Below, piece after piece: positions 1 to 64,000 of a stretch of 64,000 bases of DNA. The position numbers and the translations under genes are program-made. The notes under the pieces were generated by a model, which did no database searches, was not told where the DNA came from, and was given only the letters and a program-made list of their open reading frames with translations. Location: IMG/VR virus record IMGVR_UViG_3300044712_001462, positions 124,001 to 188,000 of that record. One strand, written 5' to 3'. Positions within the stretch are counted from its first letter, which is position 1. Every line of letters starts with the position of its first letter.

Positions 1-264
1 TTGGGGGTCCTCGTTATGAATCCAGCCGTTTTCAGCCCAAAAGCGTGATCCGCGCAGTATCGCAACGTGCGCTTTGTTGTGTTGTCCACCAATAATCGTG
101 TAAACCATAAACCCCTGTCTTTCTATTTACCCAGAATGAATCCTATTTCGCTGAATTACCCATTACCCAGTTGTTGCTCTCTCGGCATTGTCATCTGTAC
201 TTGAAAACACCTGACCAAAAGGTATGTTTGGATGCCCAGTTGCGTTGTCTGGCGCTGTAATACC

Positions 265-585
265 TCATACCCCGTGTGTCCCCTCTACAGCTCTCAGCTC
301 CCTATTCTTTGTCCTCTCATTGAGAACTCTCAGAGCCTCAGCCAGGTAATGCACGGCTAAGGCATTTTCTTCACAGTTGAACTTACTGTTCTGGTAGAAG
401 TTGATCCTATCCTTCGCCGCGGCAATCACATCCTCAACGAACGCTCCATTAGGCTCTTTGCGCTCTTCTCCTCTACCCAGAGGACCATTCTGCCAGCTAA
501 TCGTAAATCCCTTACCCGTCGTCACTCCACCAGCAGGATTACCGTTTTGATCTACCCAGTGCCGACTAAAAAACCCCTGTTGCAT
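265..585 (-). CDS. tad1: Tad1-family anti-Thoeris/anti-CBASS nucleotide-signal sponge
   Basis: ISWQNGP...NGAFVEDVIAAAKDRINFYQNSKFNCEENALAVHYLAEALRVLNERTKNRELRAVEGT matches the recalled Tad1 pattern (IxFQxG...G...DL....DRL..FQ...F..RENA.AL..EEAL.W...R...R..R.V.GT). Start moved to the ATG at 585. Confidence 0.8.
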   Translation of the reverse strand: MQQGFFSRHWVDQNGNPAGGVTTGKGFTISWQNGPLGRGEERKEPNGAFVEDVIAAAKDRINFYQNSKFNCEENALAVHYLAEALRVLNERTKNRELRAVEGTHGV

Positions 586-814
586 CGATCTATTCCCCCA
601 CTTGTATCCAACAATCACTGCAAAACGTCTTATTTCAACTATGACTGATCTGTGTTAGCGCTATCAGAGTCTGCGATTACCCAGTAGTTATCTGCTGGGA
701 AATACAGCCTGTTATCACCAATCTCGAGATAGTCGTCATTCGGCTTGAAGAAAGCCTTGATCTTCTCAAGCTCTTCACACGTCTTGATGTATTTAGGAAC
801 ATCCATACGCGCGA

Positions 815-1639
815 TTATGACAACCCAAAGGCTTTAGGCACTAGACTAGTTACTAATCCAGCCCACATCCCTGTTGATTTGAGTTTGTCTTGTGTCTCTG
901 GGGGCATACCCATCAAGGCTCCTAAGCCTGCGCCTACTAATGCTCCAGAGAGATATCCAGCGCCCATCCCAGCCGCCATACGACCTACATCCATAGGCGT
1001 AACCCATCTTGGATTCTGTTTACCGGGCAGATTGGCAGCACCCGTAAGAAGTCCTGTAGCAGCCGCTTGCATCTGAGGTGTCATAGGCTGCGAAACACGG
1101 GGATCCTTCCACACAATCTGGTTGAATTCATTGACGTCAATGGGCTCGAGATCAAACAACCCAGTAGTAGACTGATAAGCCTGTTTGATTGTCTCGTGGG
1201 CTTCTTGTGGTAAAGTCTTCACTGCTGACTGCCACATCGACATATCGTTAAACGGCTTATTCCCTATCAGATTCGTAGCGCCCATCCCGGCTGGAATAGT
1301 GGCTCCTAAGGCACCCCCCAATAGAGCTAAACTACGTCGTAATTTCCCTCTTTCCCAGTTATTTGGAAGGAGTTTCTCGCCTAATGCGCCTGCCCCGTAT
1401 CCAAGCCCAGCGCCAGCGAGTCCTCCGAAAAGCATGCCTGTTAATGGAGAAGCATGATTGGGGATTGTTCCTAAGTACTTACCAGGTAAGTAGTTAAGGT
1501 TTTGAGCGATTGTTGCTAGGTAGTCAGAATACCCAGACTCTTTCGTCCAGGCCTCAGCAATCGCCTCTCTATGCTCTTCTGCCAGCTTAGCGAGACGCTC
1601 TGGGACCAGTCGCCACTGAAGATGGGAGAGGAGATCCAT
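815..1639 (-). CDS. Gly/Ala-rich protein with glycine-zipper hydrophobic helices (membrane or virion-internal)
   Basis: 274 aa; several GxxxG-rich segments (GGLAGAGLGYGAGALG; GMGAGYLSGALVGAGLGALMG). Confidence 0.55.
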   Translation of the reverse strand: MDLLSHLQWRLVPERLAKLAEEHREAIAEAWTKESGYSDYLATIAQNLNYLPGKYLGTIPNHASPLTGMLFGGLAGAGLGYGAGALGEKLLPNNWERGKLRRSLALLGGALGATIPAGMGATNLIGNKPFNDMSMWQSAVKTLPQEAHETIKQAYQSTTGLFDLEPIDVNEFNQIVWKDPRVSQPMTPQMQAAATGLLTGAANLPGKQNPRWVTPMDVGRMAAGMGAGYLSGALVGAGLGALMGMPPETQDKLKSTGMWAGLVTSLVPKAFGLS

Positions 1640-1959
1640 TAAAACTGCTCCACAACCTTGTCTACTGGATGAGAGATCACAGGGTTCTCACCCCTCAGAT
1701 ATTCCCTGAAACGATCCCATTTTTGGGAATCAGGAAGATATGCCATCCTCGTCGCTTCATCCGCATACGCTAACTGAACGTTACGTTTCCCCTGTTGCCA
1801 CACCGATTGAAGGTGATTTGAGAGGTTTTTGAGGAGTGGCTGATGCTCATTCCAGATCAAGGGAGTCTGTTGAATCGCTCGTAAGGCATAGCTCTGAGTC
1901 GCGTCTTTGGTGAATCCTAGGCGCTCGAGCTCGGCATCATCCCAAGGTACTTCATCCAT
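1639..1959 (-). CDS. hypothetical protein
   Basis: The ORF track starts inside the tRNA; the likely start is the ATG at 1959 after GAGG. Coupled to the next gene through TAATG. Confidence 0.6.
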   Translation of the reverse strand: MDEVPWDDAELERLGFTKDATQSYALRAIQQTPLIWNEHQPLLKNLSNHLQSVWQQGKRNVQLAYADEATRMAYLPDSQKWDRFREYLRGENPVISHPVDKVVEQF

Positions 1960-1982
1960 AAAGTAATCCTCTAAGAGGGTAA

Positions 1983-2054
1983 AGCCGACGACTGGATTCG
2001 AACCAGTGTAAACTGATTTACAAAAACAGCGCCTAGCCACTCAGCCACGTCGGC
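1983..2054 (-). tRNA. trnT: tRNA-Thr(UGU), CCA not encoded
   Basis: Reverse complement GCCGACG-TGGCTGAGTGGCTAGGC-G-CTGTT TT TGT AA ATCAG-TTTAC-ACTGG TTCGAAT CCAGT-CGTCGGC-T. 7-bp acceptor stem, T-loop TTCGAAT, anticodon TGT, one U-U mismatch in the anticodon stem. Confidence 0.9.
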
Positions 2055-2095
2055 ACTAAATAATTGTAGCGCAGAGAGTTAAAACGCTGATAGCT

Positions 2096-2127
2096 AAAAA
2101 AAAAGACCCCACATTACTGTGAGGTCT
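2096..2127 (-). terminator. intrinsic terminator
   Basis: AGACCTCACA-GTAA-TGTGGGGTCT stem followed by a U-tract on the minus strand. Confidence 0.85.
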
Positions 2128-4115
2128 CTCTTTCGCAGTCTAACAACGGTTCAACTTGAAAGCGCACTCCCCGCGGCTCTCAGTCGCCGAATCATATCAC
2201 TCCGCAAATCTTCCCAAGCCTCATAGAGCTCAGATATGCCTGGCAGATCCTTAATCATCTCCATGGCCTCTTGCTCTACCTCCCACGTCCAATGCTCCTT
2301 AAAGGCGTCGAGGAACTTGCGAAAATCAACCTCTTTCCCCTCGATCGAGAACTCAATTCGGTAGTTCCCGTCCGGTGTTGGATCAGAAAAATCCCCAAGC
2401 GCCGCCATGATCGCACGCAGGAAGATTATTTTCTGGGTATGAGGTAACTGGGGATCATCAAACTTGATCACTTGCATTTCTTGATTTCCTTACTCAGCAG
2501 CTCACCCAAACGCCGGATTACCGAGTAGATGTTCGCCCGACCATCCCCGCTCTTCTCGTAATCCGCATCTGCAGAGAAGAACAGATTACGGCCAAAATGA
2601 CCGTTCCAATCTACCGTGTTGTAAAAGGCACCAGCTTTCTCCAAGGCATTAATCACCTTGGTTACAGACAGCCTATCCAAGGCCTCCCACTGCTCTTCGG
2701 TGAGAGGCACACAGACATCAAAGCGGGTAATCTCGTAATTCAGCTCCACCATTAATTGTTCTCCTCGTCAGGACTCTCAGCAGCCACCTCCAAGCCAATC
2801 TCACTTAGCGCTTTAGTGAGAGCGTCTTGAGATAGCTCGGAGCGCTGATCATTGTTCACGTTTACCGATCTTGGGAAACACCCCGCCTTTGAGAGCAGAA
2901 TGAATCAGGTTCAAAGTCTGACCTGGGCTGAACGTCTCAGACAATCTGTCATATAGCTCGTTGACCGAGGATACAACCCACTGAACGTCGTCTTCCATCT
3001 GGAGGGCTGGGGGCTTCGGCGCACCCGTCCCAGAGGCTGTAAGTATCTCCAGAGCCGAAAGAGCCTGTTGCATGAGATACGCGTCGTAGCCTGGTGAGCC
3101 ATGCAGCTGTCCAAGACGCGTTTTCAGAAGTTCAATAATCTCGAAGGGAGTCTTCTTTACAAAAGTATCTTCCGATTTACTGCCAGTAACTTCCACTGGT
3201 ACCTCCTTAGCGTTGTACGTCCGCTTGACTCGCTCCACCACTAGGAATTTGGTTCCACAGTGCGTGCACTGAGCCAGAAGCTCTGAGCCACATCGGGTGA
3301 CGGGTAGATGCGAGAGAACAAGCTGTCTTGAACACGCAGGACAAAACGGAACAGAAGTATTTTCGGCAAACAAGAACTCAGTACTCATACCGGATGTACC
3401 TTTGCTGAATTGGGGACAACGAAGCCATCGTGGTCAATATCCGCAGACAACAGAAAAGCCGCCTTTCTCCCGTCTGACTCCACCTGCTTCAAGGCTTGTT
3501 CCCTCGTGCCTCGCCAGAACTCGGCAATACCATCCGTAGTGATTACACGCCAGCGCTGGGTGACCGGAGGAACAAGTGCGTCATCTGACCATCTTCGGTC
3601 AACAAACGTCGTACCGTCTGTGTGGTAGGTGCTTATAAAACGATCATCTCCCGCAGCGCTTTCGACCACACCTATCAGAGTATGCTTCTCAGGCGCGCCT
3701 ATTGCCAACTCCGGAGGAAGTTCAGCCACGATCGTAACATCCCTATCAAAACCATCCTTATACCTACCCAAACCAAACTTATAGCCCACTGGTTTCTCCT
3801 CTTCTGTTTTGGACTCTGTGATAGCGCTATTTCGATTCAACAACTCATCCACCTCTATGAACCACCTGCGAGGTAGGTAAATATCCGCCTCCTGTTTCTC
3901 TCGCTCGTTTCGCTCGCCTTCGTAGGCGGAAGTCGCGTCCCAGGCTTCTACTAAGAGCTTGTGGTACCAGTTCAAAGCTCCCAGAATATCTAGAGCGTGC
4001 GCTTTGCCGTACCGAGCGTGAATCTCGCAAAGAGAGCTGCAGTAGTTCTGCGTCTCCATGGCTGTACACGAAGTATCCGTGTCATACTCTCCGCCGCACT
4101 GCTTACACGTTAATC

Positions 4116-4520
4116 TCATGCGCTCTCCTCATACCTCTTCATCTGTTTTGCCCGACACTCAGCACACTTCGTCGTAATCCAGCCTCGAGGGGCCGCAACG
4201 GTAACCCCCTCTGTAGAGCCGCACTCCTCACATATCTCATACGATCGCTTTTCAGCCTGCTCTACCGCGTTATACGCCTCGATAGACGAGCCAGACGTGT
4301 AAAATCTCAAGCCCCCAAATTTCTCTTTGATCTGGTAGATCTCGAAATCTTCGGGAACTCCTAATTGTTCCAGCTCTAGGCAGAGATCCCAGAGCAGCTG
4401 AAACCAACCATCCGCACATTCCAGCCCAAACGCCATATTGGATTCCATCGGGGACTTTGTCATCCCGCGGAACCAATTAGGCCATCTCGCTGGGAACTTA
4501 TTTGCTAACTCTTTGCGCAT
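4116..4520 (-). CDS. conserved phage protein (QIKEKFGGLRFY family) with C-terminal zinc ribbon
   Basis: GWFQLL...QIKEKFGGLRFY...ICEECG...GWITTKC motif, recalled as widespread in phages; function unknown. Confidence 0.7.
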   Translation of the reverse strand: MRKELANKFPARWPNWFRGMTKSPMESNMAFGLECADGWFQLLWDLCLELEQLGVPEDFEIYQIKEKFGGLRFYTSGSSIEAYNAVEQAEKRSYEICEECGSTEGVTVAAPRGWITTKCAECRAKQMKRYEESA

Positions 4521-6926
4521 AGTACCTCGTGAGCTTTCCGGTAGTCTTTTACCAGTAAGTCAAAGTGATGAGTGTGATGATCGAGAGCATATTCAGGGAT
4601 CTGGGCCCCGACGTTCGCAAAGGGAATCAGCGCCGTCGTCAGACTTTGGATCTGCTTACGCGCTGCAGAAAGTGGATGATCTGGACATTGTTCAACATGC
4701 TGAGTTAGCACATCGGCCATGGAAACCGGTGTACTATCCGCAGGTCCGTAGCGATGCCCGCAGTAAACACAGTTTACGTATGTGCCTTCCTGCAAGTCAT
4801 TAACCTGAGATTCAAGCCGCCCAATACGAGCTTTGAGATCCTTAATCTCCTGAGCTTGGGCGTCACAGATCAATGCGAGGTCTGACTTTAAAACATCAGA
4901 ATCTACCTGAAACGTCCTGTTACACTGAGGACAATCCGCTTCAATTAACATTCCTCATCCCCCGTCGTGTCCAACAGAACATAGAGTCGCGCACAACAAG
5001 CCAGGTGTACGGAAACAGCTAACGCCGAGGCTATGTAACTACCCGTCCCTGTAACGTTGTACATAGCTATCACGGCGCAGATGAGCGTCAGCACTACCCA
5101 GAGCAGGCACCACAGTTTCTCACTCATACGATTCATCCTCCTCAGCGTCGTAACTGGGATACTCAGCAGCAGGATCCATCCACTCTCCTACGCAGAACAC
5201 TTCCACACGTCCGTTTTCAAACCGAAAATTATCCTCAAAACCATCCAGCCCTACGGCAGCCATGTAAATACGATTCTTCAACAGGCTGATGATCTGCTTA
5301 TCCACAGCAATCTGACCGCGAAGCTCGTTAATTTCGTTTTTAGCCCGGGCCAGTAATGTGTAAGCATCAGAACTCACACCTTCCAGATACTCTTGAATAT
5401 CCTTGGTGATATCCGTAGACCGTTCTTCCTGTGTCATATTCAGCCTCCTAGTCCTTTAGCCTTGTCCCGCCAGTAATCACGATCGTTTTCAAGTACCTGG
5501 ATAAGACGCGCAGCATCCTTAAAGATACCGGCATTACTCCCGCCGAGTAACTTTCTGATTCTCTCCTTCGGGGTAGCATGAGGATAAAGCGCATCGAGCA
5601 GAAGGTCAGACGCCGTCTGTCCGCGTTCCGCCAGCTCCGCCGCAATCTCCTCCTGTTCGTCACAGTAAGCCTTGAACTTATTCAAGGCTGAAACCAGCGC
5701 GTTGTGACTTGTTTCTGACTTTCCGGCTTGTCGACCAACCCGGATCAGACTCTCAGTAACAAACTTGTTCAGCTCTTCATTACCGTCGCCCATCATTACT
5801 CCTCCTCAGGGTCATCCCACCAATGTGAATCACCATGCTCAAGACCACACTCGACAAACGGCGCATGCTTACGAGCCGTATGCCAGGCCACTTCCTCGTC
5901 GGTTAGTTCCCGACAAGGCTTATCAAAAGAGAAAAGCCACCACTTTCCATTGTGTAAGCGGTGACTTTGATGAAAAAGATCGCCAATCAACTCTGCTAAA
6001 TCACTCGCTTTCATTCATCTCCCATCGTTCATTCTCACGGACCTCAATCTGGTCCAGTGCGGCACACAGAGCGTCTTGTAGCTTATCTCGCTGAGCGCTC
6101 ATATCGCTAATCAGCGACTCAGTCTCCTCAATCGTCGCCACGGACATCGCTTCAGAGCCCTCGAGCTCTTTGATCCGCTCATCTCGTTCTCTAACCATCC
6201 GGATCAGAGTAATAATCGACGAGAAGATCACTTGCCTCACTGCGTCCAGCATGTCCTCAGAATACCAGTCCCGAAGTACCGCTGGGTCAATAATTCCCAA
6301 CGGCCAAAGACCGTTTTCTGTCTGTCTCCACTCTGGCATAGTTAACTCCTTTACCGCAGGTGCCACACATAAGAACGCCAGGTTGGACAGAGATCCTCAA
6401 GGTCTTTCTGCAGTCTATCAAACGGCAGAATGCCACACTGTATGCGCTGCGTCGAATCCCACTGCTTATCGCGGATGACCATCTCAATAGCCCTGATCGC
6501 GTCTCGATCCTGGTCGCTGTACTGCATCCAGCTTGATTCATGCAAAAACGTAGCCACAGCCTTCACCAGCCACTCAAATTTCCGCGTCATCTCCGAGGCC
6601 GAATTCACCGTCTCATAAGAATCAATAAGGTGGTTCCAAGTACACCCTTCCAAAGAATCAGCCAACTCTCGCAGATTATGCGACAACTCACTCAGTGTCA
6701 TATTACCTCCGATACTAATTGTTCCGCCTCTTCTACCCATTCTTCTGGCAACTCTAGTCGCCATTGACCGGCAACGAATTCACCCTCATCTACGCCATCT
6801 AAAGCTCGACCCAGCAGAGTATGTGCTTTCGTGCCCCATATCTTCCAGCGCATAATTTCAGCGCTTCTCCAGCAGCAATCGCACAGGACTTTGGCTGGAT
6901 CGTCGTTGATGGCGTAGGAGCCACAC

Positions 6927-7253
6927 TTACATTGTTGGGACATACATAAGCTCCTCCCACAGGTTCAGGACAGTGCTCCCAATACAGGTGGCGTTGTGGG
7001 ATGTGCCGTACTCGCTGATCCAGCAAGTCGTGTACTCATGCATAAAGAACTCGCCGCCGTGAAAACCCTCGTACGTGGATCCCAGCGCGTTTCGGGCGTG
7101 ATTCAACATGTCTCCAATACACGCATCTTCCTTAGGCTCAAAAGCCAGATCGTCGTAGATACCCCTGAACGAGTCTGGGCTCCCAAATCCGTGAGGGACA
7201 TGGGCCTTAGGATCCTGTTTCTCCAACCACTCAATAAGGTCTTTTAGGAACAC
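6927..7253 (-). CDS. conserved phage hypothetical protein
   Basis: SFRGIYDDLAFEP...YEGFHGGEF.M...T..W motif typical of a recurrent phage family. Confidence 0.55.
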   Translation of the reverse strand: MFLKDLIEWLEKQDPKAHVPHGFGSPDSFRGIYDDLAFEPKEDACIGDMLNHARNALGSTYEGFHGGEFFMHEYTTCWISEYGTSHNATCIGSTVLNLWEELMYVPTM

Positions 7254-7532
7254 GGCATACTCACTTTCTATGCTTCACAGGTACACAATTCCGATTCCGC
7301 CACATGAACACCTCCGCAGGTCGGGCAGTGGTATTTGGCCCTAGCGGCCCGCGCATAAACACGCCACCGCGTGAGCCGTTCATTTTCAGCTTGCGCCTCC
7401 GCGAGCTGCTGTTGGATATTTCCCTCCATCACGAACACGGTCGTCGGATTATGCTCATCATTCTGCTGCTGATTCAGCCAATCGATCAGTCGGCGCAACA
7501 GCTTACCGTCATTCGTTATTATGCACGTACTA

Positions 7533-7697
7533 CTAACCACGATCCCCTCCCGCCTCGGCGGCTTCTGGATTGCGTTTCTCATCTCGTTTGCGTTGCGCGA
7601 TTTCAGCCTCGCGTTTTCGCTCCATAGCACGAAACATGTCATCCCATGTGCAGTAACACGCAAGCCTCAACGTCGATCCACAATTAGGACACAACAC
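7533..7697 (-). CDS. small zinc-finger protein (54 aa, not in the ORF track)
   Basis: GTG start after GGAGGGGATC; translates VLCPNCGSTLRLACYC...EAAEAGGDRG*. Confidence 0.6.
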   Translation of the reverse strand: MLCPNCGSTLRLACYCTWDDMFRAMERKREAEIAQRKRDEKRNPEAAEAGGDRG

Positions 7698-8249
7698 GAT
7701 CCCCTCCCGCCTCTTTGGCTCTACTCGTCACTACTTGAAAAGAACATGACCGTCGCCAGCACAGCTGTGATGAACGCACCCTCCATGCCGAGAACTGCTG
7801 CTGCCACCGCTAGCCCCGTCGTGAAACCAGCCAGGAACATTCTGATGGACCTCATTTATCCCCTCCAGCATTCGTGTAAAACCACAACTCTTTGCGACAT
7901 TTTGCTAGCTCCGCGTTACTCAGGTGAGTAAGCCGCTCCCACTCTCGCGCATTCCTCTGGGCGTCTTCGTGTTCCAAAGCACGGCCTAGCGCCAATCCGC
8001 ACAGAAACGTGAACGCCGATATCGCAACACTCAGAACCACGGTGTCCAGCCAGTCACTCACTCCACACCTCCCGCCTTACTCGACTGATTCCATCACGGC
8101 CTCAAGCTCCATCCATATATTACCAACGGCAACATACCACGAGTACATTCCGCGTCCGTCCTTATCACGAAGTAGCTTCGCAAGTCGCTCAGCGATCTCC
8201 GCTGCCTTGTCAACGTCGAATGCTTCACTACTCACGATCCCCTCCCGCC
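7538..8249 (-). repeat. gene-junction repeat GGCGGGAGGGGATCGTG, 3 copies
   Basis: Plus-strand CACGATCCCCTCCCGCC at 7538-7554, 7695-7711 and 8233-8249; the first two copies are identical over 19 nt. Confidence 0.9.
7721..7855 (-). CDS. small membrane protein (44 aa, not in the ORF track)
   Basis: MRSIRMFLAGFTTGLAVAAAVLGMEGAFITAVLATVMFFSSSDE*; the ATG overlaps the upstream stop. Confidence 0.6.
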   Translation of the reverse strand: MRSIRMFLAGFTTGLAVAAAVLGMEGAFITAVLATVMFFSSSDE

Positions 8250-11200
8250 GCTGCTCGTTTGATTTCTTTCCACCCGCAATCACACACATGTGCCTCACCT
8301 ATTGAATAGGGGCCGTTAAACGAACAACCACCAGCATGATCTCCGTATTTCAGCAGAGCGTTCTGCGCTTCCGCGAGCTGCTTGGTGAGGGATTCAACTT
8401 GTCGCGACATCTCAGATGCCCGCTTTGTCATCGCAATCAACTGCGACTTTCTCCCTTCCTCGTCCAGTGCGTCCCACAGCAATCCACCTGCTGTTGTCTC
8501 ACTCACTACTCCACCCTCCCTTCGCCGCATTGATTTTGTTAATGGTCTCATCCGTGATCGGTGACTGTTCTGCGACTACAGTTAGTGCCTCTACCCGTCG
8601 TCGCAGTTTGGTATTCTCCGCCCGCGCCTCCGCGAGCTGCCTATCACGCTCTGCAACGTCGAGGCGAGCTGCATCGCGTTCTGCTTGCGTGGTGCCAATA
8701 TCTCGGCACGCTTCCGTGAATGCGTTGAACCACCGCAGTTTTTCTGCATTTGCCTCCGCGAGCTGCTCTCGGAGTTCATCGTTCTCCTGCCGTTCGCGAT
8801 CGTACAGTTCCCATACGTCTCGTTCTCTGCTCACGATCTCCGCCCTTCTTTCTCCGCAATAGCCGCAGCTGCAATCGTGGCATCCGCGACCCAAGCCAAC
8901 TTCATGGACTCAATCTGTTCTCGCAGTTCAGTGATCTGGTCTTCGCGGTTGTTACAGGCCTTAAGCGTGTCGAGGTATTTTGCATGACTGTCACGCGCTG
9001 CCTGTTGATTATCCTCAAGCTGTTTCTTGAGCTCGGCAAGTTGCTTTTCATGCCTTTGAGAAATTCGCAGAGCCAGTCGCTCTCTCGCCTCATCGAACAT
9101 GGCAGCACCAACGCTGGCATAAATGCAGCAGATGTTGTTGATGTCCTTGCGGACTAATTCAGCTTCACTCATGATTTTTTACCGATTTTTGGATCCTGTA
9201 TTTGCAAACTGATAAGAAGTACGCTGTCGGCTGTATTGTCGCGTGCGATTCTGAAGTCCGTTTGTCCAGATGAATCCACACGCACGACAGCGGTATGCAC
9301 GCCTACCATCTAGTGAGCGGCCTTTTTCTACATCTGCACATCGACAGCGCTCACACTTCACAATCTTCTCCTTCTTCCTCGCTGCTGTAGTTCGGATTGA
9401 TCTTGCCGCAGCGGATACAAAATGGTGACTGAAAATAACACCATCTCTCATAGTACAAGAGACCTTTATCTCGCGTACTCACCAGAATTTTGGATATCCA
9501 TCTATGCCCCAGCAAACCACACAGAAACCACCTCAGCATTACTCACTCCTCCACCTGTTTGCGAACATCCATTTTAGCTCTACGCCGAGCACGCTTATTC
9601 ATGGCTCGCTTCACCTGTTTACCCAGGCCTGTCCAGTTGTCATACACCTTGAGAACCCAGCGCCATCCAGACGTCCAATCCATTTCGTTTCCATTCTTGG
9701 CAGGCTCTTTGCGCATCTCTGGTCTCCCTATCAACTCAGAACTCGTATCAAACGCTAATTCCGCGAGCGCCATGTGATAAACATCCAGCCACCTATCGGG
9801 CCAGTAACAAGGATCGTGGTCACAAAAAGGAAGAGGAGCTATGCGCTCCTCGTGATCTGCAATATGGGACGCTCTGAGAGCCAGGTTAGCTGTGTGGTGC
9901 TTCATTGTCCCGTTCGGTAAAACACATGGTTATTCGTCCTCCTGATCGACGGGTTTATCCTGTTCGGGATCGTTTTCGTCCCTATCGGGATTATCCACTA
10001 GCCACGGATAAAACTCTTTCCAGTCCTCAACTAGTTGTCGCAGCTCAGGAATACCTCCCGACATCGGCAGCAACGTAGTCTTAAAAAGGATTTTCGCGGC
10101 TTCTCTAGCTTCCCGTAGATCTTTGTGAATATCCGTCTTGTTCTCAGGAGCCAGATACTTCTCGTGGAGACTGTAAGAGTGTGTGTATGCGGATTCCTGT
10201 CAGCATCCCTGTGCATCCAGCCAGTACTCCGTGTCTGGGATGAACAGCAACACAAAGTGGTCGTCTCGGTAGTCGACTGATTCAATGCGGCCTGTGGCCC
10301 CTCGGGCTAGAGTCTTATCACAATGCTTCCAGCCTCCAGAACAAGGTACTTCTCCCACGATTTTGGCTCTTTCGCCCTCTTTAACCGGCGCAAACCGAGT
10401 AAGAAGCGCCTCACTATGTTTCACCAGTTTATCCAACGTGTACTCGATGGGCCCTTGTCGAAACTTGTTCACCGCTTTGTACAAATACTGTAGAGCCTCT
10501 TTAACGTCATCAATGTCCATCGCAGTCCTCTTCCTTTTTGTGAAAACAAAGGTTCACACGGCGCTCTAGAGCCCTCAATCTGTTCAGTTCGGTAGTCTGG
10601 TCCTCCATCTTCCACCGCAACCGCTCATACCTGAACGACTGAATGACCACCGTCACCGCAGACGCCAGACATAAAACAAACAACATGACATGATCAAACG
10701 CGCTCATCTGAATTCCCTTTCAGCTTGTCGTACTGTTTCCATACCTGACAGAGGATGCACGACTCTTCATAATCAGGACAGCGTTCTCCCCATTGCTCCT
10801 CGATCGCCTCCACGATGGGATCCTTTTCCGGCTCAGCCTCTTCCTGACTGCAAGGTCGCACTGAAGACAAAAACTCAGACTGTCGGATGCGCTCCGCCTC
10901 AAACTCCTGACAGACCTTTGTAATAGCGCTATCTCGATGTCGGATCGACTCTAGGAGCCAGTTGACGGTGAACGTCTTTTGTTCCAGCTCCTTCTTCGCG
11001 GTGACCAGCTGCTTGATCAGCTCTGATTCCCTTCTTGTGCAGTTCCAGTACTGCCCATCATGCCCCCACCAGTACCCATCTGGAAACTCAAGAGCTTGGT
11101 AATCAGTCAGCCCGTCTTCTACTTTGATACCTGTAAAACGCATGCGATCTCCTACTCTGAAAGTCGTTTCACTGTTTCCCTGAGCCGCCGAATCTCTTCC

Positions 11201-11971
11201 ACTGCTTTCCTCAGGGTTTCCGTCTCATGGGCATCCCAGTCGTTCATCCAATCAGCCAAGCCATTCAGAGTCTCGATGATGTCCTCTTCTGGCTCTTCTT
11301 CCTCTTCAGGCTCCTCGCTTGTGAAGCCTAATGCGTAAGCTTCTTTTGAAGATAGCTCGAACTCAGTATCGCTGGGCATACCCTCATTCACAGCCCACGG
11401 GTTTATACCCCGCAACTCACAGAACACGTCCCAGCTGTAGTTGTCTAGCAGCTCTTTTGCCGTCACGACGATCTTCATATCAGGTACTCCCTAGCCCATC
11501 GTTCACCATGTTTGTAATAACGCCGCAAAATGACTGGCTTACCGCCCAGTCGTTTCATCCGCATAGCCAGTCTATAAGCCTGCTTAAAGCTCCAGGCAGG
11601 TCGCCAGCTGGAGCAGGGACCAACCACATCGTCAGCATTAAAATCTATCCACCCTTGTCCCGGTTTCCACCAGAACCAAGTGGTGTTGCCTGGCATGTGA
11701 TCATCATAAATGTGGTAGTGAATCTCTCGTCTCCGTCGGGTCATTCCAGCATCCTCTTTAGCTCATACGTGCTACCGTCGCGGATCGCCTCAATGAGAGG
11801 AACGATCCAGGTATCCACATATACTTCGGTAGCCAGTTGGATCTTCAACGTATCGTCGTCATCAAAACTCGATCCTGGTAAGCGCAGTTTCGCTTCCTTG
11901 TACCGAACTCGGTCGATCAGCTGACGACACGCTTCCTGAACTGTCTTGTTGGGTTTTGGCATCAGCTTCCT

Positions 11972-12232
11972 TTAACTCGTGTGTTTTGAAACGTGACTCT
12001 TCTCCCAGCTCTCACCACCCAGTGCCCACAGCCAGGTGAAGATACATAAGATCGGGTTCGTTCTCCAGAAATACGAAGTCGCCAGGATTGCGACGGTTAG
12101 CCGCGGCGCGAAAAACCAACCTAACCAATACAGCGGACCACCGCCAACGGTAGTTGCCGCCAGCATTGTGATACGCGGAAAGAAGAACATACAAATCAAA
12201 AATCCAATCCCGTGATACTCCCAGAAACTCAT
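11972..12232 (-). CDS. small integral membrane protein
   Basis: Hydrophobic, with repeated FFPRIT/FAPRLT helices. Confidence 0.6.
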   Translation of the reverse strand: MSFWEYHGIGFLICMFFFPRITMLAATTVGGGPLYWLGWFFAPRLTVAILATSYFWRTNPILCIFTWLWALGGESWEKSHVSKHTS

Positions 12233-12917
12233 TCCTCACTCCTCATACAACAGCGACACGTACATACCTGAACCGAATACGAGATAAAAGTCGTGTGCTA
12301 GACTGCCCAGTCGATAACCTGCCTCAAAGAACTCATAGCCCCGGTCTGTCTCTGACGTGCCCGGCTGACGCAGAAAGATGCCAGTCACGGCACCTCGATC
12401 GTCCACTAGCGCCGTCGCTGCAGCTACATAGTACGCGTCTTCAGTGAGGCACACATGTGAAATACGCAACCAAACACTTTTTGCTGTGTCCGGTAAGTCA
12501 TAGTATCGGCACAGCCCGTCGTGGCATACAGCTAACTGGTACTCCCTGCCTTGTAGTGAAAACAATCCTGAGATCCATTTATCTTCTGTTCGAAACAACT
12601 GAATGTCGACAGGCATGTCCATGATCCTCTGCATGCTGGTCTCCTTTACTATGTGTGAAGTTAAAACAACCAGGGGCGTTCTCGTTTAATCTCTCGGCCA
12701 GCCTCGAATATGTTCGTTTCCTCGGTGGTTTCCGGCAAATAGTCAAACATCAGTTGCACCACCTCCATCAAATAACCTATCAGCTTGTCCGTAGTTACTG
12801 TGTTTCTGCAAAAGCCATGTTCCATCCTTGCATGCAATGAGACCAATTTTATCTGTTTCTCTGTGTACGCCACCTCGTAACTCCCTCCTAAAAGTAGTAA
12901 CTAACAGGCCCTCACTT

Positions 12918-12946
12918 ATTGTGCCGCATTTTGGCTTGTAATTTAG
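12918..12946 (-). promoter_or_regulatory. phage promoter class A (CTAAATT-N16-CACAAT)
   Basis: One of six copies with an identical 16-nt spacer; intergenic, just after a terminator. Confidence 0.7.
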
Positions 12947-12956
12947 TTTGATAGGT

Positions 12957-12986
12957 AAAAAAAAGCCCCATCAAAATGATGAGGCT
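12957..12986 (-). terminator. intrinsic terminator
   Basis: AGCCTCATCA-TTT-TGATGGGGCT followed by a U-tract. Confidence 0.85.
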
Positions 12987-13006
12987 ATAGTCGTTATCCG
13001 AGATCG

Positions 13007-13198
13007 TTACTTCAGGATCTCACGCAAACTGTCTAGAGTCTGTTCAAGCTTCTCTTGTTCCGCAGTCACTTGCGCTTTCTGCTGATCCACGGCACTGGCT
13101 GCACTCGACAGCATTCCAGCCGACAGCATGGCACCCAAGCACAGACCGAGAAGAACGAACGCCGCACGCTCCAACAGGTACACTTTCCACGTCTTCAT
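13007..13198 (-). CDS. small membrane-anchored or exported coiled-coil protein
   Basis: N-terminal hydrophobic helix followed by a QQKAQVTAEQEKLEQTLDSL heptad tail. Confidence 0.6.
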   Translation of the reverse strand: MKTWKVYLLERAAFVLLGLCLGAMLSAGMLSSAASAVDQQKAQVTAEQEKLEQTLDSLREILK

Positions 13199-13213
13199 GT
13201 TAAATCTCTTTCT

Positions 13214-13339
13214 CTATTTGAGTTCCCATCGGGCTTCAACATCGACATCATCGATGACTGTCTTCGCACACAGAGTCACACGACTCGAAGCGCATCCTGC
13301 CAACAACAGACACAACACGATCACAATCCATGTACGCAT
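13214..13339 (-). CDS. small lipoprotein (41 aa, not in the ORF track)
   Basis: MRTWIVIVLCLLLAGC-ASSRVTLCAKTVIDDVDVEARWELK*; canonical LAGC lipobox; GGGGAG SD upstream. Confidence 0.7.
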   Translation of the reverse strand: MRTWIVIVLCLLLAGCASSRVTLCAKTVIDDVDVEARWELK

Positions 13340-13355
13340 TGCTTTGCTCCCCTAG

Positions 13356-13397
13356 AAAAACAAAAACCCCGCTAACAACGTGAAGTCATTAGCGGGG
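13356..13397 (-). terminator. promoter-proximal intrinsic terminator
   Basis: CCCCGCTAA...TTAGCGGGG followed by TTTTTGTTTTT, about 35-75 nt after the predicted start site of promoter 13439-13467. Confidence 0.8.
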
Positions 13398-13438
13398 CTC
13401 GATACGAAGACTACATACTAAGAGGCTAGTCCTCGTGT

Positions 13439-13467
13439 ATTATGCCCGAAATCCGGCCTGAATTTAG
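13439..13467 (-). promoter_or_regulatory. phage promoter class A (CTAAATT-N16-CATAAT)
   Basis: Reverse complement CTAAATT CAGGCCGGATTTCGGG CATAAT. Confidence 0.75.
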
Positions 13468-13555
13468 GGTAGCAAGAGATACAGACATGCCGACAGTACG
13501 TCGGACAGAAAGCAGATCAACCCAATCCCCGCCGCAACGTGTAACAGCTTCATGA

Positions 13556-14137
13556 CTACCTCACAGTTGGAAGTTCCATACCCTGCCGATAATAACACCT
13601 CCGACCACCCCGCCACTCATTCCACGCCAAAATTGATCGAACCCGCATCGAGTGAGCTTTCTTCTTTGATACTGGCTCACCGTGCACAGAGAGCAGGTAC
13701 TTGCGCAGACGAGCTCTGGGATCACTCTGGTCATCCACGCCATCGCGGACTCCCTTCCAGAACTGCCGAGCCTGCTTGTGGTGTTTCTTGAAGGTGTCAA
13801 CCATGGTGCCGATCACCGGCGCTTTGCGAATATGACGCGCCCGACGCTTCAAGACGTCTGGATACAACATGTCATCCAGAAACTGCACCAGCCGATTCTC
13901 TCCCCGCAGCCGACGAGCCCGCTCGATAGGCGACGAACCATTGGGGAGTGCGCTGCGTTCGGAGTAGAGCTCCAGACCCATAACCGCGCGGTCAACCGCA
14001 GAGGCGCTGGCATCAATCCCGTAAAACTCAGCGCACTTCGAGTTCAACTGACTGGTTGTTACAGGGAGCTCCGCTAGCAGACCATGAACCATGTCAAGCA
14101 ATCCAGACTTCATTCCATCTCTCCTTAGTTGGGACAT
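13556..14137 (-). CDS. hypothetical protein resembling the C-terminal half of phage ParB-like proteins
   Basis: FWKGVRDG...DPRARLRKYL...ILAWNEWRGG resembles the C-terminus of 33456-34493. Start uncertain (14137 or 14116). Confidence 0.5.
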   Translation of the reverse strand: MSQLRRDGMKSGLLDMVHGLLAELPVTTSQLNSKCAEFYGIDASASAVDRAVMGLELYSERSALPNGSSPIERARRLRGENRLVQFLDDMLYPDVLKRRARHIRKAPVIGTMVDTFKKHHKQARQFWKGVRDGVDDQSDPRARLRKYLLSVHGEPVSKKKAHSMRVRSILAWNEWRGGRRCYYRQGMELPTVR

Positions 14138-14160
14138 AAAAGGTAACCAGGTGGTCACGT

Positions 14161-14189
14161 ATTATGCCGCTAGGGAGCCCGGAATTTAG
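14161..14189 (-). promoter_or_regulatory. phage promoter class A
   Basis: Reverse complement CTAAATT CCGGGCTCCCTAGCGG CATAAT; the -35-like box overlaps the upstream stop codon. Confidence 0.75.
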
Positions 14190-14713
14190 CTGGCGCGAGA
14201 GAGCTCATTCGCCTGCAACACACCCGTCTTCCTCGTTGCCACAGTAATGTGGAACTTGAACTCATTGTCTTTAGGAAGCGGCGTGAGCCCATAGCTTTTT
14301 CTTAGCTGTTGGAGCTCAGGCGAATTCACTTCAATAAACCAGACGCGAGAGATACCGGGCCACCCGGCCGGTTTAACCGACCGGAGTGGACCCAGTGTAT
14401 ACCTGAAGACCTGACCCCGTTCTTTGACTTTGTCAGGTCCGCCGATCTGGTCAAGATCTTCGGGCCGCAGCACAGAAATATGTGCATTGAACCCCGGCGG
14501 AAGTTCGGCTCCCGGTTCATGAAGCGCGGCGAACGCTCCACGTACAAGAGCGTTGGGGACTGATAGCAGGCCCCAACCGGACTGGGAGATGAACAATCGA
14601 CCTCCTAAGCTGTACGACAGCTCAGGCGTATCTGCCGCCCGTTTTACGGCGTACCTGCCGAGCAGTTCGGGCAACTGCAGATCGTAACTGTCTGTTATCG
14701 ATATCAGAGACAT
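14186..14713 (-). CDS. 2H phosphoesterase (LigT/Acb1-like superfamily)
   Basis: Two HxS/T motifs, AHISV and FHITV, about 76 aa apart in a 175-aa protein. Confidence 0.75.
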   Translation of the reverse strand: MSLISITDSYDLQLPELLGRYAVKRAADTPELSYSLGGRLFISQSGWGLLSVPNALVRGAFAALHEPGAELPPGFNAHISVLRPEDLDQIGGPDKVKERGQVFRYTLGPLRSVKPAGWPGISRVWFIEVNSPELQQLRKSYGLTPLPKDNEFKFHITVATRKTGVLQANELSRAS

Positions 14714-14716
14714 AAA

Positions 14717-14870
14717 GGGCCTCCCTGCCCGTTACGATCAACCAACTTCGCTGTCACAGAGATGCATGAGCATCTAACTGGTCTCGGTTTTACCACGCAG
14801 TCCCGTGTGCGCTACTTAAAGTCTGCATCCGTGCAGAGGGATCGATCTAAAACGGCTGTGAAAAGCATCT
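14717..14870 (-). ncRNA. candidate structured 5' leader of the 2H phosphoesterase
   Basis: Stems CCGTT/AACGG, GATCGA/TTGATC, TCTGCA/TGCAGA, GCGCA/TGCGT and AGATGC/GCATCT; a GGGC-AGGGAG-GCCC hairpin covers the SD. Confidence 0.45.
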
Positions 14871-14909
14871 ACTAAATAATGTAGCCAGGCTCTTCACATT
14901 AGCGCTAGG

Positions 14910-15887
14910 TCAAACGGCTACGGCCTGATCCGAGAACTCTGCAATTGCTTCCTGCCAGGTGGGCATCTCAATCGGAGTCAGGGCTTCCAACTTCTCGATC
15001 GAGAGGGGTGTGGAGTGCACAATCTCAGCAGGCGAATCCCCCATCAGCTGAGCGATCTCCTTGTGCGGAGCGGGTTCGAAAACACGCCCCTGCCAATGAA
15101 TCGCGTTTCGGAGCCGGTATGCAAAGTCAAAGGGCGTGGTCACACCCGAGTTTGCCACATGGTACAGGCCCTGAGGTACCGTCTTCCGGTTCTCAGCCAG
15201 CCAAATGATGACCTTAGCCAGATGCGGCACAAAGCACGGAGTAATCTTCAGATCGTTCGCCAACAAGTGCGAAGGCATTTGTGACGTTCTAGGAGGAGAC
15301 AGAACCTGCTGAGTCAGATCCGTCCGCCACTGACGGTGCTCTGAATACGGAGAAAACAGATGGCCGCATCGGAGAACCCAGTACGAGAAGCCATCGAGCT
15401 GACCCGTCTGGCCCAAACGCATGACTGCGTGCTCGGAATAGGACATGGCAGAGGCCAGGAAGTTGGGAGGGGCCACAGGATCGGTCTCTGTGTACAGATG
15501 AGATGAGGGCTGCATCCCCATCCCAAATACCGAGTGGCACGATAGATGAATTAGTGGGATCTTGAGGAAGGCACCAAGCTTGGCCAGGTTATCTGCCCCC
15601 CGGACAAGCGTATTCCACGTTTGTTCCCTGTTTCGGGCGGCTGCCCTCCAGTCTGCAACTCCCGCGGTGTTAACAATGACGTCTGGCTTCAACAGCTCAA
15701 GCTGCTCGCGGCAAGCCTGAAAATTCGAAACATCAAGCATCTCTCTGGTTTTAACAACGTAATTCCTGACCCCTCCTCCATTCTGTGCATCAAGTTCTCG
15801 TACAATCGCTGATCCTAATTGTCCCGTCGTCCCGGTAATCAGTATCTGGGCGCGTCTTCTCGATACCATATCTTCCCCTATTGACAA
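14910..15887 (-). CDS. rmlD: RmlD (dTDP-4-dehydrorhamnose reductase)-like extended SDR, catalytic motif degenerate
   Basis: ILITGTTGQLG, KPDVIVNTAG, YTETD, GLYHVAN and MPTWQEAI. The canonical STDYVF and YxxxK positions read SCHSVF and LASAM. Confidence 0.75.
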   Translation of the reverse strand: MSIGEDMVSRRRAQILITGTTGQLGSAIVRELDAQNGGGVRNYVVKTREMLDVSNFQACREQLELLKPDVIVNTAGVADWRAAARNREQTWNTLVRGADNLAKLGAFLKIPLIHLSCHSVFGMGMQPSSHLYTETDPVAPPNFLASAMSYSEHAVMRLGQTGQLDGFSYWVLRCGHLFSPYSEHRQWRTDLTQQVLSPPRTSQMPSHLLANDLKITPCFVPHLAKVIIWLAENRKTVPQGLYHVANSGVTTPFDFAYRLRNAIHWQGRVFEPAPHKEIAQLMGDSPAEIVHSTPLSIEKLEALTPIEMPTWQEAIAEFSDQAVAV

Positions 15888-15958
15888 GAAGGAATTGAGC
15901 CACCAGCGCTAATATACCAATTCGCGCGCGCGGATCAACTAGCCTACAGGGGATAGCT

Positions 15959-15994
15959 AAAAAAAACCTGGCCCCCACGAATGTGAGGACCAGG
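15959..15994 (-). terminator. intrinsic terminator
   Basis: CCTGGTCCTCAC-ATTC-GTGGGGGCCAGG followed by U8. Confidence 0.85.
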
Positions 15995-16123
15995 CTTGTC
16001 ATAGATTCACTGCTCATACAAAGCAGCAAGTCGAATATAGCTCAGAAAAAGGAGCTGTCTAGTACTTGTCGGCGCACTCGCAACAAGTTAAACGCCACTC
16101 CGGCACGTAGTACTCCTCGAGCT

Positions 16124-17497
16124 CTAGATCACAGTCGCTACGACCACAACAGCTGCATCGTTCGGGTTCTCGGGCAGATTCAGGGTACTTTGTGGGCATT
16201 TGTCTGTCTCCAAAGGCTGGTGTCCGAGAATCAGACGCGCAGCATATTCCTTGTACTCATCCCAGTCACGCAATCGCTCCGAAGGTGTAATGAACACCAT
16301 ACAAGCGTCTTTCAGTGTTTGCAGCTCTGTCTCCAGATCCGAGACGCGTTGAGTCACGCCTTCCTTCATCGCCTCGTAGCACTCAACCTCTTCACGAAGC
16401 AGGTAGCACTGATCCGTCAGCTTAGAAATGCGGGCATTCGCACCTTTGAGAAGCTCATCCTGATGCGACACACCATCTCGCAGCTGGTCGATAACACGCT
16501 GGGCATGTGTCGCAGCCACAACATACTCGGCGTTGCGAAGCTGCAACCGCTCCTTATCAGCTTTAAGCTGATTATTCTCTTTACCCAGCTCACGGATGCG
16601 CTCAAGCATCTGCATTTTCGAAGCACCGATCGACATGATTATCTCCCAAAATCAGGTACTACGTCACCGGTCGGTTTTGATTTTGACGTGATTTCTACCT
16701 TGCCGCAAAGCGTACACTCTCGTGTCCAGGCTCTCCGGTACCGAGTAACCCAGTTTGTCTCATACCAGATGTCTGAACCCTGCCGAACGCAGTTGCCCAT
16801 TTCCGGAGACTGATAGGCCTCTTGAATAGCCTTAGGCTCACTAAATTGATGAGGACACGCCGCTTCGACTTTTTGAAGCTCATCCCGCAGCTGCTTCACT
16901 TCCAACTGCAGCTGTCTTAGATGTTCCCGTTTTTGCGATATACTCATGCCTCAGCTCCTGAAGTACAGAACACGAAGCATCTTCACCTCAGCCTTTTCAG
17001 CGGCTCCCTTGGTGAAGAATGCCCCGTGCTCGTCATAGGTCGTAACCCCTCCCATCCGCTCAGCAAACTCACCGAGCCAACGGATCACCCACGTAGGGCG
17101 TCCATCCACAAGCGGGCCTGGGTCGATATGCGAGACCCGCTCGATTTGGCCAAGCGCTCCGAGCTTACTGAGGAATGGCAGAAACTCATCGTGCCATTCG
17201 GCGGTAGTCCCGGACTCCCCGAATTTGATCATACATGATGTCATACTCGTCCTCGTTCTCCGCTTGGCGCAACTGCGCAAGCTCGCCTGCGAGCCGATCC
17301 ACAACCAGATCGAACTCTTCGTCGTCGAACTCCCTGTCATTCACAGTGATACAGGGATCGGAAATGTACTCTTCCATACAGGTGTGACACACAAACACCT
17401 GCCGACCATCAATACGCTCACCGGCCGACAGAATATCATGGGACTCGCCACAGTAGCAACATTCCTTCGTAGCCATTTTTGAACACCCTCTAAACAA
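16124..17497 (-). other. operon of small hypothetical genes (coiled-coil and zinc-finger proteins)
   Basis: Four or five coupled ORFs between promoter 17575 and terminator 15959. Confidence 0.6.
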
Positions 17498-17506
17498 GAG
17501 ATACCG

Positions 17507-17548
17507 AGAAAGAAAAAGAGGACACAGGTTTTACGCTGTATCCTCTTT
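17507..17548 (-). terminator. promoter-proximal intrinsic terminator
   Basis: AAAGAGGATACAG...CTGTGTCCTCTTT followed by TTCTTTCT, just downstream of promoter 17575-17603. Confidence 0.75.
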
Positions 17549-17574
17549 GGGCCGAGGGACTATTCGGTCCACGT

Positions 17575-17603
17575 ATTATGCCGCCATTTTCAACGAAATT
17601 TAG
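17575..17603 (-). promoter_or_regulatory. phage promoter class A
   Basis: Reverse complement CTAAATT TCGTTGAAAATGGCGG CATAAT. Confidence 0.75.
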
Positions 17604-18787
17604 GCAGCTTCAGCCGTCTCAGTCTCCTTGTCAGAGGGCTCCTCAGCCGGGACCGGGTCAGGTCGCAACACCTTTCTTCGGGTCGTCTCAGAAGACATAC
17701 CCATGATCGAGGTGAACAATTCATCCATGCGTCCCAATACGAACTCACGCTGCGTCCCATCTTTCCGCAAACGATTCGCTACCGTCGTAGCATCCTCGCC
17801 TACCCCTTTCAGAACGTTGTGGAGCTCTTCGAACTGGGCCCCAATCTGGCGACCATTCAAGATGCCAAACGGCTCAATCTTCGACTTGTACTCCTCAATC
17901 GCTTTGAAGACGCGCTCAATCACGCCATCCTTAAACGACTTTTGCGTACCATCCTGCCAGCCGCGGATCGAAGACACCATCTGCTGCAAACCCATCGCCA
18001 TCGCTTCTTCGATCAACTCCGCCTGCTTCTCAGCGACTTCGGTAAATTGCGCATTCAGTCGCGCCTGTTGTCGCCGGTATTCAGCCGGGTTCACCGCCTT
18101 CAAATACTCCGGCAACTCGAAGTTGTAGGTCTCAAAGCCCACGCCGATCTCCTGGTGGAGCCGTTCAGACGTCGGGTAATCCGACTCGTCATGCAACTCT
18201 CGGAGACGCTCCCGACACGTCGCCATGACTTCTGACCAGTTATTAGCCAGCTCATCAATAGCCTGCCGGAAGTCTGAGATCAGATCGTTGATCTCATCCA
18301 GGAACACACGCACTTCCTCATTCTGATCCTGTTCGGTCTCCCCGCGGACACCAAACAAGCGCACCCCATCTTCGGGGTACTTGAGGGTTTTCGATTGCCA
18401 GTACTTGATGAGCTTGGCCTTGGCCACCTGAACCGCGTGAATCGAAGGATGCTTCGCATACAACACTTTAGTAAAGCGGAGATGCGAGGGATCGCAGTCC
18501 ACGCTGCCAGCCAGCTTATGCGCTGCATCACCCTTAATCTTCCGGCTCTTACTCAGGTCATTGAACTTCAACCGGAAAGCTCGGGCGACTGCCTTAATGG
18601 TCTGCCCAGCTTCACGATAGCGCTCACGCTGTACCGCACGATCTTCTGCTGGAGGCAGATCCGCCAGCATCTTATCCACCTGCTCTTTGGTCAGGTGCTT
18701 CGTTGTCGTCTTCTTCTTTTTCTTCGACGACTTCTTCCCCACGTGCTGCTTAAGCTTCTGTAACAATTCAGGAGAGATACTTGCCAT
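17600..18787 (-). CDS. helical coiled-coil protein, DUF3150-like, partner of the AAA ATPase
   Basis: YWQSKTLKYPEDGVRLF...RERLRELHDESDYP motif; coupled to the ATPase through TAATG. Confidence 0.55.
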   Translation of the reverse strand: MASISPELLQKLKQHVGKKSSKKKKKTTTKHLTKEQVDKMLADLPPAEDRAVQRERYREAGQTIKAVARAFRLKFNDLSKSRKIKGDAAHKLAGSVDCDPSHLRFTKVLYAKHPSIHAVQVAKAKLIKYWQSKTLKYPEDGVRLFGVRGETEQDQNEEVRVFLDEINDLISDFRQAIDELANNWSEVMATCRERLRELHDESDYPTSERLHQEIGVGFETYNFELPEYLKAVNPAEYRRQQARLNAQFTEVAEKQAELIEEAMAMGLQQMVSSIRGWQDGTQKSFKDGVIERVFKAIEEYKSKIEPFGILNGRQIGAQFEELHNVLKGVGEDATTVANRLRKDGTQREFVLGRMDELFTSIMGMSSETTRRKVLRPDPVPAEEPSDKETETAEAA

Positions 18788-21700
18788 TAGTTAACATTGG
18801 GTCGAACTACCGACCGCCTCTTACCTCCGCCAGTGATGTCTGACACGCTGACCACTTGTTTCGCTCCTACATCGTAAAGCCCCGGAGCTGAGGCGTTCAA
18901 ACATCGTCCAGAGGCCCAGGCTCGCAGATCCTGCAGTTTGGTATCTGCCATTCGAGTGACAGGTACCACCTGCTTCGCAGCTTCGTCCAGAGAAACCTCA
19001 CGAATTGCCGCTAGGCGACAGCACGCCTTAATTTCAGCACCCGTCCAGCCCTCACTCAGCGTAAGGAGACTGTGCTTCACCTTGTCTGTCCGCGACTCCG
19101 CATGGCCATACAGATGCAAGTAGATCTGCCAAATAGCCAGGCGCTCTTCCTCTGTGGGAACATCCACAAAGAACACCGCATCAAAACGCTCCGCCCGAGA
19201 GAATTCTGGTGGGAGCATCGAGATGTTGTTGCAATTATGAACCACAACCCCAGACGCCATAAACGAGTGATGGGGCTCCTCAATAACCACATCGTAAACA
19301 GTCTGCTCACCAAGCGGAGAGGGTTCAACAGACACCACACTGACCCACTTCTGAGACCAAATACGTCGAACCTGCTCCAGCTCGTCTGCAATTTCGCGAG
19401 CCGCAGACTCGGACATCTTGGCAACATAGTGATCTACAATCACCTGCCACAACTCCGCCGTATCCGCCGATATTAGCGGAGTGTACTGCCTGTAGTTTGG
19501 CAACACCGATGTATAGCGACCAGCCGCTTTTAAAATAATCTCCAAACAATCATGCATTCCCGGAACACTCCGAACTCCATCTCCGTTAACCTCCTTAGGC
19601 CTACATATCCGACTTTTCTTGTCCGGGTGCTGAAACGGAATGAGCTGTGCAAACCGATGACAAGACTCCGAATCGCGGATACTCAGCTTAGTTACATCCT
19701 TGCGAGGAAGCTTTCGCGAAATCGTTGCAACAGAACCTTGAATATCAAATCTCGTTAAGAGAAGTCGAAGCTGGTCGATCATGACTGGGCTAGTTACCGC
19801 AATCTCAATTCGCCCACGTTTACTGATATAGCCCTCGGCGTCAAAAAGACCCGCTATAAAGGACAACACCACATCCTTGTCCGGAGATGCCATTACATCT
19901 TGAGGTATTTCTCGCACACATTGCAGGCATAAGATGTCTGGAAAATACTGCTCAAACCAATCTAACAGAAGACGACGATCCAGATAGATGTAGTACGACT
20001 GTGCTTTTGGACGCTTATCAATAACCTTTGGCTCTACTCCAAACAAACTACGAATCAGCGAGCATAGGTGCTGAGTCAGACCTGCGCTAAACTCAGATAA
20101 TTGAAGCCGATGGGCCTTCCTGTTTAAAAGCTTACCTTTACCCCCGTCCCCGCAGCAAAATCCAAGAAAATACGCCAATTCTGCTGTTAAGTACTCTGGT
20201 TGTTTAACAGGTTTCTGTCGGGATCGTGCTGGTAACGGCAGATACCGTTTTGCGGGTTTTGATCCCACTGGAGCTTTAGCTTTAGAAAGCAATAGATCAT
20301 CAGCAGTAAGATGCTTCGCTTCTTTCTCAGCTATTTTACCGTTTTGAAAGACAAAGAATCTGTGATCAGGCGTTGCATCGATGAACCCAGCTGACGTACG
20401 TATGCGTAGCATGTCGCGAATACCGCGGCTGTACACTAGCCCGGAGCCAGATACCCACTGACCAGTCTCGTCATCCACACTCAGGAACGTTTCACGTTGG
20501 CCTACAAGCGACTCAAGTTTACAGATACGCCCGTCCGCCAACTCAACAAGTGTTCCACCGGCCAAACACGTACCGATGAAAAACACATCTGACGTATGGT
20601 CGTTCAACCAACTGAGTAACTTACCAAAAATGCGATCACCAGAGCCGCCATCTGTCATCGATGATGACTGACCTGCTCCGGACAGTGCTTTCTCGATTTC
20701 CACTTGTGTTACGAGATACCCGTTTCCGGTACCTCTCTTACGGTTACCCGTAAGGTCAGACTATTTCATCCTGTCGCTGCGACAGGGCCCCCGTTTCGAG
20801 ATCACTTGATCTCTACTTCCTTTCGGAATAGTCGTTGAACGTTTCAGTCATAGACTGACTTCGCTGCAGATAATCCAGGCTAGTGGACTTCCCTGCAATT
20901 AGAGGGCTTTGCATCGGCATGTCACCACGCCGAGGGACTAACGTTAATCCACAAAGAGAATGCACGGCTGCATAGCATCAGCCAGCTTCAGAGCCATCCG
21001 GACATTGGCATCCGTTTCACCCTGAAACTTCGATCTGAGTGCGCCCATATCCATCATGAGCACTTTGCGCTGGGTCTCATTACCCATCGCCTTAATGATC
21101 GCACTCTTACCGGCACCAGGCACACCAAGGAGCAGCATACCACGAGGCTGAAGCAGAGGATTATCTCGTCGCCGAAGTAGCTGCTTCGAGAACTCCTTGA
21201 ATTGCTGCAACCCACCCAACTGCGCATAAGTGTCTGTGCCTTTGTAGATCTCCAGTACACCGCGCTTCTTGAGATCCTGAGCCTTCAGGTCCCAGATCTC
21301 ATTGGGATCGAGCTTACCGGTCTTCGCCAGAGACAAACTCAGAGCATCCTCGAAACCACGTCGAGACAATCCCGCCGCAGCATCTAAGACCAGTCGTTTG
21401 TCGTCATCCGTTTTAGGTAACTCCGTCTCCGCACAGATGTTCTTAGCGATCGACCAGAGTTGTTCCTTACCTGGCAGCTCGTGCTCCAGGATTACAAAGT
21501 CCTTCTCTAGCTCTCGAGGGATCTCAATCATCGGAGAGAGCACAATGGCGCAGCAGGAGACCTGGCCCTCCGCCTTACAATCCGTTACCGCGTTCTGCAG
21601 AGCCTGCATGATGGGTAGGTTGTGAACCAGCTGCTGGTGATGGAAATTCTTGAGAATCCAGATGACGTGAGTAGCACCCTCGCTACCCTGGGACTCTTGA

Positions 21701-21981
21701 GCCTGCCGAAGGGCCAGAGACATCACAGGCATGTCCTGAACCAACGGGAGAGGCTTCATCTGGTAGTTAGTATTCTTCGAAATGAAATCTCTTAGCGTCT
21801 CAGCTGTATCTCGGGGGCATTTGAGGCCCGCGGCGAAGTCCCACACAATGACCGGCCATTGTCTCTCAGCACATACCGGTACGATCTCTGCGATAGCATC
21901 CCCAAACTCATAAGTCTCAACCCAAAGGCCGGTGAAACCGGCTCGCAAATACTGCCGTACTTGCTCCCCAAGTGCTGGCAC
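18787..21981 (-). CDS. Ycf46-like AAA+ ATPase, join(21981-20947, 20700-18787); ~537 aa after intron and intein removal
   Basis: Walker A GVPGAGKS; Walker B ILFVD|EIEK restored by splicing; sensor-1 FIGT|CNNI restored by intein excision; arginine-finger region PPEFSRAERFD. Confidence 0.9.
19234..20568 (-). mobile_element. intein (445 aa) with LAGLIDADG homing endonuclease
   Basis: N-terminal CLAGGT, block B ATPDHRFF, LAGLIDADG motifs LAYFLGFCCGDG and FIAGLFDAEG, block F TVYDV, C-terminal VVHN followed by +1 Cys. Confidence 0.93.
20701..20946 (-). ncRNA. group I self-splicing intron (246 nt, no ORF)
   Basis: The 5' exon ends in U, paired U.G in P1 (GGAU/GUCC). Core elements P AATTGCAGGGAA, Q ATCTGCAGC, R GTTCAACGACTA, S GAAATAGTCT; terminal G. 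Removal fuses GAT|GAA in frame. Confidence 0.93.
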
Positions 21982-22190
21982 TAATTCGTCTCCTGTTGGT
22001 AGTCTGTCCCCAACTCCGGATTGTAGAACTCAGGTAGGAGCTCTGGTTCACCCAGAGGGACTCCCATCTTGTTGGCGAAGTTCTGCGCAATCTTCAGACA
22101 CCCCTCACCCTGGTGTCCTTCCACAGTCATCTTAAAGCGCCCATCGGGCCCGCTGGTAAACACTAGCTTTGTCATCGAATCAGCTCCCAT
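21981..22190 (-). CDS. DUF2997-like small protein
   Basis: PDG.....VEGHQGEGC............ELLPEFY motif; directly upstream of the AAA ATPase. Confidence 0.7.
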   Translation of the reverse strand: MGADSMTKLVFTSGPDGRFKMTVEGHQGEGCLKIAQNFANKMGVPLGEPELLPEFYNPELGTDYQQETN

Positions 22191-22876
22191 TCTCCAATTG
22201 TCGGCAGCAAGTCCACCAACGTTTTCCTACGTTCAGCGGCAGTTTCTAACATCGCGTTATACTTAGATAGCTCTCGCAAAATTGAATTCTCCAGAACGAG
22301 TACTTTGTTCTCAGCGGTCAGCCGCTCTACCTCGCTCTGCAGTACAAGATTTTCATTTACGCCTAATCCCATCGCCTTACCCGCCTCACAGTCCCAACAT
22401 ACGTCGTTCGTCCATCGTCAACTTATCCAACGCAGCTTGCTTCATACGTTCGCGTTCTCCACGTTCTTCCTCAGCCTTAATGCGCATCGCATCCGCATAA
22501 TCGTGTTCTCTGATCCACTCTCGGGACTCAGCACACAGTTCAGACTCCAGGCCATGTCGCCGAAGAATCGTCCGCATATCACAACAAAAACGTGTCAACT
22601 CGTTCAAACTCTGGCGTAGCCAGCCTTCTGGAGAATCCTCGTAGTAGTCGTCACAGCGACAGGGCACTACGCCACCTCCGGATTGTTAGGCCCATTAATA
22701 CCTAACAACATTTTGACCACGTCAGAGTACGAAGCTGTCACGTCGGTCATCATCTCCTCACCCGCGAAGGCAATAGATGCACTGCTATCCTCATTTTTCA
22801 GTACATAGTTCACGCGACGGAGATTGACCAATATTGGTGTTTTCGCAACGCTTAGTTCGAATTCCATCCACATCAT

Positions 22877-23242
22877 TCACATAATCCCCTGTGCTAGAAG
22901 CTCATTCGGATCATCCACTGTGGCGCTCTTTACCATCCCCGTGTCCGGGTCGATCTGCTCTTCGTACGCCAAACCAAAGCTGTGGGCTGTCAGCTTTGCC
23001 TTCTCGGCCTCATAGAAATTTTGAAGCATCTTCTGGGTGAGGGATCCTCGATCCTCGTCCATCCCAAGATACTTAGAGTCTTTGTAGAAATAGACCCGAG
23101 TACGTTGGTCAGAAATCACGGTACCTGTGAAGTAATTTCCGTTCTCAGGCTCATAGATGTCCAACAACCGACACCGCAGCATGCTCTCCACAACCGTCCG
23201 ATCTTCCATCTCGTCCATTTTCACTGGAACTGTTGCCGACAT
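22877..23242 (-). CDS. DUF1257 (Ycf35)-like protein
   Basis: MDED.G...MLQNFYEAEKAKLTA...G..YEEQ.DPDTG resembles DUF1257, which co-occurs with DUF2997 and a Ycf46 ATPase. Confidence 0.5.
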   Translation of the reverse strand: MSATVPVKMDEMEDRTVVESMLRCRLLDIYEPENGNYFTGTVISDQRTRVYFYKDSKYLGMDEDRGSLTQKMLQNFYEAEKAKLTAHSFGLAYEEQIDPDTGMVKSATVDDPNELLAQGIM

Positions 23243-23428
23243 AGTTACTCCTCAGTAATGTCCCACCAATCGTAATGCCCGTCATAGGAATCCATATCAT
23301 CCGCCACCAGAAAGTCCTCTTCGGGACCATCCACAGGCAGGCCAGAAAGTGCCACCAACTCTTCCGGTAGCTCACGGTGCGTAGCCAAAGGGAGATTAAC
23401 CAGAATCACTTCGTTCATAGCTGCCTCC

Positions 23429-23442
23429 TGTTATCGCTATTA
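23429..23442. promoter_or_regulatory. operator-like motif TAATAGCGATAACA (reverse orientation)
   Basis: TGTTATCGCTATTA lies between the DUF1580 stop and the next SD; also found at 35577, 48064 and 53804. Confidence 0.55.
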
Positions 23443-23447
23443 GGAAC

Positions 23448-23729
23448 TTACACTTTGTATCCGCGTTTCCTCAATTCCGCGTCAGCATGTACCACGCTGC
23501 CAGGGATACTAGTAGAGCGCATGGGCTCAGGGCGCGTCGAGGTTGCCTCAAAAAAACACTGGAGAGCGCGCCTGCTCGTAAAAATCCGTCCACCTATGCG
23601 CAGAGTATCTAACAGAACCCCGCGATAACCGACGGTGGCCCAGCGCCAGACTGTCGAAGAAGATGTTTTCCCAGGTAACGCCTTCGCTGCCTCAGAGAGC
23701 GAAAGCACGTCTTCGTCGTCGAATTTCAA
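23448..23729 (-). CDS. DUF1580-like HTH protein, putative excisionase/recombination directionality factor
   Basis: LSLSEAAKALPG...STVWRWA..G.RGV.L.T.RIGGRIFTSR.AL..FF; overlaps the integrase stop. Confidence 0.75.
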   Translation of the reverse strand: MKFDDEDVLSLSEAAKALPGKTSSSTVWRWATVGYRGVLLDTLRIGGRIFTSRRALQCFFEATSTRPEPMRSTSIPGSVVHADAELRKRGYKV

Positions 23730-24919
23730 CCAAATTCCTCCGCAATTGATCGAGCCAGCTTCAAGTTCTTCTCCGCGTAGATTTCGCTGGTGCGAATATG
23801 CTTGTGCCCTAACAACACCTGGCTGCCTTCTACCCCGTACTTTTCACGTACGCGAGTAGCAAGGTTGTGCCGGAGCTGATTAGGAGCCCACGGAGTTACT
23901 CCTGCTGTGATACACGCTCGCTGAACTGCGCGCCGATAGGAATTGTGGTCATAGTGTGTCCCAGGTGATTTCACACGTCTTATCTTGCGGTTAGAGCCTG
24001 GTTTGTTACCGCACGATACGGGAGTAGTGCGCCGCTTATGTCGGGCGGCTAAACGCTGCTCTTCCGCCTCCCGCGGTGAAAAGCAGTATTCCAAGGGTGA
24101 TCGTTGCAAAAAGCGACGGAGTATTTTCTGCGCCCGTCGCCCTATCGAAATTTCCCTGCGAGCATCTTCCTGGTGTGCCAGCTTGTGATCAGGTGGCACG
24201 TAGAGCCACACGGGATCTTTCATGGAAATATCACACGGCCTGAGAAGACAGATCTCCATCGGCCTCATCCCTGTCCAGTACTGCAAACGAACCATCTGCG
24301 CCACCACTTTGGGCAGGTATGGAATCGTCTGTCTCAAGTCTTTCTCAGGCACCGGCAAAATCTTTTCGGTCTCCCTGGCCTTCGTCAGCCCTTTTCTTAA
24401 CCCTTCGAGGGTATTGAGATGAGCATGCGTATTCTTCTCTACCAGCCCAGCGCTCTCTGCCCACTTGAAGAGCCGCTTCACACAACCGATATACCGGTTC
24501 ACCGTGGAGCGCGAGAGCTTGCCTTCGCGGACTAACTGGGACTGGAGATCTCGGAGAGACCGAGCATCAAAGCGATCAGCTAACGTGTGCCCATAGTATT
24601 TGAGCAGCACATCGTTAGCCGCCTTGATTACCGCTACCTGGGAGGATAGCTTCCCCCTCTTAGACTGGTAACGGATATCCACGAACTCGTCCAGATAGCG
24701 CAGGACGAGGTGGTTGACGAACAGCGGTTGAGACCTCTCTTTGGCCACCACCGCGGACCCAGGATGCACCTGCCTCCCAGCGAGATGGTCGGCAATGAGC
24801 TGCGTACCCTGCGCCTCTGCAGAGCTCTTTTCCCGGCCTAAATAAATTCGCTTTCCAGCGATGTGAACGTAGAACTGACCGGTTGCGGCATGCAGACGAA
24901 CTTGGGGTTTGCGTGGCAT
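23726..24919 (-). CDS. int: tyrosine integrase
   Basis: Arm-binding N-terminus (RLHAATGQFYVHIAGKRIYLG); catalytic TGMRPMEI, NQLRH, LLGH and IYA. ATG at 24919. Confidence 0.92.
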   Translation of the reverse strand: MPRKPQVRLHAATGQFYVHIAGKRIYLGREKSSAEAQGTQLIADHLAGRQVHPGSAVVAKERSQPLFVNHLVLRYLDEFVDIRYQSKRGKLSSQVAVIKAANDVLLKYYGHTLADRFDARSLRDLQSQLVREGKLSRSTVNRYIGCVKRLFKWAESAGLVEKNTHAHLNTLEGLRKGLTKARETEKILPVPEKDLRQTIPYLPKVVAQMVRLQYWTGMRPMEICLLRPCDISMKDPVWLYVPPDHKLAHQEDARREISIGRRAQKILRRFLQRSPLEYCFSPREAEEQRLAARHKRRTTPVSCGNKPGSNRKIRRVKSPGTHYDHNSYRRAVQRACITAGVTPWAPNQLRHNLATRVREKYGVEGSQVLLGHKHIRTSEIYAEKNLKLARSIAEEFG

Positions 24920-24929
24920 GGCTGACCTT

Positions 24930-25207
24930 TTTAGTTGGTAGTCGACTACCAACTAAACTGTAAAGCAATCAGCAGGCCAGCCCTGGCTGTTTTCCTAAGT
25001 TCTTATGCTGTAAGGCTTTACTGAGTGGGCCGTGACAGACTCGAACTGTCGCCCTCTTGCATGTCAAGGAAAAACAGGCGAAATGAGGTCACTCGTAAAA
25101 ACGGCCCAAAACCTTTACAGATAAGCACTTAAGCGTCATTGCATACTTCGCAGCTGGCTTTACTTTTTGCCCATTTTTTCAGCGATAGTTGGTAGTTAGT
25201 TGGTAGT
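24930..25207. other. attP site: tRNA-derived core flanked by arm-type repeats
   Basis: TAGTTGGTAGT at 24932-24942, inverted at 24945-24955, and tandem direct at 25186-25196 and 25197-25207; the core at 25026-25068 lies between them. Confidence 0.8.
25026..25068 (-). pseudogene. 3' half of tRNA-Val(GAC), attP core
   Basis: Reverse complement C-TTGACAT-GCAAG-AGGGC-GACAG TTCGAGT CTGTC-ACGGCCC-A gives the anticodon loop, T-arm and acceptor 3' strand; the 5' half is absent. Confidence 0.85.
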
Positions 25208-25250
25208 CCTAACCGCCAACATACCGCGCCAAAAACGTGCGCCAAGTAAC

Positions 25251-25285
25251 AAAAAACGGCTGTGACAGTTTCCCATCACAGCCGT
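25251..25285 (-). terminator. intrinsic terminator
   Basis: ACGGCTGTGA...TCACAGCCGT followed by a U-tract. Confidence 0.8.
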
Positions 25286-25310
25286 CTCTCAGGTTGCTCG
25301 GAGGGCCGAG

Positions 25311-26708
25311 CTATGCTGCAGAATCAACAACCACATCCAACCCCGGTACCGCCTCTCCCCAGAACTCCTCTTCATTGATTCTCGAGGCGTTGAACAGTCG
25401 ACGACCAATAAAGGCATTCCAGGCCTCAATCAGAATCCGCCGATAACACATTCCTGCGGTGTCCGAGCCGCCTTCAGACCGATTAACATCTTTCGCAAAG
25501 TTACACGCCACACGGAGTGCCGAGTAGGACGTATTCGCATTCGCTGTCTGATCAGTCAGTCCTGTGACAAAACTAATAGCAGACGCGGGAAGAGCGTGAA
25601 TGATGTTGTCTTTGGCTTTCTTGTCAGACACCACATGCTTCTTGATGTGATCTGTAATCCGGTCGCACATCGTCCAGCGATCCATCTTCTCCATACCAGG
25701 CAACGGAGTCCAACACGGTAACGGACCACCCGTCAGAGGCTTCTTACCTGTGTACCAACCGTTGGAGCCCAGATAAACCACCGCGGCAATGTCCGAGGCA
25801 TCAAATGGAAAAGCGTTCACCCACTCGTTACGAGTAGTCCGCTTGTTGTAGACCTTTCTAGGGTGATACCGGTCGACGGCCCAAGCGTAAGCATGAATAT
25901 TACGCAGCTCGGAAAGGTAATCGAACAAAATCTCCGCATCAAACGTCGAACACAGTTGCCAAGGCCTACCGCTATTACGACACACATCGTAACTGTGAAT
26001 TCGACGAATAACAGCAGTCACCTGGGAACCAGGACTCCAGCCTAGGGCACCCAGGAGACGTCCAAATTCATCGCTCTGGAAATCACTGGGCAAGGAAAAC
26101 TGCATGGTGTGCCCGCAGAAAGAGGGCAACGTCAATGTGTGAAATGTCCGGTCATCCGGCGCAGGCACGCAGGTTCGTCCGCGGCGAATAGAACATTGAT
26201 AGGCTGGCTCTAAAGCCGCCTGGGGCTCTGGAGGCATGACCTCGTCTACTGGACGGCTGCACTCACCGCCAACAGCTCGCAGCAGTCGATTGTACTCGGC
26301 TACTGTAATGCGCTTCTCTGCGTATTCAGACCAGTTGTGGGAAATCAAAATGGATGTGTGCTTCTTCTTACTTGCGTCAACCGTGTTGTCGAGCACAATA
26401 TCCGAATCGGTTACCACCAGATCAGGGTAGACAGTAGCCTCGTATACGGCATCCTGTTTATAGCTTTGTAGCATAGCCTGTCTGTTAACCGCAACTGTCT
26501 TGTCGGGGGTTGTCTTGTTAGTCTTTTGGATCAGCTCCTCAGTGATCGGAACCACCCCCAACGTAAAAGCGGGTGAGGAATAGAGACGATGTCCACTATT
26601 CTGAAGAAAGGTCTCAAACCATCCTGGTTTGTGGTTAAAAGGTAAAGGCAGCTGACTAGTCATACGTCGAACACTCCATTTTCCTGTACACGTCACGAAA
26701 GAAATCAA
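25311..26708 (-). CDS. large hypothetical protein
   Basis: Open for 465 aa (likely start 26663); C-terminal LIEAWNAFIG motif. Confidence 0.6.
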   Translation of the reverse strand: MISFVTCTGKWSVRRMTSQLPLPFNHKPGWFETFLQNSGHRLYSSPAFTLGVVPITEELIQKTNKTTPDKTVAVNRQAMLQSYKQDAVYEATVYPDLVVTDSDIVLDNTVDASKKKHTSILISHNWSEYAEKRITVAEYNRLLRAVGGECSRPVDEVMPPEPQAALEPAYQCSIRRGRTCVPAPDDRTFHTLTLPSFCGHTMQFSLPSDFQSDEFGRLLGALGWSPGSQVTAVIRRIHSYDVCRNSGRPWQLCSTFDAEILFDYLSELRNIHAYAWAVDRYHPRKVYNKRTTRNEWVNAFPFDASDIAAVVYLGSNGWYTGKKPLTGGPLPCWTPLPGMEKMDRWTMCDRITDHIKKHVVSDKKAKDNIIHALPASAISFVTGLTDQTANANTSYSALRVACNFAKDVNRSEGGSDTAGMCYRRILIEAWNAFIGRRLFNASRINEEEFWGEAVPGLDVVVDSAA

Positions 26709-28058
26709 TCACCTGTTTTGGCGACTCTGCGTGCAGAAGTTCAACGTTAAACGTTGGACCGTCGCCCCGGGTATTGAACTGAGCTTCGGCACTGATGGCT
26801 GACTGCCCCTGATGCTCGAACAGCTCAATACCTACGTTAACCGCCCGGGTCCCCCGGTCATAAATCCACATGTAAGCAGCCCGTCGAGCAGTCGACAGCA
26901 CAAAAACGTTGCTCTCCTTGAAGCCATAATCCAGATAATCATTCCAGGTTGCTGACATCAAACTTCTCCACGGAGTTCTTATACCCGCACGCCGGGCAAA
27001 TACACTCCGACTCACGATCCCACTCAAAACCACCTTCCTGAACAATGTCACTATCCGTGAGAAGAATAGTGCACTCTGCTGCGATCTGCAGAGTCGAGGA
27101 CTGGCCGCACGCCGGGCAGGCCAGTCCCTCTAAGAATCCTGTGTTACTCATCCTCGAACTCGTCCTCCAGCCATCCTAGAGACTTGAATGCGCTCCATAC
27201 CTCGTCTTCCCCGAACTCACCGTCCCCGATGTTGTGCTCCCACAACCAACTAGAGACCTCTTCTGCCCAGTCATCGGGAAGACCACATATGGCATCACTC
27301 GGACACAACCACTGAATCCGCTCAATAGCGTCTTCGTGTTCTCGCTCATTGAGGTCCGAGTCGTCAAGAACAGGATAGTCTTCTAGCCGATCCTGGATTT
27401 CGTTCCACTTTTTGAAGGCAGGAGTGATCTGCCCTTGGGCGTCATAGACACGGATGGAATACCCTGAGATCCATCCGCAGGCCCAATGACTGTGCTCCTC
27501 CGGAACAGCTGTACCGTCTTCCACAAACGGCTTCATTTCCTCAACGATCGCTGCGGCGTTACTCTGGTCTAAAACATCGGAGTCGCGATTGTGGGTGTAG
27601 ACAATGCACCAGTTCTCAGAATCATCAGGCTCGCCAAACCAACAGAAGCATTCCATCTTGCGCCAACTGCCAGCTGCTTCTTTGGCTAGGTCTTCGAGCT
27701 GAGAACTACTCACGTCGAGCGTCCCAGGCATTCAATAGACCTGCCAACTCATCCAGGTCACGATCCCGAATCGTGTAGTATTCCTGCCGCACAAACTCTG
27801 CGGCTTCCTCGTCTGACCAGTCTGGACGGTAGGCCAGAACCCCATCAACACACGACATCTCGTGAATGACTCTAAGCACGATCTTCTCCCTCCACGACTT
27901 CGATCTCGAAATCCTCCAGACAACCGATGGGTATGGTTCTGTGAAACTCATCTAGCGATGCGAAGGAATACTCGCTCCACGCACCTAATCTGTTTTCTCC
28001 GGCTGGCAGAAATGCTCTGTCATCACCGTCACTCAGGTCATTCACAATCTGTGTCACC

Positions 28059-28733
28059 TTAATCCGCATGTTTCCTCCGATAGACAAACAATGCATCCCT
28101 GATACCAGGCCACTGCGGGATGCTACATACTTTTACCGACTTCCAGTACTTGTCGAGCTCGCGATGAAACCCCTCGCTGCCTGTACAGCCCCAAGTACCC
28201 TCTCCGACGTACAGGAAATACTCTCCCCGGTAAGTGCGCAGAGCCCTTAAAGCCAAATGGCTTCTGTACGGGGGCCAGCACATAAATAGAGTTCTACCTT
28301 GGTGCTCTCGAGGCGTACGAGATGTTCCGCGATGCACAGAGGTGTACGTTACATAATGCCCGTACGGGTTCTCGCTACAGGCACTTCCAGGCGGGTTCTT
28401 ATCCACAGCCAGAACATCAACACCGCGATGTTCTAATAAGCTGGCCCAATAGCCTGTCCCAGCGCCCACTTCCAGAATGGGAGAAAAGTCAGCCAGCGTA
28501 TCCAAGGCATTCTCGTCGGGAATAGCCCACGCCCACTTGCAAGTACAGGCGTGGCGCAGGGCCCGTACTAACATGAAATCCCAAGGTCGCTCCTTATGAC
28601 AAATCTCAAACACTTGGTGGACAGTCAGATACGGATTCGAGCCCTCTGAGTTTTGCTCAATAAAGAGTCGGGCGAATTCTTTGTTATCCAGCTCTCGCTC
28701 AGTATAAGTAGTCGATTGGTACAACGACTCCAT
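28059..28733 (-). CDS. SAM-dependent methyltransferase-fold protein
   Basis: ILEVGAGTGYWA...VLAVD...LFMCWPPY. Confidence 0.7.
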   Translation of the reverse strand: MESLYQSTTYTERELDNKEFARLFIEQNSEGSNPYLTVHQVFEICHKERPWDFMLVRALRHACTCKWAWAIPDENALDTLADFSPILEVGAGTGYWASLLEHRGVDVLAVDKNPPGSACSENPYGHYVTYTSVHRGTSRTPREHQGRTLFMCWPPYRSHLALRALRTYRGEYFLYVGEGTWGCTGSEGFHRELDKYWKSVKVCSIPQWPGIRDALFVYRRKHAD

Positions 28734-29226
28734 ATTGCTGCCTTTCTAGTTCAGTAGCCACGCGGGCCCGAAACACTTTACGGCCAAAATACTCATCCTC
28801 ATCGCCATCCGCTTCTTCTCGCTGGTACTTGAGCCAATGAGCCATATCTTGAGCCACACACTCAATCCCACGAAACCAACGATCAACCTCCCACTTCCGA
28901 TTGATGTTGAAGGTATTGCTACCTCCCTCGTAGCGAGACTCAATGATTGCTAGAGGTAGCCGCGGGCGAGTAAACTCTTTTTGCTGTTCCTCGCGCTTGT
29001 CTCGGAGGCTCCAAGGAATCCCATCTGGCCAGCGGTCGTACTGCCAACGAGGCATGTTGTGACTACGACATTGGTGCTGACCTTCCCACTTCGTTCCGCA
29101 GAAACCGCAATAGTTGGTTCCGAAACTGCACGCAAGCCAGCGCTCCCCGCAAGCCATACACTCGTACTCTGTCATGCCATCGTCGACATATCCGACCGCT
29201 CGCCATTTGTTCATCCCACTAACCCC

Positions 29227-29790
29227 TTACCAGGAAGATGTGTAAATGTATTCGACGTTGTAGTCGCCTTCATCCTGCTCCAGCAACTCCTCAAGCAGCT
29301 TCTTCGTGTATTGGAGATCCTGAACGTACCAGCCGTTGTACTCGGTCTCTCCGAAAAAGAACCCACTTCTCGTGGGCAAGAGCTCTTCGCATACCTGCGT
29401 ATTGACCACGATCTCCCCGTCTACCATAGTGGTTTCTACCCTGCCGTCACCATGGTACGTCGTACACCCAGGAAGCGGGCACGGAGTTAGCTCCACAGAG
29501 GCCAACACCTCGTTAATTGTTGTCAGCAGCTCTTTGAGTCCCGCTCGATCTGCTCGAAATTCTCGACAATTATCCACGCCATCTTGCACGTTATCGACGA
29601 ACCAGTTGTGTATGGCGTTCGCTTTGCGCCAGTAACCCACCTGCTCAGTAACGTAGCTAACCTTCTTAGGATCAATCTCGGTGTAAGGCTCTCCGCCCCG
29701 CGTCACAGTAACCCAAAACTTATCTTCGTCTTTCTGATGGTCCCAGCGCTGAACGTACGTGCGCCGGTACAAGTACATGTCTAAACCCAC
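29227..29790 (-). CDS. conserved phage protein (MGLDMY/YWRKANAIH family)
   Basis: MGLDMYL...YWRKANAIHNWF...LLPTRSGFFFG...Y.SSW. Confidence 0.7.
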   Translation of the reverse strand: MGLDMYLYRRTYVQRWDHQKDEDKFWVTVTRGGEPYTEIDPKKVSYVTEQVGYWRKANAIHNWFVDNVQDGVDNCREFRADRAGLKELLTTINEVLASVELTPCPLPGCTTYHGDGRVETTMVDGEIVVNTQVCEELLPTRSGFFFGETEYNGWYVQDLQYTKKLLEELLEQDEGDYNVEYIYTSSW

Positions 29791-30703
29791 TACTTTGGCT
29801 CCGATTCTGTTTTCGCTATCTCAATGTCGCGCACACCCCAAACACGATGTGCATCCTCGTCATACCCCAGTGCATAAAGCTGCTTTTGCAACTCTGGATC
29901 CTCAATCTCCGACGGATATACGCCGAAACTGTCATCTGGAGCCAGATACTCCCCTGAATCAACATCTGGCTCAATCTCCCCTCGCCTGACCATTTCCAGG
30001 GCCTCTTGAAGGTTCTCAGCATCTACGCGATAGTCACAACACCACAGCTCGTAGAGTTGAACCCTATACTTCATTAAAGCACTCCTCACACACTCCGGGC
30101 CCGTAAGGACTGACACGCTCCTGACCACACTCCGTACAGAGAGGCTGGGATGTGACCTTGATCCCAAGATCCTTCAATAGGTCAAAAGCACTATGGTAGG
30201 TGGAGCCCAGATCTGGCCACCATAGCGAGCAATCCGTGTCGTAAAGACTGTGAACTCCGCCCATATGATGCACATCGTCCACAAACTCGAGTATCACTCG
30301 AATCATCCGTTCGGCATCTCGGGGATCTGTCATGCCGGAACTTGTTCGTTTACCGGCGCATACAACTTCGTATAGTGCTGCGTTGCTGCCAACGCCTCCA
30401 GTCCCTTAAGCGTGTATGCCACCATGACCTCGGCTGGAATATTACAATGCCCCGGCAGTCCGTGCTTCTTGAACAGAGCCTCCAAATCAGACCGCAACAC
30501 AATGTTCTCAATGTACATATCTTTCATATACATGTTCTTCTCTCCTGATTAGTTACTTGTTATTGGCTCAACAGGCACAACATTCCACTCTTGACCGCGG
30601 AACTCCAAATCAGCGTACTCGTTGGCCTGATCCGCGAAATCAAAAGGGCCATACAGACCAATACCATCAAACACATTCCCTACGGCAATAACGTAAAGAC
30701 CCA

Positions 30704-31144
30704 TTAGGCCCTCATCTCATAAGTGACATACCCAGACGTTTTACAGACCACTGGCAGAGGCAACACAATCAGCCCCTGCCAGGTACCAATAGAGGTCCAG
30801 CCATTTAACGCCTCTTTGTCCGCTCGGACTGTGATGTAGGCTGAACCGTTGTGCGCTAGATAAGCAGCGATATCACTGAGTACCGCTTCGCGCTGAGAAA
30901 TATCTGGTATCACGTTTAAGACAAACGTGTTGAGTACCGTATCAAAGAGTCCCTGTGGGCGGTCTGGGAAGAAGTACGGATCATACTTCTCCCAGCCGTA
31001 GGTATCAGCATCTGTGCCGTGACCACACCCGTAGTCCAGCGTACGTCCTGTGATTAACTTCTTTTCAACCAGTTTCCTAGCTGGGGCCGAAGGTTGCTTT
31101 CTGTGCAGCGCTGTTTTGTGTGATTTATTAGATCGCTGGAGCAT
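30704..31144 (-). CDS. small class I SAM-dependent methyltransferase
   Basis: TLDYGCGHGTD...YDPYF...FVLNVI...AYITVR. Confidence 0.75.
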   Translation of the reverse strand: MLQRSNKSHKTALHRKQPSAPARKLVEKKLITGRTLDYGCGHGTDADTYGWEKYDPYFFPDRPQGLFDTVLNTFVLNVIPDISQREAVLSDIAAYLAHNGSAYITVRADKEALNGWTSIGTWQGLIVLPLPVVCKTSGYVTYEMRA

Positions 31145-33455
31145 CCAGCCTTACTTCGGCCTCAACGTCTGGTTGAAACGTCTGTACCATCCAACCATGC
31201 GATCCGGCTACCCAGGAATCAAAGGCTTTCCGGCGCAGCGACTCTTCGATCTGGTCAGCCGACCAATCCGCCGGTACCCACCCTTGAACGCACTTAGACA
31301 AGTCCACGGTCACTGTCACTGTTGCAGAGACGTGTTTGTAACCGGCCACAAAAGACGGATCTATGGAGTCAAGTGGTGTGAACTCAGCCAGGGAAATAGG
31401 CTCCCATACCTCATACACCTCAGCCCGACCCCAATCATCATCGTCGTCCCAGGCAATTAAGTCGTCAATGCGTAAGCATCTCCACGCCAACTCTTCAGCG
31501 TCGTCTTCGGATTTAGCATCCACGGAAATTACTGCGCCTACATTGGCCAGACGCGTAACTCCTACTTTATACACTGGCATTCTTACACCCCATACATTGT
31601 TTGCAGCTTGGACACACAATATGAGCCATACCTGGACCCAGAACCCCTACTGTGTACTCCTCGTGTGGCTGTGTCCTGTCGAACGGCGCTCCACAATGAG
31701 GACAGTCCCAGTAATCCGGCTCAGGTGGCGGAGGCGTTGTCGTGGGCTTCTCAACCGGTAAAAGAAGCCCATTACGTTTCTTGTACTGCATTTACCTTCT
31801 TCCTTTGTCTGGAAAACAGGTACGGAATTGAAGACTCAGACCACGGGCTGATTTCCAAATATTCGTCATCTCGATCTTCTTCGAAATCAATACCCAGAGC
31901 TCTAATAACATCATCGTCGTCAGGGACATCTTGACCGTCCGACACATAATAAAACAGTTGAAAGTCTGTGCCATGCCTGTGCGTATGCTCTACCACGTAC
32001 AGTTGCTTACCCCCAACACACAGCTTACTCATGCCGCCTCCTCCACAGCCTCATCATCAATCGTATCAATGTCAGCGGTGGTTACAGCATCCGGATTGAA
32101 GTAGGCCCGAATGTAATCAACCCCCTCGCCTCGCTTAGTTTTTGAAAGGCTGTCGTCACAAATATCCGCGTCATCCAGCATCGCTTCCCGCAGCAGTTCC
32201 AGCGCCCGCTCTGGTGACTTTGCATACACGCCGCCACAAAAGCCGACAGGCCCCTCAAACGAATTACCACAGTCAAAATGATAGTACTTAATCGGCTTAG
32301 CTGTCATAGTCGTTGTTCCACCAGTTCCTTTACACGCTTCGCAAGCCAACCAACTTGAAGCATCATCCGGGCGAACCCCCCAGCGGCTCGCCCCCGTACC
32401 GCCACAGCGGCTACACACCTCTTGCTGCAGCATAATCCTCTTTCGCAAACTGTAGGCAGCGCTCACGCAGCGATCCCAACTCGCTGATGTGACAGAACTG
32501 ATCGTAGATGTCGGTAGGCGAATCACCCCACGACATCCCTCCGGTAATCAGACAACTGTAAGTCATCTCTGCCAGTCTCAGCGTATCTACGTCGCGACGA
32601 CCGCTACTCATAGCAACATCTCTTAGCGCCTCAACCAAATAATCTCGCACAAGCTGGGCCTGATGCGATTTCCAAGATTCTTCAGTGTGGTCATCTGGAT
32701 GAGTTTCATCCAGCTCCACAACGTGAACGCTTAAAGCCCAGTCGTCAGCAAAACCGAGTAGCTCCTCTGTCGGCTCCCGCTGTAGATCCTGCTTAAACAA
32801 CTCTTCACGCTTCTCGCTCCACTTAAAATGAGGAACGATGGCATACATGAAATCAGCGCCCATAAACCCTCTCGATCAATAGAAACTATGGGGACTACGA
32901 CCAGTGTACGGAGCATATCGCTCGTAAAAATCGATAATCGACTCACACGGACTATGTAGCTCGATGACGGGAGGCTGATTCGCTCTCCACAGAACAGCAA
33001 CAACTGTCAACGTGAGTTGGAATCCATGATTCCACACCTGAGCCGACTGCACCTTGTCTCCGACTCGCGGAACCTCAGGTAGCTCGGTCGGCCATTCTTC
33101 ATAATCCAGATCCAAGTTAGTACGACAATGTACAGCTACCATAGTGAACTCTCCTAATAGTTGAGGTTACGAATCCACACTATCGCGTAATCAACACCCA
33201 GCTCTGTCATTTTCTGACAAATTGCCTCCCAGATATCGTCCGGGAGAACGCTAGGATCTTCTATCTCAGGAGCATTTGACCCGTCGCCGCGGTCATAGGT
33301 AACAAACACATCTGAAAACTCATGTGGAATTTCGCCTTGTGTGTGCCAGGTAGCTACACACGACGAATTAAGGAAAAGGCGAAAATCATCACGCTCATAC
33401 CAGTCAGGCGCGTTGATGGTTACAACGCGCATGGGGGCAATCTCAGCACTTAACA

Positions 33456-34493
33456 TCAGGCTGCCTCGTCAGGTCTCACCAACGGATTCTTCTTACTAGC
33501 CTTTGTGATCAGGTTAGTTGTCTCACTCGTAATGCGGTGCTTCGCGTGCAGAGAAGTCCACTTGTCGTAGGCTTCCTTGGCCTCTCCCACCAGCGGGAAG
33601 CAGTCTAGGGAAGTTGTCGAGCGACTCTTCTTACGATCCTTCTGCTTAATGAAAGCAGCCAGATCGCTCTGTACGCGGGCATACAAAGCTCGTCGAGCTT
33701 CCCGTGACCCTTTCAACTTCGTGCCCATAATGTACTCACGCAAATGCAACGGGCCGGTTTCGTAGTCATGCTTTTTCTTATAGTCCGGGCCCTGCCGATA
33801 AATGTCGCAAAAGTGCTCAAGAATCTCCAAGCGGGTATGCGGAATCGCTCGCGCAACCGCTGCCTGCAGACTAACGTTATTAGCCTTCTGTGGGCAACCT
33901 TTAAGCATCGCTACCGACGGGAGCACCAGCGGCAACATGAGCCGCGTCATGTCTACCGTCTCAGCCCCGGTTGTCTTCCGCTCGTTCACTCCGGGAGCAA
34001 ACCAAGCCATCCGACAAATACCGGAATGCTCTCCAGACACACCGCAGGTGTACTGGATCACTTGGCTGGGAGTTCGACTGGATCCCCTGTCGATGCTGGT
34101 GATGGCGTCTTCAAACGTCATCCCGAACGTCATGTTGAAGGTCTGAGGTTCGCCACAATCGATGAGCGCGGCGAGACGATTTTGCCCGGATAGGAGCTCT
34201 TCCAGGACGCTAATAATCAATGGATCCGCAGAGTGCAGGAACTGTTCCAGCTCCATATCCACTCGCAAAGCCGTGGCGTTGGCCTTGTTGAAAGGCCGAT
34301 TCCGCTTGTTCAAGGTGGCTAGGTGAATAGCCTGATCCTTGTTTATCCGTACGCTCACCGTCGGCAGACCGTCTACCGTGTTGGCGTACGACACGCCATC
34401 CTTGATAAATTTCGCGAACACGGGTACTGATGCAAACGAATGCACCTTCCCGTCCATGTACTTCTGACAGAACATTGACCGCGATCTTCCCAT
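33456..34493 (-). CDS. ParB/Srx-like N-terminal domain protein
   Basis: NRPF....ALRVDM....LLSGQNRLAAL...IDRGSSRT matches the ParB-like NR...(D/S)GQ(H/N)RL pattern. Confidence 0.6.
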   Translation of the reverse strand: MGRSRSMFCQKYMDGKVHSFASVPVFAKFIKDGVSYANTVDGLPTVSVRINKDQAIHLATLNKRNRPFNKANATALRVDMELEQFLHSADPLIISVLEELLSGQNRLAALIDCGEPQTFNMTFGMTFEDAITSIDRGSSRTPSQVIQYTCGVSGEHSGICRMAWFAPGVNERKTTGAETVDMTRLMLPLVLPSVAMLKGCPQKANNVSLQAAVARAIPHTRLEILEHFCDIYRQGPDYKKKHDYETGPLHLREYIMGTKLKGSREARRALYARVQSDLAAFIKQKDRKKSRSTTSLDCFPLVGEAKEAYDKWTSLHAKHRITSETTNLITKASKKNPLVRPDEAA

Positions 34494-35576
34494 AGACCGG
34501 CCTTTCTTTACTGTTTGACCTCACCATCCAGCAGCATTACACCATCGTAATGCGCTTTCTGGATCTTCTCGACCAGATACTCCCACACGTCGTCCCACGC
34601 CTCTTCTTCGCAATCACCAATCCCCACAGCTGTCACTGTGAACTCGTATGCCGCCATCACACACTCCTATACTTATCTCGCAACTCGCAGTAGAGCCGCT
34701 CGATCCCTTCGTCCGCCTCAATCCACATCGTTTCATACGGTGCAATGACTTTCTCCGCCGCTTCAATGACTCGCTCCGCAGTCTCTTTCACCGTATCCGC
34801 CCAGGGAACAGACACAGTCTCACTGAAGAAAAGACACCAGTCATCGCCGGTCCACTCACCAGAGCATCCCACATCACAAACCACGCTAAGCGCTAACATG
34901 GAATAACTAGATTTGTCCTCTGCGGTTAAGTCCCATTCACACTCATATGTCGGGTCAACCAGTGTTTTGTGGCCCGATACCCGTACGGTAACAGTCTCGT
35001 CGTTAGCCCCCAGAATCGAATCAATCCCCGTGCAACCTGTCGGCTCCAGGTCCGCATCCTTCCAGCCAAAACTGATTAGATCGAAACACCCAGACAAGCA
35101 CCGCCCGTCGTCGTCATAGCGCTTCAGATTGCGGCCTTCATTCATCTCTCGAAGGGTTATTCGTAACTCATCGATCGCGGCAGCAAGTTCGACCTCCTCC
35201 TGTTCACGGCAATACCAATCCCAGTCTTCGCTAGGACATCTCGCCATTTACTCCTCCTCATCCTCTTCTTCCTGCGCCGGTCTGCGGTTTGCCACGTCTT
35301 CAAACGTGCGCCCATCCGAGTCCTCCCCGCCAAAAAAGCAATAATCAAAGACATGCTCGAGGGCTGCATAAGTCTGGGGGTCCAGCTCCGTCGCATCCTC
35401 GTATTCCTCGAAATACGTGTTTACCAGCAGAACAAAAGCATCGGTAAGCTCCTGTTCTTTGAAGTGGTGCTGTATGGATTGCACCAAACAGTTAAATCTC
35501 GCAACTGGATCTTCTTTCATACCCGTCGCTCCTTTGGCTAGACATTCAGACAGAAATGGCAACAAAGAGAACTCTC

Positions 35577-35590
35577 TAATAGCGATATCA
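35577..35590. promoter_or_regulatory. operator-like motif inside a leader hairpin
   Basis: TAATAGCGATATCA just downstream of promoter 35602; embedded in the inverted repeat at 35571-35596. Confidence 0.55.
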
Positions 35591-35601
35591 GAGAGTCACA
35601 T

Positions 35602-35630
35602 ATTATGACGCAGAAGTGTCGAGAATTAAG
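35602..35630 (-). promoter_or_regulatory. phage promoter class A (CTTAATT-N16-CATAAT)
   Basis: Reverse complement CTTAATT CTCGACACTTCTGCGT CATAAT. Confidence 0.7.
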
Positions 35631-35633
35631 AAA

Positions 35634-35863
35634 CAGGCTGGATAGCACCACTGCCACCGCGTGTAGCAGTTCCGAAGCCGATCGGTTTGGGCCAAGGACG
35701 CCGCCTCGCTACGACTTGAAGCCCCGGGTTACCCCGCATTCCTGGCGCTATCCGAGACGGCCTTGCAGGCGCGAGGAGCCGTCTTACCCACATAGCCGCA
35801 CACATGCCAATGCGGTCTACCGGGTTACAGATGTTGTCCAAATCTAAGCCTGCCGACAACACC
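35634..35863 (-). ncRNA. candidate structured ncRNA (~230 nt), family not recognised
   Basis: At least eight nested helices; three helices contain G.U pairs that would be A.C on the plus strand; GUAA tetraloop. Confidence 0.6.
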
Positions 35864-35866
35864 TTC

Positions 35867-36400
35867 TCACCTGTTATCAACTTTCAAAAGAAATTGCGTA
35901 CCGTGCTGCTGGACGGAGCCAAAACGCCCTAGTTCTTCCGCGGTCCAAGCAGACAGATGACGCTCATAGATATTACCAAATACCTGACTCTGGGCGAAAA
36001 AGTCCACAGGAGTTGCTACAAGGGCTGTCTGGCAGTGTTTCTTTAGAAGTCCGAGAAACTCCAGGGCTGTAGGCTTTTCAAGATGCTCCAGGGCATCGAC
36101 GCACAGGGCCAAATCCCAGTGCTCTCCGCGGCGCATGAATTCAACCATGTCACCGATGATGATGTCGTTGTAGAGAGCTCGGTGCCAGGGTTGGACGTAG
36201 GGTTCGTAAATCTCCACGCCAGCCAGGTAGGTGCGCCGTCCTGGGTATTCTTTTTCTCCCCAACCATCCACATACTCCCGCACCAAGGCTCCCCACTTAC
36301 CGCTCCCAATACCCAGATCCACAATCCGTCTTGGCTTAGGCTTGAGCCACAGCAATTCACAGCAGACGGGACGAAGGTTATCGACAGAAGAGAAGGGCAT
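35867..36400 (-). CDS. SAM-dependent methyltransferase
   Basis: IVDLGIGSGKWG...GVEIY...DALEHL...VATP...ERHLSAW. Confidence 0.8.
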   Translation of the reverse strand: MPFSSVDNLRPVCCELLWLKPKPRRIVDLGIGSGKWGALVREYVDGWGEKEYPGRRTYLAGVEIYEPYVQPWHRALYNDIIIGDMVEFMRRGEHWDLALCVDALEHLEKPTALEFLGLLKKHCQTALVATPVDFFAQSQVFGNIYERHLSAWTAEELGRFGSVQQHGTQFLLKVDNR

Positions 36401-37206
36401 TAATGGAATACCTCAGGCATCGTTCCTCCAAACCGCCACAAACGCAGACCGTCAGGTAACTCTTCCTGAAACCAAGCTTCACGGCTCACGATCGTCTTAG
36501 GTCTTGTAGCTCGCTCACCTCGGTTGCAGTAGTAATCATTCTTGTCTCGAATGTGCTCTGGATCCTTACAGAACCCAAAGTGCAAACACACTGGCCCAGC
36601 TATCTGCCAAGCATCATCAGCAGAAACTAACCGTCTATCGTGCACGCGCAGACCAAAATCCTGTAACGGATGCGTACCTCGCTCAGGGTAATTGTGATTC
36701 TGTCGATACCGGTCTCCCGAACGCACCCGCCAGAACCGGATATGCTCGATGTCGTAATACCCGCCGGTAATGAACTGATCTGTTGTCTTCCAGAAATGGA
36801 GTGACGGAAACCGCCACGCCCACTTCGAGTCGTCCTGCCTTATCTGTTTGATAATGGCAGACAGCTCATCTCGACGATAGAACTCATCAGCATCAACCGC
36901 GATCAGCAACCCAGGCGTGACATTCTCCATATACCGATTACGAAGCTCACACTTAGCCTGGGCCCCTCCAGTTGAAGTCCAACCATGCTGGATGAATCGA
37001 ATCTTCTTATCTGGGTCTGGAAAATCTCGGACCAGGCTAGCTGTCTCATCAGTTGACAGACCATCCGATGTCACTCGTGTAGCCGGATACAGTCTGTCTG
37101 CTCCCTCCACGACTGTAATGCTATCAGCCAGCGGATAGTGCTGCTCCAGGTTACGCGCAATGTACTGAGCCTCGTTTAACACGATCATACCGATCGATAC
37201 GTGCAC
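36400..37206 (-). CDS. glycosyltransferase family 2 (GT-A)
   Basis: IGMIVLNEA...STDET...VDADEF (DxD motif)...LHFG. Confidence 0.85.
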   Translation of the reverse strand: MHVSIGMIVLNEAQYIARNLEQHYPLADSITVVEGADRLYPATRVTSDGLSTDETASLVRDFPDPDKKIRFIQHGWTSTGGAQAKCELRNRYMENVTPGLLIAVDADEFYRRDELSAIIKQIRQDDSKWAWRFPSLHFWKTTDQFITGGYYDIEHIRFWRVRSGDRYRQNHNYPERGTHPLQDFGLRVHDRRLVSADDAWQIAGPVCLHFGFCKDPEHIRDKNDYYCNRGERATRPKTIVSREAWFQEELPDGLRLWRFGGTMPEVFH

Positions 37207-37215
37207 GGCAGTCTC

Positions 37216-38220
37216 CTAACAGATAGCATTCAACCAAGCTTCCACATGATCTTCTGGCCTGTGTTTATCCGCAGCCCCAGGCCTTACAGCAGGTAAGGGT
37301 CCGCGCATAGCTGCACTAAGCTCAGCCACACTACCCAAGGACGTTACTATCAGTCCGGGTGTGTCTGGTGCTTCCAGAGCCGCGCTACCTACATCCGAGA
37401 CAATTACCGGACGTCTACGAGCCAAGGCTTCGGCAATGGTTAAGTCATACCCCTGTCCATAAGCTGTCGGTACCACTAAGGCGTCCACTCCGTCATACAC
37501 AGCAGGCATATCCCGACGTTTGACATTCGAGATTGTGGATAACCTCACGCCAGCCAACTGTGCTGCTTCGGCTGCTGTCTCAAATAACCGAGTTCCCTGT
37601 CCCGAAATAGAAGCGCACAGAAAAGTATCCTGACGCTTAACAGGAGCCGTCGGAGAACGGAAAAAGTACCCAGGAATCGGGTTGTAAACCAACTTAGCCT
37701 GGGGAAGACACATGTAGTGCCTGAGCATCTGATACTCGTGACGACTGATCCCTAGCACCGTATCAAAAGTAGCTAGAGCCTTACGTTCCCGAAGCATACC
37801 AGGCGCATCAAACCGGGGCTCCTCGCTCGTCTTACCTAGCCAGTACAGATTCCACTGGGTCAGAAACGATCCCCAGCCAAAACCGTGTAACGTACAGGCG
37901 GTTGTCGTATTCGGTAAGTCAGCCCACCAGGTCCTGTGTACATCTAGGGAGTCGCAATGCACGACGTCAGGCCTGATTCGCTCACAGAATGCGCGGCATC
38001 CTTCTGCAAACTCTGTCGAATAGACATGCGGCTCACAGTCAAGATGGTGAACAACCAGGTTAGTTACCTGTGTTACTGCCTGTAATGTTGGATGTCCGGT
38101 AGTTAAAACAAATACCGTATGTCCGGCGGCAGCCAGCGCTTCCGCTCTGTCCTGAACCACAAACGGCATCCCACCACTACGATGTGTAGGATATACCCGA
38201 CAGACAAGTATGATCTTCAT
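37216..38220 (-). CDS. glycosyltransferase family 4 (GT-B)
   Basis: MKIILV..YP...GG...LAAAGHTV.VLT; C-terminal VVPT..QGYDLTIAEALA..RPVIVSDVG. Confidence 0.85.
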   Translation of the reverse strand: MKIILVCRVYPTHRSGGMPFVVQDRAEALAAAGHTVFVLTTGHPTLQAVTQVTNLVVHHLDCEPHVYSTEFAEGCRAFCERIRPDVVHCDSLDVHRTWWADLPNTTTACTLHGFGWGSFLTQWNLYWLGKTSEEPRFDAPGMLRERKALATFDTVLGISRHEYQMLRHYMCLPQAKLVYNPIPGYFFRSPTAPVKRQDTFLCASISGQGTRLFETAAEAAQLAGVRLSTISNVKRRDMPAVYDGVDALVVPTAYGQGYDLTIAEALARRRPVIVSDVGSAALEAPDTPGLIVTSLGSVAELSAAMRGPLPAVRPGAADKHRPEDHVEAWLNAIC

Positions 38221-38720
38221 TTACGCGTGCCCCTTAGACAAGCCACAAAATTCAGAGTCAATCTACCACTATCCAGCGAACCAGCGTCATAAGCATGGAA
38301 GTCTAGTAGCGCCGGGCCCAGCATAGACAGATCAAATACGCCTGCTCTGGTGTCTGGTCCAAATGTATACCGCATCTTGTCGCCATCCGGACCTAAACCG
38401 TTCTCTCCGCGATGTCTGAACAACAGGTCCTGAATCCAAAAGCGTTTGCAACACCCCAGCACATTGGAGAACCACCTGCCAGGATCCGGCGAATAATGAA
38501 ACACATTACAAGCCACAACCAGATCCGTTAACTCTCTGCCTTGGTTATTGAGATCCCAGTCACTTACTCGCCAACGTAGAAACTCAGCCCTTGGATATAG
38601 ATTACTAACAATGCGACACTGGCGATCGTTCAACGATAACCCAATAATCTTGCTGACAGGCTCTTTGGACCACTTGAGAAAATATCTCTCGCAAGCCTCA
38701 TAGTCCTGGTCTACAGCCAT
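38217..38720 (-). CDS. degenerate methyltransferase-fold protein
   Basis: DLVVACNVFHYSPDP motif; the glycine-rich motif I is weak. Confidence 0.5.
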   Translation of the reverse strand: MAVDQDYEACERYFLKWSKEPVSKIIGLSLNDRQCRIVSNLYPRAEFLRWRVSDWDLNNQGRELTDLVVACNVFHYSPDPGRWFSNVLGCCKRFWIQDLLFRHRGENGLGPDGDKMRYTFGPDTRAGVFDLSMLGPALLDFHAYDAGSLDSGRLTLNFVACLRGTRK

Positions 38721-39325
38721 TCCAGCACCTTCTCTACGGGTACTAACAGTGTTCGAATCCGTTCCACGAGATCTCGAACAGGTTTTGGATCAGTCTCCCA
38801 GGGCACATGCAGAGTAAGGACTAGCGGGTACCCAAAGGTCGCCGGGATCCTCTCTACTAACTCGGAAGCTCGTCCATATAGCTCTTTACAGGCAGGCATG
38901 TAGACCGCTGCGCCAACCCGAGAAGGTAGGCAACTAGACGAGATATTTCCCTCATAACCTCCCAAGAAGATTGAGCCACCAGCTTCTGACCAGTTAAGGA
39001 CTGTCTGTCGCGTATAGGCGTTGAATGGTGGAATGTACACCCCTGTCTGAAGCTTTAACCTAGACTCGCGCATTCTGTCCGCCGAGACATCTGCTCCCCG
39101 AGTATGGTCGTAGCCATGAACCGACCACCGCTCTGGTTCCTGCAGATCGACACGCGCCGCAGCTCCCGGCTCCAACCAAGCCGGTACTGCGCCGTAAATG
39201 GCTGGTGTGCCTATCAGACCACAAGCACCCCTCCACCAGTCAAAATAACGCAGAGCGCCATCCGATCCCTGTTCCGGCTTGTCTCCCTCTCGTCTCCCTA
39301 CGTCATCAATCCGTAAGACAATCAT
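38711..39325 (-). CDS. NodB/polysaccharide deacetylase-like protein
   Basis: LRIDDVG, SVHGYDH, YIPPFNAY, LTLH. Confidence 0.7.
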   Translation of the reverse strand: MIVLRIDDVGRREGDKPEQGSDGALRYFDWWRGACGLIGTPAIYGAVPAWLEPGAAARVDLQEPERWSVHGYDHTRGADVSADRMRESRLKLQTGVYIPPFNAYTRQTVLNWSEAGGSIFLGGYEGNISSSCLPSRVGAAVYMPACKELYGRASELVERIPATFGYPLVLTLHVPWETDPKPVRDLVERIRTLLVPVEKVLEWL

Positions 39326-40272
39326 GCTGCCTCCACAAGCGCCCTAAACGATTCCTTCTTCTGCTCCCACGAACGCTGCTCAGCCCACTGTCGCGCAGCC
39401 AGACTAGCTTCTGAAATATCCTTCCCCAGCCACTTCTGACACAACAGCAACAGGTGGTGCGCATCCGGTAGGTACCAATCTACCGATCGGCCTATCTTTT
39501 TGGTCACCGCACGCGAGTTGATCCTGTCTAGAGCTGGGTATTCGTTCCACGGATTACCGTTCGTGGAGATGACAGGCATTCCACTGGCTGCCGCCTCGAG
39601 GATCTCTAAGCCAATACCGTCCACTGAGTGGGGCACAAGAAGAACATCCCCCTCTGTGTACAGCTCTGCGTTGGACTCAGGACTCGAAGTAGACGCCCAG
39701 TCCAGTTTCTTCTGGCTATAAACTGCAATAGGTATATCCGGCCAGTTATGCCTCAGCCGCTGCACGAGCCCGCCGCCTTTTCTCCCCAAGTACCCACCGT
39801 GCCCGTTGATAAACACAAAACGGCGACAAACAGTTCTCTGTCTGAATACAAACCTAGTCAGATCTACCGGCCAGGGAAAAAAGACACAGGGCAGCCGATC
39901 CTTAAACTGGTTGAAACAGTGTTCAGTCGGACACAGATAACGAGATACACCCCACTGTCGGGCGCTGTCTGGCAACCACTCCTGCATAGGAATGCAGATA
40001 GCAGGGCGACTGTACTCACGGCAGAGCGCAGGCAGAGTAGCAAAATAAGGGTGTTCGCAGAAAACAACCCTATCTACCTTGTCTCGCACGAAAGAGAGTC
40101 CAGCCTGCTCGTCACCGTATGTTGAGTACTCCGCGCGATCAGGAGTTGTGGTGGGAAAATCTCGATGTTTCACCACCAGCCAATGGGCTAAATCAACGTG
40201 GGAATCAATCTGGCGATTGAGTTCACCCAATCCCGAAGCGCAGCAATACCCCGCTAATCCAATACGCGACAT
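39322..40272 (-). CDS. glycosyltransferase (GT-B, GT4-like)
   Basis: PWPVDLTRF, GRKGG, DVLLVPHSVDGIGLEILEAAASGMPVISTN. Confidence 0.85.
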   Translation of the reverse strand: MSRIGLAGYCCASGLGELNRQIDSHVDLAHWLVVKHRDFPTTTPDRAEYSTYGDEQAGLSFVRDKVDRVVFCEHPYFATLPALCREYSRPAICIPMQEWLPDSARQWGVSRYLCPTEHCFNQFKDRLPCVFFPWPVDLTRFVFRQRTVCRRFVFINGHGGYLGRKGGGLVQRLRHNWPDIPIAVYSQKKLDWASTSSPESNAELYTEGDVLLVPHSVDGIGLEILEAAASGMPVISTNGNPWNEYPALDRINSRAVTKKIGRSVDWYLPDAHHLLLLCQKWLGKDISEASLAARQWAEQRSWEQKKESFRALVEAA

Positions 40273-40917
40273 ATCCTCTTAATCCAAAACAGGTGGATCG
40301 ATAATGATTCCCCGAACCACGCAATTAGGGCGCAGCAGGGGTGGTAACCCTCTCAAGGCAGCTTTGGCTGCGGGGTAGTTATTGAAGACAGGCAAGGCAT
40401 CCTCTAACCCGTGATGATTCTTCCGCATAAAGTCCCACACAGTAATCCAACGATCCTCAGGCGCGAGCCAAATAGAGAACATCCCGGAATACCCGTGATC
40501 ATCCACAATCTGCCTCCATGCTCAGCGAAGATGATTCTCCCCTGTCTGGGACCTATCTTACTACCCTTCAGCAACTTAGAGCCAGATTAACCACTCAGGC
40601 CCATTCCCAGCGGTATAAACACCACACCTATCTTCGCACACTGAATCGCCATCAACGTGCACACGTAGCTCATCGGATCCTCAAAGTAGAAGAAGCTACA
40701 CCCCTTCTGTCTCACCGCGTTCACGGGGTTCGTTGTTAACGCCAGCCACACGAACTGACCTTGTGTCAGCCCAATCATAGCTACGCTCGCCTGGGGAGCA
40801 CTCATCGTCACTACCTCCTCTCGGGTTATGTAACTGATATTGCGCTAGGGTCGCACAACCCTTCACACTGGGAAACACAGGCTGATAAATACAAGACACC
40901 CAAGCGCTGGTCACAAC

Positions 40918-41229
40918 ATGGATGGAATTCCTGTCACCGTCAACCAGAAACGCTGGCGACTTGTATTCCGGCAGTTGGATAAAAACGAACATGGGCGTTG
41001 TGATGCGCCTCATGTGAAAAACAAACAAATCTCTATTTCTCCCACGGTTCTCAACGACGAGGAACTGTATCTAGCCACTGTCCTCCACGAGATCCTCCAT
41101 GCAGCCTGTTGGAGCCTCGACGAGGAATATGTAACGGAATACGCCAAAGCAGCAGCGAAAACAGCCATTCGTCTTGGGTTTCGACTCACTGAGGAGCCCC
41201 ATGGCAAAAAGCCAAAAAACACTCGTTGA
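40918..41229 (+). CDS. small zinc-dependent peptidase-like protein (HExxH)
   Basis: GRCD....I.I....TVLHEILHA....EEYV. Confidence 0.65.
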   Translation: MDGIPVTVNQKRWRLVFRQLDKNEHGRCDAPHVKNKQISISPTVLNDEELYLATVLHEILHAACWSLDEEYVTEYAKAAAKTAIRLGFRLTEEPHGKKPKNTR

Positions 41230-41473
41230 TCTGGCTCGTTCTAAAACTCCTAAACAATCTCCCACGCAAATCAGCTTCATCGACAAACTGCCAGACGAGA
41301 TTCGTCAACAGCTGCTTGATCTGCGTGAGCAATTCCTCGCCGGGAATCTAGGCAACTGGACTCCACGAGGACTCTTGGAAGAAATCGTGGAACCAGCCGG
41401 TGTGGAGATCGGCGTTTCCTTAGCAACGTTTCGACGCTGGCTTTATGAGGGACAACGGAAGAACAAGAAATGA
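41201..41473 (+). CDS. small HTH-like DNA-binding protein
   Basis: SD GAGGAG before ATG 41201; C-terminal VSLATFRRWL helix. Confidence 0.55.
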   Translation: MAKSQKTLVDLARSKTPKQSPTQISFIDKLPDEIRQQLLDLREQFLAGNLGNWTPRGLLEEIVEPAGVEIGVSLATFRRWLYEGQRKNKK

Positions 41474-42750
41474 GAAACACCGGCAGGAAAAACTCAAAGA
41501 GCATGGTTGCCACAGCCAAAGAGCTGGGGAAAAAGAAAGTCATCGACTCACTGGCTAACGACGCCGCGGAAGATACACCTTCTGAGCAGATTAAGATCGT
41601 CCCTATCGGCAAAGACGGCCTCGAGCTGATCATAGCCGGGCCCACTATCCGTACCGTCGAGGAGGCTCTCAAACGCGCTGAAATCGACTTAGCGATCTGG
41701 GACGTTGTTACTCAGGAAGTCAACTCCTGGGAATGTGTGGGGAAGATTAAGCAGGGCCAGGACGCCAGTGGGCGCTGGAGACGAGAGAAGTTGTGGAAAC
41801 AGCCGCTCTGGCAGGTCAAAATCAAACTCCAGAGAAAAGCCCCGAAGCCTATCCAGGAGGCTATCAAAGGCCTGGTGGAGGAGTTCTCAAAGAAGCCGCC
41901 AGCACTGCCCAAAGTCAAATACAGTAAGAGCACCAAGCCCTACATGCTCGAGCTGTCGCTCTTTGATGTGCATCTCGGGAAACGGTGCTGGGGTGCTGAA
42001 GCGGGGGCGGGCGACTACGATCTCAAGATTGCCGAGCTGGATTACCTGGCGGCTGTAGATGACCTCCTGGAGAAGATTCAGCACTACAAGATCGGCAAGA
42101 TCCTGATGCCTCTCGGTTCTGACTTCTTCCAACAGAATAGCTGGATCGCGGAGACGGCTCGAGGAACTCCGGTAGACAGCGTGGATGACCGGTTCCAGAG
42201 AGTGTTCCAAGTCGGATGTCGGGCCCTGGAACATGCCATCAAGCGCTGCCGAGAGGTGGCTCCGGTGCACACCCTGCACATTGCAGGGAACCACGACCCG
42301 GCTACTTCGTGGTATATGTGCGAGTGGCTCAATGCCCGGTTCAACGGGGACAAGCATGTCAGCTTTGACAATGGCCCCTTGTTCCGGAAATATCAGCGCT
42401 GGGGTATCTCCCTGCTAGGCTTCACACACGAGGCTCTCAAGAACCTGCCATTGATTATGGCCCGAGAGCAACAAGAGGCGTGGGCAGAAGCCAAGCACTT
42501 TGAATGGCACGTCGGCCACCTCCATAAGAAGATGGAGACAGTCTACGTAGCGGGAGATACCTACAACGGGGTGCGCGTAGCTGTGCTTCCCAGCCTATCA
42601 GGTACCGACCGCTGGCACCATGAACAAGGGTTCGTGGGCGGGCTGCGTACTGCGGAAGCCTATCTCTGGGGGACAGACGAAGGCTACGTCGGGCATTTCT
42701 CTACCATTGCCCGCACTGAAAGAGCTCGACTAGGGTTGAAAGCGGCTTAG
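41470..42750 (+). CDS. calcineurin-like metallophosphoesterase/nuclease
   Basis: Motifs DVHLG, GSDFF, GNHD, FTH and GHLH. Confidence 0.85.
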   Translation: MRNTGRKNSKSMVATAKELGKKKVIDSLANDAAEDTPSEQIKIVPIGKDGLELIIAGPTIRTVEEALKRAEIDLAIWDVVTQEVNSWECVGKIKQGQDASGRWRREKLWKQPLWQVKIKLQRKAPKPIQEAIKGLVEEFSKKPPALPKVKYSKSTKPYMLELSLFDVHLGKRCWGAEAGAGDYDLKIAELDYLAAVDDLLEKIQHYKIGKILMPLGSDFFQQNSWIAETARGTPVDSVDDRFQRVFQVGCRALEHAIKRCREVAPVHTLHIAGNHDPATSWYMCEWLNARFNGDKHVSFDNGPLFRKYQRWGISLLGFTHEALKNLPLIMAREQQEAWAEAKHFEWHVGHLHKKMETVYVAGDTYNGVRVAVLPSLSGTDRWHHEQGFVGGLRTAEAYLWGTDEGYVGHFSTIARTERARLGLKAA

Positions 42751-43448
42751 AAGCCGTACTTCCTCAACAGCTTCTTTGCTGTGACTTTCTGGGCTTCCGT
42801 CAGATTCTTACGCTGACGGAAGCACACGTTTTCCAGAAAGTCTGCCTCAGCCGACGTGACATCGACGTCCACAGCATTGTCTAGCTCGAGTAGCCTATCT
42901 TTAAGAGCGCGATCCTCAGCGTTCATCTACACATCCGTGTGTCTCAGTTGTAGTCATCAATGTAGCCGGATCCGTGATACCGAGCCTCAGACTCGAGAAC
43001 CGCCCAATTCCCTACGTTGTAACCAGGATGTTCACCAATCTCTGGCCGGTGCCCGCTGTATTTCACACGCGTCAAATAGCACCGAGAGCAGTATCCGTGT
43101 ACTTCTCCTACCCCATCCGTATGGTGATAGGCTACATGGTCACCACAGAGCTCGCACCCATAAGCAATCGCGCTTAAAGCCTTCTGCAAAGCCCTTCGTC
43201 GCAACGAAGTCGTACGCACAAGAGACTCGTCGTCAAACAGAAACTGCCAGCAAGAGATATCCTTCTCAAACTGGCAGAGTACTCGGCGTAGCAGTGACTC
43301 GTCATCTGGCAACATCATCTGCTTGACTTGTGCGTACTCGGCATAGCGAGCTTGAAGACGCCCATCCTGGCGGGCAGAGAACACAAGTGATACTGCTGTC
43401 ATCGTATGTCCATAAATCTAGGGTTGGGTCCTAACTCCTCTGATAGCA

Positions 43449-44051
43449 TCATTTTATCGACATAGCGTGCGATACCAAAGAGAAACCACACGTATCGTCA
43501 TAAAACTGTCCCGCCACACAGTAATGCAGCGCTTCAATTGTTGACGTGTTGTAGATAACCACATCAACACACTCGTCTGGAATCTGCTCAGAGGAATGAG
43601 CCGGAAGTCCGTTATCAAAACCCGGCCTGACGATCTTATAGATCCTCCCGCCGCGCCTGTGAATCGCCTCTGCCTCTTCTACAAACCGCACATCTTTGAT
43701 CACGTAGTCATCCGGCTCACTATCCACCAGACGCTCAAAAATCTTTACCCAGCAATCATACCCGTGGATGTCGCGGCCACCCTCGGTACCATAGCGCTGC
43801 ATCAGGCGTCGAACCTCTGGGTTCTTCTTCGCCTCATCCCAGCCCACTTCCGATATGAGCTGGGATAAGCGCACGATCTGACCAAGCGACACCGGCACCC
43901 ACGGATCGACAGCCAGCAAGCCCTTCTTCATGGCATCCGCAAACGCAAACGGCTTAAACCCCGCCTTGAGAAACGGGATCGCTGCTGTGTCTTTACCATG
44001 CTGGGCTTCACCAGCTAGTCCGATCAAGTGGTATGTCATTTCGTAGTCCAC
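43449..44051 (-). CDS. deoxynucleoside monophosphate kinase (T4 gp1-like)
   Basis: IGLAGEAQHGKDT, FADAMK, RRLMQRYGTEGGR, DVRFVEE, HSSE. Confidence 0.85.
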   Translation of the reverse strand: MDYEMTYHLIGLAGEAQHGKDTAAIPFLKAGFKPFAFADAMKKGLLAVDPWVPVSLGQIVRLSQLISEVGWDEAKKNPEVRRLMQRYGTEGGRDIHGYDCWVKIFERLVDSEPDDYVIKDVRFVEEAEAIHRRGGRIYKIVRPGFDNGLPAHSSEQIPDECVDVVIYNTSTIEALHYCVAGQFYDDTCGFSLVSHAMSIK

Positions 44052-45009
44052 CCGCCATAGTAGCCGGAGTAATGTGGAGAATTACAAATTGCATCCGTGT
44101 ACGCGCGCATGAGCTCTTCCTGCGCGCGCTGCTGGTCATATTGCATGCTCAAAGCCGACCAGTCATACGAGAGGGTCGTGGTCTTTGCCGAAATAGCTGA
44201 GATAGCCCGCTTAACCGCGGCGAAAGGGAATTACCCGGACCTCAAGCCGGTCATCCATGTTCACGAATTCCTCAGGCACCAAGCGCATAGCACGAATCGT
44301 GGCATGCTTCTCGTCTTTCGCCATTACAGCGCTGGGCTGCACCACGATCGAAGTGACTCCGCCCTCTTCCTTCTGCTTTTCCGTGGGGTTCAACAATACG
44401 ATTACCAGATACGGTTCCATCTTTTTCTACCTCTCTACTTCACAACGTTGTTTCCGGTGGCGGCGTACACAGCCTCCACCTGACCAATAATTGATTCCTG
44501 AAAGCTGTTAAACCTCTTTGATAAGAGACCTTGCAGCCTGATAAGCTCTTCAATCCACTTCGCACAATCATCCGTGAATTGCTTGTCTGTAGCGATACGA
44601 TTACTCCACCTAGCTAGCACATCACACCTGCGTGCTTCGCTGATATCGAAATCCTTTTCAAACCGATCTCGTTCCTCTGTCATCTCCGACAGACTAAGTT
44701 CAAGCTCCTCAATCCGTTCCCGCCGTTCCCGCTCAACTGCATAAGTCTGGCGTGCGATGTCCCAGGCCTTCTGAATATCATCACGCTCTGCGGTCAGCTT
44801 GTTGACCTGATCTGCCAACATCGCGATCTCTGACTCGCGCTTCACCAGAAGATCTGACTTATCCGCACACTTGCGCACGATGGCGTTAGTCACATCGAGC
44901 TGCTTCTCAAGCTCCTTCACGACCTTGTTGTACCGGGCCTGCATCGCTATCAGATCGCCCTGGTAGTAATCCTCTCTCCGCCACCGCTTCAAAAACCGCT
45001 TGCACCAAT

Positions 45010-45666
45010 TCACTGGGCATCTCCTTCCGCGGACATCTGGGCCCGCTGCTCATCCGTATAGCTCAGCGCCGAGGTGTATACCGCTCGATCCAATCCAGAA
45101 TCCTGCAGCATGCGACTGCGCAGCACATTCCCAGAGGATGCCGCATACACGCCTTTTACGCCAGCTGAGTTGTTCACAAACGAAGCCGACATGTGTTGGC
45201 TCATTCCAAGTGCACCAGACGTAGCAAAGGCATCGATGTTCGCACCCAGGAACAGGAAGGACCAGTTATCCTTCTCCTTGTCCGCCAGCAGCTGCTTTAC
45301 GCGCTCAAGAGAGAACTCGGTAGACGAGTTTTCCTCGCCATCCGTAATGATCATGCAGATCACTTCCGGCTTAGTACTCGCCTTATTAATGCGCTCCGTC
45401 ACATGAGCCACGCCCAAGCCAATGGCGTCTAGGAGCGGCGTACCACCCCGAGGCACCAACGTAATGTCCTTCACCTCGTCCAGCCGAACTCCATCATAAA
45501 CCACTTCCCGCGGATTCACGTTGTCGAACTGAATCAGCGTAAACCGAACGTCTCCATCCAGCTTCTTCTGGTCTTCTACAAAGCTCCGTAGCCCACCCTC
45601 GTGATCCGACTTCGCCGACTGCATCGAACCTGACCGATCAAGGATCACCACAATCTCAGTACTCAT
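45010..45666 (-). CDS. von Willebrand factor A domain protein
   Basis: MIDAS motif ILDRSGSM, GGTPLLDAIG, IITDGEENSS, FLFLGAN; start at ATG 45666. Confidence 0.88.
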   Translation of the reverse strand: MSTEIVVILDRSGSMQSAKSDHEGGLRSFVEDQKKLDGDVRFTLIQFDNVNPREVVYDGVRLDEVKDITLVPRGGTPLLDAIGLGVAHVTERINKASTKPEVICMIITDGEENSSTEFSLERVKQLLADKEKDNWSFLFLGANIDAFATSGALGMSQHMSASFVNNSAGVKGVYAASSGNVLRSRMLQDSGLDRAVYTSALSYTDEQRAQMSAEGDAQ

Positions 45667-46261
45667 ACAACAACTCCCTATAGCGCTCTGAAACCCCAAA
45701 ATACGCTGCCAGACTCTCCAGAGTCGTGAACACCGGAATGTCTGCCTCGTAAGCCAGCTGAACTTCCTCGTCCGCACCTTTCGAGTCACCTGACACCCGG
45801 TATACCGCTTCCGACCCTAACACCCAAGGCTTGTCTATTTCCGTCCAGATGGCATACGGCACCTCTTCCCAGTTAGGATGAAAAACAGAGAAAGCCGGGT
45901 TCAGCGGTGCCAAACCCAGCTTCCAAATCGCATCAAAAGCTTCTACCGAACGCTTGAGATTCGCTTCCCTAGTCTCAACGCCGCGTAAGGTATCCCCGTT
46001 GCTGATCGGGCACGCAATATAGACTCGTCGGCGCATAATCAAAGAATCCGTTCTCGTGCGAAAACTCCGAATAGCCTTCTCGGCGTCCTCTTTTGAGGCC
46101 CAACGCTGATCGGCATCACTCCGAATGCCCTCAAACCACTCGCCAACCTTATCCATGTACATGAGCCCATCAGGCTCATATACATACCACCCGCGACCGT
46201 CCGCATTACCGACCCGGGCTGATGCCAGCATCCTCTGACGGTACCCTGCGCTGACTTTCAT
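45656..46261 (-). CDS. protein with C-terminal DUF4406/nucleoside 2-deoxyribosyltransferase-like domain
   Basis: VYIACPIS...NL...LNPA...W...D...SKGADEEV.LA....IPVF. Confidence 0.65.
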   Translation of the reverse strand: MKVSAGYRQRMLASARVGNADGRGWYVYEPDGLMYMDKVGEWFEGIRSDADQRWASKEDAEKAIRSFRTRTDSLIMRRRVYIACPISNGDTLRGVETREANLKRSVEAFDAIWKLGLAPLNPAFSVFHPNWEEVPYAIWTEIDKPWVLGSEAVYRVSGDSKGADEEVQLAYEADIPVFTTLESLAAYFGVSERYRELLYEY

Positions 46262-48063
46262 TAGGTCCTCTTCGGCGTGTGAACATAGTGCATGGCAGTC
46301 AAAAATCCCCAGAACCACAGTACCCCAGTCCCGAATCCGCACACAAGCGCAGTCAGAAAACTGTCTGAGATCTGGTGCCCTGCCACAAATCCCAACCCGG
46401 CGCTCAGACAGACATCAATCAGAGCCCGATACGGGTAGGGTTCCGGTTCCGACGGTTTCAGCACAATTTTCGGTTCCTGGTAAATCTGGTCCCACATTTG
46501 CGGACTGATGCGTTGAATCATCTTTGCTCTCCTTGATTTCTTGGGATAATCGGGCGCTCGCTTCGTCATATTCGCGCAGCGCCACAACCATCTCGGTTTT
46601 CAAGACACGGGTGTACATATCTCCGCCTATGTCTCCGTAAGATGTATAGGCTTTGAGTAAGTCATAGAATCTGCGCCGGTACTCCGATTCCAAGCCGATG
46701 GCTCGAAGTATGGAGTAGCCCCAACTCAAGTGTGGAGGCCCCAAGCGCGAGAGGTATCGCCAATTCGGACTGCGAACACTTCGCCTTTACCAGGCCCGTG
46801 ATAAAGAAAGCCGCCGTTAAAGCTATAGGCGTAATAGACCGGTCGGCCCTCGTTGCTCCGCAGATCCCAGATCGTTTCCTTCAGCTCAGCTCCGAACCAG
46901 GTTTGCCTCGTGATGCTCAAACGACGATCAGTTTCTACGTCTACCTCAACGTCATACCACTCCGGATGAGCCATAATTACAGCACTCCGCGTCTCTGCGT
47001 ACAGCTTGGGATGAACAGGCTCATACAAACTGACGGATAATCCGTGAAAAGTACCATCATCGCAGGCCACTACCTTGCGCGAAGGCACCTTATAGTGCAG
47101 ACCAGCGTAGTCATACTCGCAGTAGTCTCCATTGCGCACCAGGTAGTCCAAGCCCTCTCGGAGATCTCTAACAAGTTTCTCAGCCATCTCCTGCTGACCT
47201 GCGGCATACAGCCCCGTAAGCCAGCCGTGAATATGCGCCAGGCGAGTCTTTCCTTCGTTGGACAAATACAACCGTCGATACATCTCTGTGCGGTCAAGGA
47301 TACGCGCTAACTTGCCATATCCCAGGTCTAAAAAATCAAGCTCAGGCGTTCGAACGTCAGTTGCCACTAATTAGAGCCTCACTTTGACCGGTCTTTGTAA
47401 TACGCAGAGTAACAAATAAACTCCCCTATCTCATCCAAATATCCGTTGTCAATCAACGCCCCATAGAATCCCTCGCCAGTCTCTGACGAATGAATCTCGG
47501 CACGCTGCCATAAAGCAACAATAGCTGCTAGTCGTACTGACTCAGCCTCATGGTTAATCTCACGCGGCATTGGTTCTCCCCGCTTCCTGATGCTCCACAG
47601 CATGAAGGGCATCAAACACAAAATCAGCATACTCCGAATCACCCAAGTGCTTTCCTGCCTCGCGCAGCACTCGTGAGATCTTGTCCACAGCTGCCTTGAA
47701 TTGCTCCCGAGACATCGGATAGCTCTCAGACAAACGATCCAAAATGGCCTCCAGTTGCTCTACGGTCATCTCGGCAAGACACAGCTGGATGACCTGGGAA
47801 TACCCGTTTACCGAAGGTTCAATATGCCTCCAGATATCGTCGATCAACTCATTCCTCATCTAGTAGGTACTCCAGAATCTCGGCCATTGACTCTTTCACC
47901 GGCAACGTACTTCGACCCGACATGTGGACATAACACCCTGCCACACCGTCGGTGAGCTTAATCTCCGAGATCGCTGCAATGTGTCTGGTGAAGATCACTA
48001 GCCGCTCTGTGTCAAATGACTGCGACGTAAGATAGATGTACTCAGGCATAGCGTCTCTCTTTG

Positions 48064-48077
48064 TAATAGCGATAACA
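48064..48077. promoter_or_regulatory. operator-like motif TAATAGCGATAACA
   Basis: Exact intergenic copy upstream of 47849-48049. Confidence 0.55.
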
Positions 48078-49150
48078 GAAACTACACAGGCAGCCAGATG
48101 CTGTCCTCGACTTCCACAGGGTGAAGCCCCGTGTCATGTAGCCACTGCTCTACGAAGTCAGACAGGTCCAAATCTAGCTCGTCCTTACACAACACGACCT
48201 GTTTACCGTTCACAGTGTCATCCACGAAAAAACAGAATTGCAACTGCTCCACGAGAAGCTCTATCTGCTCGAGTTGCTTGACTTCTTCATCAGTCAGATT
48301 TTCAAATATCCCTGACCTGAATCTAAATCTCGGCAAAGCTAATCCCATTACGCGCTCTTCCTTTTCTGTTCAAACCGGTCTGCAGCCCAGGCTGCCTCTC
48401 CCGTAAATTCCACTTCCTCATAGTCCACAGGCATGTAATCCCAGACACACGCCATCATGTAATCCGGGTCGTCGTACCCACAGCATCCTTCCACGTAGAG
48501 TCCATCCTCGTCGTAGATCGAAAACTGGTAATACTCGCCGTTGACCCAGGTGTTGTAGGATCCCAGAAAATTGCGGGCATACTCCTTACGCTTCTCATAA
48601 TCCTTAGGCAGGAACTTGGCGTTCTTGGAGATAATGAGCCCACCTACATCCGCAGTATCCCAGCGACATTGCATCCCCTCGCCGCGGAGACTCCAGACCG
48701 TACCGCTGTGCTGGTAGCAGCTGAGAATGAATGCCGAACCTACATCCAGCTTTCTCCGCATCCCGATTGTGGCAGGTGTCGGATCACCAAACTCGTCTCT
48801 TGGACCCAGGTACTTGAAAGGGTCCTGGAAATTAACATGCCGATCACAGAACGAAACAATCTCCCAGTCGCCATACTTACACGGGCTTTCAGCATCTGAA
48901 TCGTATTCCAGCCGCACTTCGTAATTCATACTGGATCCCAGATATCCAAAGTCATGCGAACATCCGTCACGGATTGAAACTGCGCTGGGCAAATACTCAC
49001 CAGGTCGCCCTCTTCGTCATAAACTCGCTCGTCTTCTTGTGAGACATCTAACACACGTAACACGACACACCTCCTATAAATGAAAAGAGCCTCACCGGTT
49101 TCCCGATGAAGCTCTTTATCGCGCGCCACTCTTTTCAAATGCCAGAGCAA

Positions 49151-49540
49151 CTACTCTGGCTGTTTGATCTCGGTCTTCTTGTCAATCATCTCGATATACA
49201 GAGCGATACCGTACTTGCCGCACAACCTGGCAGCTCGCACAAGGAACTGCCACTCTGTAGCAGGATCGCTCAGTAGAAGTATCACGCCCGGCTTCTTACC
49301 AGTCAGTTCAGCGTAGTGCAGAGACTGGCCAATGGATTCAGCCCATTTCTTCGGGTAATCTACCTCGATCGCGTAATCATCACTAAGGAGATCTACACGT
49401 GAGCCGTCTTCCAGCCGCACCTCTGTTTTAGCCTTGTACTTCGGAGCCAGGCGAGCGCACTCGTCAAGCTCCCCTGCAAAAGCGGAACCCAGGCACAACA
49501 CACCGCACAACCAGCAGATTATCTTCGTTGCAGAATTCAT
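49151..49540 (-). CDS. PD-(D/E)xK nuclease-fold protein with signal peptide
   Basis: Signal ...GSAFA|G followed by EVRL.DGSRVDLL...AIEVD...KWAESIGQSLHY. Confidence 0.6.
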   Translation of the reverse strand: MNSATKIICWLCGVLCLGSAFAGELDECARLAPKYKAKTEVRLEDGSRVDLLSDDYAIEVDYPKKWAESIGQSLHYAELTGKKPGVILLLSDPATEWQFLVRAARLCGKYGIALYIEMIDKKTEIKQPE

Positions 49541-49558
49541 AGCTTAAAACTAGCGCAT

Positions 49559-49987
49559 CTACTTGTCTTTGAGCAACTGCAACTCGTCACACCAGTCCAC
49601 ATACCTCTCTTGGTCAACTTCGGCCCATTCACCATTCGGTCGAAAGCAGTTATCCTCAATCGTGTTACTCATGTACTCTCGCAGTAACTCCTCATACCAG
49701 GCCGCATACTTCTCCTGGTCAACATCTGCCCATTCAGCCATCGGGCGGCAATCATTGTCCTCAATCATGTTAATCATCTGCATGTGCAGCTCGTCCTCGC
49801 GAGAAAGTGTTGTCATCTACTTCTCCCTAGTCTTGATTAACTGTAACTGGTCATACCACTGCATGTACTGCTGGCGCGCCTCAGGCGACCAGACATATAC
49901 AGGGGCGTAATCGTAGCTGGTAATCAGATCCAGCATCTTTAGGCGGAGACAGTCGGGATCCAGATCCTCAAGTGTCGATGTGACCAC
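49559..49987 (-). repeat. 35-aa module in three copies over two adjacent ORFs
   Basis: 49559-49816 carries two copies with a 105-bp period; the unlisted ORF 49817-49987 carries one diverged copy. Confidence 0.7.
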
Positions 49988-52900
49988 GTCACCTCCTTGC
50001 TTCCGGCTCCATGAGCGCAGGGACGCTCACCGAGACCGGGACATAAGATTCAAACCACAGCTTCTCAGCCGCGGTCAGAAGAGAAGACCCACAAATCGGG
50101 CACACTGGCAGGGCAGGGGGTGTAGCGTCTTGCCAGCTGCAATCCACTTCCACCCCGCAACACACCCTGGAGAACTTAATCATCCGTTGCCAACGGGTTG
50201 AACCGCAGCATCTGCTTTCCATTCCACGTATGGGTAGACGTTGCAGGAGCGGCTTTCCCGGTGCGCTGGTACTTCATATAGGCCGCATGCTCGTAGCAGT
50301 CACGGCAGAAGCGATGGGGCTTTCGCTGCTGATCTTTTATGGTATACCCCCGAAAATCGGTCAGTCCGCAATTCTCGCAAGGCTCTTTTGACAGGTCCGT
50401 CGACTGCAACATCAGAATTCAGCCTCCTTCGGGAGATTCGTTGTGATGTTCCTGGCGACAATATCTCGCGGCGTCTCGTCGAGAGAGGTAACCGGGAAGC
50501 TACTACCTGCCTGAGTCACATAGCGCCAGTCATAGCATTCCCCAAGAGGAATATCACGCTCACCACAGAAGTCGCGTAATGGTGTTCCTACCTCGCTATG
50601 AATCGGTAAATAACGCCCGTTTTTCAGGTTGTGCCACGATCCATCAACCTTCGTCATAGAGTAGACCCGCTCAGGCTGACTTTCTTCTTCCTCTTCTTCC
50701 TCCGTCTCACCCGACGCTCTGTCTGCCGCACAGATCAATGCCTCCAACTCATCGGCCAGATCGTGAAGATCCTCAGGAGTGACCGCCCATCGATCTGTCC
50801 TCAGACAAGCGAAGTGACCACCTCCGCCGGATTCGAGACTGACCTCCAGGTGCTGGGGCATGTCATTGCAGCAATCACCTTCGTAGTCTGTGTACGAGAC
50901 CCGCGACACAAACGTATTCTTCTCTGTCATGCGAACATCTCCAATCCACCATCTTCATAGCGCACACCGCAACGAACTAAGCTACGAATGTCCTCATCCG
51001 TGGCCACAGCTGCCAACTCCTCGACATCGGTGTCCAGGTAAATAACATCGTGTCTTGCGCCAGACACCATATCCCGCATACCCGGAACCAGCCGATCCAG
51101 AAGCAAAAAGGCATGCAGATCCATACGCTGTGATAGCCTCTCAGTTTCAGGAATGCGCTCGAACTCCAGAAACTCATCATCCAATTCCTCAAACAGATCG
51201 TGCACAGGTTTGCTGAGCATTCTGAACTCCTGTTTTCTCTAGTACGTCGATCATCTTCTTCCAGTCCGCCTTTTTCACCAACCCGCGTCTGAGCCAGATC
51301 TCTGCCATCTGGCTCAGATTCTTCCTAGCCAACTCAGCGTTGATATCCAGATCCTCCATAAATCTCAGCAACATCCATGATGCCTCTGTCAATATGTGTC
51401 GCTGACGCTGATCCAGCGCACACGCATGTTTCTGACTGGCTTTCTTATTACCCATTTTCTCCCGTTCGATGCATGATGTCGTACAGTGTTCCCCACTCCT
51501 GCGCTTTAGACGTCTGGATCAAGTACACCTCCAGCGCCTTAGCCCAATCCTGCTCCGCGCGAATGTAGTCCTCTTGCTCAAGGCTATAGACAACTGATGA
51601 CAAATGCTGGCACAACAAAGCCAGCATGTTCTGTTGTCGACCTGTCAAATATACAGGCTTCCTAATTGTCACATCGGCCATATCTTCGCTCTACTCGTTC
51701 TAGCAGCTGTCGCGCTGCAGCAGACCACCCAGCCATCCCTGGTGACGTACACGCCGCAATGCTTGAAATAAAACTCTCTAGCTCCTCAATCCGCTCTGGA
51801 TACTTGGCCTGAATCCAACCCCGTTCCTGAGTATCCTGTACACACTCCATCAAAATCTCTGCCGCCCGAGACCGGGAGATATCCCCTGTCTCATAAGCGG
51901 CTTTCACCAGCGTCTCCATAGTCTGTACAGGCAGGTCTGGATTGATGCTTTTAAACATCTTGTACAGGGCCTGGGCATGCTCGTGCTGCGCAATCTTGGC
52001 CTGTAACTCCTTAATGTATAGTTGCGTGTCCAGAGTCATGATAAAACCTGCCTCCACAGCCTAAACACAGGCAGACCCAAAACCCGCCACGTCGTAACAG
52101 ACCACCAGCTAGCGTGTTTCCGTACCCGCTCGTTTCTCGTCACTGAGATCAGACTTAGCATTTCCAGTCTCCAGTTGCTCTAAATGCCAACGAAGAACCG
52201 ACGCCGCCCAGCCGTGTCCAGAAAAATAGCCACCATGACCTCCTTTGCCATCGCCGGGTGTCTTATCTGGGCGATACGTATCCTCGCCATAATCCAGAAA
52301 ACACTTGATGGCGTTTCTCACTTCATGCGCATCGTACATCGCACTCCTCCTCTTCCTCCTCGAAATCACGCACTCCAAGTTCTTCCAGATACTCAGCTAC
52401 GGAAATGTACCATTTCTCAGGCATAGTCACGTAACTTGTACCATCCTCTGTCATGTACACCCCGGTACACTTCGTATCCAACAGCTCAACGCAGCGCTCA
52501 TACTCCGCTACTAGCGCGTCATATTCTCCTTTCAGGACCGCAAAATCTCGGTTGTAGATCGCAAAGTAGTCATTTAACTCTTTCGCCATGCGCTTCTGTT
52601 CCTGCGCAATCTTTTTCAGCTGCCTATCTGGAGATCCAGACCCGGTGATACACCACGCAAAGATCGCCGCGCATACCGACACAGCAAGAATCATGTAATA
52701 AGGAAGCATCTGTTCAAATGTCAACTCAGCTAACATTGCGTTTCTCCGCGCCAAGCCTAACAGCTCTCGTATCGATATGGTACGTATTTTTCTGATACCG
52801 GGCGGAAGCCATAGCAGCTTTACGACTCCGGTAGACGAGCATGCCTTCGTCCTCGTCCGTATTCCCGTCCACAGGTAGTACAGGTTCAAACGTATCGGCC

Positions 52901-53522
52901 ATCACAACTACCCAGTACCCCTGCTCACACTCCTGAAGCAAACAATCCTTACCCATCGCATCATGTAGATAGTCCGCAACAGCATCCAGCAGGTCTGATA
53001 ATCCTGCTGCCTCATCGCCAGCCTGCTCCAGTAACCACTGGCGTTGTCGACGAAAAAGCGGACCATCTACCGCCCGCAAAGCATTTCGAAACTTCTTAAC
53101 ACGGTCAACACTTAACTCTTTATCCCGAGTATTCACCTACAGATCCTCCTCACTTTCTTGGGACAGCCACTCAGTTGTTCTGGCGTCTAAAGCATGTTGG
53201 TTCTTCCTATCCGTCTTCGAACGAGAATTACTACTCGTACCCGCGTGATAATGGTCGTCATAAAAATCAACACCTCCCCCTGACTCTACCAGTTTCTCGA
53301 AGCTCTTCTGAAAAGCCTCGTGAATTCTCTGCAACTCCGATTCCGACTCCACACACCGCACACCCGCCATCGCCGTCTTAGCATCGCGGTACAGCAGGTA
53401 TAAGGCTTCCTGCGATCGCTGGAGCGCACCACGTAACGACTCCAGCTTGCAGCCGTCTCTGTACAAGAGGTCGTACACGTCGTCTAATTCATCAAACAGG
53501 CGGCTCATAAACCCTCTTAAAT

Positions 53523-53552
53523 AAAAAACCCACCAGATGGAAAACTGGTGGG
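53523..53552 (-). terminator. intrinsic terminator
   Basis: CCCACCAG...CTGGTGGG followed by U6. Confidence 0.8.
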
Positions 53553-53803
53553 ATTATGAACTACGTCGGAGACGGGCGACTAGATCAAGCGTCTTCTTCC
53601 TCGAGCACTCGGTACTGACGACGACACTCCGTAGCCAAATCTCTCAGATTCGACGAGAACTCTTCTACACTGTACCGACCAAACAGCAGCACATGGGCCA
53701 ATTGAACTAGTTTGTCCTCGACCTCTGGACGGTGAGCTGTGAAATGCTGATTGTCGCATACTGTCAACAACTCATACAAAGCATGAAGCATGTGATCCCT
53801 CTC

Positions 53804-53817
53804 TAATAGCGATAACA
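53804..53817. promoter_or_regulatory. operator-like motif TAATAGCGATAACA
   Basis: Exact copy at a gene boundary. Confidence 0.55.
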
Positions 53818-53825
53818 CAAAGTCC

Positions 53826-54233
53826 TTAGTGCTCAGACGGGAGCATCACCACAAAGCCCATTCGCCCCGGCGAAAGCTCCTGTGCCCCCACAAACAGTCT
53901 AAACGGCTCATCTCCGTCAAACTGGAAATCCGTGTACTCAATATCCTGCGTGATCAGAGCAGGCTCACTGGAATCCGTGCGGGCAGTAATGACCGCTCCA
54001 TCCCCATCGGCCTTTGTCAGCGTCCAGACATGAAAAGAAGCAAAGTTGGGCCCATACAGGGCCTCACATGACTTAAAATTCATCAGGTAGCTGGCAATAA
54101 GGTCTGCCAGCCAATAACACTTACCTTCTTTCAACAGGTGAGCTACCCCATCCGTGCACACAACGTTTCGGTTAAGTGTGACAATGTGGTAATTCTCGGT
54201 CCCAATAAACTGTCGCAATTCTTCGTGTAGCAT
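53826..54233 (-). CDS. DUF6876-like conserved protein
   Basis: F.GTE.YH....TDGV..L.....YWL.DLIASY...F.VWTL...QDIEYTDF...MLPSE. Confidence 0.6.
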   Translation of the reverse strand: MLHEELRQFIGTENYHIVTLNRNVVCTDGVAHLLKEGKCYWLADLIASYLMNFKSCEALYGPNFASFHVWTLTKADGDGAVITARTDSSEPALITQDIEYTDFQFDGDEPFRLFVGAQELSPGRMGFVVMLPSEH

Positions 54234-57200
54234 ATGAAAACCCTTTTGTTTACTTATTCGCCCCGGCATTCTTTTTGAAACGCGTCAATAATCGCGCCAA
54301 TCTTGTCGTCATACTCCTGGGTCACACGCTTGGCCTCTTCGGAGTACCGCAGCACTATCTTGTTGCACTCGTGACAGATCATCTCCATGCTGTCTCCGTA
54401 ATCATCCCCCGTTAGCGGGTCCCTCCAGAGCACAACACCACAGTGCATTGTCTCGCAAATGTCCTTGCCACAGCCGTAACACGCATGGAGGCTCGGTGTC
54501 TTTTTTCCGCACACGTCGCAAAAATAGACTGTCCTAGTTTGCTCAACAGTCGTTGTTTCTGTCCTACGGCCCATTAGGTGCCTCCGCTGAAACTGGTGGC
54601 TCAGATAGCTCTGTCAAAGAAGCCAGCCACCCTGTACTGCCGATCTTAATCTCGTATTTATGCCCCTTCTTGATCTGAATGGCATGCATGCAGGCAACAG
54701 TCGTCACAATCTCTACACTTTTGTCATCCTGCAGAGTAAGCGCCAACCAGTAACAGCAATTGGAGCTGCCGCCTCCGCCAATCTGGACGTCTGTGACACG
54801 TCCGGTAACGACTTTCCCCTCCACCTGGTATTCCTTGGGTGTGGCACAGCCAACGATCAGAGCGCTCCCTCCGATAGCCAGCCCAAACAAAATGACCACA
54901 GCTAGAACACTGCCCAGAAGATTACTAATCCGCAATAGCATCTGTAGACTCACTCCTTGTTACGTCACTGGAATACGGAACACTCCTATAAGAGTAAGGC
55001 GAAACATACCCACCATCTTCCGCCTTACGCTGTAGCTGGATGACTTCATTCACTAGCCTGGCCGCATCTAAAGACCCAGCCGGTCGCCGATAACGAACCT
55101 CTTCTCGACCACTGGGCCAGGTATACACAATCTCAATGATCACTCCGAATGCTCCGTATCAACTAGGAACGGCCATTGTTCCGATGCCTTCCTTCCTTCA
55201 ATCAAATCATGTACAGACACAACATGAAACAAATATTGAGCCGCGGCCATGGCTGTAGCCTCTTGCAGACTCAGCTCCGCGACGGTGTTAATAAGCCTCT
55301 CGTTCTCCCGAGTCAGCCTGCGCACTTGGTCTCGCAGAGTGGTTGAGGAGAACGACTTACTTGGTTTCTTCATCGGCGCTCTTTTCTGTCTTAAGGCATC
55401 GAATCTCCCAGGCTCTCGCCGCGGCTCGTGTGCCAAGATAAGCCTGCTCAATGGCCCACAACTGCTCCCAGGCAGTGGAGTTTCCGACGTTCGGATAGTC
55501 GGGTGCCACGGTACGGGCAATATCAGCAATGCGCTGGAAAAGCTGGGTCACCGTAAACTTCGCTGCGTTACACACGCGGACTGGTTGAAGTTCATCCCGA
55601 TTTTCCGGAAGAACATCAGAGATACTGCGTTGCACGCAGTCCACTGTATCCTCGATACACTGTCGATACTCTTTGGCGTAATGGGCAGAATCACGGATGC
55701 GGTCTATGTTCCGGTACACCCACCGAAGCTTCTCTTCGAGTTCCAGCTCTCGCTCTCGAGACTCAGTCAGCCGAGCGTCTAACTCTCGAAATCGCTCCTC
55801 ATTCCGTTGGTCGAGCTGGTTCCACTGCTGGACTGACGCTGCCAGTTCCTGCGTCAGGTCTTTTATCTTTTGGTCTTTGCTGTCCATCAGTCCTCACCTT
55901 GTAACGGTTAAGCCAACGCATCCAGAAACCGGCTTCAATCTGGTATTTCAAAACCTGCGCCTCGTAGAACGCACGCTCACAATCATTAAGCTGGCGATAA
56001 TGCGTTTCCCAGGTCAACGACGAACACGAGTATCTGACCCGCGGTACCAGTTTGGTTAGCAGACACTTACGGTAGTGCTGTTGTTGTTTTTGACTGTTTC
56101 GGTACCGCTCTTTAGCCTCCCGGCGCATAGCCTGGTACATGGCTGCTTCGCTAGTCATTGTCGTTTCTCCAGTTCATCCAGCCGACGTCGCAAAAATCCA
56201 ACCTCATCCACTAGGTCAGCAATCCGCTGATCTTTGGAGTCCAGTTGCGATAAGAGATTCTCCTCGCACTCTTGCATCGCAGCCAACATCCGCTCCAGGC
56301 GCTGCACAGGAGTCTCTGCAGGTTTTGATCTACCACGACACATATGGACTGTGCCGTCCCCGTGGAACAAACGCCAACCACGCTCTGTCTGGCCCCACAC
56401 AAAAGGGCCCTGACCACAGTACTTACAAGAGATGGCTCGTTTGTATCCAGGAGAGTAATACGCGCCATTCTCATCCAGTACGCCTTTGTCCTGGGCCTCT
56501 TCAACAGACAAGTGACCCGAAAAGTGCGCGGAGACATCTTCCTCGAAATCAAGGCACTGATCTGTTAAATCGTCAGCATGTATGCCCATCGGCTAACACC
56601 TCGAACTCATGATCATAGAGACACAGATCTAAGTCATGCCCGTCTGTAGTCTGAATGCGTACGACCGTGTAATCCCAGTCCGGAATCTCATCGATCACGC
56701 GCCCAATAAATCCCTGCCAATGCTCTGAAAGCAATCTAACTGTTGTCACAATCACAACTCGCTAGCAACCGACTAGACAGAACAAGACAGGCTTTCTGCA
56801 AACTCTGGATCGTATGAGCAGCATCCAAGTCCAGCTCTGATCCGCTTTCTTCTTCTAATTCGCGCAGCAATTCACCGTCAAACCCACACTCATCAAATAG
56901 ACCAGTCATGTCCTCGTCATACCACGATTGTGGCGGAGGATACTTCTTAACCAAATCCCGCAGATCATTATTATTCATCCGTTATTCCCAGAAACAATTT
57001 GGTAACTGAGTCGTGCCCAAACTGACACTCACTTTCAGACAACCCTCCCTGACAGCCTCCATAATGCAGCAGTTTAATAGCCTCTACAGCCGCCTCTTGC
57101 ATATCTCGACAACAATATTCACAAGGTCGAGACGGATAACCCTTAAACCACTTCTCAGCACCCTTGCACCAGTGATAGCCGTACTTACACACGACACGGC

Positions 57201-58130
57201 CTCCACCAATGCTTATAGTCCTGCGCATTCTCGTAATCTAACTCGATCTGCTTCCACACCTCCTTGAGCGACTTCCCCTCCACACACTCCTTGTGCAGGA
57301 AACAATTAGGCATATCGGATCCACTTGGGATCACAATAATCACAGACGACGTCAGAGCAGGCACAAACTGCTTATGACACAACGGACACCCGTCATACTT
57401 TCCGTAATGATTTCGGGCCTTAATGAAATCCTTTCCATGAGATACCTCTCCAAACTGGATCCGCTTGCCTTCAACAATAATCGTCTGAGAATTCACCAAT
57501 CACCTCCTCGGCCCGTACTCTAATCAGCTTCGGATCCACTCCTGACGCGCTGTATCTGACTAATTGCTTGACACAACGCTCAAGCTTCTCAATGCGACAT
57601 GCCAGACACGTCTTGCCTGTCTGCTTGTCCCTGTGGTCCGGGCACAGGGGAAGCATCCTGCTTAGCGCCCTGAGTTGGCCCTGCAACACTGTTTCTAGTG
57701 ACATCTGATTTCTCCGACTTAACAGATAGCTCCAACCGGCACGTACCCTGTGTAATCAGGGCAATCAGCACCGCGGCAATCGCAATCGCGCCCCAGTCGC
57801 TGCACTTCGTACTCTTTTCCACTTATAGTTCCTTTCCACAGAGATCACACGAGGTATATGCCGCACTACCGCCCGCCGGATCTCCATGATGTGTAGTTTC
57901 CCAGTGCATACAGCTGTTCTGGATTCCACACAACCTGTAGTGCAACTCCTCGTTCTCTTGCATATGTCGCTTCGTTGTCTCCAGGCGGTCTCGGGAGAGA
58001 TCAACAAGCCTCTGCTTAATAGTTCTCTCTCCATCAAGCACCGTTGCCAGGTGTTCACCTAGCGCACTTTCGCGACCATCTTGACCAAGGTAATGATCAA
58101 TAACTCTCTGCAACGTTTCGGCTTTCATGT

Positions 58131-58460
58131 TTAGTTCCACAGCGCTGTAAAGTACTCTCCGAACAACCCGTGTCCACGCTGAACTCTCTCCTCATCTACT
58201 TCGTTGTCATACCACAACTCGTCGTTTGCCGAGTATTCCATGGCGTAGATCATGTCATCCAGAATCGCTGCCCACTGCTCCTCTGTGAGCGGATCGGGAA
58301 TACCCGAAATATCTCTGCGAAATGCTTTGAGCCGCGGCAACACAAACTTGGCTATCGTACTATCCAAGCTCCACAACTCACTGTCGTCCCACCCTCGGGT
58401 CCATCGCTGCCACAAATGCCGACACGATCGTCCAATTCTCCACCACGACAAACGACGCAT
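58131..58460 (-). CDS. conserved phage hypothetical protein
   Basis: RGWDDSELWSLDSTIA.FVLPRL..F...W..ILDDMI.A...G..LF.EYF.ALW. Confidence 0.6.
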   Translation of the reverse strand: MRRLSWWRIGRSCRHLWQRWTRGWDDSELWSLDSTIAKFVLPRLKAFRRDISGIPDPLTEEQWAAILDDMIYAMEYSANDELWYDNEVDEERVQRGHGLFGEYFTALWN

Positions 58461-58477
58461 ATCTCACTCCTTGCCCA

Positions 58478-58520
58478 TAAAAAGGAAACAGCCCCAAGCT
58501 AGAGGCTCAGGGCTGTTTTT
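58478..58520 (-). terminator. intrinsic terminator
   Basis: AAACAGCCC...GGGCTGTTT followed by CCTTTTT. Confidence 0.7.
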
Positions 58521-58548
58521 CGCAACGACAATCAGACACTACGCGGAC

Positions 58549-59502
58549 TTATTCCGCTGGCGGTTCGTCAACCGGAGGCTCATCCACCGGAGGCTCATCC
58601 ACCGGAGGCTCATCAACCGGCGGCTCTTCGTCGGGAATCTCGACATCGACTTCACCCAACGCCACCAAGCCAACTTCGCCCGGAGCCACTGGAGGAACCG
58701 TGTCCTTGACTTCGACAACAAATTCGGTCTTCTGGCTGACATTGCCAGAGTCGTCGATGTACGCGAACGTACCGACCACAGTCGTGTCTTGGAGCACAAC
58801 GAACTCATCACCAGTAACCTGACGCTCGGCCGTCAGCTGTTGATCCTTCGTGGTCTCAACCGTGATCGCCTTGTCACCGATCACCAGTTCCAACACGCCC
58901 TTCTGGATTTCATTCCATTCGGCTTCATCGGCCGGGGGCGCTGGCAACACTGCCGCGAACTGAATACCTTTCACTTTCGCCATACTAACTTCTCCTACGG
59001 AAACTAAAGAAACTTGACCTGGACGACTTAACAAAAACTTAATACGCCGCAACATGCAGCGCACTTGTATCAATTCCTCACAAGGAGGAGCTGAAATGAT
59101 TGACTGCAGCTTAGACTCAACACTCGCTAACGCACCGGCCAGATACTCAGCCAGATCCGCGACTTGCTGTCTAGACTCACCATACAGCTCTTGCATGTTC
59201 TGGCGCAAGCTGTGAATGTCACCTCGAATCTCTGACACATCAGAACGCAGAGAGGAAATGTCAAGGCGAGCCCCGTATACTGAGGATCTCAGCGCAGTCA
59301 TGTCACTGCTGAGACCCCGGATTTCCGTACGTAGTGCAGCGATGTCACTACGTGAACCTGCAATATCCGTACGCAAGGCCGCAACGCTCTTTTGAAGCTC
59401 AAGCAATACAGTCAACGACATGCTTACTCCAGTATCTGGCTGAGAGCCTCCGCTCCACCACTCACGCAATCGGCGAAACAACATGTGCGCCTCTGTGCTC
59501 AA
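58549..59502 (-). CDS. heptad coiled coil + Ig-like domain + Pro/acidic tail; in-frame internal start at 58983
   Basis: About nine regular heptads (LRTDIAG/SRSDIAA/LRTEIRG...); Big-domain-like YIDDSGNVS...KDTVPPVAP; SD AGGAG before internal ATG 58983. Confidence 0.6.
   Translation of the reverse strand: MSTEAHMLFRRLREWWSGGSQPDTGVSMSLTVLLELQKSVAALRTDIAGSRSDIAALRTEIRGLSSDMTALRSSVYGARLDISSLRSDVSEIRGDIHSLRQNMQELYGESRQQVADLAEYLAGALASVESKLQSIISAPPCEELIQVRCMLRRIKFLLSRPGQVSLVSVGEVSMAKVKGIQFAAVLPAPPADEAEWNEIQKGVLELVIGDKAITVETTKDQQLTAERQVTGDEFVVLQDTTVVGTFAYIDDSGNVSQKTEFVVEVKDTVPPVAPGEVGLVALGEVDVEIPDEEPPVDEPPVDEPPVDEPPVDEPPAE
58561..58632 (-). repeat. 15-bp coding tandem repeat (DEPPV, about 4.5 copies)
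   Basis: Plus-strand ACCGGAGGCTCATC(C/A) units. Confidence 0.9.
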
Positions 59503-59925
59503 CAGTTGATTAACTGTTCCCAGGCTAGCGCAGAAAGGATTTCGCCGTCAACAGAAGATTGAGATAGCGGTATTAGGGACCACCGCTGAAACAACTGAGG
59601 TCGCGCCAGTCATCGACTCCCCAGGGGGCCTCGGAGTCGTAATATCGGCCGTTGTAGCGAACAAAGCAGTGATAGGCATAATCATCCGTATCTTCGTTCA
59701 CCCCGGTCAGCTCGTCTCCCCAGAACGCCTCCGCCCCGGGTACCAAGCCACAAACCTCCTCAGCAAACCACTCGCAGTCTCCAAAGTTGACACCTGCCGC
59801 AGAGCTGTCAAACAGCTCTTTCCAGAGCTTCACTAAAACATCGATCGCCTCGGTTATCGTCCACGACCTCTCTTTTAAAGCATCAATGCGCTGACGAAAT
59901 GTCAGATAATCGTCGGACACAGTAG

Positions 59926-60498
59926 TCATGCTGCTAATTTCCCTGTCAGACGTCCTAGCTCTCGCTTGACATAGGACATTGGGTCATCAGCTAATCGCTC
60001 AAGACTATTCCAGGGTCGAGGAAACAGAATTGCCTCACCGCCCGCGGAATAAAACTCTTTCACATTCTGCTCATAGTCATCGATTAGCACGGCATCCCGG
60101 TGCGCCAGAAAATGCTTAGGTGGACTGCCGCCCTTCTTGGACCGGGTCATAATCGTCGGGATGTACGAGAAGTGCTTCTCAACCCAATCAATCTTCCCCT
60201 CAACACAGCCCGCAGTGTGCGCTGGTGAAGTAACAAACGCCACGTTCGACTGCCCAACAGACTGGATAGCCAGCTCAATTAGCTGGAACGCCCATGAGTA
60301 GGGCTCCAACGTAGCCCAGAACGTGCGGTCCATTCCGTGCCAGAACTCAGCGGGCGTCATATTCCACAACTTATAGACATCCCACCCTGCAGTCCCTCGG
60401 TTAGCCGGGTTATCATACGGCCACGGTTTTCCATGCAGCTTCATCGCCCCTTGGTTAAAATCCACGATCGTTCCATCCAAATCGACTAGCGCCTTCAC
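59926..60498 (-). CDS. HAD-family 5'(3')-deoxyribonucleotidase (NT5C-like)
   Basis: VDLDGTIVDF, FWATLEP, VTSP, K..WV..HF, LIDD, F.RPWN. Confidence 0.85.
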   Translation of the reverse strand: MKALVDLDGTIVDFNQGAMKLHGKPWPYDNPANRGTAGWDVYKLWNMTPAEFWHGMDRTFWATLEPYSWAFQLIELAIQSVGQSNVAFVTSPAHTAGCVEGKIDWVEKHFSYIPTIMTRSKKGGSPPKHFLAHRDAVLIDDYEQNVKEFYSAGGEAILFPRPWNSLERLADDPMSYVKRELGRLTGKLAA

Positions 60499-61184
60499 TC
60501 AACAACCTCCTCACAGGCCTCTTCTTCGGCCCTTGTAAATTCAGGACTCCACCAACACTCGCCCGGACACGCGGCGATACTAATTCCCGTGTCAACACTC
60601 CCTATCTCAGGAGAATCATCACAACCGCACTGTGTGATCGATCCGTTTGTGCGCACAACCCATTCCGTACAGGCGCACATCCAAGACTCGCGGTCAGCAG
60701 GCTCATCCAATAAGACGTAACCTCTCCCAGCCGGTAGTGGCTCTTGTGTGCCACCCTTAGTAACATCACGGATCGCATCGATCTTTGTAAAGGCATCCAC
60801 CACATCCAGATCGATCGGGTCGTGATACTGATCTTGAGACAGATAGCCGTCGATTACCTTCGCTTTAGTCAGCTGAGCGATCAGAAGAGCCCTGCGCTTG
60901 ATAGAGCCGTTTGTCACGATAAACACAGGATTACCCGTATCCGCAGCGGCAGCCATAGCCTCCACCAGCATCAACTCAAACTGCGGATGTAGCGTAGGCT
61001 CCCCGCCTCCTAGGCAGATGAAGCTGTCGTACTCCGTGGCAATCTCCAGACCTTTTCGGAAAACATCAAGCGACATGTCACTGCCATTGGCTGTTGCAGA
61101 CATACAGCAGTGGGCACAAGACATGTTGCAGCGAGTTGTGAGTTCTAGGTACGTGGGTCGTCCTCCGGACCTGTTACTATCCAC
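60495..61184 (-). CDS. radical SAM protein
   Basis: ELTTRCNMSCAHC (CxxxCxxC), GGGEPTLHP, VTNGS; Cys-rich C-terminus. Confidence 0.85.
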   Translation of the reverse strand: MDSNRSGGRPTYLELTTRCNMSCAHCCMSATANGSDMSLDVFRKGLEIATEYDSFICLGGGEPTLHPQFELMLVEAMAAAADTGNPVFIVTNGSIKRRALLIAQLTKAKVIDGYLSQDQYHDPIDLDVVDAFTKIDAIRDVTKGGTQEPLPAGRGYVLLDEPADRESWMCACTEWVVRTNGSITQCGCDDSPEIGSVDTGISIAACPGECWWSPEFTRAEEEACEEVVE

Positions 61185-61442
61185 GTTCCACCGTCGTGAC
61201 GGATCATTTGTGGATACGGCAACAGCGTCTCTAGGAATCTCTCAAACTGACCTGTCAGCCATTTGTCGTTAGGCCATTCGTCTAACTCACCATCATGCCT
61301 GTGTCCTGCAATACCCGCCACAAACCGACGCAGGTCACCCTTACCAATGTCTAAATAAACACACGCATCATCCGCAGCATACAGATATTCCAAGTACATA
61401 TTTATCGCTACTCGTAAAGCCATAACAGCCTTGTCGGTGACT

Positions 61443-62038
61443 TTATCCCGCGTCATAATCATCCTCCTCGTCATCCTCAATGCCCAGATCGTCGTTGTAG
61501 AGCCATAGCCAGGCTTGGACCCAGGTGCCATCGTCCGCCTCACTAGTACCGGCATCATCATCGACTTCAATCTCGTTTCCATCCCGATAATGACCGTACA
61601 CCTCTTGGGCCGTCTTAACCTCGTGAGGTGTAGCTTGCTGGAACGGTCTGACCTCACGGACTTTCACACCTGGAAATGTTTTAATCATGTCAGCAATGGC
61701 ATCCGCTTCCTGCTGGGTACAACCCTCGATCCAGATCTTATGGCTCACAGGCTTTCATCCTCCTCCGCATATTCAAGACCCATCTCTTCATTGCTCACCC
61801 AGGTCCAGGCCTGCACCCAAACGCCTTCGTCGGATTGGATGGTTCCCGCATCGTCTTCAATCTTCAGATCATAAGCGTCGGCAGCTTCACTCTCGCGGGC
61901 TGCCTTTATATACCGTGGTGTAGCCAGCTGAAACTCTACCGGGTCGTGTACTATGACCCCCGGCATGGACCTCATCGCACTTACAATCCCGTGCGCATCC
62001 TCTTTCGTGCAACCTTCAATCCAGATCTTGTAACTCAC
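61443..62038 (-). repeat. two tandem paralogous acidic genes (61443-61748 and 61745-62038)
   Basis: Both read MS(H/Y)KIWIEGCT...PGV.V....FQ.ATP...DDAGT...D.G.WVQAW.W..N...G.E. Confidence 0.85.
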
Positions 62039-63412
62039 AGGTATCCCTCCACTAACTTTGTCTTACCCAGAACCTTGTCCTGCTGCACTAAGACATCGCA
62101 TAGAGACAATTGACCGGCCAACCAATCCCGGCCAGGCATCTCCGCCGCTGTCACTGCCACATGTCGCAACTCCTCATACAGCGCCTTGTAATCAGGCGGA
62201 GGAACTGGTTTCGCCTGTCTCTCCTCCTCGACGTACTCCATAAACTCCTCAAAAGCTTCGTCCTCATCCCAGTCGTGCTCACTAAAGGGAAAAATCCGCT
62301 GAATAAAGTCTCGCAGATTCGGCAGGGCACAGTTTACCCCGTTTCGCAAATCATCCAGGTCGTCCTGGAAATCCAGGAGATCAGCAACAGCCTGCTCCAA
62401 CAATTTCTTTAACTGAGCTTCAGACAACGCCATTCTATTACGCCCTTTCTTTATGCCCACACAACTGACACTGGATATATGCATTGGTTCCATTAAACAC
62501 CACCAGAGGCATGTCATTTCGGCCTAGTCGCCAAACATGCTTACATGGCGGCCCCTTTGACTCTTGTCCAAGATCAATACCACGAGCCATAGCCAGTCGG
62601 TACTGCTCCGTCAGCCACTCGGCAAACTCTCTCGATCGAATGTCCGTAGGTACCGGACAGCCCTGCTCGTTCAAATACCTGAAAACCGCATCCACCTTAT
62701 ACCAGTCCGTGACAAACTCCCAAGTGTTCTTACCGTCGATCATTTCCACCTCACTTCTCTGCCAGGCAATCACCATTAGTGTTATACGGGTCAAAAGCAC
62801 ACGAGCACTTACAGACAATCGCGCAATCAAAACAAGTAATGCGAAGGTCACATTCCGCGTTTCAATGCTTCAAGGCCTGTTCTGCCCGGTTAGCCCGTGC
62901 GATTAAGCTCTTAATTCTGTCATCCACGGTAGCCGCTGCTTCGTTGGCCATTTTTCGTTATTACCCTTTCGTGAACAGTCATCTTCCCGGTCTTCGTGAC
63001 ATAGACCTGAACCTCTCCGCGGGGTGATTTCAAGCGAATCACCACCCAGCCCTTCTTCTCGTCGGAGCACATGCGAGATACGTCGACAGCGCCGTACTCA
63101 AAGCCGTACTGAGTCTCTTGGTAGTGCATGCTCAAGTCTCACTCGCCTGCTCATAGCCTCGCGAATACAACTCTTCTTTTCCACGGTGATGGCATTCCGC
63201 CCACAGAATATCCACATGCGTGTGATAGTCGCTTCTTGGGTTGTTTGCCGCAAAAGCACTCAGCCAGATCTTCTGTTCGCACTCCTCAACAATCTGCTCG
63301 TCAGTCATCTGAGCCACCTTTTCAATGTACTCTGCCCACGGCTTACCGTAATTGTCTTTGCCCTCAAACCGACTGGCATACTCTCTCGTCTCTACCATTG
63401 GTTAGCTCCCGT

Positions 63413-63443
63413 AAAAAAAAAACGAACACTAAACCTGCCTCGT
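63413..63443 (-). terminator. promoter-proximal terminator-like hairpin
   Basis: ACGAGGCA...TGTTCGT followed by a long U-tract, directly after promoter 63449. Confidence 0.55.
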
Positions 63444-63448
63444 CAAAG

Positions 63449-63477
63449 ATTATGACACGAAAAGTGCCAAAATTGAG
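63449..63477 (-). promoter_or_regulatory. phage promoter class A (CTCAATT-N16-CATAAT)
   Basis: Reverse complement CTCAATT TTGGCACTTTTCGTGT CATAAT. Confidence 0.7.
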
Positions 63478-63483
63478 TTAGCG

Positions 63484-63522
63484 AAAACAGAAAGGGCCAG
63501 TAAGCAAAAGCTCCTGGCCCTT
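63484..63522 (-). terminator. intrinsic terminator
   Basis: AAGGGCCAG...CTGGCCCTT followed by TCTGTTTT. Confidence 0.7.
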
Positions 63523-63550
63523 ACGTCGTCCACAGGTAAGTATCTCGTCG

Positions 63551-64000
63551 TTACGCCATCGAGGCTCTCGACAGCTCTCCACCTCCGCCACCTTGCGGAT
63601 AAAACTGTCCCCAGAAGTTCTTCATCGTATCATCGTCTTTGTCCTGGTTTTGAGCCAAGAGCTGCCCCAACATTGCACTGGTAGCGTTAGGCTCTCCTCC
63701 GTCCCGCGCAATCGACGGAGGAACCGGATCACGGTAACGCGGACTCAAACCAATCTGCGGAGCGAGTCGGTTATAGTCACTCAGCACATTACTTTTACCG
63801 TTCTGCCACAGACCCTTTATCAGATCCGTAAGACCTCCACCCTGCAGCATCGTGCCTAGACCCTGCATGACTGGGGACTGCGACATGGCATAAGCACCCG
63901 GAAATGCGCCTCGTATGCCTTCTTGAACACTATTCTGTACCTGACCTGGCAACTCTTTCATACGCTCATCAACATACTGCTTGCCCTGGTCCATCATCTG
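63551..64000 (-). CDS. Gly/Gln/Met-rich hypothetical protein (5' partial)
   Basis: The frame stays open to the window edge; low-complexity composition similar to 815-1639. Confidence 0.5.
   Translation of the reverse strand, partial: QMMDQGKQYVDERMKELPGQVQNSVQEGIRGAFPGAYAMSQSPVMQGLGTMLQGGGLTDLIKGLWQNGKSNVLSDYNRLAPQIGLSPRYRDPVPPSIARDGGEPNATSAMLGQLLAQNQDKDDDTMKNFWGQFYPQGGGGGELSRASMA

Follow-up and report, generated by a model that had tools for sequence, protein, structure and literature searches.

An array of eight small phage genes belongs to a modular family whose present form is best explained by reshuffling through short-homology crossovers at two repeated words, one at gene junctions and one in the coding sequence of a coiled coil; we put the probability of this explanation at about three in four. 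Several crossovers at the words have taken place, some joining loci of this genome and others joining different phages. The stretch of DNA analyzed (64,000 nt, positions 124,001 to 188,000 of record IMGVR_UViG_3300044712_001462; hereafter the window) is contained in a virus record of 224.5 kb, and the array occupies window positions 7268–9172 on the minus strand (genes A–H). An earlier reading made from the letters alone (the sequence-only reading) had spoken of a Planctomycete prophage: this is unsupported, the record being a CheckV-complete virus contig from rhizosphere runs.

The eight genes, all small ORFans, form one translationally coupled operon within the non-structural portion of a myovirus-like phage genome. 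They are as follows.

8831–9172, minus strand: gene A, 113 aa, ATG start, first in the array
8499–8834, minus strand: gene B, 111 aa, GTG start, GTGA overlapping the stop of A; coiled coil with two QLAEA words
8228–8506, minus strand: gene C, 92 aa, GTG start, 8-nt overlap
8077–8235, minus strand: gene D, 52 aa, GTG start at an exact 17-mer; TAA stop abutting the next junction core
7852–8061, minus strand: gene E, 69 aa, GTG start; N-terminal hydrophobic helix, C-terminus NAGGDK
7721–7855, minus strand: gene F, 44 aa, ATG start, ATGA overlap, hydrophobic
7533–7697, minus strand: gene G, 54 aa, GTG start; CxxC...CxC motif, then tail EAAEAGGDRG
7268–7540, minus strand: gene H, 90 aa, GTG start, 8-nt overlap; coil QLAEAQAEN, then KYHCxxCGG...CxC

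Coupling is by stop/start overlaps (GTGA, ATGA or 8 nt), and six of the eight genes start with GTG, compared with 21% of genes genome-wide. A scan of positions 6500–10000 found no promoter-like site inside the array, and terminator-like sites at the frequency of shuffled sequence, without excess. The array genes are real, since synonymous changes far exceed non-synonymous ones: over 45 codons gene A and a1 (of contig L019) differ by 25 synonymous and 5 non-synonymous changes.

The family is built from variable N-modules or CxxC zinc-ribbon-like knuckles, a QLAEA(R/Q)A coiled coil and a C-terminal tail, (E)AAEAGGD(R). Gene C has them in the order N-module, QLAEA, Cys motif (H..GC...CDCG) and tail (AAAGGDRE), while gene A combines an N-domain (RKDI.NICCIY..VG.AMFDE), conserved in L019, L029, P0005 and 54 representative clusters, with a coiled coil in which QLAE (9032–9043) is written in other codons. 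The sequence-only reading had given the protein ends as AGGDRG (G), AGGDK (E), AGGDRE (C) and KGGWSSE (B), which is correct on translation. It had also called the ORFs carrying the 15-mer otherwise unrelated; this was wrong, for they are members of one modular family with a Zn-ribbon, a QLAEA coiled coil and a tail that encodes a Shine-Dalgarno (SD) sequence. As the genes are paralogues in such a family, the words are signatures of shared descent in addition to being sites of crossover. Pfam gave no match at E≤1 for any of ten proteins tested, Ead/Ea22-like PF13935 included, and when every array protein and its paralogues were scanned against Pfam and PHROG, only coiled-coil noise emerged. The array proteins resemble the Ead/Ea22-like (PF13935) and Lar (PF14354) proteins, which are encoded in early regions of phages, in their small size and in having a coiled coil or a zinc ribbon; the Ead/Ea22-like proteins are mosaic and come from lambdoid prophages. 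The clusters of these families were the nearest Pfam-bearing ones in an ESM Atlas feature search (0.84 for PF13935 and 0.78 for PF14354, both below 0.9 and leads only). Our guess, held with low confidence, is that the array proteins may have host-takeover or anti-defence accessory functions under diversifying pressure.

The junction word, GGCGGGAGGGGATCGTG, is present at 7538, 7695 and 8233, as had been claimed, in three exact copies that all lie on the minus strand; in shuffled sequence only 0.23 matches are expected even with three mismatches allowed. The degenerate junctions reported near 7855, 8061, 8506 and 8834 are also real, with a start codon at each.

8832–8848, minus strand: A/B junction word, 13/17 matching, GTGA overlap; read as EGRRS in another frame of A
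8504–8521, minus strand: B/C junction, second word type with AAKGG tail, GCGAAGGGAGGG, then GTG
8233–8249, minus strand: junction word, exact 17-mer; C tail, SD, GTG of D
8059–8076, minus strand: D/E junction, core GGCGGGAGG, then GTG; non-coding
7853–7866, minus strand: E/F junction, GGAGGGGAT plus ATG, ATGA overlap
7695–7711, minus strand: junction word, exact 17-mer; non-coding because it lies past the TAG stop of F
7538–7554, minus strand: junction word, exact 17-mer; G tail, SD, GTG of H

Every copy is on the coding strand, and GGAGG stands 5 nt before the GTG. A fourth exact copy lies outside the window, at genome 208.3–208.8 kb, giving four in 224 kb, in two arrays only. The word reads AGGDR in C and G, falls in a different frame of A and does not code for protein past D and F: it is thus kept as DNA or RNA and not as peptide. 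The B/C word type is also in use throughout contigs L034 and L035.

The second word, the 15-mer GCAGCTCGCGGAGGC, was confirmed as an exact match at 7395, 8626 and 8752 and with one mismatch at 8367 (0.17 matches expected in shuffles); two further exact copies lie outside the window at genome 208.3–208.8 kb.

8752–8766, minus strand: first QLAEA word of B; site where the L029 fusion crosses from B to C, and 5' limit of the X-shared segment (96%)
8626–8640, minus strand: QLAEA word 2 in B; 3' end of the X-shared segment and start of the W-shared segment
8367–8381, minus strand: C copy of the QLAEA word, with one mismatch; second arm of the L029 fusion, with a2/C homology stopping just past it
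7395–7409, minus strand: QLAEA word in H, 15-mer copy

Because the tail codons double as SD, spacer and GTG of the next gene, the first word is a tail/SD/start junction; the second is the core of the coiled coil. That identity extends to synonymous positions, as originally noted, is real, and codon bias is excluded as its cause by a codon-usage probability test. The spelling CAGCTCGCGGAG for QLAE is expected in 2.2% of cases under this phage's codon usage, and 8 of the 10 copies in the two loci have it, versus none of five in-gene QLAE elsewhere in the genome; for the tail word the corresponding probability is 1e-5. Between the window and L019 the words are 96–100% identical over 23–29 nt, although 25 of 45 codons of the A module are synonymously changed, and contig L033 has only the words in common with the window.

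Evidence of exchange is found within the genome itself. Paralogues at genome 208 kb (X, Y and Z) and 15 kb (W) have modules in common with B, C and H; the Atlas model of the X product is poor (pTM 0.34). Gene B is a three-way mosaic with its crossovers at the 15-mers: nt 68–218 match X (genome 208535–209008) at 96%, and nt 194–317, from the second 15-mer onward, match W (genome 15009–15284) at 72%. The segment shared with X spans one 15-mer to the next.

8617–8766, minus strand: B/X shared segment, 150 nt, 96% to genome 208779–208928 (gene X), 77 kb away

The C/D junction (8233–8249) shares 23 nt, without a mismatch, with the X/Y junction (genome 208557–208579). The N-module of C recurs in a2 and P0009 with other C-parts, its C-part recurs in P0007 and X, and H has paralogues in Z of L004 and a5 of L019.

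Relatives are not collinear through the array, a point on which the sequence-only reading had made its case depend. This is seen in L029, a close relative that is 98% identical over gene A, the 5' end of this homology lying at window 9148. Its protein P0007 is an in-frame B::C fusion, in which residues 1–27 of B are joined to the C-terminal half of C, and the switch lies inside 17 nt common to both QLAEA copies, with homology of 98% and 91% to the two window genes. A switch of homology from one gene to another within 17 shared nucleotides can only be a recombination joint. Homology then stops at the junction word 8233–8249; past this C/D-type word stands a different gene, followed by the N-part of Y (Y'), a segment of 97.6% running from within the junction word to the QLAE codons of Y. 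Gene Y belongs in this genome to the second locus, 77 kb from the array. Other recombinations of the same modules are seen in P0005, P0009, P0011, P0013 and P0015. Contig X4 retains only the C-half of A, from 11 nt before QLAE to the A/B junction (ends 9054 and 8830). This relative also has gene-sized replacements beside the array, at 5994–6357 and 9613–9907, that involve no word: words are therefore not required for mosaicism here.

The association of segment ends with words was evaluated using the words of the sequence-only reading alone, and proximity was required in both sequences. For HSPs of at least 85% identity, 8 of 12 ends are no more than 10 nt from a word in each of the two aligned sequences (null 0.14, P=4.4e-5); with all HSPs at least 70% identical the figure is 8 of 24 ends (P=0.014), a statistic inflated for the weaker HSPs since BLAST ends tend to halt at the edge of any conserved island. 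Ends away from words are 9148 (A in L029), 9054 (X4) and two that are 35 nt off. Crossover events are few, with a single metagenomic contig behind each. An earlier statistic, the minimum distance in either sequence, was discarded as too permissive; it had given P=0.14, and then 0.03 with an automatic feature list. The L029 fusion, the B mosaic and the 8 of 12 ends together support the proposal of two sets of joints that allow whole genes and half-genes to be swapped in frame. Of the broader description of the array as a cassette-shuffling diversity region, evolutionary mosaicism at the words stands, while a programmed diversity mechanism is without support.

Other phages share the words or the design. 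The 29 nt of G tail DNA are 96.6% identical to two junctions of L019, whose array is a 54.6% GC island in a backbone of 40.3% GC. In L034 and L035 this architecture is built around another word pair, namely a 21-mer (RLAAAEA) and GCAGCGAAGGGAGGG (AAKGG), so that pairs sort by lineage: QLAEA with AAEAGG here and in L019, L029 and L033, RLAAAEA with AAKGG in L034 and L035. A module common to L029 and L034 carries different, lineage-specific flanking words, an observation that weighs against the main explanation and fits homogenization of the words, or selection on them, better than simple inheritance through crossover.

Searches with individual words and proteins were less productive. Single-protein scans of IMG/VR with B and the neighboring 395-aa protein as queries found no relatives; a word search with X returned nothing beyond X itself and B; extended QLAEA words gave two unrelated matches in IMG/VR and then none; and a profile scan of IMG/VR with the N-domain of A found one distant contig (L032), which is without the words. 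The exact 17-mer has four single-copy matches in IMG/VR with unrelated flanks, which were counted as chance. Matches to a 22-nt tail word in metagenome, virus and GTDB contigs were likewise mostly chance matches in GC-rich DNA, including Streptomyces and Glycomyces; in these contigs the word occurs in the same context only in L021, L027 and perhaps L028.

How the words might act follows from their placement. All have a constant orientation and the coiled-coil word a constant frame, so that a crossover between any two copies leaves a gene intact. A crossover at the QLAEA word would create a new combination of N- and C-parts; one at the junction word would bring in a new neighbor gene with its ribosome-binding site already present. 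The probable source is ordinary short-homology recombination (15–29 nt of identity) during replication or co-infection, by routes that may include direct-repeat deletion, unequal exchange or gene conversion. The same exchanges would keep the words identical at synonymous sites (concerted evolution), while selection, acting on the strength of the ribosome-binding site and on the peptides of the coiled coil and the tail, would presumably hold them in place. To be weighed against this, RecA/UvsX, RecT, ERF and Sak4-type (AAA_24) recombinases gave no match in the phage genome, a search that divergent ones could escape; it turned up only an SbcC/Rad50-like protein.

Among the closest known parallels is the PeSL of T4-type phages, an intergenic unit of ~100 bp that comprises a sigma-70-like early promoter and a stem-loop terminator, and of which excised mini-circles carry one chimeric unit (2010, PMC2839356; PMC4122927). 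Both are short conserved repeats that separate small ORFan genes in a plastic part of a large myovirus genome; in both, the repeat marks the limits of the insertions, deletions and replacements that distinguish relatives (here L029 versus the window and versus L004, B versus X/W, and the 8 of 12 ends), and the shuffled genes each bring their own expression signal. Unlike a PeSL, the array word is 17–29 nt long, partly coding, and supplies translation signals (SD and start) in place of transcription signals, the array being without promoter-like sites or terminator excess; it is moreover accompanied by a second, intragenic word that permits half-gene swaps. Start-associated sequences (SAS) of cluster K mycobacteriophages (consensus GGGATAGGAGCCC) stand mostly before ATG in many copies over the non-structural half of the genome, and the parts of the report consulted here propose a role in translation and describe no link to recombination (Pope et al. 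2011, PMC3203893). Like them, with their spacing of 3–8 nt, the junction word is asymmetric, has an SD core, lies a short way before the start codons of non-structural genes of varied families (GGAGG 5 nt before GTG) and keeps a single orientation; it differs in sequence, in number (4 exact and ~4 degenerate copies in two arrays), in standing mostly before GTG and in lying at mosaic joints. In T-even gp38 adhesins, glycine-rich motifs separate hypervariable, "easily interchanged" segments (Trojet et al. 2011, PMC3157838), and there too conserved in-frame intragenic motifs flank variable segments; gp38, however, is a single virion adhesin of known function with Gly-rich structural motifs, whereas the motif here is a coiled coil in small non-structural proteins of one family. 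Mosaicism in lambdoid phages is homology-driven, through relaxed homologous recombination (De Paepe et al. 2014, PMC3945230). The array agrees with homology-driven mosaicism in having segments of 96–98% flanked by unrelated sequence with 15–29-nt shared words at their ends, and departs from the lambdoid case in that a Rad52-like recombinase was not detected and the homology is a defined word pair reused within one operon. Integron cassettes differ by their attC-type inverted repeats, which are absent here, and the sole integrase is a phage-type tyrosine enzyme 15 kb off, with no adjoining IntI. A diversity-generating retroelement, with a reverse transcriptase and adenine-specific changes between its template and variable repeats, does not fit either: RVT_1 has no match in the genome, and the variants are whole-segment replacements and not point changes.

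Whether phage mosaicism arises from random illegitimate joins followed by selection, or from recombination at conserved linkers, is a long-standing question; the idea of conserved linker sequences at gene boundaries is reportedly to be found in Susskind and Botstein in 1978 and in Clark et al. in 2001. The array offers a compact case of defined words that act as linkers and do two jobs, and is a clear new example of the reshuffling of phage accessory genes. Its design recurs in several unrelated phage backbones (40–57% GC), with at least one other lineage using a different word pair, which suggests that it is a general route for diversifying small phage accessory proteins.

Several other explanations bear on the same observations. 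One is function alone: the junction word would be a strong ribosome-binding site with its start, the QLAEA word would meet a coiled-coil need, and the coincidence with segment ends would be a by-product of alignment. GGAGG 5 nt before the start, retained even where the word is non-coding, is consistent with this, as are the generic GGAGG that serves as SD genome-wide and two unrelated IMG/VR contigs in which the identical 17-mer acts as SD and GTG after a stop codon. An SD, however, requires 5–8 nt and not 17–29 identical ones, synonymous sites are not fixed by peptide constraint, and at least the L029 and B/X events contradict the explanation, which we consider very improbable. Unlikely, but with more to be said for it, is that the extended junction word, and perhaps the QLAEA word too, is conserved at DNA level mainly as a site bound or cut by a phage or host translational regulator, small RNA or RNase, in the manner of the SAS, a role that could coexist with recombination. 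Its length beyond that of an SD, its strict orientation upstream of a subset of non-structural genes, the two lineage-specific word sets (each homogeneous within its arrays) and the conservation of the words alone in L033 all point this way. The four exact copies, confined to two arrays of one gene family in 224 kb, argue against it, as does the RNA: folds of six junction contexts are no more stable than shuffles (z −1.6 to +1.5) and show only a 4-bp mini-stem, and no candidate regulator was found.

The words could also be sites of a specific recombinase or nuclease, in a dedicated cassette system that is integron-like or forms circles as PeSLs do. Lineage-specific word sets are compatible with such a system, as are the tyrosine integrase in the window and, in L019, the compositional island with an HNH_3/AP2-like ORF 485 nt downstream. 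Yet a search for inverted repeats in 7000–9400 returned one weak 13-nt pair unrelated to the words and no hairpins at them, reverse transcriptase and HNH_3 matches are absent from this phage, no recombinase adjoins the array in the window, L029, L033, L034 or L035, and the joints resemble plain homologous crossovers within shared identity; we regard a dedicated system as improbable. A broader version, in which the word pairs are a dedicated, lineage-kept signal for an unrecognized recombination, gene-conversion or hotspot activity, or for excised circles, is rather improbable too. Were it true, combinatorial libraries of zinc-ribbon and coiled-coil proteins would be continually built and passed between unrelated phages, by an integron-like system whose attachment site doubles as a ribosome-binding site. 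That the mosaics are instead chimeric metagenome contigs, joined at repeats, we find scarcely credible. Logan contigs of the source run do break inside the 150-nt B/X repeat, and each variant is represented by one contig. Logan contigs are built from 31-mers, however, and the word at the L029 fusion is shorter, at 17 nt; two other rhizosphere studies contain stretches that match the window exactly across the G/H, F/G and D junctions, and the swaps of modules are seen again across JGI, ENA, Logan and IMG/VR data.

The array consists of eight small ORFan genes, A to H, on the minus strand of window 7268-9172, encoding proteins of 113, 111, 92, 52, 69, 44, 54 and 90 aa. Two words recur in it: a 17-mer at gene junctions and an intragenic 15-mer encoding QLAEA. 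Both sit where the sequence-only reading had placed them, and in numbers far above chance. The two words are an SD/start junction and a coiled-coil core held in a fixed frame. The 17-mer unites the final codons of the preceding gene (A-G-G-D-R, with GGAGG), a 5-nt spacer and the GTG of the next gene. Genes touch through GTGA at A/B and ATGA at E/F, overlap by 8 nt at B/C, C/D and G/H, and are separated by 15 nt at D/E and 23 nt at F/G. GTG starts six of the eight genes, compared to 72 of 346 genome-wide (binomial estimate ~0.0015). Since no promoter-like sites were found within the array, and terminator-like sites are no commoner than in shuffled sequence, its layout is that of a single coupled operon. 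At the end of A the junction word lies in a different reading frame, and after D (TAA) and F (TAG) it is wholly outside any ORF: what is conserved is thus DNA or RNA, not peptide.

Codon bias does not account for the identity of the words at the DNA level. Under the codon usage of this phage the spelling CAGCTCGCGGAG is expected for 2.2% of QLAE copies, and the nine-codon tail word with a probability of ~1e-5. At two loci, the array and a second locus near genome 208 kb, 8 of 10 copies of QLAE are spelled CAGCTCGCGGAG; none of the five other in-gene QLAE copies in the genome is. A scan for 13-mers present at least three times returned hardly anything besides these two word families.

The second locus (L004, genome 208.3-208.8 kb) holds a fourth exact 17-mer and two further exact 15-mers, and encodes array paralogues X, Y and Z. 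The N-half of B is 91% identical to X over 55 residues; the C-part of X resembles the Cys-motif C-part of C (38%) and its tail is AAAAGGDRE. Y carries QQLAE twice, and Z resembles H. A third and more diverged array (L005, genome 12.1-16.3 kb) contains ~15 small zinc-ribbon/coiled-coil genes, one of which ends in AEAAQAGGE; QLAE is written there in other codons. One gene of this array, W, matches the C-half of B with its own C-half (68% identity). The array genes had been described as otherwise unrelated ORFs, which these similarities contradict: they form a modular family in which a variable N-module or a CxxC knuckle is combined with a coiled coil containing QLAEA and with a Gly-Gly tail carrying the SD of the next gene. 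No protein of the family was recognised by Pfam or PHROG. In modules that recur in other phages, synonymous changes are much more numerous than non-synonymous ones (25 vs 5 for A and its counterpart a1 in contig L019; 6 vs 1 for A and contig L029), so the genes are real.

Gene B is itself a mosaic. Its nt 68-218 are 96% identical to nt 80-230 of X, a stretch that opens at the first QLAEA word and closes a little beyond the second, and outside this segment B and X are unrelated; W matches B nt 194-317 at 72%, beginning at the second QLAEA word and stopping at the B/C junction. The X/Y and C/D junctions have 23 identical nt in common, though Y and D are unrelated. Logan contigs of the source run (X1) stop inside window 8617-8766, a 150-nt repeat common with genome 208779-208928; across it the IMG/VR assembly is backed by independent contigs only in part (one X1 record to 8678; L029 over 8751-9148).

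A word search with A and C brought up a few relatives. All relatives described here are metagenomic contigs, several of them short, and comparisons with sequencing runs were made at the level of assembled contigs. The expectation that relatives would depart from the array at the repeats is borne out by L029, a 1.3-kb Logan contig that switches from B to C inside the 15-mer. Its nt 294-691 are 98% identical to window 9148-8751 (A, and B as far as the first 15-mer), and its nt 675-830 are 91% identical to window 8382-8230 (C, between its 15-mer and the C/D junction); the two matches overlap by 17 nt, which are the word itself. The product (P0007) is an in-frame fusion of B residues 1-27 to the C-half of C. 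Beyond the junction word L029 carries a 90-aa gene missing from the window, and then 166 nt that are 97.6% identical to genome 208582-208417: this segment starts in the tail/junction word and stops at the first QLAE codons of Y, where divergence resumes.

In two JGI contigs (L019/L020) a seven-gene array forms a GC island (54.6%, against 40.3% in the backbone), and in L019 the features are:

6661-8383, array homologous to that of the window
8868-9389, ORF with HNH_3 and AP2 matches

The junctions of the island comprise two exact 17-mers and three GGCGGGAGG variants with TGATG overlaps, and the QLAEA 14-mer occurs in three exact copies plus a fourth with one mismatch (QLADA). Of the L019 genes, a1 has the N-module of A up to QL(A/E)E and then another C-part; a2 has the N-module of C up to QLAEA and then another C-part ending in the tail of G; a4 mixes the C-end of A, the middle of Y and the B/H coil; and a5 has the Cys end of H. 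The HNH_3/AP2 ORF, 485 nt downstream of the array and with both matches just below cut-off, is likely a homing endonuclease. Two ENA proteins, P0005 and P0009, are further recombinants of the N-modules of A and C. The complete 69-kb IMG/VR phage L033 (57% GC) carries an array that aligns with the window by the words alone (20-29 nt): all four QLAE copies of this array are spelled CAGCTCGC(G/T)GAGGC, and it has a tail KAAEAGGE followed by ATG. The array, or parts of it, has moved between phage backbones differing in GC content.

An activated-sludge run (X4) gave a 655-nt contig that retains only window 8830-9054 (~96%), one flank ceasing to resemble it at the A/B junction, the other at a point 11 nt away from the QLAE of A; in a second X4 contig the match is confined to a 25-nt junction word. 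In X4, 26 and 25 unrelated nt stand in place of window 5994-6357 (gene 6001-6339) and 9613-9907 (a large part of ORF 9543-9905). Both replacements are gene-sized, lie at gene borders just outside the array and involve neither word: ordinary gene-boundary mosaicism thus also operates here.

For a breakpoint test, words were defined as the 17-mer with up to four substitutions and the 15-mer with up to two, and the end of an aligned segment was counted only if a word lay no more than 10 nt away in each of the two sequences. Among segments at least 85% identical, 8 of 12 ends fall at words (per-end null 0.14; P = 4.4e-5), and among those at least 70% identical, 8 of 24 (P = 0.014). The P value carries less weight than the individual high-identity joints, the L029 fusion foremost: the number of events is small, they are not entirely independent of one another, and alignments by their nature tend to break off at conserved islands. 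Segments have been swapped or lost at joints that lie within the words or beside them.

A profile of the N-domain of A, run against 1.84 billion representatives, recovered 54 clusters, nearly all of 53-130 aa, whose members again re-use modules; in one, P0015, the A domain is combined with the C-domain of the gene at genome 15460-15753. Contigs that encode such members, L034 (where the array adjoins a small terminase gene) and L035, have the same architecture with other words. Their coil RLAAAEA is written as one 21-mer (all three copies in L034; one exact and two near copies in L035) and their AAKGG tail as GCAGCGAAGGGAGGG, followed by ATG; the B/C junction of the window is of this second type. 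A module (..PFAKV..HHYDHFVGHYRAA) common to L029 and L034 (71% nt identity) is flanked by QLA-type and AAEAGG words in L029 and by RLAAAEA and AAKGG in L034. Within a lineage, then, the words are uniform, and from one lineage to another they can change; this pattern suggests concerted evolution, or selection acting on the words as such.

The joints would arise by general short-homology recombination. Identities of 15-29 nt come close to the shortest that RecA- or SSAP-type exchange, or slippage or annealing between direct repeats, is known to use. No Pfam-level match to RecA/UvsX, RecT, ERF, AAA_24 (Sak4), HNH_3 or RVT_1 was found in the 224-kb phage genome, nor any inverted repeat at the words, so that nothing points to a dedicated enzyme.

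The closest known systems are PeSL-mediated modular shuffling in T4-type phages (PMC2839356), start-associated sequences of cluster K mycobacteriophages (PMC3203893), gp38 adhesins, in which conserved motifs separate interchangeable segments (PMC3157838), and lambdoid phages, where homology traces border exchanged fragments (PMC3945230). The array belongs to none of the four. It works like PeSL shuffling but has no promoter/terminator unit; its junction word looks like the start-associated sequences, yet differs from them in consensus and distribution; and it works like the gp38 motifs with proteins of a different kind. These differences set it apart within motif-mediated modular shuffling. 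What distinguishes it is a joint that serves simultaneously as protein tail, SD and start codon, together with a second joint, in frame and within genes, and word pairs that are specific to a lineage.

The parent record, of which the window is bases 124001-188000, is a single IMG/VR virus of 224,528 bp (CheckV 100% complete), with negative GC skew throughout and 334 of 345 genes on the minus strand (simple gene caller); this sequence is present in three metagenome studies of the rhizosphere. It encodes a baseplate-J protein, an SbcC/Rad50-like ATPase and a helicase, the marks of a large tailed phage. No evidence obtained bears on the label of Planctomycete prophage given in the sequence-only reading. 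A tyrosine (phage-type) integrase (window 23726-24952, minus) lies 15 kb from the array, with no link to it seen. An intein carrying a LAGLIDADG domain interrupts an AAA+ ATPase (window 18787-20703 and 20944-21981, minus), the AAA N-part and the intein plus AAA-lid part being distinct ORFs with ~240 nt between them. The window also holds an RmlD/epimerase-like sugar-nucleotide enzyme gene (14910-15887, minus) and a tRNA-Thr (anticodon TGT, 1983-2054). A 22-nt word, TCTCTAATAGCGATAACAGAAA or its complement, occurs in ~10 copies genome-wide in both orientations and is probably a regulatory word of promoter or operator type. Positions are:

genome 3456-5570, SbcC/Rad50-like ATPase
window 35573-35594, minus strand, 22-nt word
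window 48060-48081, minus strand, 22-nt word
window 53800-53821, minus strand, 22-nt word
window 14689-14710, minus strand, 22-nt word

A palindrome-centred word, TTTGTAATAGCGCTATCTC, has four genome copies (window 10917-10935; genome 57317, 74889 and, in part, 9520), and a 15-nt unit with the core ACCGGAGGCTCATC is tandemly triplicated at window 58571-58614.

What the first reader, a model, noticed from the sequence alone, without database searches (positions are those of the whole stretch)
12918..63477. Six-copy non-canonical promoter CT(A/T/C)AATT-N16-CA(T/C)AAT
Seen: copies at 12918, 13439, 14161, 17575, 35602 and 63449, all on the minus strand, all at the head of gene runs, with an invariant 16-nt spacer. 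The -10 box resembles TATAAT but the upstream box is not TTGACA. Inference: recognised by a phage-encoded sigma factor or activator, or by an uncharacterised Planctomycete sigma factor.
Basis: partly seen in the sequence, partly recalled or inferred. Interest (0 to 1): 0.65.

Follow-up and report, generated by a model that had tools for sequence, protein, structure and literature searches.

The report
Phage sigma-type promoter cassette
A sharply defined two-box promoter occurs nine times in a 224-kb uncultivated phage genome and is most likely read by the phage's own sigma factor and RNA polymerase; it recurs in other large phages that carry the same sigma family, which matters because giant-phage polymerases are described as sigma-less.

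Summary
CT(A/T/C)AATT-N16-CA(T/C)AAT occurs 6 times in the window against 0.01 expected. It occurs 9 times in the whole 224,528-bp virus record, always on the gene strand and always intergenic or overlapping the stop codon of the gene before it. No weaker look-alikes exist: the nine sites score 29-35 bits and the next best scores 8.

The conserved stretch is longer than reported: CTAAATT-N12-GcGgCATAATAc.TGA. A hairpin usually begins at about the expected transcription start, a G(G)TTA block often lies 12-17 nt after the -10 box, and a T-run sometimes follows.

The genome encodes a bacterial-type beta-beta' RNA polymerase and a single sigma-70-family protein of 254 aa. A complex model docks sigma domain 2 on the phage beta' helical hairpin. 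Two other large-phage lineages with this sigma family (about 40% identity) carry the same cassette. Salmonella phage Arash has a sigma with a different region-4 helix and lacks the motif.

The box positions (CTAAA at -35..-31, ATAA at -11..-8) match sigma-28/FliA promoters.

Best reading: these are promoters of the phage sigma. No RNA data exist, so this is inferred. The host is unknown, and a Planctomycete link has no support.

The parts
12918..12946 (-). Promoter copy 1: CTAAATT-N16-CACAAT. An SD-bearing 70-aa ORF starts 44 nt downstream.
13439..13467 (-). Promoter copy 2: CTAAATT-N16-CATAAT. It is followed by two hairpins, the second a canonical terminator.
14161..14189 (-). Promoter copy 3. 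The TAA of the upstream box is the stop codon of ORF 14186-14713. The next gene's ATG is 48 nt downstream, at 14113.
17575..17603 (-). Promoter copy 4. The TAA of the box is the stop codon of ORF 17600-18787. A terminator follows.
35602..35630 (-). Promoter copy 5: CTTAATT-N16-CATAAT. A 12-bp hairpin begins 5 nt after the -10 box.
63449..63477 (-). Promoter copy 6: CTCAATT-N16-CATAAT. An 88-aa ORF starts 50 nt downstream.
13404..13436 (-). First leader hairpin after copy 2, beginning 3 nt after the -10 box.
   Evidence: leader z-score -3.74
13364..13400 (-). Terminator-like hairpin (16 pairs) with a T-run, about 40-75 nt after copy 2. It would give an RNA of about 80 nt unless read through.
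17515..17548 (-). Terminator-like hairpin (13 pairs) with a T-run after copy 4. The next gene starts only about 18-30 nt beyond it.
   Evidence: (z -2.61)
35570..35597 (-). Hairpin followed by a T-rich tail after copy 5. It holds the palindromic ATCGCTAT element, in its 5' arm and loop.
14143..14158 (-). Short hairpin (6 pairs) starting 3 nt after the -10 box of copy 3. Its 3' arm is the GGTTAC block.
12964..12986 (-). Terminator-like hairpin with a T8 run just upstream of copy 1; it ends the preceding unit.
63484..63520 (-). Hairpin (GGGCCAG...CTGGCCC, 13-nt loop) with a T-rich run just upstream of copy 6. It was read directly from the sequence; the tool's loop limit of 8 misses it.
12901..12905 (-). 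Third conserved block (GTTAG) 13 nt after the -10 box of copy 1. The equivalent blocks lie at 14144-14148 (copy 3) and 63430-63434 (copy 6).

Best explanation
The nine sites (six in the window) are promoters of one phage-specific class. A sigma-70-family factor encoded by the phage itself (254 aa, genome 59964-60728, minus strand, outside the window) is proposed to recognise them. Its region 4 would read the upstream box CTAAATT (about -35 to -29). Its regions 2 and 3 would read G.G.CATAAT (-16 to -7). Transcription would start about 5-8 nt after the -10 box, in or just after the conserved TGA.

The sigma most likely works with the phage's own polymerase. This is a beta-beta' fusion of 1911 aa that contains an intein (116475-122210), plus a beta' C-terminal part of 632 aa (112644-114542). 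By analogy with Salmonella phage Arash, where the homologous beta, beta' and sigma are abundant in virions, the holoenzyme may be injected with the DNA. It could then start transcription of the ORFan-rich region at 124-202 kb.

Most transcripts would begin with a stable 5' hairpin. Several would meet an intrinsic terminator within 35-115 nt. Expression of the genes behind those terminators would then need read-through or antitermination; alternatively, short RNAs are made.

Shown: the motif and its statistics, its positions, the sigma and polymerase genes, and the co-occurrence of motif and sigma family in other phages. Inferred: that this sigma reads it, which polymerase core it uses, the timing of expression, and what the hairpins and terminators do.
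For: Motif and position:
- 6 copies in the window against 0.01 expected and 9 in the genome. The score gap is 29 versus 8 bits.
- All copies are on the gene strand and are intergenic or overlap a stop codon.
- SD-bearing starts lie 36-50 nt downstream at four sites.
- The two conserved blocks have no dyad symmetry and flank a non-conserved 12-nt spacer of fixed length, as in sigma-70-family promoters.

Phage machinery:
- RNA polymerase domains Rpb2_6 (E 3e-48), Rpb1_2 (1e-24) and Rpb1_5 (7e-21) are present.
- There is one sigma gene. Sigma70_r3 scores 30.7 bits against a cut-off of 25.3, with SigB/F/G and FliA/WhiG hits.
- In the sigma family alignment, 73 of 74 members hit region 3 and 30 hit region 4. 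The family profile hits SigA/SigB/RpoD in PDB at 1e-12.
- The AlphaFold2 model has pLDDT 89. All of its top 50 Foldseek hits are sigma factors, the best being S. aureus SigB.
- Complex test: sigma 15-165 against phage beta' 1499-1911 scored ipSAE 0.63, best of 3 controls 0.00. That mark was reached by 51 of 78 solved pairs and 2 of 108 mismatched pairs. The runs agree in at least 54% of contacts and the partner pLDDT is at least 74. The interface joins beta' 1635-1677 to sigma 36-74.

Comparative evidence:
- Relative G003 has four sites of the form AAATT-N12-GCGTCATTAT. Two of them form a back-to-back divergent pair, and ORFs of 93-98 aa run outward from each.
- Sigma-bearing contigs L057/L058 have three tandem CTAAATT-N16-CATAGA sites.
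- Sigma-bearing contig L062 has CTAAATT-N16-CATATC with the same stop-codon overlap, GGTTAG block and hairpin plus T-run.
- The sigma region-4 helix (T/S)PGA(I/V)(S/T)QRK is conserved in the family. Arash gp10 has a different helix, and Arash lacks the motif.
- Arash virions contain beta, beta' and sigma (PMC10585845).
Against: - There are no transcript data. No public RNA run holds this phage.
- The cassette also occurs in a 27-kb phage contig (G001/L047), a 10.9-kb integrase-bearing contig (L046) and a 130-kb marine scaffold (L048). No sigma of this family was seen in the DNA I could read from them. All three are incomplete, but a host factor would explain them more simply.
- Nine promoters cannot serve 286 genes. 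No copy lies in the 38-136 kb structural region or the 203-224 kb replication region, so other promoter classes or another polymerase must exist.
- Site 201955 heads an operon that ends just before the portal gene, so the class is not purely made of early ORFans.
- The complex score may reflect the model's memory of solved sigma-beta' complexes. It does not show that this pair binds, nor does it exclude binding to the host core.
- The virion location is known only for the 28%-identical Arash homologue.
Confidence: 0.6

Rival explanations
1. The sites are promoters, but an alternative sigma factor of the host reads them together with host RNA polymerase. The candidate would be a group-3 sigma of the FliA/sigma-28 type, or an uncharacterised host sigma. 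The phage and other mobile elements of the same host range would have converged on, or exchanged, this cassette.
For: - The positions of CTAAA (-35..-31) and ATAA (-11..-8) equal those of sigma-28 promoters. These are TCTAAAG at -36..-30 and GCCGATAA at -15..-8 in P. aeruginosa fliC, and the E. coli consensus TAAAGTTT-N11-GCCGATAA.
- T at -7 is not kept in the variants CATAGA and CATATC. This resembles sigma-28, which reads only A-11.
- The cassette occurs in contigs that share no detectable proteins with this phage apart from one ORF of L049 (which resembles relative G003), and without a visible sigma gene.
Against: - The GC-rich block before the -10 box is GCGGC, not GCCG, so the CGA core of the sigma-28 -10 element is absent.
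- The carrier contigs range from 40% to 65% GC and come from soil, sludge, groundwater and sea water. That breadth is hard to reconcile with one host sigma but easy with a mobile phage-borne factor.
- Three independent sigma-bearing phage lineages carry the cassette, whereas Arash, with a different region-4 helix, does not.
- Depending on a flagellar sigma would tie infection to motile cells only.
Confidence: 0.22
2. Host primary sigma reads the good -10 box (CATAAT), while a phage-encoded activator bound at CTAAATT replaces the -35 contact. This is the mechanism of T4 middle promoters (MotA box plus AsiA sigma appropriation).
For: - The -10 box matches TATAAT at 5 of 6 positions, including A-11 and T-7, in all nine G000 copies.
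- The upstream box is unlike TTGACA.
- The sharpness of the class fits a dedicated DNA-binding protein.
Against: - No MotA or AsiA homologue is present.
- None of the six window sites passes the tool's sigma-70 promoter scan.
- The related -10 variants CATAGA and CATATC lose T-7, which primary sigma needs.
- The phage carries its own sigma and its own polymerase, which makes appropriation unnecessary.
Confidence: 0.08
3. The motif is not a promoter. It would be another kind of DNA or RNA signal at gene ends, such as an operator, a recombination or homing target, or a 3'-end or processing signal linked to the hairpins that follow it.
For: - Three G000 copies and the L062 copy overlap the stop codon of the upstream gene.
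- Several copies are followed at once by hairpin plus T-run structures that could equally well end the upstream transcript.
- Integrase or recombinase genes lie near the copies in L046 and L048.
Against: - The two asymmetric blocks are about 23 bp apart centre to centre, and the second is a near-consensus -10 box.
- The orientation always follows the genes, including the divergent pair with ORFs running outward from each copy in G003.
- SD-bearing genes start 36-50 nt downstream at four sites.
- The spacers are not conserved, so the copies are not a mobile repeat.
- No Rfam family matches.
Confidence: 0.05

Closest known systems
Sigma-28 / FliA / SigD (group 3) promoters: TAAA-N15-GCCGATAA
   Same: - Two boxes with the same register: CTAAA at -35..-31 and ATAA at -11..-8.
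- A GC-rich extended -10 block.
- T at -7 is dispensable in the variants.
- The phage sigma is short and lacks region 1.1, like group-3 sigmas, and it has NCBIfam hits to SigB/F/G and FliA/WhiG.
   Different: - The block before the -10 box is GCGGC, one base longer, and lacks the CGA core.
- A T at -7 and an A..TGA block after the -10 box are conserved in this genome.
- The family profile of the phage sigma scores primary sigmas (1e-12) above FliA (1e-5).
- All family scores are far below the curated cut-offs.
Phage-encoded sigma factors with their own promoter classes (SPO1 gp28 and gp33/34, T4 gp55, sigma factors of RNAP-less jumbo phages)
   Same: A phage-borne sigma redirects a multisubunit polymerase to a small, sharply defined set of phage promoters. 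This is established knowledge, also summarised in PMC7824862 and PMC13282480.
   Different: - Those sigmas are taken to use the host core, and the surveyed jumbo phages had either a polymerase or a sigma, not both. Here both are encoded, and a model docks the sigma on the phage beta'.
- The sigma gene sits inside a conserved structural/baseplate module.
Multisubunit RNA polymerases of phiKZ-like and AR9/PBS2-like jumbo phages and their promoters
   Same: - A giant phage encodes beta/beta' homologues.
- A virion-packaged enzyme for early genes is plausible, as seen in the Arash virion proteome.
- The promoter class is small and sharp.
   Different: - Those enzymes have split subunits and no sigma-70-family factor (gp68 or gp226 instead), and their promoters are single short elements.
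- Here the enzyme is a bacterial-like beta-beta' fusion with strong Pfam matches, a true sigma-70-family protein and a -35/-10 promoter.
Salmonella phage Arash (OQ632216) and Vibrio phage D69
   Same: - These are the nearest isolated relatives of the polymerase, at about 33% identity.
- Arash shares sigma, capsid, portal and terminase homologues with this phage.
- Beta, beta' and sigma are found in Arash virions.
   Different: - Arash lacks this motif. Its own recurrent element is tGGTATAAGTAA, 16 copies, with no -35 box.
- Its gp10 region-4 helix differs from that of this sigma family.
- It has a second sigma (gp196) with no homologue here.
Lambdoid promoter-terminator cassettes (pR'-qut-tR'; pL/pR-nut-tL1/tR1)
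   Same: A strong promoter is followed within tens of nucleotides by an RNA hairpin and an intrinsic terminator. The genes behind it have no promoter of their own.
   Different: No N-like or Q-like protein, boxA or pause element was identified. The resemblance is purely architectural, and function was not tested.

Membership tests
Sigma-70-family bipartite (-35/-10) promoter | Two conserved blocks separated by a spacer of fixed length and non-conserved sequence, with the second block containing an A at -11 | tested here: met
   The spacer is exactly 16 nt in all 9 copies and in the copies of G003, L057 and L062. CA at -12/-11 is invariant.
Sigma-70-family bipartite (-35/-10) promoter | Location upstream of genes, on the transcribed strand | tested here: met
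   All 9 copies are intergenic or overlap a stop codon, and all are on the gene strand. G003 has a divergent pair with ORFs running outward from each copy.
Sigma-70-family bipartite (-35/-10) promoter | Transcripts start 5-9 nt downstream of the -10 box | not testable with these tools
   No RNA run holds the phage.
Primary sigma-70 promoter (TTGACA-N17-TATAAT) | At least 9 of 12 matches to the two hexamers at 16-18 nt spacing | tested here: not met
   The tool's scan flags none of the six window sites. The upstream box shares at most 2 of 6 positions with TTGACA.
Sigma-28/FliA promoter | TAAA at the -35 region and ATAA at -11..-8, with 19 nt between them | tested here: met
   TAAA + TT + N12 + GCGG + C + ATAA gives 19 nt between the two, the same as in TAAA-N15-GCCG-ATAA.
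Sigma-28/FliA promoter | GCCGATAA -10 element (GCCG directly abutting ATAA) | tested here: not met
   The consensus here is GcGgC-ATAA(T). It has one extra base and no CGA.
Sigma-70-family sigma factor (the phage protein at genome 59964-60728) | Region 3 and a region-4 helix-turn-helix detectable by sequence | tested here: met
   Sigma70_r3 scores 30.7 bits against a cut-off of 25.3. Region 4 is weak in this protein but is hit by 30 of 74 family members. The profile-to-PDB match spans regions 2.x to 4 of SigA.
Sigma-70-family sigma factor (the phage protein at genome 59964-60728) | Region 2 detectable by sequence | tested here: inconclusive
   PF04542 finds nothing in the genome. The Arash homologue scores 17.5 bits, below the cut-off. 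The fold nevertheless aligns over the full length to sigma factors.
Sigma-70-family sigma factor (the phage protein at genome 59964-60728) | Three-domain sigma fold | tested here: met
   The model has pLDDT 89.2. The top 50 Foldseek hits are all sigma factors, with about 250 aligned columns. TM scores are only about 0.4, which I attribute to differing domain arrangement.
Sigma-70-family sigma factor (the phage protein at genome 59964-60728) | Binds the beta' clamp helices through domain 2 | tested here: met
   This is a model only. ipSAE is 0.63 against 0.00 for the best control; the mark was reached by 51 of 78 solved and 2 of 108 mismatched pairs. The runs agree in at least 54% of contacts and partner pLDDT is at least 74. 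The score may come from memory of solved complexes.
phiKZ/AR9-type sigma-less jumbo-phage RNAP system | No sigma-70-family protein; split beta/beta' subunits; two polymerase sets | tested here: not met
   A sigma is present, and there is one beta-beta' fusion plus one beta' C-terminal gene.
Lambda-type antitermination cassette | An N-like or Q-like antiterminator and its RNA or DNA site | not tested
   Only the promoter-hairpin-terminator architecture was seen. No antiterminator protein was searched for.

The most novel reading that the evidence does not exclude
A widespread family of large phages may carry a self-contained transcription initiation system. The sigma family has 1356 clusters at 50% identity, and its gene is embedded in the baseplate/structural module. 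The system would consist of a true sigma-70-family factor that binds the phage's own bacterial-type beta-beta' polymerase, is delivered with the virion, and reads a conserved, portable cassette.

That cassette has the -35 box CTAAATT, a -10 box CATAAT (CATTAT, CATAGA or CATATC in related phages; CACAAT in two G000 copies), a 5' hairpin with a GGTTA block, and often a terminator. The hairpin and terminator would act as a nut-like checkpoint. It would release downstream genes only after a phage antiterminator or a second polymerase appears.

This would be the first sigma-dependent phage multisubunit polymerase with a defined promoter. It would contradict the current statement that jumbo-phage polymerases lack sigma homologues.
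Probability: 0.3. Interest if true: 0.8.

Novelty: new variant of a known kind. Interest (0 to 1): 0.6.

Why it matters
Recent surveys and reviews describe two separate strategies in giant phages. One group carries its own sigma-less multisubunit polymerase. The other has no polymerase but carries sigma factors that borrow the host core.

This genome, and apparently a large uncultivated family around it, combines a bacterial-type polymerase, a true sigma-70-family factor and a crisp two-box promoter. That combination makes a concrete experiment possible: purify or co-express three phage proteins and test a 60-bp DNA cassette.

If confirmed, it would give:
- a compact orthogonal sigma/promoter pair;
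- a way to annotate transcription units in many metagenomic phages by pattern search alone;
- a new case for the evolution of sigma specificity, namely sigma-28-like geometry with a sigma-70-like -10 box.

The promoter-hairpin-terminator layout also points to an unexplored layer of timing control.

Tried and rejected
- **Near-identical phages.** A megablast of 9 kb of the window found only a 66-nt match inside the group I intron region.
- **Close relatives of the 395-aa protein and of the sigma in IMG/VR.** Peptide patterns found none. The 74-sequence sigma alignment was too divergent for that tool.
- **Arash.** It has no copy of the motif; its best matrix score is 15. The motif is therefore not a property of every RNAP-plus-sigma phage.
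- **G002.** This 73.8-kb relative has no recognisable variant. Most of it corresponds to genome parts that lack the motif in G000 too.
- **Other promoter classes.** Word enrichment and reading of the intergenic regions of the structural module gave no shared promoter.
- **Rfam.** No family covers the leaders, at either the gathering or the E<=1 threshold.
- **Sequencing runs.** No RNA run holds the phage. The DNA contigs of four runs were too fragmented to give polymorphism statistics on the motif.
- **Host identification.** The RmlD-like gene gave only distant hits.
- **Downstream proteins.** The first genes after the sites have no informative Pfam or PHROG family. Proteins downstream of the cassette in different contigs are unrelated to each other.
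- **T7-type polymerase idea.** The stretch TAATACG recalls T7 promoters, but no such polymerase was found and the control search was silent, so this is uninformative.
- **Literature search for the boxes.** Nothing relevant was found.
- **Sigma contigs P0001, P0002, P0004, P0007 and P0011.** The DNA fetched was either short or purely structural, and held no copy. This is uninformative, because G000 also has no copy near its sigma gene.
- **Method notes.** No genetic code other than table 11 was used. The search for homologous proteins was not used. The AAA ATPase gene is split by a group I intron; its two parts were searched separately by reference and were not joined.

Full report
**1. The observation**

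The pattern CT(A/T/C)AATT-N16-CA(T/C)AAT matches six times in the window. The positions are 12918, 13439, 14161, 17575, 35602 and 63449, all on the minus strand. Dinucleotide-preserving shuffles predict 0.01 matches.

The window is bases 124001-188000 of a single-contig IMG/VR virus record of 224,528 bp. CheckV rates it 100% complete, and its GC content is 52.8%. The whole record holds nine exact copies, all on the minus strand. The three outside the window lie at genome positions 201955, 196180 and 38021.

A weight matrix limited to the informative columns scores the nine sites at 29-35 bits. The next best position anywhere on either strand scores 8.4, and shuffled genomes peak at 10-22. The class is therefore unusually sharp.

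- The consensus is CTAAATT-N12-GcGgCATAATAc.TGA.
- A run of A or T lies in the spacer.
- In five of the nine copies, a G(G)TTA block lies 12-15 nt after the -10 box.

**2. Context**

My own gene calls give 286 genes covering about 90% of the DNA, and nearly all are on the minus strand. The strand of the motif is therefore simply the gene strand.

The informative fact is position. All nine copies lie between genes or overlap only the stop codon of the upstream gene. At 14161, 17575 and genome 196180, the TAA inside CTAAATT is that stop codon.

At four sites, genes with Shine-Dalgarno sequences start 36-50 nt downstream. Copies 12918, 35602 and 63449 follow a terminator-like hairpin.

The first genes behind the sites have no informative Pfam or PHROG family. 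Eight of the nine copies lie in the 137-202 kb region, which is rich in small ORFs. No copy lies in the 38-136 kb structural region or the 203-224 kb replication region.

One copy (201955) heads an operon that ends at a hairpin plus T7 run only about 20 nt before the start codon of the portal gene.

**3. What the phage brings**

The genome encodes a 1911-aa beta-beta' fusion interrupted by a LAGLIDADG intein, and a 632-aa beta' C-terminal protein. Both have strong Pfam matches: Rpb2_6 at 3e-48, Rpb1_2 at 1e-24 and Rpb1_5 at 7e-21. The nearest isolates are Vibrio phage D69 and Salmonella phage Arash, at about 33% identity.

The genome also encodes exactly one sigma-70-family protein, 254 aa long, at genome 59964-60728 on the minus strand. 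The evidence for its identity is:
- Sigma70_r3 scores above the Pfam cut-off.
- NCBIfam gives hits to SigB/F/G and FliA/WhiG.
- It is homologous to Arash gp10 (E 1e-13).
- Its family has 1356 clusters, of which I aligned 74. Among those, 73 hit region 3 and 30 hit region 4.
- The family profile matches SigA, SigB and RpoD in PDB at 1e-12.
- The predicted structure has pLDDT 89, and its 50 best Foldseek matches are all sigma factors.

Region 2 is not detectable by sequence. No alpha subunit, MotA, AsiA or T7-type polymerase was found.

A complex test of sigma 15-165 with phage beta' 1499-1911 passed. The score was 0.63 and the best of three controls 0.00. That mark was reached by 51 of 78 solved pairs and 2 of 108 mismatched pairs. 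The runs agree in at least 54% of their contacts, and partner pLDDT is at least 74. The contacts join a helical hairpin of beta' (1635-1677) to sigma helices 36-74, which is the canonical sigma2-clamp-helix interface. Solved complexes of this kind exist, so the pass shows likeness rather than binding.

In Arash, the homologous beta, beta' and sigma proteins are abundant in purified virions (PMC10585845). In every large contig I could fetch, the sigma gene sits in the same structural/baseplate gene order as in G000.

**4. Comparative evidence**

*Relative G003.* This is a 37.9-kb fragment whose proteins are 24-49% identical and syntenic with G000. It carries four sites of the form AAATT-N12-GCGTCATTAT with the same spacing. 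One lies upstream of the portal region. Two stand back to back on opposite strands about 60 bp apart, and ORFs of 93-98 aa run outward from each.

*Metagenome scan.* I scanned JGI metagenomes for CTAAATT-N12-GCGGCATAATAC. The scan gave nine contigs, six of them distinct. They share no detectable proteins with G000 or Arash; one ORF of L049 resembles relative G003. Five of the six nevertheless show the unrequested G(G)TTA(G/A)C block 12-17 nt after the -10 box. One has a spacer nearly identical to that of window copy 12918. These are therefore real cassettes, not chance hits.

*Other sigma-bearing phages.* Two further lineages encode members of the sigma family at about 40% identity, and both carry the cassette within the 10 kb I could fetch on either side of the sigma gene:
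- L057/L058 (contigs of 103 and 157 kb, 65% GC) have three tandem CTAAATT-N16-CATAGA sites. Each is followed by a hairpin, and the first hairpin has a T-run.
- L062 (42 kb, 61% GC) has CTAAATT-N16-CATATC. Its TAA is again the upstream stop codon, and GGTTAG and a hairpin plus T-run follow.

*The recognition helix.* The region-4 recognition helix (T/S)PGA(I/V)(S/T)QRK is conserved through the family, which fits the invariant -35 box. Arash gp10 has a different helix, and Arash lacks the motif. It uses tGGTATAAGTAA instead, 16 times.

*Evidence on the other side.* The cassette also sits in a 27-kb phage contig, a 10.9-kb integrase-bearing contig and a 130-kb marine scaffold, and I saw no sigma of this family in any of them. 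All three are incomplete.

**5. The leaders**

At least 16 of the 23 sites examined have a stable hairpin starting 2-6 nt after the -10 box, which is about where the transcript should start.

Three G000 leaders are significantly structured, each with a first hairpin followed by a canonical terminator:
- window 13439: z-score -3.7;
- window 17575: z-score -2.6;
- genome 196180: z-score -4.9.

Copy 35602 has a 12-bp hairpin with a T-rich tail.

The genes behind these terminators start 18-30 nt later and have no room for a promoter of their own. Either the terminators are read through, constitutively or after antitermination or a change of polymerase, or the units make short RNAs of about 40-115 nt. 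No Rfam family matches. This part is inference only.

**6. Comparison with known systems**

Published sigma-28 promoters place TCTAAAG at -36..-30 and GCCGATAA at -15..-8 (PMC12784957). The E. coli consensus is TAAAGTTT-N11-GCCGATAA (PMC2859248).

If the A of CATAAT is numbered -11, the present motif has CTAAA at -35..-31 and ATAA at -11..-8, which is the same register. As with sigma-28, which reads A-11 but does not flip -7, T-7 is not kept in the related variants.

The motif fails the GCCGATAA feature. It also fails the primary sigma-70 test. I therefore describe it as working like a group-3 sigma promoter, not as a FliA promoter.

A survey of 224 jumbo phages found a phage-encoded polymerase and phage-encoded sigma factors in different groups: no sigma factor in the phiKZ-like group that encodes a polymerase, and sigma factors in the group that lacks one (PMC7824862). 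A 2026 review states that jumbo-phage polymerases lack sigma homologues (PMC13282480). The combination seen here, already annotated but not analysed in Arash, is therefore unusual.

**7. Verdict**

I rate the promoter reading at about 0.85.

Among the possible readers of the motif:
- the phage's own sigma, probably on the phage's own polymerase: 0.6;
- a host group-3-type sigma: about 0.2;
- sigma appropriation by an activator: under 0.1;
- not a promoter at all: about 0.05.

The host is unknown, and nothing supports a Planctomycete. The source is a rhizosphere metagenome, with near relatives in rhizosphere, activated-sludge and groundwater runs.

Noticed in passing
window 20737-20956 (-), with ORFs 20944-21981 and 18787-20703: A group I intron (Rfam RF00028, 71 bits) splits an AAA+ ATPase gene. 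The downstream part also carries an intein with a LAGLIDADG endonuclease domain, so one gene hosts two selfish elements. The 66-nt megablast hits to Vibrio and Enterococcus phages fall in this intron region.
   Followed up: partly
window 23433, 35579, 48066, 53806; genome 26651, 38514, 109582, 195394, 211025, 218144 and about 100.2 kb: A second sharp intergenic element is present: the imperfect palindrome TGTTATCGCTATTA, or its reverse complement. There are 10-11 copies, in both orientations, each 8-30 nt upstream of a start codon. One copy lies in the hairpin just after promoter copy 35602, spanning its 5' arm and loop. It is probably an operator for a dimeric regulator or an RNA hairpin loop.
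   Followed up: partly
genome 116475-122210 (-), outside the window (L010:8475-14210): The phage RNA polymerase is a beta-beta' fusion. A LAGLIDADG intein interrupts it at residues of about 1128-1498, inside the N-terminal part of beta'.
   Followed up: partly
genome about 199125-199160 (-), outside the window: A hairpin plus T7 run sits only about 20 nt before the start codon of the portal gene (196205-199120). Portal expression therefore also seems to need terminator read-through.
   Followed up: no
window 12896-12988: In an activated-sludge run (X4), one contig matches only this 93-nt block, which holds the terminator plus promoter copy 1. At least 255 unlike letters flank it on each side. 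This suggests that the promoter cassette moves between phages as a module.
   Followed up: no
window 7300-8800 (genome about 131.4-132.8 kb) and genome about 208.3-208.8 kb: The 17-nt word CAGCAGCTCGCGGAGGC recurs 5-8 times in two distant places. At about 208.3-208.4 kb it lies inside a called gene; the 131-133 kb copies fall outside my gene calls. It may mark paralogous repeat-containing genes.
   Followed up: no
genome ends (1 and 224528): In relatives G002 and G003, the homologues of genes at the two ends of this contig are adjacent. The record is therefore contiguous across its ends, being either circularly permuted or cut at an arbitrary point.
   Followed up: partly
Salmonella phage Arash OQ632216 (L028-L031): Arash has its own sharp element, tGGTATAAGTAAagTgTA, 16 copies on the strand of its early/metabolic genes and with no -35 box. 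It also has five copies of an inverted module of about 140 bp containing GGTTACAACGTTTG, at 26.7, 66.4, 100.2, 138.5 and 173.3 kb. Neither was mentioned under 'promoter' in the paper, which has no occurrences of that word.
   Followed up: partly
window 14910-15887, 37216-38220, 39322-40272 (-); 23726-24952 (-); 1983-2054 (-): The window holds an RmlD-like reductase and two family-4 glycosyltransferases (sugar-modification genes). It also holds a tyrosine-recombinase (integrase-family) gene and the only tRNA of the genome, tRNA-Thr(TGT).
   Followed up: no
window 13330-13438, 17505-17574; genome 196065-196179: Three promoter-to-terminator units would give RNAs of about 80, 65 and 115 nt, each with two hairpins. 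These are candidate phage small RNAs that share a terminator with the upstream gene, in the manner of 3'-UTR sRNAs. They show no mutual sequence similarity and no Rfam match.
   Followed up: partly

What the first reader, a model, noticed from the sequence alone, without database searches (positions are those of the whole stretch)
13356..63477. Promoters fire straight into terminators: candidate genome-wide attenuation/antitermination regulon or sRNA set
Seen: four of the six class A promoters are followed within about 80 nt, before any ORF, by a hairpin plus U-rich tract (13356-13397, 17507-17548, 35561-35596, 63413-63443). Only weak hairpins follow the other two. The promoters at 35602 and 63449 each head about 10 kb of genes. 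Known: lambdoid N/Q and P4-type immunity control phage operons through premature termination. Inference: early operons are kept silent by leader termination, giving 30-80 nt RNAs in the lysogen, and are released together by one antiterminator. Such a distributed switch would suit a large temperate genome.
Basis: partly seen in the sequence, partly recalled or inferred. Interest (0 to 1): 0.72.

Follow-up and report, generated by a model that had tools for sequence, protein, structure and literature searches.

The report
Phage promoter–terminator boundary cassettes
A repeated promoter of an uncultured giant phage is real, but only two of its six copies here run straight into a true terminator, and the pattern looks more like the promoter-plus-terminator cassettes that large phages use to fence off small swappable genes than like a genome-wide lysogeny switch.

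Summary
The window is part of a 224.5-kb metagenomic jumbo phage that carries its own multisubunit RNA polymerase. Nearly all its genes lie on the minus strand. The six "class A" promoters (TAAATT-N16-CATAAT, minus strand) are real: 6 matches against 0.12 expected, and 9 in the genome, all on the coding strand and all intergenic. Only two of the four claimed leader terminators hold up. Those at 13400-13356 and 17548-17507 are strong hairpins with U tracts. The hairpin at 35597-35570 is one copy of an unrelated palindrome found about 12 times, and its U tract is poor. At 63443-63413 there is a U10 run but no stable hairpin, and the real terminator lies upstream of that promoter. Across the genome a terminator follows the promoter at 3 sites (strict count) and precedes it at 3, and no strict leader terminator co-occurs with an upstream one. 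The promoter→terminator→gene order at 17575 is kept in three diverged relatives with different stem sequences, so it is selected. I found no N, Q or NusG homologue, no shared nut-like box and no repressor. The best reading is composite promoter–terminator boundary elements, like the PeSLs of T4-type phages. In some of them the terminator sits in the leader and attenuates the promoter's own transcripts. Whether read-through is regulated cannot be told from sequence.

The parts
63449..63476 (-). Class A promoter (TCAATT-N16-CATAAT). It heads an 88-aa gene whose ATG is at 63398.
   Evidence: conserved in relatives L032 and L033
63490..63524 (-). Intrinsic terminator of the upstream 1590-aa gene. 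It lies UPSTREAM of the promoter (terminator→promoter order).
   Evidence: -20 to -21 kcal/mol, tail UCUGUUUUCG; an equivalent terminator sits in the same place in L032 and L033
63413..63422 (-). U10 run in the 44-nt leader, just before the Shine-Dalgarno sequence. It is not preceded by a stable hairpin.
   Evidence: -3.1 kcal/mol, z -1.0; relatives have only a U5 run and no hairpin
35602..35629 (-). Class A promoter (TTAATT-N16-CATAAT).
35570..35597 (-). Hairpin at about +2 to +27 of the transcript. It is a copy of the genome-wide quasi-palindrome 'motif P' (core TATCGCTA) and has a poor U tract. Doubtful as a terminator.
35636..35679 (-). Hairpin whose T-rich tail overlaps the -35 element. 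Candidate upstream terminator for this intergenic region.
   Evidence: -16.4 kcal/mol, tail TGTTTCTTAATT
17575..17602 (-). Class A promoter. The TAA of its -35 hexamer is the stop codon of the upstream 395-aa gene.
   Evidence: orthologous promoters in L017/L018, L020 and L023
17507..17548 (-). Strong intrinsic terminator in the leader (stem from about +21, U5CU3). The 96-aa gene starts 30 nt after the U tract (ATG at 17476).
   Evidence: relatives have a hairpin plus U tract in the same place with different stem sequences
14161..14188 (-). Class A promoter. Its TAA is the stop codon of the upstream 175-aa (2H-SAK family) gene. No terminator on either side; 41-nt leader to a 185-aa orphan gene.
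13439..13466 (-). Class A promoter.
13356..13400 (-). Strong intrinsic terminator in the leader (16-bp stem from about +33, U5GU5). It is followed after 16 nt by the start of a 41-aa lipoprotein gene.
   Evidence: in the strain of run X3 the stem is unchanged while the loop, flanks and U tract vary
13214..13339 (-). 41-aa ORF with a lipobox (LLAGC). It can only be expressed by read-through of the 13400-13356 terminator.
12918..12945 (-). Class A promoter variant (-10 hexamer CACAAT) heading a 70-aa gene.
12964..12986 (-). Intrinsic terminator (U8) immediately UPSTREAM of the 12918 promoter (terminator→promoter order).

Best explanation
Class A sites are promoters specific to this phage clade, with sigma-70-type geometry: -10 CATAAT, invariant G at -14, and a non-canonical -35 box CTAAATT. 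They mark the boundaries of small, mostly orphan gene cassettes in the variable early-type region of a jumbo phage. Each boundary usually also carries one intrinsic terminator. Together they form a composite promoter–terminator element comparable to the PeSLs of T4-type phages.

The terminator can sit on either side of the promoter. When the promoter is fused to the upstream stop codon, the terminator ends up downstream of the start site (13439 and 17575 here, 196180 outside the window). There it does two jobs. It ends transcription coming from the upstream gene. It also prematurely ends most transcripts from the class A promoter, so the downstream genes receive only the read-through fraction. 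That is attenuation, with 60-110-nt RNAs as by-products.

Shown: the motifs, the folds, their order, their conservation, and the lack of room for another promoter. Inferred: that the sites are active promoters and terminators, that termination is partial, and that read-through is constitutive rather than switched.
For: - The motif is far above chance, strand-specific and intergenic.
- Seven of nine promoters share their intergenic region with a terminator-like hairpin. By the strict count 3 are promoter→terminator (5 by the loose count) and 3 are terminator→promoter. No site has a strict terminator on both sides; only 35602 has loose-criterion hairpins on both.
- At 14161, 17575 and 196180 (and at 35602 if its doubtful 84-aa ORF is real) the upstream gene's stop codon is the TAA of the -35 box. 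At 17575 and 196180 no other terminator serves that gene. The stems start 52-88 nt after that stop codon.
- After the U tract only 16 nt (13439) and 30 nt (17575) remain before the start codon, so the downstream genes need read-through. The 96-aa gene has an orthologue in L020.
- The promoter→terminator→gene order at 17575 is conserved in three lineages (58-75% protein identity). The stems differ in sequence but all fold (-23 to -30 kcal/mol; the most diverged, L017, is marginal against shuffles, z -1.8) and all carry a U tract. The terminator→promoter order at 63449 is likewise conserved.
- Cassette behaviour. Relative L017 lacks about 12 kb of this region but has its own class A promoter and small-gene units. 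The 185-aa gene between two promoters has no homologue among 5.8 billion proteins. In the strain of run X3 the block from leader through terminator to lipoprotein gene sits between different flanks, with one junction inside the -10 hexamer. In L033 an 83-aa gene occupies the place of our 112-nt hairpin RNA behind the same promoter.
- Precedents. PeSLs are composite promoter plus stem-loop elements that start at the upstream stop codon, vary in stem-loop position, flank orphan genes and act as recombination points (PMC2839356, PMC4122927). In phage LUZ7 more than 60% of terminators are under 50% efficient (PMC9163698).
Against: - There are no transcript data. No RNA run was listed.
- The host, and which polymerase reads class A promoters, are unknown. 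The phage encodes its own beta-beta' enzyme.
- The predicted terminators look strong, so constitutive leakage might be too low to express conserved downstream genes. That would favour a regulated mechanism.
- In PeSLs the stem-loop lies at or before the start site, so it does not terminate the element's own transcripts. Here it lies at +21 to +60.
- The absence of a strict terminator on both sides rests on only about 13 sites (expected doubles about 2).
- In X3 the terminator travels with the downstream gene rather than the upstream one.
Confidence: 0.45

Rival explanations
1. Leader terminators keep class A operons silent (for example in a lysogen), and one phage antiterminator of lambda N/Q or P4 type releases them together.
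For: - Two window promoters and one outside fire into strong terminators placed before the first ORF.
- The order is conserved at 17575.
- The only element shared by all sites is the promoter itself, which is where a Q-like factor would load.
- The phage has a tyrosine recombinase.
- Most phage genes are orphans, so an unrecognisable antiterminator cannot be excluded.
Against: - Only 3 of 9 promoters qualify, and the two long units (35602, 63449) lack real leader terminators.
- No box of 12 nt or more is shared among the leaders, so nothing like nut or put was found.
- The promoter spacers are not conserved apart from an A/T-rich centre, so there is no Q-binding-element-like sequence.
- Pfam models for NusG, Phage_antitermQ and Antiterm give no match.
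- No HTH_3 or S24 repressor was found.
- No prophage relative was found in species genomes.
- There is no evidence that the phage lysogenises.
Confidence: 0.12
2. A polymerase-selective gate. The hairpin and U-tract signals stop one polymerase (host RNAP) but not the other (the phage's own beta-beta' enzyme), or the reverse. A promoter placed before a terminator would then be productive only for the terminator-blind enzyme. This resembles T7 class II promoters lying upstream of the early terminator TE (recalled from established knowledge, not checked here).
For: - The phage encodes a multisubunit RNAP: a 1911-aa beta-beta'N fusion with the NADFDGD motif at residue 1818, followed by a likely beta'C gene.
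- Class A has a non-canonical -35 box.
- Canonical TTGACA-type promoters are not enriched.
- All but one of the nine class A sites lie upstream of the RNAP gene in the direction of transcription.
Against: - The -10 CATAAT, the G at -14 and the 16-bp spacer are classic sigma-70-family geometry, so host RNAP is the simplest reader. Host RNAP obeys such terminators.
- Nothing is known of the promoter or terminator specificity of this RNAP clade (PMC7481178).
- Three class A promoters have the terminator upstream, so there is no gate at those sites.
Confidence: 0.13
3. The short transcripts are the product. Promoter plus terminator units are small-RNA genes, most plausibly the 112-nt two-hairpin RNA at genome 196173-196060.
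For: - The predicted RNAs are highly structured (z -4.8 to -6.7).
- At 196180 the terminator is followed by a separate conserved T-run plus AGCTAT element about 45 nt before the next gene. That element could be the gene's own start signal.
Against: - At 13439 and 17575 the next gene starts 16-30 nt after the U tract and has no promoter of its own.
- Complementarity to the phage's own transcripts is no better than for shuffled RNAs: 10-12 nt against 10-16 nt.
- No Rfam family matches.
- The 196180 RNA is not conserved in L033, which has a gene there instead.
- Between lineages only the structure of the 17575 leader terminator is kept, not its sequence.
- Host targets could not be tested.
Confidence: 0.12
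4. Evolutionary debris. Promoter-next-to-terminator pairs are empty cassettes left after loss of the gene that once lay between a cassette's promoter and its terminator, and have no function of their own.
For: - At 196180, relative L033 has an 83-aa zinc-ribbon gene between the same promoter and the T-run element, where our genome has 112 nt of non-coding hairpins.
- The region is highly variable.
Against: - The 17575 arrangement is conserved in three lineages with remodelled but intact stems.
- In X3 the 13400-13364 stem has no change while the loop, flanks and U tract vary.
Confidence: 0.08

Closest known systems
PeSLs (promoter-early stem-loops) of T4-type phages RB49/phi1, PST and nt-1 (Arbiol et al. 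2010, PMC2839356; Comeau et al. 2014, PMC4122927)
   Same: - A repeated early-type promoter is coupled to a stable stem-loop that works as a terminator or attenuator.
- The element begins at the upstream gene's stop codon and ends at the next gene's Shine-Dalgarno sequence.
- The stem-loop position relative to the promoter varies between copies.
- Copies are concentrated among small orphan genes in variable regions.
- Copies coincide with insertion, deletion and replacement junctions between close relatives.
   Different: - PeSL stem-loops lie upstream of, within, or just before the start site, so they stop only upstream transcription. Here three stem-loops lie at +21 to +60 and must also stop the promoter's own transcripts.
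- The -35 box is CTAAATT, not the sigma-70 consensus.
- The phage is unrelated to T4 and has its own RNAP.
- Recombination and mini-circle formation were not shown here.
Lambda late control: PR' promoter, tR' terminator (6S RNA) and antiterminator Q; phage 82 and 21 equivalents (recalled from established knowledge)
   Same: A constitutive promoter fires into an intrinsic terminator that precedes the genes, producing a short RNA.
   Different: - Lambda has one such unit heading the whole late operon, with a Q-binding element in the promoter and a sigma-dependent pause.
- Here there are several short units, no Q homologue and no conserved spacer element.
- The long operons lack the terminator.
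Lambda N/nut and HK022 put RNA antitermination (recalled from established knowledge)
   Same: A promoter-proximal RNA hairpin precedes terminators.
   Different: Those systems use a hairpin or box of conserved sequence at each site. The 5' hairpins and leaders here share no common sequence.
Leaky intrinsic terminators that tune expression in phage operons (LUZ7, T7), Putzeys et al. 2022, PMC9163698
   Same: Intrinsic terminators inside transcription units, with downstream genes expressed by read-through. Read-through may change with time.
   Different: In those phages the terminators mostly follow genes. Here they sit in the untranslated leader directly behind the promoter.
P4-type immunity (CI RNA causing premature termination; recalled from established knowledge)
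   Same: Early transcription ends prematurely close to the promoter.
   Different: P4 needs an RNA that pairs with repeated target sequences in the nascent transcript. No such repeated or complementary sequences were found.

Membership tests
Intrinsic (Rho-independent) terminator | Stable G+C-rich stem-loop in the RNA | tested here: met
   13400-13364 (leader -28.8 kcal/mol, z -4.8) and 17548-17515 (-23.0, z -5.75) meet it. 35597-35570 is moderate (-13.6). 63443-63423 fails (-3.1, z -1.0).
Intrinsic (Rho-independent) terminator | Run of U directly after the stem | tested here: met
   U5GU5 at 13366-13356 and U5CU3 at 17514-17507. The tract at 35569-35557 is poor (UCUCUUUGUUGCC). There is a U10 at 63422-63413, but without a stem.
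Intrinsic (Rho-independent) terminator | RNA 3' ends at the U tract in vivo or in vitro | not testable with these tools
   No RNA sequencing run was listed for this phage.
Sigma-70-type promoter | Two hexamers 16-18 bp apart with a TATAAT-like -10 (A at position 2, T at position 6) | tested here: met
   CATAAT or CACAAT at a fixed 16-bp spacing, with G at -14 invariant.
Sigma-70-type promoter | -35 hexamer resembling TTGACA | tested here: not met
   The -35 box is (C)TAAATT, matching 2 of 6 consensus positions. Consensus-type promoters are not enriched in the genome.
Lambda-type processive antitermination (N/nut, Q/qut, put) | An antiterminator protein or its cofactor homologue encoded by the phage | tested here: not met
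   Pfam NusG, Phage_antitermQ and Antiterm give no match in the genome. N-type proteins are too small and diverse to exclude, and most genes are orphans.
Lambda-type processive antitermination (N/nut, Q/qut, put) | A conserved cis element (nut/put RNA or promoter-embedded binding site) shared by all controlled units | tested here: not met
   The leaders share no word of 12 nt or more. The promoter spacers are not conserved beyond an A/T-rich centre. Only the promoter boxes themselves are shared.
Lambda-type processive antitermination (N/nut, Q/qut, put) | A terminator between the promoter and the controlled genes | tested here: inconclusive
   Met at 13439, 17575 and genome 196180. Not met at 12918, 14161, 35602 (doubtful), 63449, 201955 and 38021.
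PeSL-type composite promoter–terminator cassette | A repeated early promoter motif with an adjacent stem-loop, between the upstream stop codon and the downstream Shine-Dalgarno sequence | tested here: met
   Seven of nine promoters have a stem-loop in the same intergenic region. The stop codon lies inside or next to the -35 box at 14161, 17575, 196180 and 38021, and at 35602 and 13439 if doubtful short ORFs count.
PeSL-type composite promoter–terminator cassette | Stem-loop placed at or upstream of the start site, so that only upstream transcription is stopped | tested here: not met
   At 13439, 17575 and 196180 the terminator stem begins at about +33, +21 and +60. At 12918, 35602 and 63449 it is upstream, as in PeSLs.
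PeSL-type composite promoter–terminator cassette | Association with variable regions and orphan genes, and with junctions of indels between relatives | tested here: met
   L017 lacks about 12 kb here and carries other class A units. The 185-aa gene is a singleton. The X3 strain has a junction inside the -10 hexamer of 13439. L033 and our genome differ in cassette content behind the same promoter. The sample is small.
PeSL-type composite promoter–terminator cassette | Phage belongs to the T4-type myoviruses | tested here: not met
   No near DNA match to known phages. The large proteins are mostly without PHROG families. The phage has its own beta/beta' RNAP, as in the metagenomic RNAP-encoding clade of PMC7481178.
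Known cis-regulatory RNA (riboswitch, T-box, leader) | Match to a curated RNA family | tested here: not met
   An Rfam gathering-score scan of the window and four other 20-kb stretches (L001, L002, L010, L011) found only a tRNA and a group I intron.

The most novel reading that the evidence does not exclude
In a jumbo phage with its own multisubunit RNA polymerase, host-type intrinsic terminators placed just behind a phage-specific promoter class act as polymerase- or factor-selective gates. Transcripts started at class A promoters, or made by one of the two polymerases, pass through. All other transcription is stopped. The result would be a distributed temporal switch without any lambda-like antiterminator.
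Probability: 0.12. Interest if true: 0.75.

Novelty: new variant of a known kind. Interest (0 to 1): 0.38.

Why it matters
Nothing is known about how the metagenomic, RNAP-encoding jumbo phages organise transcription. This analysis provides three things. First, a well-supported promoter class. Second, a set of strong terminators. Third, one leader terminator (17548-17507) whose position is conserved across three lineages, which makes a concrete testable case of attenuation. If read-through proves to be switched by a phage factor or by the phage polymerase, it would be a new way of timing genes in a two-polymerase infection. If not, it extends the PeSL idea of composite promoter–terminator cassettes as units of gene shuffling from T4-type phages to an unrelated giant phage lineage.

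Tried and rejected
- Known phages: a near-identity search found nothing.
- Exact scans for the class A motif returned only scattered single hits in unrelated, mostly AT-rich contigs. This held for IMG/VR, JGI metagenomes and GTDB genomes. None encodes a relative of this phage, so they are chance matches that tell nothing about host or spread.
- Relatives through the RNAP: IMG/VR gave only 29-33% identical phages without the motif. GTDB genomes gave none.
- The 185-aa gene flanked by two promoters has no homologue, so the 13439 and 14161 sites have no orthologue to compare.
- No RNA sequencing run was listed. The one read-laying run was therefore spent on DNA metagenomes for strain variation.
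- The Rfam scan found no leader family.
- Pfam searches of the genome for T7-type RNAP, sigma-70 region 2, NusG, two Q families, MotA, AsiA, HTH_3 and S24 were all negative. Sigma region 4 gave only sub-threshold hits.
- Consensus TTGACA/TATAAT promoters are not enriched (9 intergenic on the coding strand, 8 on the other). I therefore dropped the idea of a second, canonical early promoter class.
- Genes behind the promoters gave no informative Pfam match.
- The short RNAs show no target complementarity in the phage above shuffled controls.
- I considered counting the 38021 hairpin as a fourth leader terminator. I rejected it because it has no U tract in either our genome or orthologue L081 (L081 instead has a weak 5' hairpin followed after 8 nt by a U7 run). 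It is part of a conserved structured leader of about 190 nt.
- I considered the T-run plus AGCTAT element as a second promoter class. Its distance to start codons (12-95 nt) is too variable to settle this.

Full report
**What the window is.** It is bases 124001-188000 of a single 224,528-bp virus record. CheckV rates the record complete and IMG/VR classes its ends as linear. It was assembled from a rhizosphere metagenome, and partial relatives occur in rhizosphere, activated-sludge and groundwater runs. G+C is 52.8%. A codon-model gene call gives 306 genes, 298 of them on the minus strand, so every feature of the finding has to be read on the minus strand. Known phages give no near match, and most large proteins have no PHROG or Pfam family. 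The phage encodes a multisubunit RNA polymerase. One 1911-aa ORF (genome 116475-122210) matches both Rpb2 domain 6 (E 5e-51) and Rpb1 domain 2 (E 1.5e-20), with NADFDGD at residue 1818. The next large gene is co-conserved with it in distant relatives. This places the phage near the metagenomic RNAP-encoding Caudovirales of PMC7481178, for which no transcription signals are described.

**The promoters are real.** TAAATT-N16-CATAAT with at most one mismatch occurs six times in the window, all on the minus strand, against 0.12 expected. A position matrix finds nine sites in the genome, all on the minus strand, with no hit scoring between the nine sites and the cut-off of 8 on the coding strand. 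The extended consensus is cCTAAATT, a spacer with an A/T-rich centre, then G-n-CATAATA-y-r-T-G. The -10 hexamer, the invariant G at -14 and the fixed 16-bp spacing are sigma-70-family geometry. The -35 box is not TTGACA, and consensus-type promoters are not enriched in the genome. Related contigs carry the same motif at orthologous and non-orthologous places: L017/L018, L020, L023, L032, L033 and L081.

**The four claimed leader terminators.**

| Promoter | Leader folded (minus strand) | ΔG (kcal/mol) | z | U tract | Verdict |
|---|---|---|---|---|---|
| 13439 | 13432-13356 | -28.8 | -4.8 | U5GU5 after a 16-bp stem | Real terminator shape |
| 17575 | 17568-17507 | -23.0 | -5.75 | U5CU3 | Real terminator shape |
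| 35602 | 35597-35555 | -13.6 | -3.95 | poor | Doubtful |
| 63449 | 63443-63413 | -3.1 | -1.0 | U10 | No hairpin; not a terminator |

- In both real cases only 16 and 30 nt separate the U tract from the next start codon. The downstream genes therefore have no room for a promoter of their own.
- The 35602 hairpin is a copy of a quasi-palindrome (core TATCGCTA). That motif occurs about 12 times in intergenic DNA in both orientations, and in most copies it ends 4-13 nt before a start codon. It is a different element.
- At 63449 the U10 run sits just before the Shine-Dalgarno sequence. The true terminator of that region (63524-63490) lies upstream of the promoter. Relatives L032 and L033 keep exactly this terminator→promoter→U-rich-leader order.
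The two confirmed sites head about 0.4 kb and 1.5 kb up to the next strong terminators.

**Genome-wide picture.**
- Terminator downstream of the promoter: 13439, 17575 and genome 196180 (two hairpins, U9, 112 nt, -47 kcal/mol).
- Terminator upstream of the promoter: 12918, 63449 and probably 35602.
- Neither: 14161 and 201955.
- Genome 38021: a strong hairpin but no U tract. Orthologue L081 shows it belongs to a conserved structured leader of about 190 nt, not a terminator.
- No site has a strict terminator on both sides; only 35602 has loose-criterion hairpins on both.
- A terminator within 140 nt downstream is found at 7.5-11% of random intergenic positions. The enrichment is therefore significant by the loose count (5 of 9, P about 2e-4 to 1e-3) and borderline by the strict count (3 of 9, P 0.03-0.07).
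- Promoters and terminators co-occur at unit boundaries in either order, about equally often.

**Stop codons.** At 14161, 17575 and 196180 the upstream gene's stop codon is the TAA inside the -35 box. The same holds at 35602 and 13439 only if doubtful short ORFs are counted, and at 38021 the stop lies one base before the box. In the downstream-terminator cases the terminator is the only one available to the upstream gene. At 17575 and 196180 it begins 52-88 nt after that gene's stop codon, a normal distance.

**Conservation.**
- After the 395-aa gene, four relatives in two further lineages (58-75% protein identity) keep the same order: stop codon in the -35 box, promoter, small 5' hairpin, terminator, then gene.
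- The terminator stems differ in sequence. All fold, though L017 only marginally against shuffles (z -1.8), and all carry a U tract: L023 -30.2 kcal/mol (z -7.3), L017 -25.5 kcal/mol.
- This is the strongest evidence that a terminator in the leader is selected for and not an accident.
- In the strain of run X3 the 13400-13364 stem has no change, while the loop, the flanks and the U tract do change.

**Cassette behaviour.**
- L017 lacks about 12 kb of our window between the 2H-SAK gene and the RNAP module, but has four class A promoters of its own in front of unrelated small genes.
- The 185-aa gene between promoters 14161 and 13439 is a singleton among 5.8 billion proteins.
- In X3 the block 13219-13443 (leader, terminator, 41-aa lipoprotein gene) sits between unrelated flanks, with one junction inside the -10 hexamer.
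- Behind the orthologue of promoter 196180, L033 has an 83-aa zinc-ribbon gene where our genome has only the 112-nt hairpin RNA.
- This matches the PeSLs of T4-type phages. Those are composite early-promoter and stem-loop elements that begin at the upstream stop codon. Their stem-loop sits in one of five positions relative to the promoter. They flank orphan genes and mediate modular shuffling (PMC2839356, PMC4122927).
- The difference is that PeSL stem-loops lie at or before the start site, whereas three of ours lie at +21 to +60.

**Tests of the antitermination model.**
- No match in the genome for NusG, Phage_antitermQ or Antiterm, for sigma-70 region 2 or T7-type RNAP, or for MotA or AsiA.
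- No HTH_3 or S24 repressor. The only lysogeny-type gene seen is a tyrosine recombinase (window 23726-24952).
- No prophage relative in 185,579 species genomes.
- The nine leaders share no word of 12 nt or more, so there is no common nut- or put-like RNA.
- No Rfam family matches.
- The short RNAs have no complementarity to phage transcripts above shuffled controls.
- These negatives are weak for small, fast-evolving proteins, because most genes here are orphans.

**Conclusion.** The promoter class is real and new. The claim that promoters fire straight into terminators is true for two window sites and one outside, and it is conserved at one of them. The most economical reading is composite promoter–terminator boundary elements, in which a leader-placed terminator both ends the upstream unit and attenuates the class A transcripts. 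Downstream genes would live on read-through, as is usual for leaky phage terminators (PMC9163698). A regulated release, whether by an unrecognised factor or by the phage's own polymerase, is not excluded. It is the interesting minority reading. A genome-wide lysogeny switch is not supported.

Noticed in passing
G000:C1:116475-122210 (minus strand; L006/L007), next gene 112644-114542: A single 1911-aa ORF joins an RNAP beta homologue (Rpb2_6, E 5e-51) to the N-terminal part of beta' (Rpb1_2, with NADFDGD at residue 1818). The following 632-aa gene is co-conserved with it in distant relatives L030 and L031 and is probably the rest of beta'. No sigma factor was detected.
   Followed up: partly
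window 20737-20956 (minus), with ORFs 20944-21981 and 18787-20703: A group I intron (Rfam RF00028, 71 bits) interrupts an AAA+ ATPase gene. The downstream exon also carries an intein with a LAGLIDADG domain. Relatives L018 and L020 have an uninterrupted 526-528-aa ATPase.
   Followed up: partly
window 23432, 35587, 48074, 53814; genome 26650, 38513, 100236, 109590, 195402, 211024, 218143: 'Motif P' is a quasi-palindrome of about 22 bp (ctCTGTGTTATCGCTATTAGAGag) with about 12 intergenic copies in both orientations. Its purine-rich 3' arm usually ends 4-13 nt before a start codon and looks like the Shine-Dalgarno sequence. It is a candidate operator for a dimeric regulator, or a translational-operator hairpin.
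   Followed up: partly
window 2097, 12958, 15960; genome 37881, 196064, 200175; L017:2050, 5930, 6440; L032:7055; L033:2285, 11210: A run of 8-10 T followed by AGCTAT (variants ACCTAT, AACTAT, ACTTAT) recurs right after terminators. In L032 and L033 it also occurs without a preceding hairpin. It is conserved at orthologous places and heads the operon containing tRNA-Thr and the RNAP gene. Its function is unknown; it could be a second start signal or a downstream element of terminators.
   Followed up: partly
G000:C1:37850-38014 (L002:17850-18014, minus) and L081:126-304: A leader of about 190 nt behind class A promoter 38021 is conserved in sequence and structure in a relative whose downstream protein is only 53% identical. 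It folds at -43 to -53 kcal/mol and matches no Rfam family. It is a candidate new cis-regulatory RNA in front of a 140-185-aa protein family with about 100 cluster representatives in the protein library.
   Followed up: partly
window 13214-13339 (minus): A 41-aa ORF with a lipoprotein signal (lipobox LLAGC) lies directly behind the leader terminator. In the strain of run X3 the block 13219-13443 lies between different flanking sequences, so it behaves as a mobile cassette.
   Followed up: partly
window 1983-2054 (minus): tRNA-Thr (anticodon TGT), the only tRNA in the genome. It lies 35 nt after a T9-AGCTAT element and a TACAAT box.
   Followed up: no
L017:3900-3950: Four tandem copies of a 10-11-nt unit (ATGGCTCATA-like) lie directly upstream of a class A promoter in the relative. 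They could be a binding array for a regulator.
   Followed up: no
window 14125-14135 and G000:C1:37985-37995 (minus): The leaders of promoters 14161 and 38021 share the 11-mer TTTATGTCCCA at about +20 to +30. The chance of such a match among all leader pairs is about 0.09, and it is not conserved in L081.
   Followed up: no
window 23726-24952 (minus): A tyrosine recombinase (Phage_integrase, E 5e-15; PHROG 1) is the only lysogeny-type gene seen. No CI-type repressor domain was found in the genome, so whether the phage is temperate is open.
   Followed up: partly

What the first reader, a model, noticed from the sequence alone, without database searches (positions are those of the whole stretch)
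14186..14885. 2H phosphoesterase under a riboswitch-like structured leader
Seen: a ~155-nt non-coding leader with a multi-branch fold. The closing stem (GCCGTT/AACGGGC) overlaps a GGGC-AGGGAG-GCCC hairpin that buries the SD, and the 5' AGATGC and TCACAG offer alternative pairings with GCATCT and CTGTGA. The gene has two HxS/T motifs. Known: phage 2H enzymes include Acb1, which degrades CBASS signals, and others resolve RNA 2',3'-cyclic phosphates. Inference (speculative): an RNA switch controlling an anti-defence or RNA-repair enzyme, possibly sensing a nucleotide signal.
Basis: partly seen in the sequence, partly recalled or inferred. Interest (0 to 1): 0.62.

Follow-up and report, generated by a model that had tools for sequence, protein, structure and literature searches.

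The report
Structured leader before phage 2H gene
A 196-base non-coding stretch in front of a two-histidine phosphoesterase gene of an uncultured 224-kb phage carries small RNA hairpins that its closest relatives keep, so it is probably a local control element, but nothing shows that it is a riboswitch and most related genes lack it.

Summary
The gene (window 14186-14713, minus strand, 175 aa) is a real 2H phosphoesterase: Pfam 2H-SAK above cut-off, both His motifs invariant in 44 relatives, and a predicted fold that matches only 2H enzymes. The window lies in a complete 224,528-bp phage record. The whole-leader fold is no better than chance (z -1.7 to -1.95, 10th of 27 comparable gaps). The Shine-Dalgarno sequence sits in a hairpin loop and is not buried. 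No Rfam family matches. Three local modules are conserved: a post-stop hairpin with compensatory changes; a bipartite stem-loop with an apical UGGUAAMWCCG and an outer stem that differs in sequence but stays paired in seven lineages; and an invariant GGGC-ARGGAG-GCCC hairpin. These modules occur only in the nearest subclade. Of 64 other distinct 2H loci, 63 lack them, including two with the same upstream epimerase gene and gaps of 9 and 26 nt. My reading is a lineage-specific cis-regulatory leader, more likely read by a protein than by a small molecule. The enzyme looks more like an RNA-end healer than Acb1. Relatives are fused to kinase, NUDIX, LigD-phosphoesterase or HAD domains, and many sit directly behind a tRNA-Asn gene.

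The parts
14186..14713 (-). Stand-alone 2H-SAK phosphoesterase gene, 175 aa (P0001). HxS at H78 and HxT at H155. The 2H domain is about residues 44-168, with a roughly 43-residue N-terminal extension.
   Evidence: Pfam PF22547 E 3.3e-11, 43.9 bits against a cut-off of 27. Both His are invariant in 44 relatives. AF2 model pLDDT 86. All PDB matches with Z of 5 or more are 2H enzymes.
14714..14909 (-). Non-coding leader or intercistronic spacer of 196 nt, single copy in the genome.
   Evidence: No ORF is kept in frame among kin. Identity to L002/L003/L088 exceeds all 200 shuffled controls.
14900..14907 (.). Palindrome TAGCGCTA, 2 nt after the epimerase stop. It is a partial copy of a genome-wide motif GAGATAGCGCTATTACAAA and a candidate promoter or operator.
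   Evidence: About 10 oriented copies in the genome, mostly 6-25 nt before start codons. Kept in L002-L004, absent from L005.
14858..14897 (-). Hairpin 1: GUGAAGAGC / GCUUUUCAC around a 22-nt loop that holds the conserved GGCUACAYUA.
   Evidence: -16.6 kcal/mol, z -4.4, 0 of 200 shuffles as good. Four to five pairs change on both sides between the window and L002-L004, whose stem is CGAAUGCCACG/CGUGGCAUUCG.
14823..14836 (-). Hairpin 2: CUGCA-CGGA-UGCAG.
   Evidence: z -4.2. Kept in L088, L002, L003; deleted in L005 and L089.
14802..14812 (-). Conserved 5' flank GCGCRC-AYGRG, 11-12 nt before the core hairpin.
   Evidence: Present in six lineages.
14776..14802 (-). Bipartite stem-loop: outer stem GACUG/CAGUU, an internal loop, and an inner hairpin UGGUAAAACCG (core at 14785-14795).
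   Evidence: The core UGGUAAMWCCG is kept in seven lineages, and the outer stem has a different sequence in each but still pairs: GGUUGG/CCAACU, GAUUGG/CCAGUU, GAUUGG/CCAAUU, GUGCA/UGCAU, CCAGC/GCUGG, CCUGUGUU/GACACAGG. Shuffle p is 0.002-0.12 for each. The MFE shape is the same in the four lineages folded: the window, L214, L089 and L005.
14754..14775 (-). Local hairpin AGAUGC-UCAU-GCAUCU followed by CUGUGA.
   Evidence: Present but not conserved in kin. The long-range alternative is at chance level when each sequence is tested alone.
14717..14730 (-). SD-displaying hairpin GGGC-AGGGAG-GCCC, 3 nt before the AUG at 14713-14711.
   Evidence: GGGCARGGAGGCCCU is invariant in six lineages down to 70% protein identity. 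-7.4 kcal/mol. Unique in the genome.
14910..15887 (-). Upstream RmlD-like NAD-dependent sugar epimerase/reductase gene.
   Evidence: Pfam RmlD_sub_bind E 2.7e-34. The gene pair with 2H is kept in L002, L005, L089, L091 and L231.
14143..14158 (-). Terminator-like hairpin with a U run, 28 nt after the 2H stop codon.
   Evidence: This is a consensus match only.

Best explanation
The 196-nt spacer is a lineage-specific, selectively maintained cis-acting RNA leader of a stand-alone 2H-SAK phosphoesterase gene in an uncultured 224.5-kb phage. It is modular rather than one aptamer. It has a strong hairpin just after the upstream stop codon. It has a small bipartite stem-loop whose apical UGGUAAMWCCG is fixed while its outer stem differs in sequence from lineage to lineage and stays paired. 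It has an invariant 4-bp G+C hairpin that holds the Shine-Dalgarno purines in its loop, 3 nt before the AUG.

Inferred, not shown: these fixed hairpins are recognition sites for a trans-acting macromolecule, most likely a phage or host RNA-binding protein and possibly the enzyme itself. Binding would set translation initiation or the fate of the 2H mRNA, in the manner of phage translational operators.

The enzyme itself most likely opens 2',3'-cyclic phosphate ends, which is RNA-end healing after tRNA or mRNA cleavage. Degrading cyclic-oligonucleotide signals as Acb1 does is less likely.
For: Shown:
- It is non-coding and single copy.
- Hairpin 1 has 4-5 compensatory pairs between two lineages and z -4.4.
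- The stem-loop core is kept in seven lineages. The outer stem differs in sequence in each but remains paired, with per-lineage shuffle p of 0.002-0.12. Combining four independent lineages by Fisher's method, calculated by hand, gives about 1e-4.
- The 15-nt SD hairpin block is invariant where third codon positions are only 28-48% identical.
- The core's distance to the start varies: 82 nt in the window, 60 in L089, 246 in L214. Hairpin 2 and the middle hairpin come and go. This pattern fits separable binding sites better than a single folded aptamer.

For the enzyme:
- 2H-SAK family and 2H fold.
- Relatives fuse the domain to a P-loop kinase (AAA_18/AAA_33), NUDIX, LigD 3'-phosphoesterase plus pyrophosphatase, or GNAT plus HAD.
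- 16 of 56 distinct viral loci place the gene 10-18 nt (14 loci) or 245 nt (2 loci) behind a tRNA-Asn(GUU) gene.
- PMC7824862 places jumbo-phage 2H enzymes in 2',3'-cyclic phosphate clearing and RNA repair.
Against: - No binding protein is identified and no RNA data exist. No run on record as RNA holds the locus.
- There are only seven lineages, four of them close, so the covariation has little statistical power.
- Invariant hairpins carry no covariation, so the SD hairpin could be conserved as sequence only.
- The own genome has no Rnl or RtcB ligase, LigD-PE, pyrophosphatase or NUDIX partner. A complete heal-and-seal pathway is therefore not encoded.
- Structural matches do not separate Acb1 (Z 7.3) from LigT-like, Usb1 or CNPase (Z 6.1-6.5).
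- The conserved neighbour is a sugar epimerase, which fits neither reading.
Confidence: 0.4

Rival explanations
1. It is a riboswitch. The stem-loop, its GCGCRC-AYGRG flank and perhaps the closing stem form a small aptamer for a nucleotide-type ligand, for example a 2',3'-cyclic nucleotide or a cyclic oligonucleotide. Ligand binding shifts the pairing of G14730/G14729 between the closing stem and the SD hairpin.
For: - It is a long conserved leader before a nucleotide-acting enzyme.
- Stems that differ in sequence but stay paired surround fixed loop and flank nucleotides.
- The closing stem and the SD hairpin share two G residues.
- Three lineages each have a 6-8-bp pairing between the 3' strand of hairpin 1 and a segment 16-24 nt before the SD hairpin. 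The sequences differ: UCACAG/CUGUGA, UGUCGUGG/CCACGACA, GUUACUG/CAGUAAC.
Against: - No Rfam family matches, even at E up to 10 here or up to 5 in the kin.
- The whole-leader fold is at chance level.
- Each alternative pairing is at chance when tested alone (p 0.03-0.5), and its positional agreement was noticed after the fact.
- The closing stem loses pairs in L002 and L003 without compensation.
- The core lies 60 to 246 nt from the start.
- The element is absent before 63 of 64 other distinct 2H loci.
Confidence: 0.1
2. The conservation is mainly at DNA level. The spacer holds a phage-specific promoter or operator (the TAGCGCTA palindrome, and perhaps GCGCRC ... TGGTAAAAC) for a separately transcribed 2H gene, and the hairpins are by-products.
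For: TAGCGCTA belongs to a motif with about 10 oriented copies, mostly just before genes. The spacing between GCGCRC and TGGTAA is fixed at 11-12 nt. The two kin without the spacer have the 2H gene 9 or 26 nt behind the epimerase, as in an operon.
Against: - There is no sigma-70-like promoter.
- TGGTAAMAC lacks the conserved last T of a -10 box, and the GCGCRC spacing of 14 nt is too short for a -35 box. This is judged from established promoter knowledge.
- Compensatory changes in hairpin 1, and an outer stem that stays paired although its sequence differs in every lineage, are expected for RNA and not for protein-DNA sites.
- The core motif occurs once in the genome.
- TAGCGCTA is missing from L005, which keeps the other modules.
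Confidence: 0.2
3. A translated upstream mini-ORF of 16-18 codons, starting at 14868 in the 3' strand of hairpin 1, couples ribosome passage to refolding of the leader. This would be leader-peptide attenuation.
For: An ORF of 16-18 codons starts at the same place in the window, L088, L002 and L003. L003 carries two indels that restore the frame at its end.
Against: There is no SD before it, and the start is GUG in three of the four. The window's reading frame differs from L088 and L002 over the last third. There is no counterpart in L005, L089 or L214. The four sequences are close relatives, so survival of a short ORF is weak evidence.
Confidence: 0.05
4. It is a largely neutral relic of an insertion between the epimerase and 2H genes. 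Only the SD region is functional, and the rest is conserved because the lineages diverged recently.
For: The leader is present only in one subclade. The whole-leader fold is at chance. The middle part is variable, with indels.
Against: Synonymous sites of the adjacent gene are near saturation (third positions 45-48% identical to L088, L002 and L003; 28-37% to L005 and L089). Meanwhile blocks of the leader are invariant, and the stems either show compensatory changes or stay paired despite different sequences.
Confidence: 0.15

Closest known systems
Phage translational operators (MS2/Qbeta/PP7 coat-protein hairpins, T4 gene 43 and gene 32 operators, lambda boxB-type hairpins). The comparison is from established knowledge.
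   Same: They are small hairpins at or near the ribosome-binding site, with fixed loop nucleotides and free stem sequence. They are lineage-specific and read by a protein.
   Different: No binding protein is known here. The SD lies in the loop, not the start codon. A second fixed hairpin lies 60-246 nt upstream. Nothing has been tested experimentally.
Nucleotide-sensing riboswitches (c-di-GMP-I/II, cGAMP/GEMM-Ib, ydaO c-di-AMP, 2'-dG, ykkC ppGpp/PRPP, nadA, preQ1-I, guanidine-II)
   Same: A long structured 5' leader before a gene acting on nucleotides, with possible competition between a long-range stem and an SD hairpin.
   Different: No covariance-model match. The conserved core is about 30 nt at a variable distance from the start. 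It is not distributed with the gene family.
2H-SAK domain (Pfam PF22547), and the 'Swiss-army-knife' RNA-repair proteins of Burroughs and Aravind 2016 as cited in PMC7824862
   Same: The Pfam match is above cut-off, and two HxS/T motifs are present. Relatives are multi-domain proteins with kinase, NUDIX, HAD or LigD-PE modules.
   Different: Here the domain stands alone. No ligase, kinase or phosphatase partner was found in the genome.
Acb1 anti-CBASS nuclease (PDB 7T26/7T27)
   Same: It is a phage-encoded small 2H enzyme and the best structural match (Z 7.3, rmsd 3.7 A, 109 residues).
   Different: Identity is 12%, and there is no sequence-level match to any PDB chain. The Z is tied within 1 with LigT-like TT0787, Usb1, CNPase and drCPDase. 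The fusion partners and tRNA linkage of relatives point to RNA ends.
LigT/ThpR and Trl1-CPD type RNA 2',3'-cyclic phosphodiesterases
   Same: The 2H fold (Z 5.3-6.5). One relative pairs 2H with a P-loop kinase, as in the Trl1 healing module.
   Different: The Pfam LigT and 2_5_RNA_ligase2 matches are below cut-off. No activity is known.

Membership tests
2H phosphoesterase superfamily | Two H-x-S/T motifs | tested here: met
   H78-I-S and H155-I-T. Both His are invariant, and the S is nearly invariant, in 44 relatives.
2H phosphoesterase superfamily | The two-lobed alpha+beta 2H fold | tested here: met
   AF2 model pLDDT 86. Nearly all of the 38 PDB chains with Z of 5 or more are 2H enzymes. 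Foldseek E-values are weak, at 0.01 or above.
Pfam 2H-SAK (PF22547) | Score above the curated cut-off | tested here: met
   43.9 bits against 27; 44.3 bits in the genome scan.
Swiss-army-knife RNA-repair proteins | The 2H domain is combined with phosphatase, kinase or other end-processing domains in one protein or operon | tested here: not met
   The window protein is a single domain. The genome lacks RNA_ligase, RtcB, LigD_N, InPase and NUDIX matches. The feature is met in relatives.
Acb1 anti-CBASS nucleases | Specific sequence or structure kinship with Acb1 above other 2H families | tested here: inconclusive
There is no PDB sequence match.
Acb1 anti-CBASS nucleases | Cleavage of 3'3'-cGAMP, cA3 and related signals | not testable with these tools
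   Needs an enzyme assay.
Known riboswitch classes (Rfam 15) | Covariance-model match | tested here: not met
   No match on the leader at E up to 10, none in the kin's leaders at E up to 5, and none at gathering score in the window.
Riboswitch (generic) | Conserved aptamer with covarying helices | tested here: inconclusive
   One small stem-loop keeps a paired outer stem of different sequence in each of seven lineages. The multi-branch fold and closing stem are not supported.
Riboswitch (generic) | Occurs with the regulated gene family across lineages | tested here: not met
   The core motif is absent upstream of 63 of 64 other distinct 2H loci. Collection-wide pattern scans gave only chance hits without a 2H gene.
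Riboswitch (generic) | Ligand-dependent structural change | not testable with these tools
   Needs in-line probing or SHAPE.
Intrinsic terminator / sigma-70 promoter in the leader | Consensus match | tested here: not met
   None within 14714-14909.
tRNA or tRNA-like element in the leader | ARAGORN or Rfam tRNA match | tested here: not met

The most novel reading that the evidence does not exclude
The UGGUAAMWCCG stem-loop with its GCGCRC-AYGRG flank is the core of a new, very small RNA sensor. It would be either a riboswitch for a product of RNA damage or of immune signalling (a 2',3'-cyclic nucleotide or a cyclic oligonucleotide), or an operator bound by the 2H enzyme itself. Either way the phage would switch on its phosphoesterase only when the host's RNA-cleaving or nucleotide-signalling defence fires.
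Probability: 0.08. Interest if true: 0.8.

Novelty: new member of a known kind. Interest (0 to 1): 0.36.

Why it matters
If the leader is a real control element, a jumbo phage times or gates a 2',3'-cyclic-phosphate-type phosphoesterase after transcription. That would give a handle on when such counter-defence or repair enzymes are needed. The motif is not in Rfam, so it would be a new, narrowly distributed phage cis-regulatory RNA. As it stands this is a modest, lineage-specific finding. The broader lead is the side observation that multi-domain 2H-SAK genes of many large phages sit directly behind a tRNA-Asn gene. That ties this little-studied domain to tRNA damage and is easy to test.

Tried and rejected
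- Rfam scans of the leader, of the kin's leaders and of the whole window found nothing on the leader.
- tRNA-like origin of the leader: no ARAGORN or Rfam tRNA signal.
- Repeated element: the leader and both fixed hairpins are single copy in the genome.
- Phage GenBank records gave no DNA or protein match.
- The PDB profile search gave no sequence relative.
- Pattern scans:
  - GGGCARGGAGGCCCT in viral contigs gave 119 or more chance hits, none next to a 2H gene.
  - The core-to-SD-hairpin pattern (TGGTAAMACCG, a gap of 20-50 nt, then GGGCARGGAGGCCC) gave 0 hits in genome contigs.
  - The flank-plus-core pattern gave 2 viral and 13 genome hits. All lacked a 2H gene, and I judged them chance matches; the 13 genome hits are no more than my rough estimate of chance allows.
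- The profile scan of genome contigs failed because no conserved stretch was long enough.
- Alternative 'switch' pairings are not above chance when each sequence is tested alone. Their agreement in position across three lineages is suggestive but was noticed after the fact.
- Anti-SD (CCUC) pairing and a loop-to-spacer pseudoknot were checked by eye on the alignments and showed no consistent covariation.
- TGGTAAC at the very start of the L091 and L231 genes was judged coincidence. TGGTAA occurs at the expected rate (7 in about 23,000 positions).
- RNA evidence: no listed holder of the locus is on record as RNA. The one possible RNA run (X6, marked a guess and probably DNA) gave a single 54-nt match under 90% identity inside the gene. 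Contigs of run X2 only showed a roughly 94%-identical relative with two leader variants.
- The large representative protein search and the complex prediction were not used. Neither would change the verdict.
Full report
**What is there**

The window is bases 124001-188000 of a single 224,528-bp virus record (52.8% G+C, rated complete). It has about 294 crude ORF-genes, 254 of them on the minus strand.

The finding's gene is the minus-strand ORF 14186-14713, 175 aa. It matches Pfam 2H-SAK (PF22547) at E 3.3e-11 and 43.9 bits, against a cut-off of 27. The LigT-type models fall below their cut-offs.

A word search found 170 relatives, all metagenomic or viral and none named. In an alignment of 44 of them, H78 and H155 of the two HxS/T motifs are invariant.

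An AlphaFold model (pLDDT 86) matches only 2H enzymes in the PDB. Foldseek E-values are weak (0.01 or above). VIA-align gives Z 7.3 for Acb1 and 6.1-6.5 for TT0787, Usb1, CNPase, drCPDase and others.

The subfamily remains open.

**The leader as observed**

The gap to the upstream gene is 196 nt (14714-14909). That gene is an RmlD-like sugar epimerase/reductase at 14910-15887.

Three parts of the description do not hold:
- The whole-leader fold is not better than shuffles. z is -1.70, with 11 of 200 shuffles as good and an MFE frequency of 0.012. My own shuffles give z -1.95, which ranks 10th of 27 same-strand gaps of 120-320 nt in this genome.
- A 196-nt gap is not unusual here: 29 of 293 crude gaps are 190 nt or longer.
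- The SD is not buried. Its purines form the loop of the 4-bp GGGC/GCCC hairpin.

No Rfam family matches the leader at E up to 10. There is no sigma-70 promoter or intrinsic terminator in it and no tRNA-like signal.

**Relatives**

Contigs encoding the closest proteins were fetched. Eighty viral loci came from a profile scan.

The epimerase-leader-2H arrangement is kept in L002/L004, L003 (87% protein identity), L005/L086 (76%) and L089 (71%). L088 (90%) has the leader on a short contig.

One-base indels among these leaders break the only small ORF of 16-18 codons. That ORF also lacks an SD and is absent from L005, L089 and L214. The stretch is therefore non-coding.

Third codon positions of the adjacent gene are only 45-48% identical between the window and L088, L002 and L003, and 28-37% to L005 and L089. 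The leader's identity to the three closest kin exceeds all 200 shuffled controls. Parts of the leader are therefore under constraint.

**Three conserved modules**

1. Hairpin 1 (14858-14897) folds at -16.6 kcal/mol with z -4.4. Between the window (GUGAAGAGC/GCUUUUCAC) and L002-L004 (CGAAUGCCACG/CGUGGCAUUCG), four to five pairs changed on both sides and stayed paired.

2. A bipartite stem-loop (14776-14802). The inner hairpin UGGUAAMWCCG is fixed in seven lineages, including L214 at 62% protein identity. The outer stem has a different sequence in each:
   - window: GACUG/CAGUU
   - L088: GGUUGG/CCAACU
   - L002: GAUUGG/CCAGUU
   - L003: GAUUGG/CCAAUU
   - L005: GUGCA/UGCAU
   - L089: CCAGC/GCUGG
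   - L214: CCUGUGUU/GACACAGG

   Shuffling the flanks gives p of 0.002-0.12 per lineage. Taking four independent lineages, a Fisher combination done by hand gives about 1e-4. The window, L214, L089 and L005 were folded on their own, and all four gave the same shape as MFE. A GCGCRC-AYGRG flank sits 11-12 nt upstream in six lineages.

3. The block GGGCARGGAGGCCCU, 3 nt before the start codon, is invariant in six lineages. L214 keeps a decayed copy about 130 nt before its start.

**What is not conserved**

- Hairpin 2 is missing from L005 and L089.
- The AGAUGC/GCAUCU hairpin is specific to the window.
- The closing stem loses pairs in L002 and L003 without compensation.
- The separate MFE folds of the six leaders share no global architecture.
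- The alternative pairings are at chance when each leader is tested alone (p 0.03-0.5).

I did notice that three lineages each pair the 3' strand of hairpin 1 with a segment 16-24 nt before the SD hairpin, using different sequences. This is suggestive of a two-state design. It is a post-hoc observation, and I do not count it as support.

**Distribution**

- The core motif is absent upstream of 63 of 64 other distinct 2H loci.
- Two lineages with the same epimerase neighbour have gaps of only 26 and 9 nt and no leader. They are L091 (65%) and L231 (61%).
- The leader and both fixed hairpins are single copy in the genome.
- Scans of the viral and genome collections with leader patterns returned only matches that lacked a 2H gene, and I judged them chance matches.
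- The relatives' leaders also have no Rfam match.

The element is therefore an acquisition of one small subclade, not a feature of the gene family.

**How it most likely works**

This part is inference. Small hairpins with fixed loops and free stems, separable modules, a variable distance to the start (60, 82 and 246 nt) and a narrow distribution are the signature of protein-read operators. They are less typical of a metabolite aptamer coupled to an expression platform.

I therefore favour a lineage-specific cis-regulatory leader that controls translation initiation or mRNA fate through a trans-acting factor (confidence 0.4). The rivals are:
- a small-molecule riboswitch (0.1);
- a mainly DNA-level promoter or operator reading (0.2);
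- a leader-peptide mechanism (0.05);
- a largely neutral relic (0.15).

The DNA-level reading gains some weight from the palindrome TAGCGCTA at 14900-14907. It is a partial copy of a motif, GAGATAGCGCTATTACAAA, that occurs about ten times in the genome. Those copies are in gene orientation and mostly 6-25 nt before start codons.

No RNA data could be found. The locus is held by rhizosphere and activated-sludge DNA runs only.

**The enzyme's role**

- Relatives found through DNA loci are often much longer than the 0.55-1.75x length range that the word search can see.
- They fuse the 2H-SAK domain to several partners:
  - NUDIX plus DUF5661;
  - a P-loop kinase (AAA_18/AAA_33);
  - LigD 3'-phosphoesterase plus a pyrophosphatase domain;
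  - GNAT plus HAD.
- In 16 of 56 distinct viral loci, a tRNA-Asn(GUU) gene lies 10-18 nt (14 loci) or 245 nt (2 loci) upstream on the same strand. There are 12 different tRNA sequences, and the 2H proteins of these loci are 53-99% identical to one another.
- PMC7824862 assigns jumbo-phage 2H enzymes to 2',3'-cyclic phosphate clearing and RNA repair.
- Together these points favour RNA-end healing over an Acb1-type role. The structure search cannot exclude the latter.
- The window's phage encodes no Rnl or RtcB ligase, LigD-PE, pyrophosphatase or NUDIX partner.
- Its conserved neighbour is a sugar epimerase. That remains unexplained.

**Verdict**

The enzyme class and a conserved structured non-coding leader stand. 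The riboswitch and ligand sensing do not.
- It is a new, narrowly distributed member of a known kind, a phage cis-regulatory leader.
- Interest is 0.36.

Noticed in passing
L030, L032, L047, L049, L053, L060, L064, L069, L071, L076, L080, L081, L084, L085 (about 2280-2410); L050 and L068 (2051-2132): A tRNA-Asn(GTT) gene lies 10-18 nt (14 loci) or 245 nt (2 loci) upstream, on the same strand, of multi-domain 2H-SAK genes. This holds in 16 of 56 distinct viral loci, many on 100-235-kb contigs. It suggests co-transcription and a link between this enzyme family and tRNA-Asn damage.
   Followed up: partly
L063:2465-5299, L007:2408-4285, L008:2456-3850, L030:2411-4255, L049:2402-4327: In relatives the 2H-SAK domain is fused to LigD 3'-phosphoesterase plus InPase, GNAT plus HAD, NUDIX plus DUF5661, or a P-loop kinase (AAA_18/AAA_33) plus DUF5661.
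   Followed up: partly
window 20737-20956 (-), with 20944-21981 (-) and 18787-20703 (-): A group I intron (Rfam RF00028, 71 bits, E 5e-16) splits an AAA-type ATPase gene. The downstream part of that gene also carries an intein with a LAGLIDADG domain. This gap is one of the most structured in the genome (z -4.9).
   Followed up: partly
window 655-664, 3821-3830, 10923-10932, 14900-14907, 35579-35588; G000:C1 9522, 17551, 57323, 74895, 89451: An oriented motif GAGATAGCGCTATTACAAA, with a palindromic core ATAGCGCTAT, recurs about ten times. It is mostly 6-25 nt before start codons and may be a phage promoter or operator.
   Followed up: partly
window 14910-15887 (-); L002:1793-2737, L005:1842-2819, L089:1-315, L091:1497-2474, L231:532-1491: An RmlD-like NAD-dependent sugar epimerase/reductase gene directly precedes the 2H gene in at least six lineages, with or without the leader. 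Glycosyltransferase genes lie nearby in L231 and L215. No functional link is known.
   Followed up: no
window 23726-24952 (-): A tyrosine-integrase-like gene (PHROG 1, E 3e-30) in a 224-kb phage genome hints at a temperate or integrating life style.
   Followed up: no
L214:1167-1301: In L214 a decayed copy of the SD hairpin block (ACGGGCAAUGAGGCCGC) is separated from the real start codon by about 115 nt of A-rich GCUAAAAGC-type repeats.
   Followed up: no
G000:C1:196013-196204 and G000:C1:37857-38049 (both outside the window): Two same-strand intergenic gaps fold far better than shuffles (z -6.9 and -5.6). They are stronger structured-RNA candidates than the leader studied here.
   Followed up: no
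window 1983-2054 (-): The only tRNA gene of the whole genome is tRNA-Thr(TGT). It overlaps the start of a mechanical ORF at 1639-2040.
   Followed up: no
L066:548-1627 and 24 other loci of the tRNA-Asn clade: A Volactin-family (actin-like, PF25216, E 5.5e-60) gene recurs about 1-2 kb upstream of the 2H-SAK gene in 25 loci.
   Followed up: no
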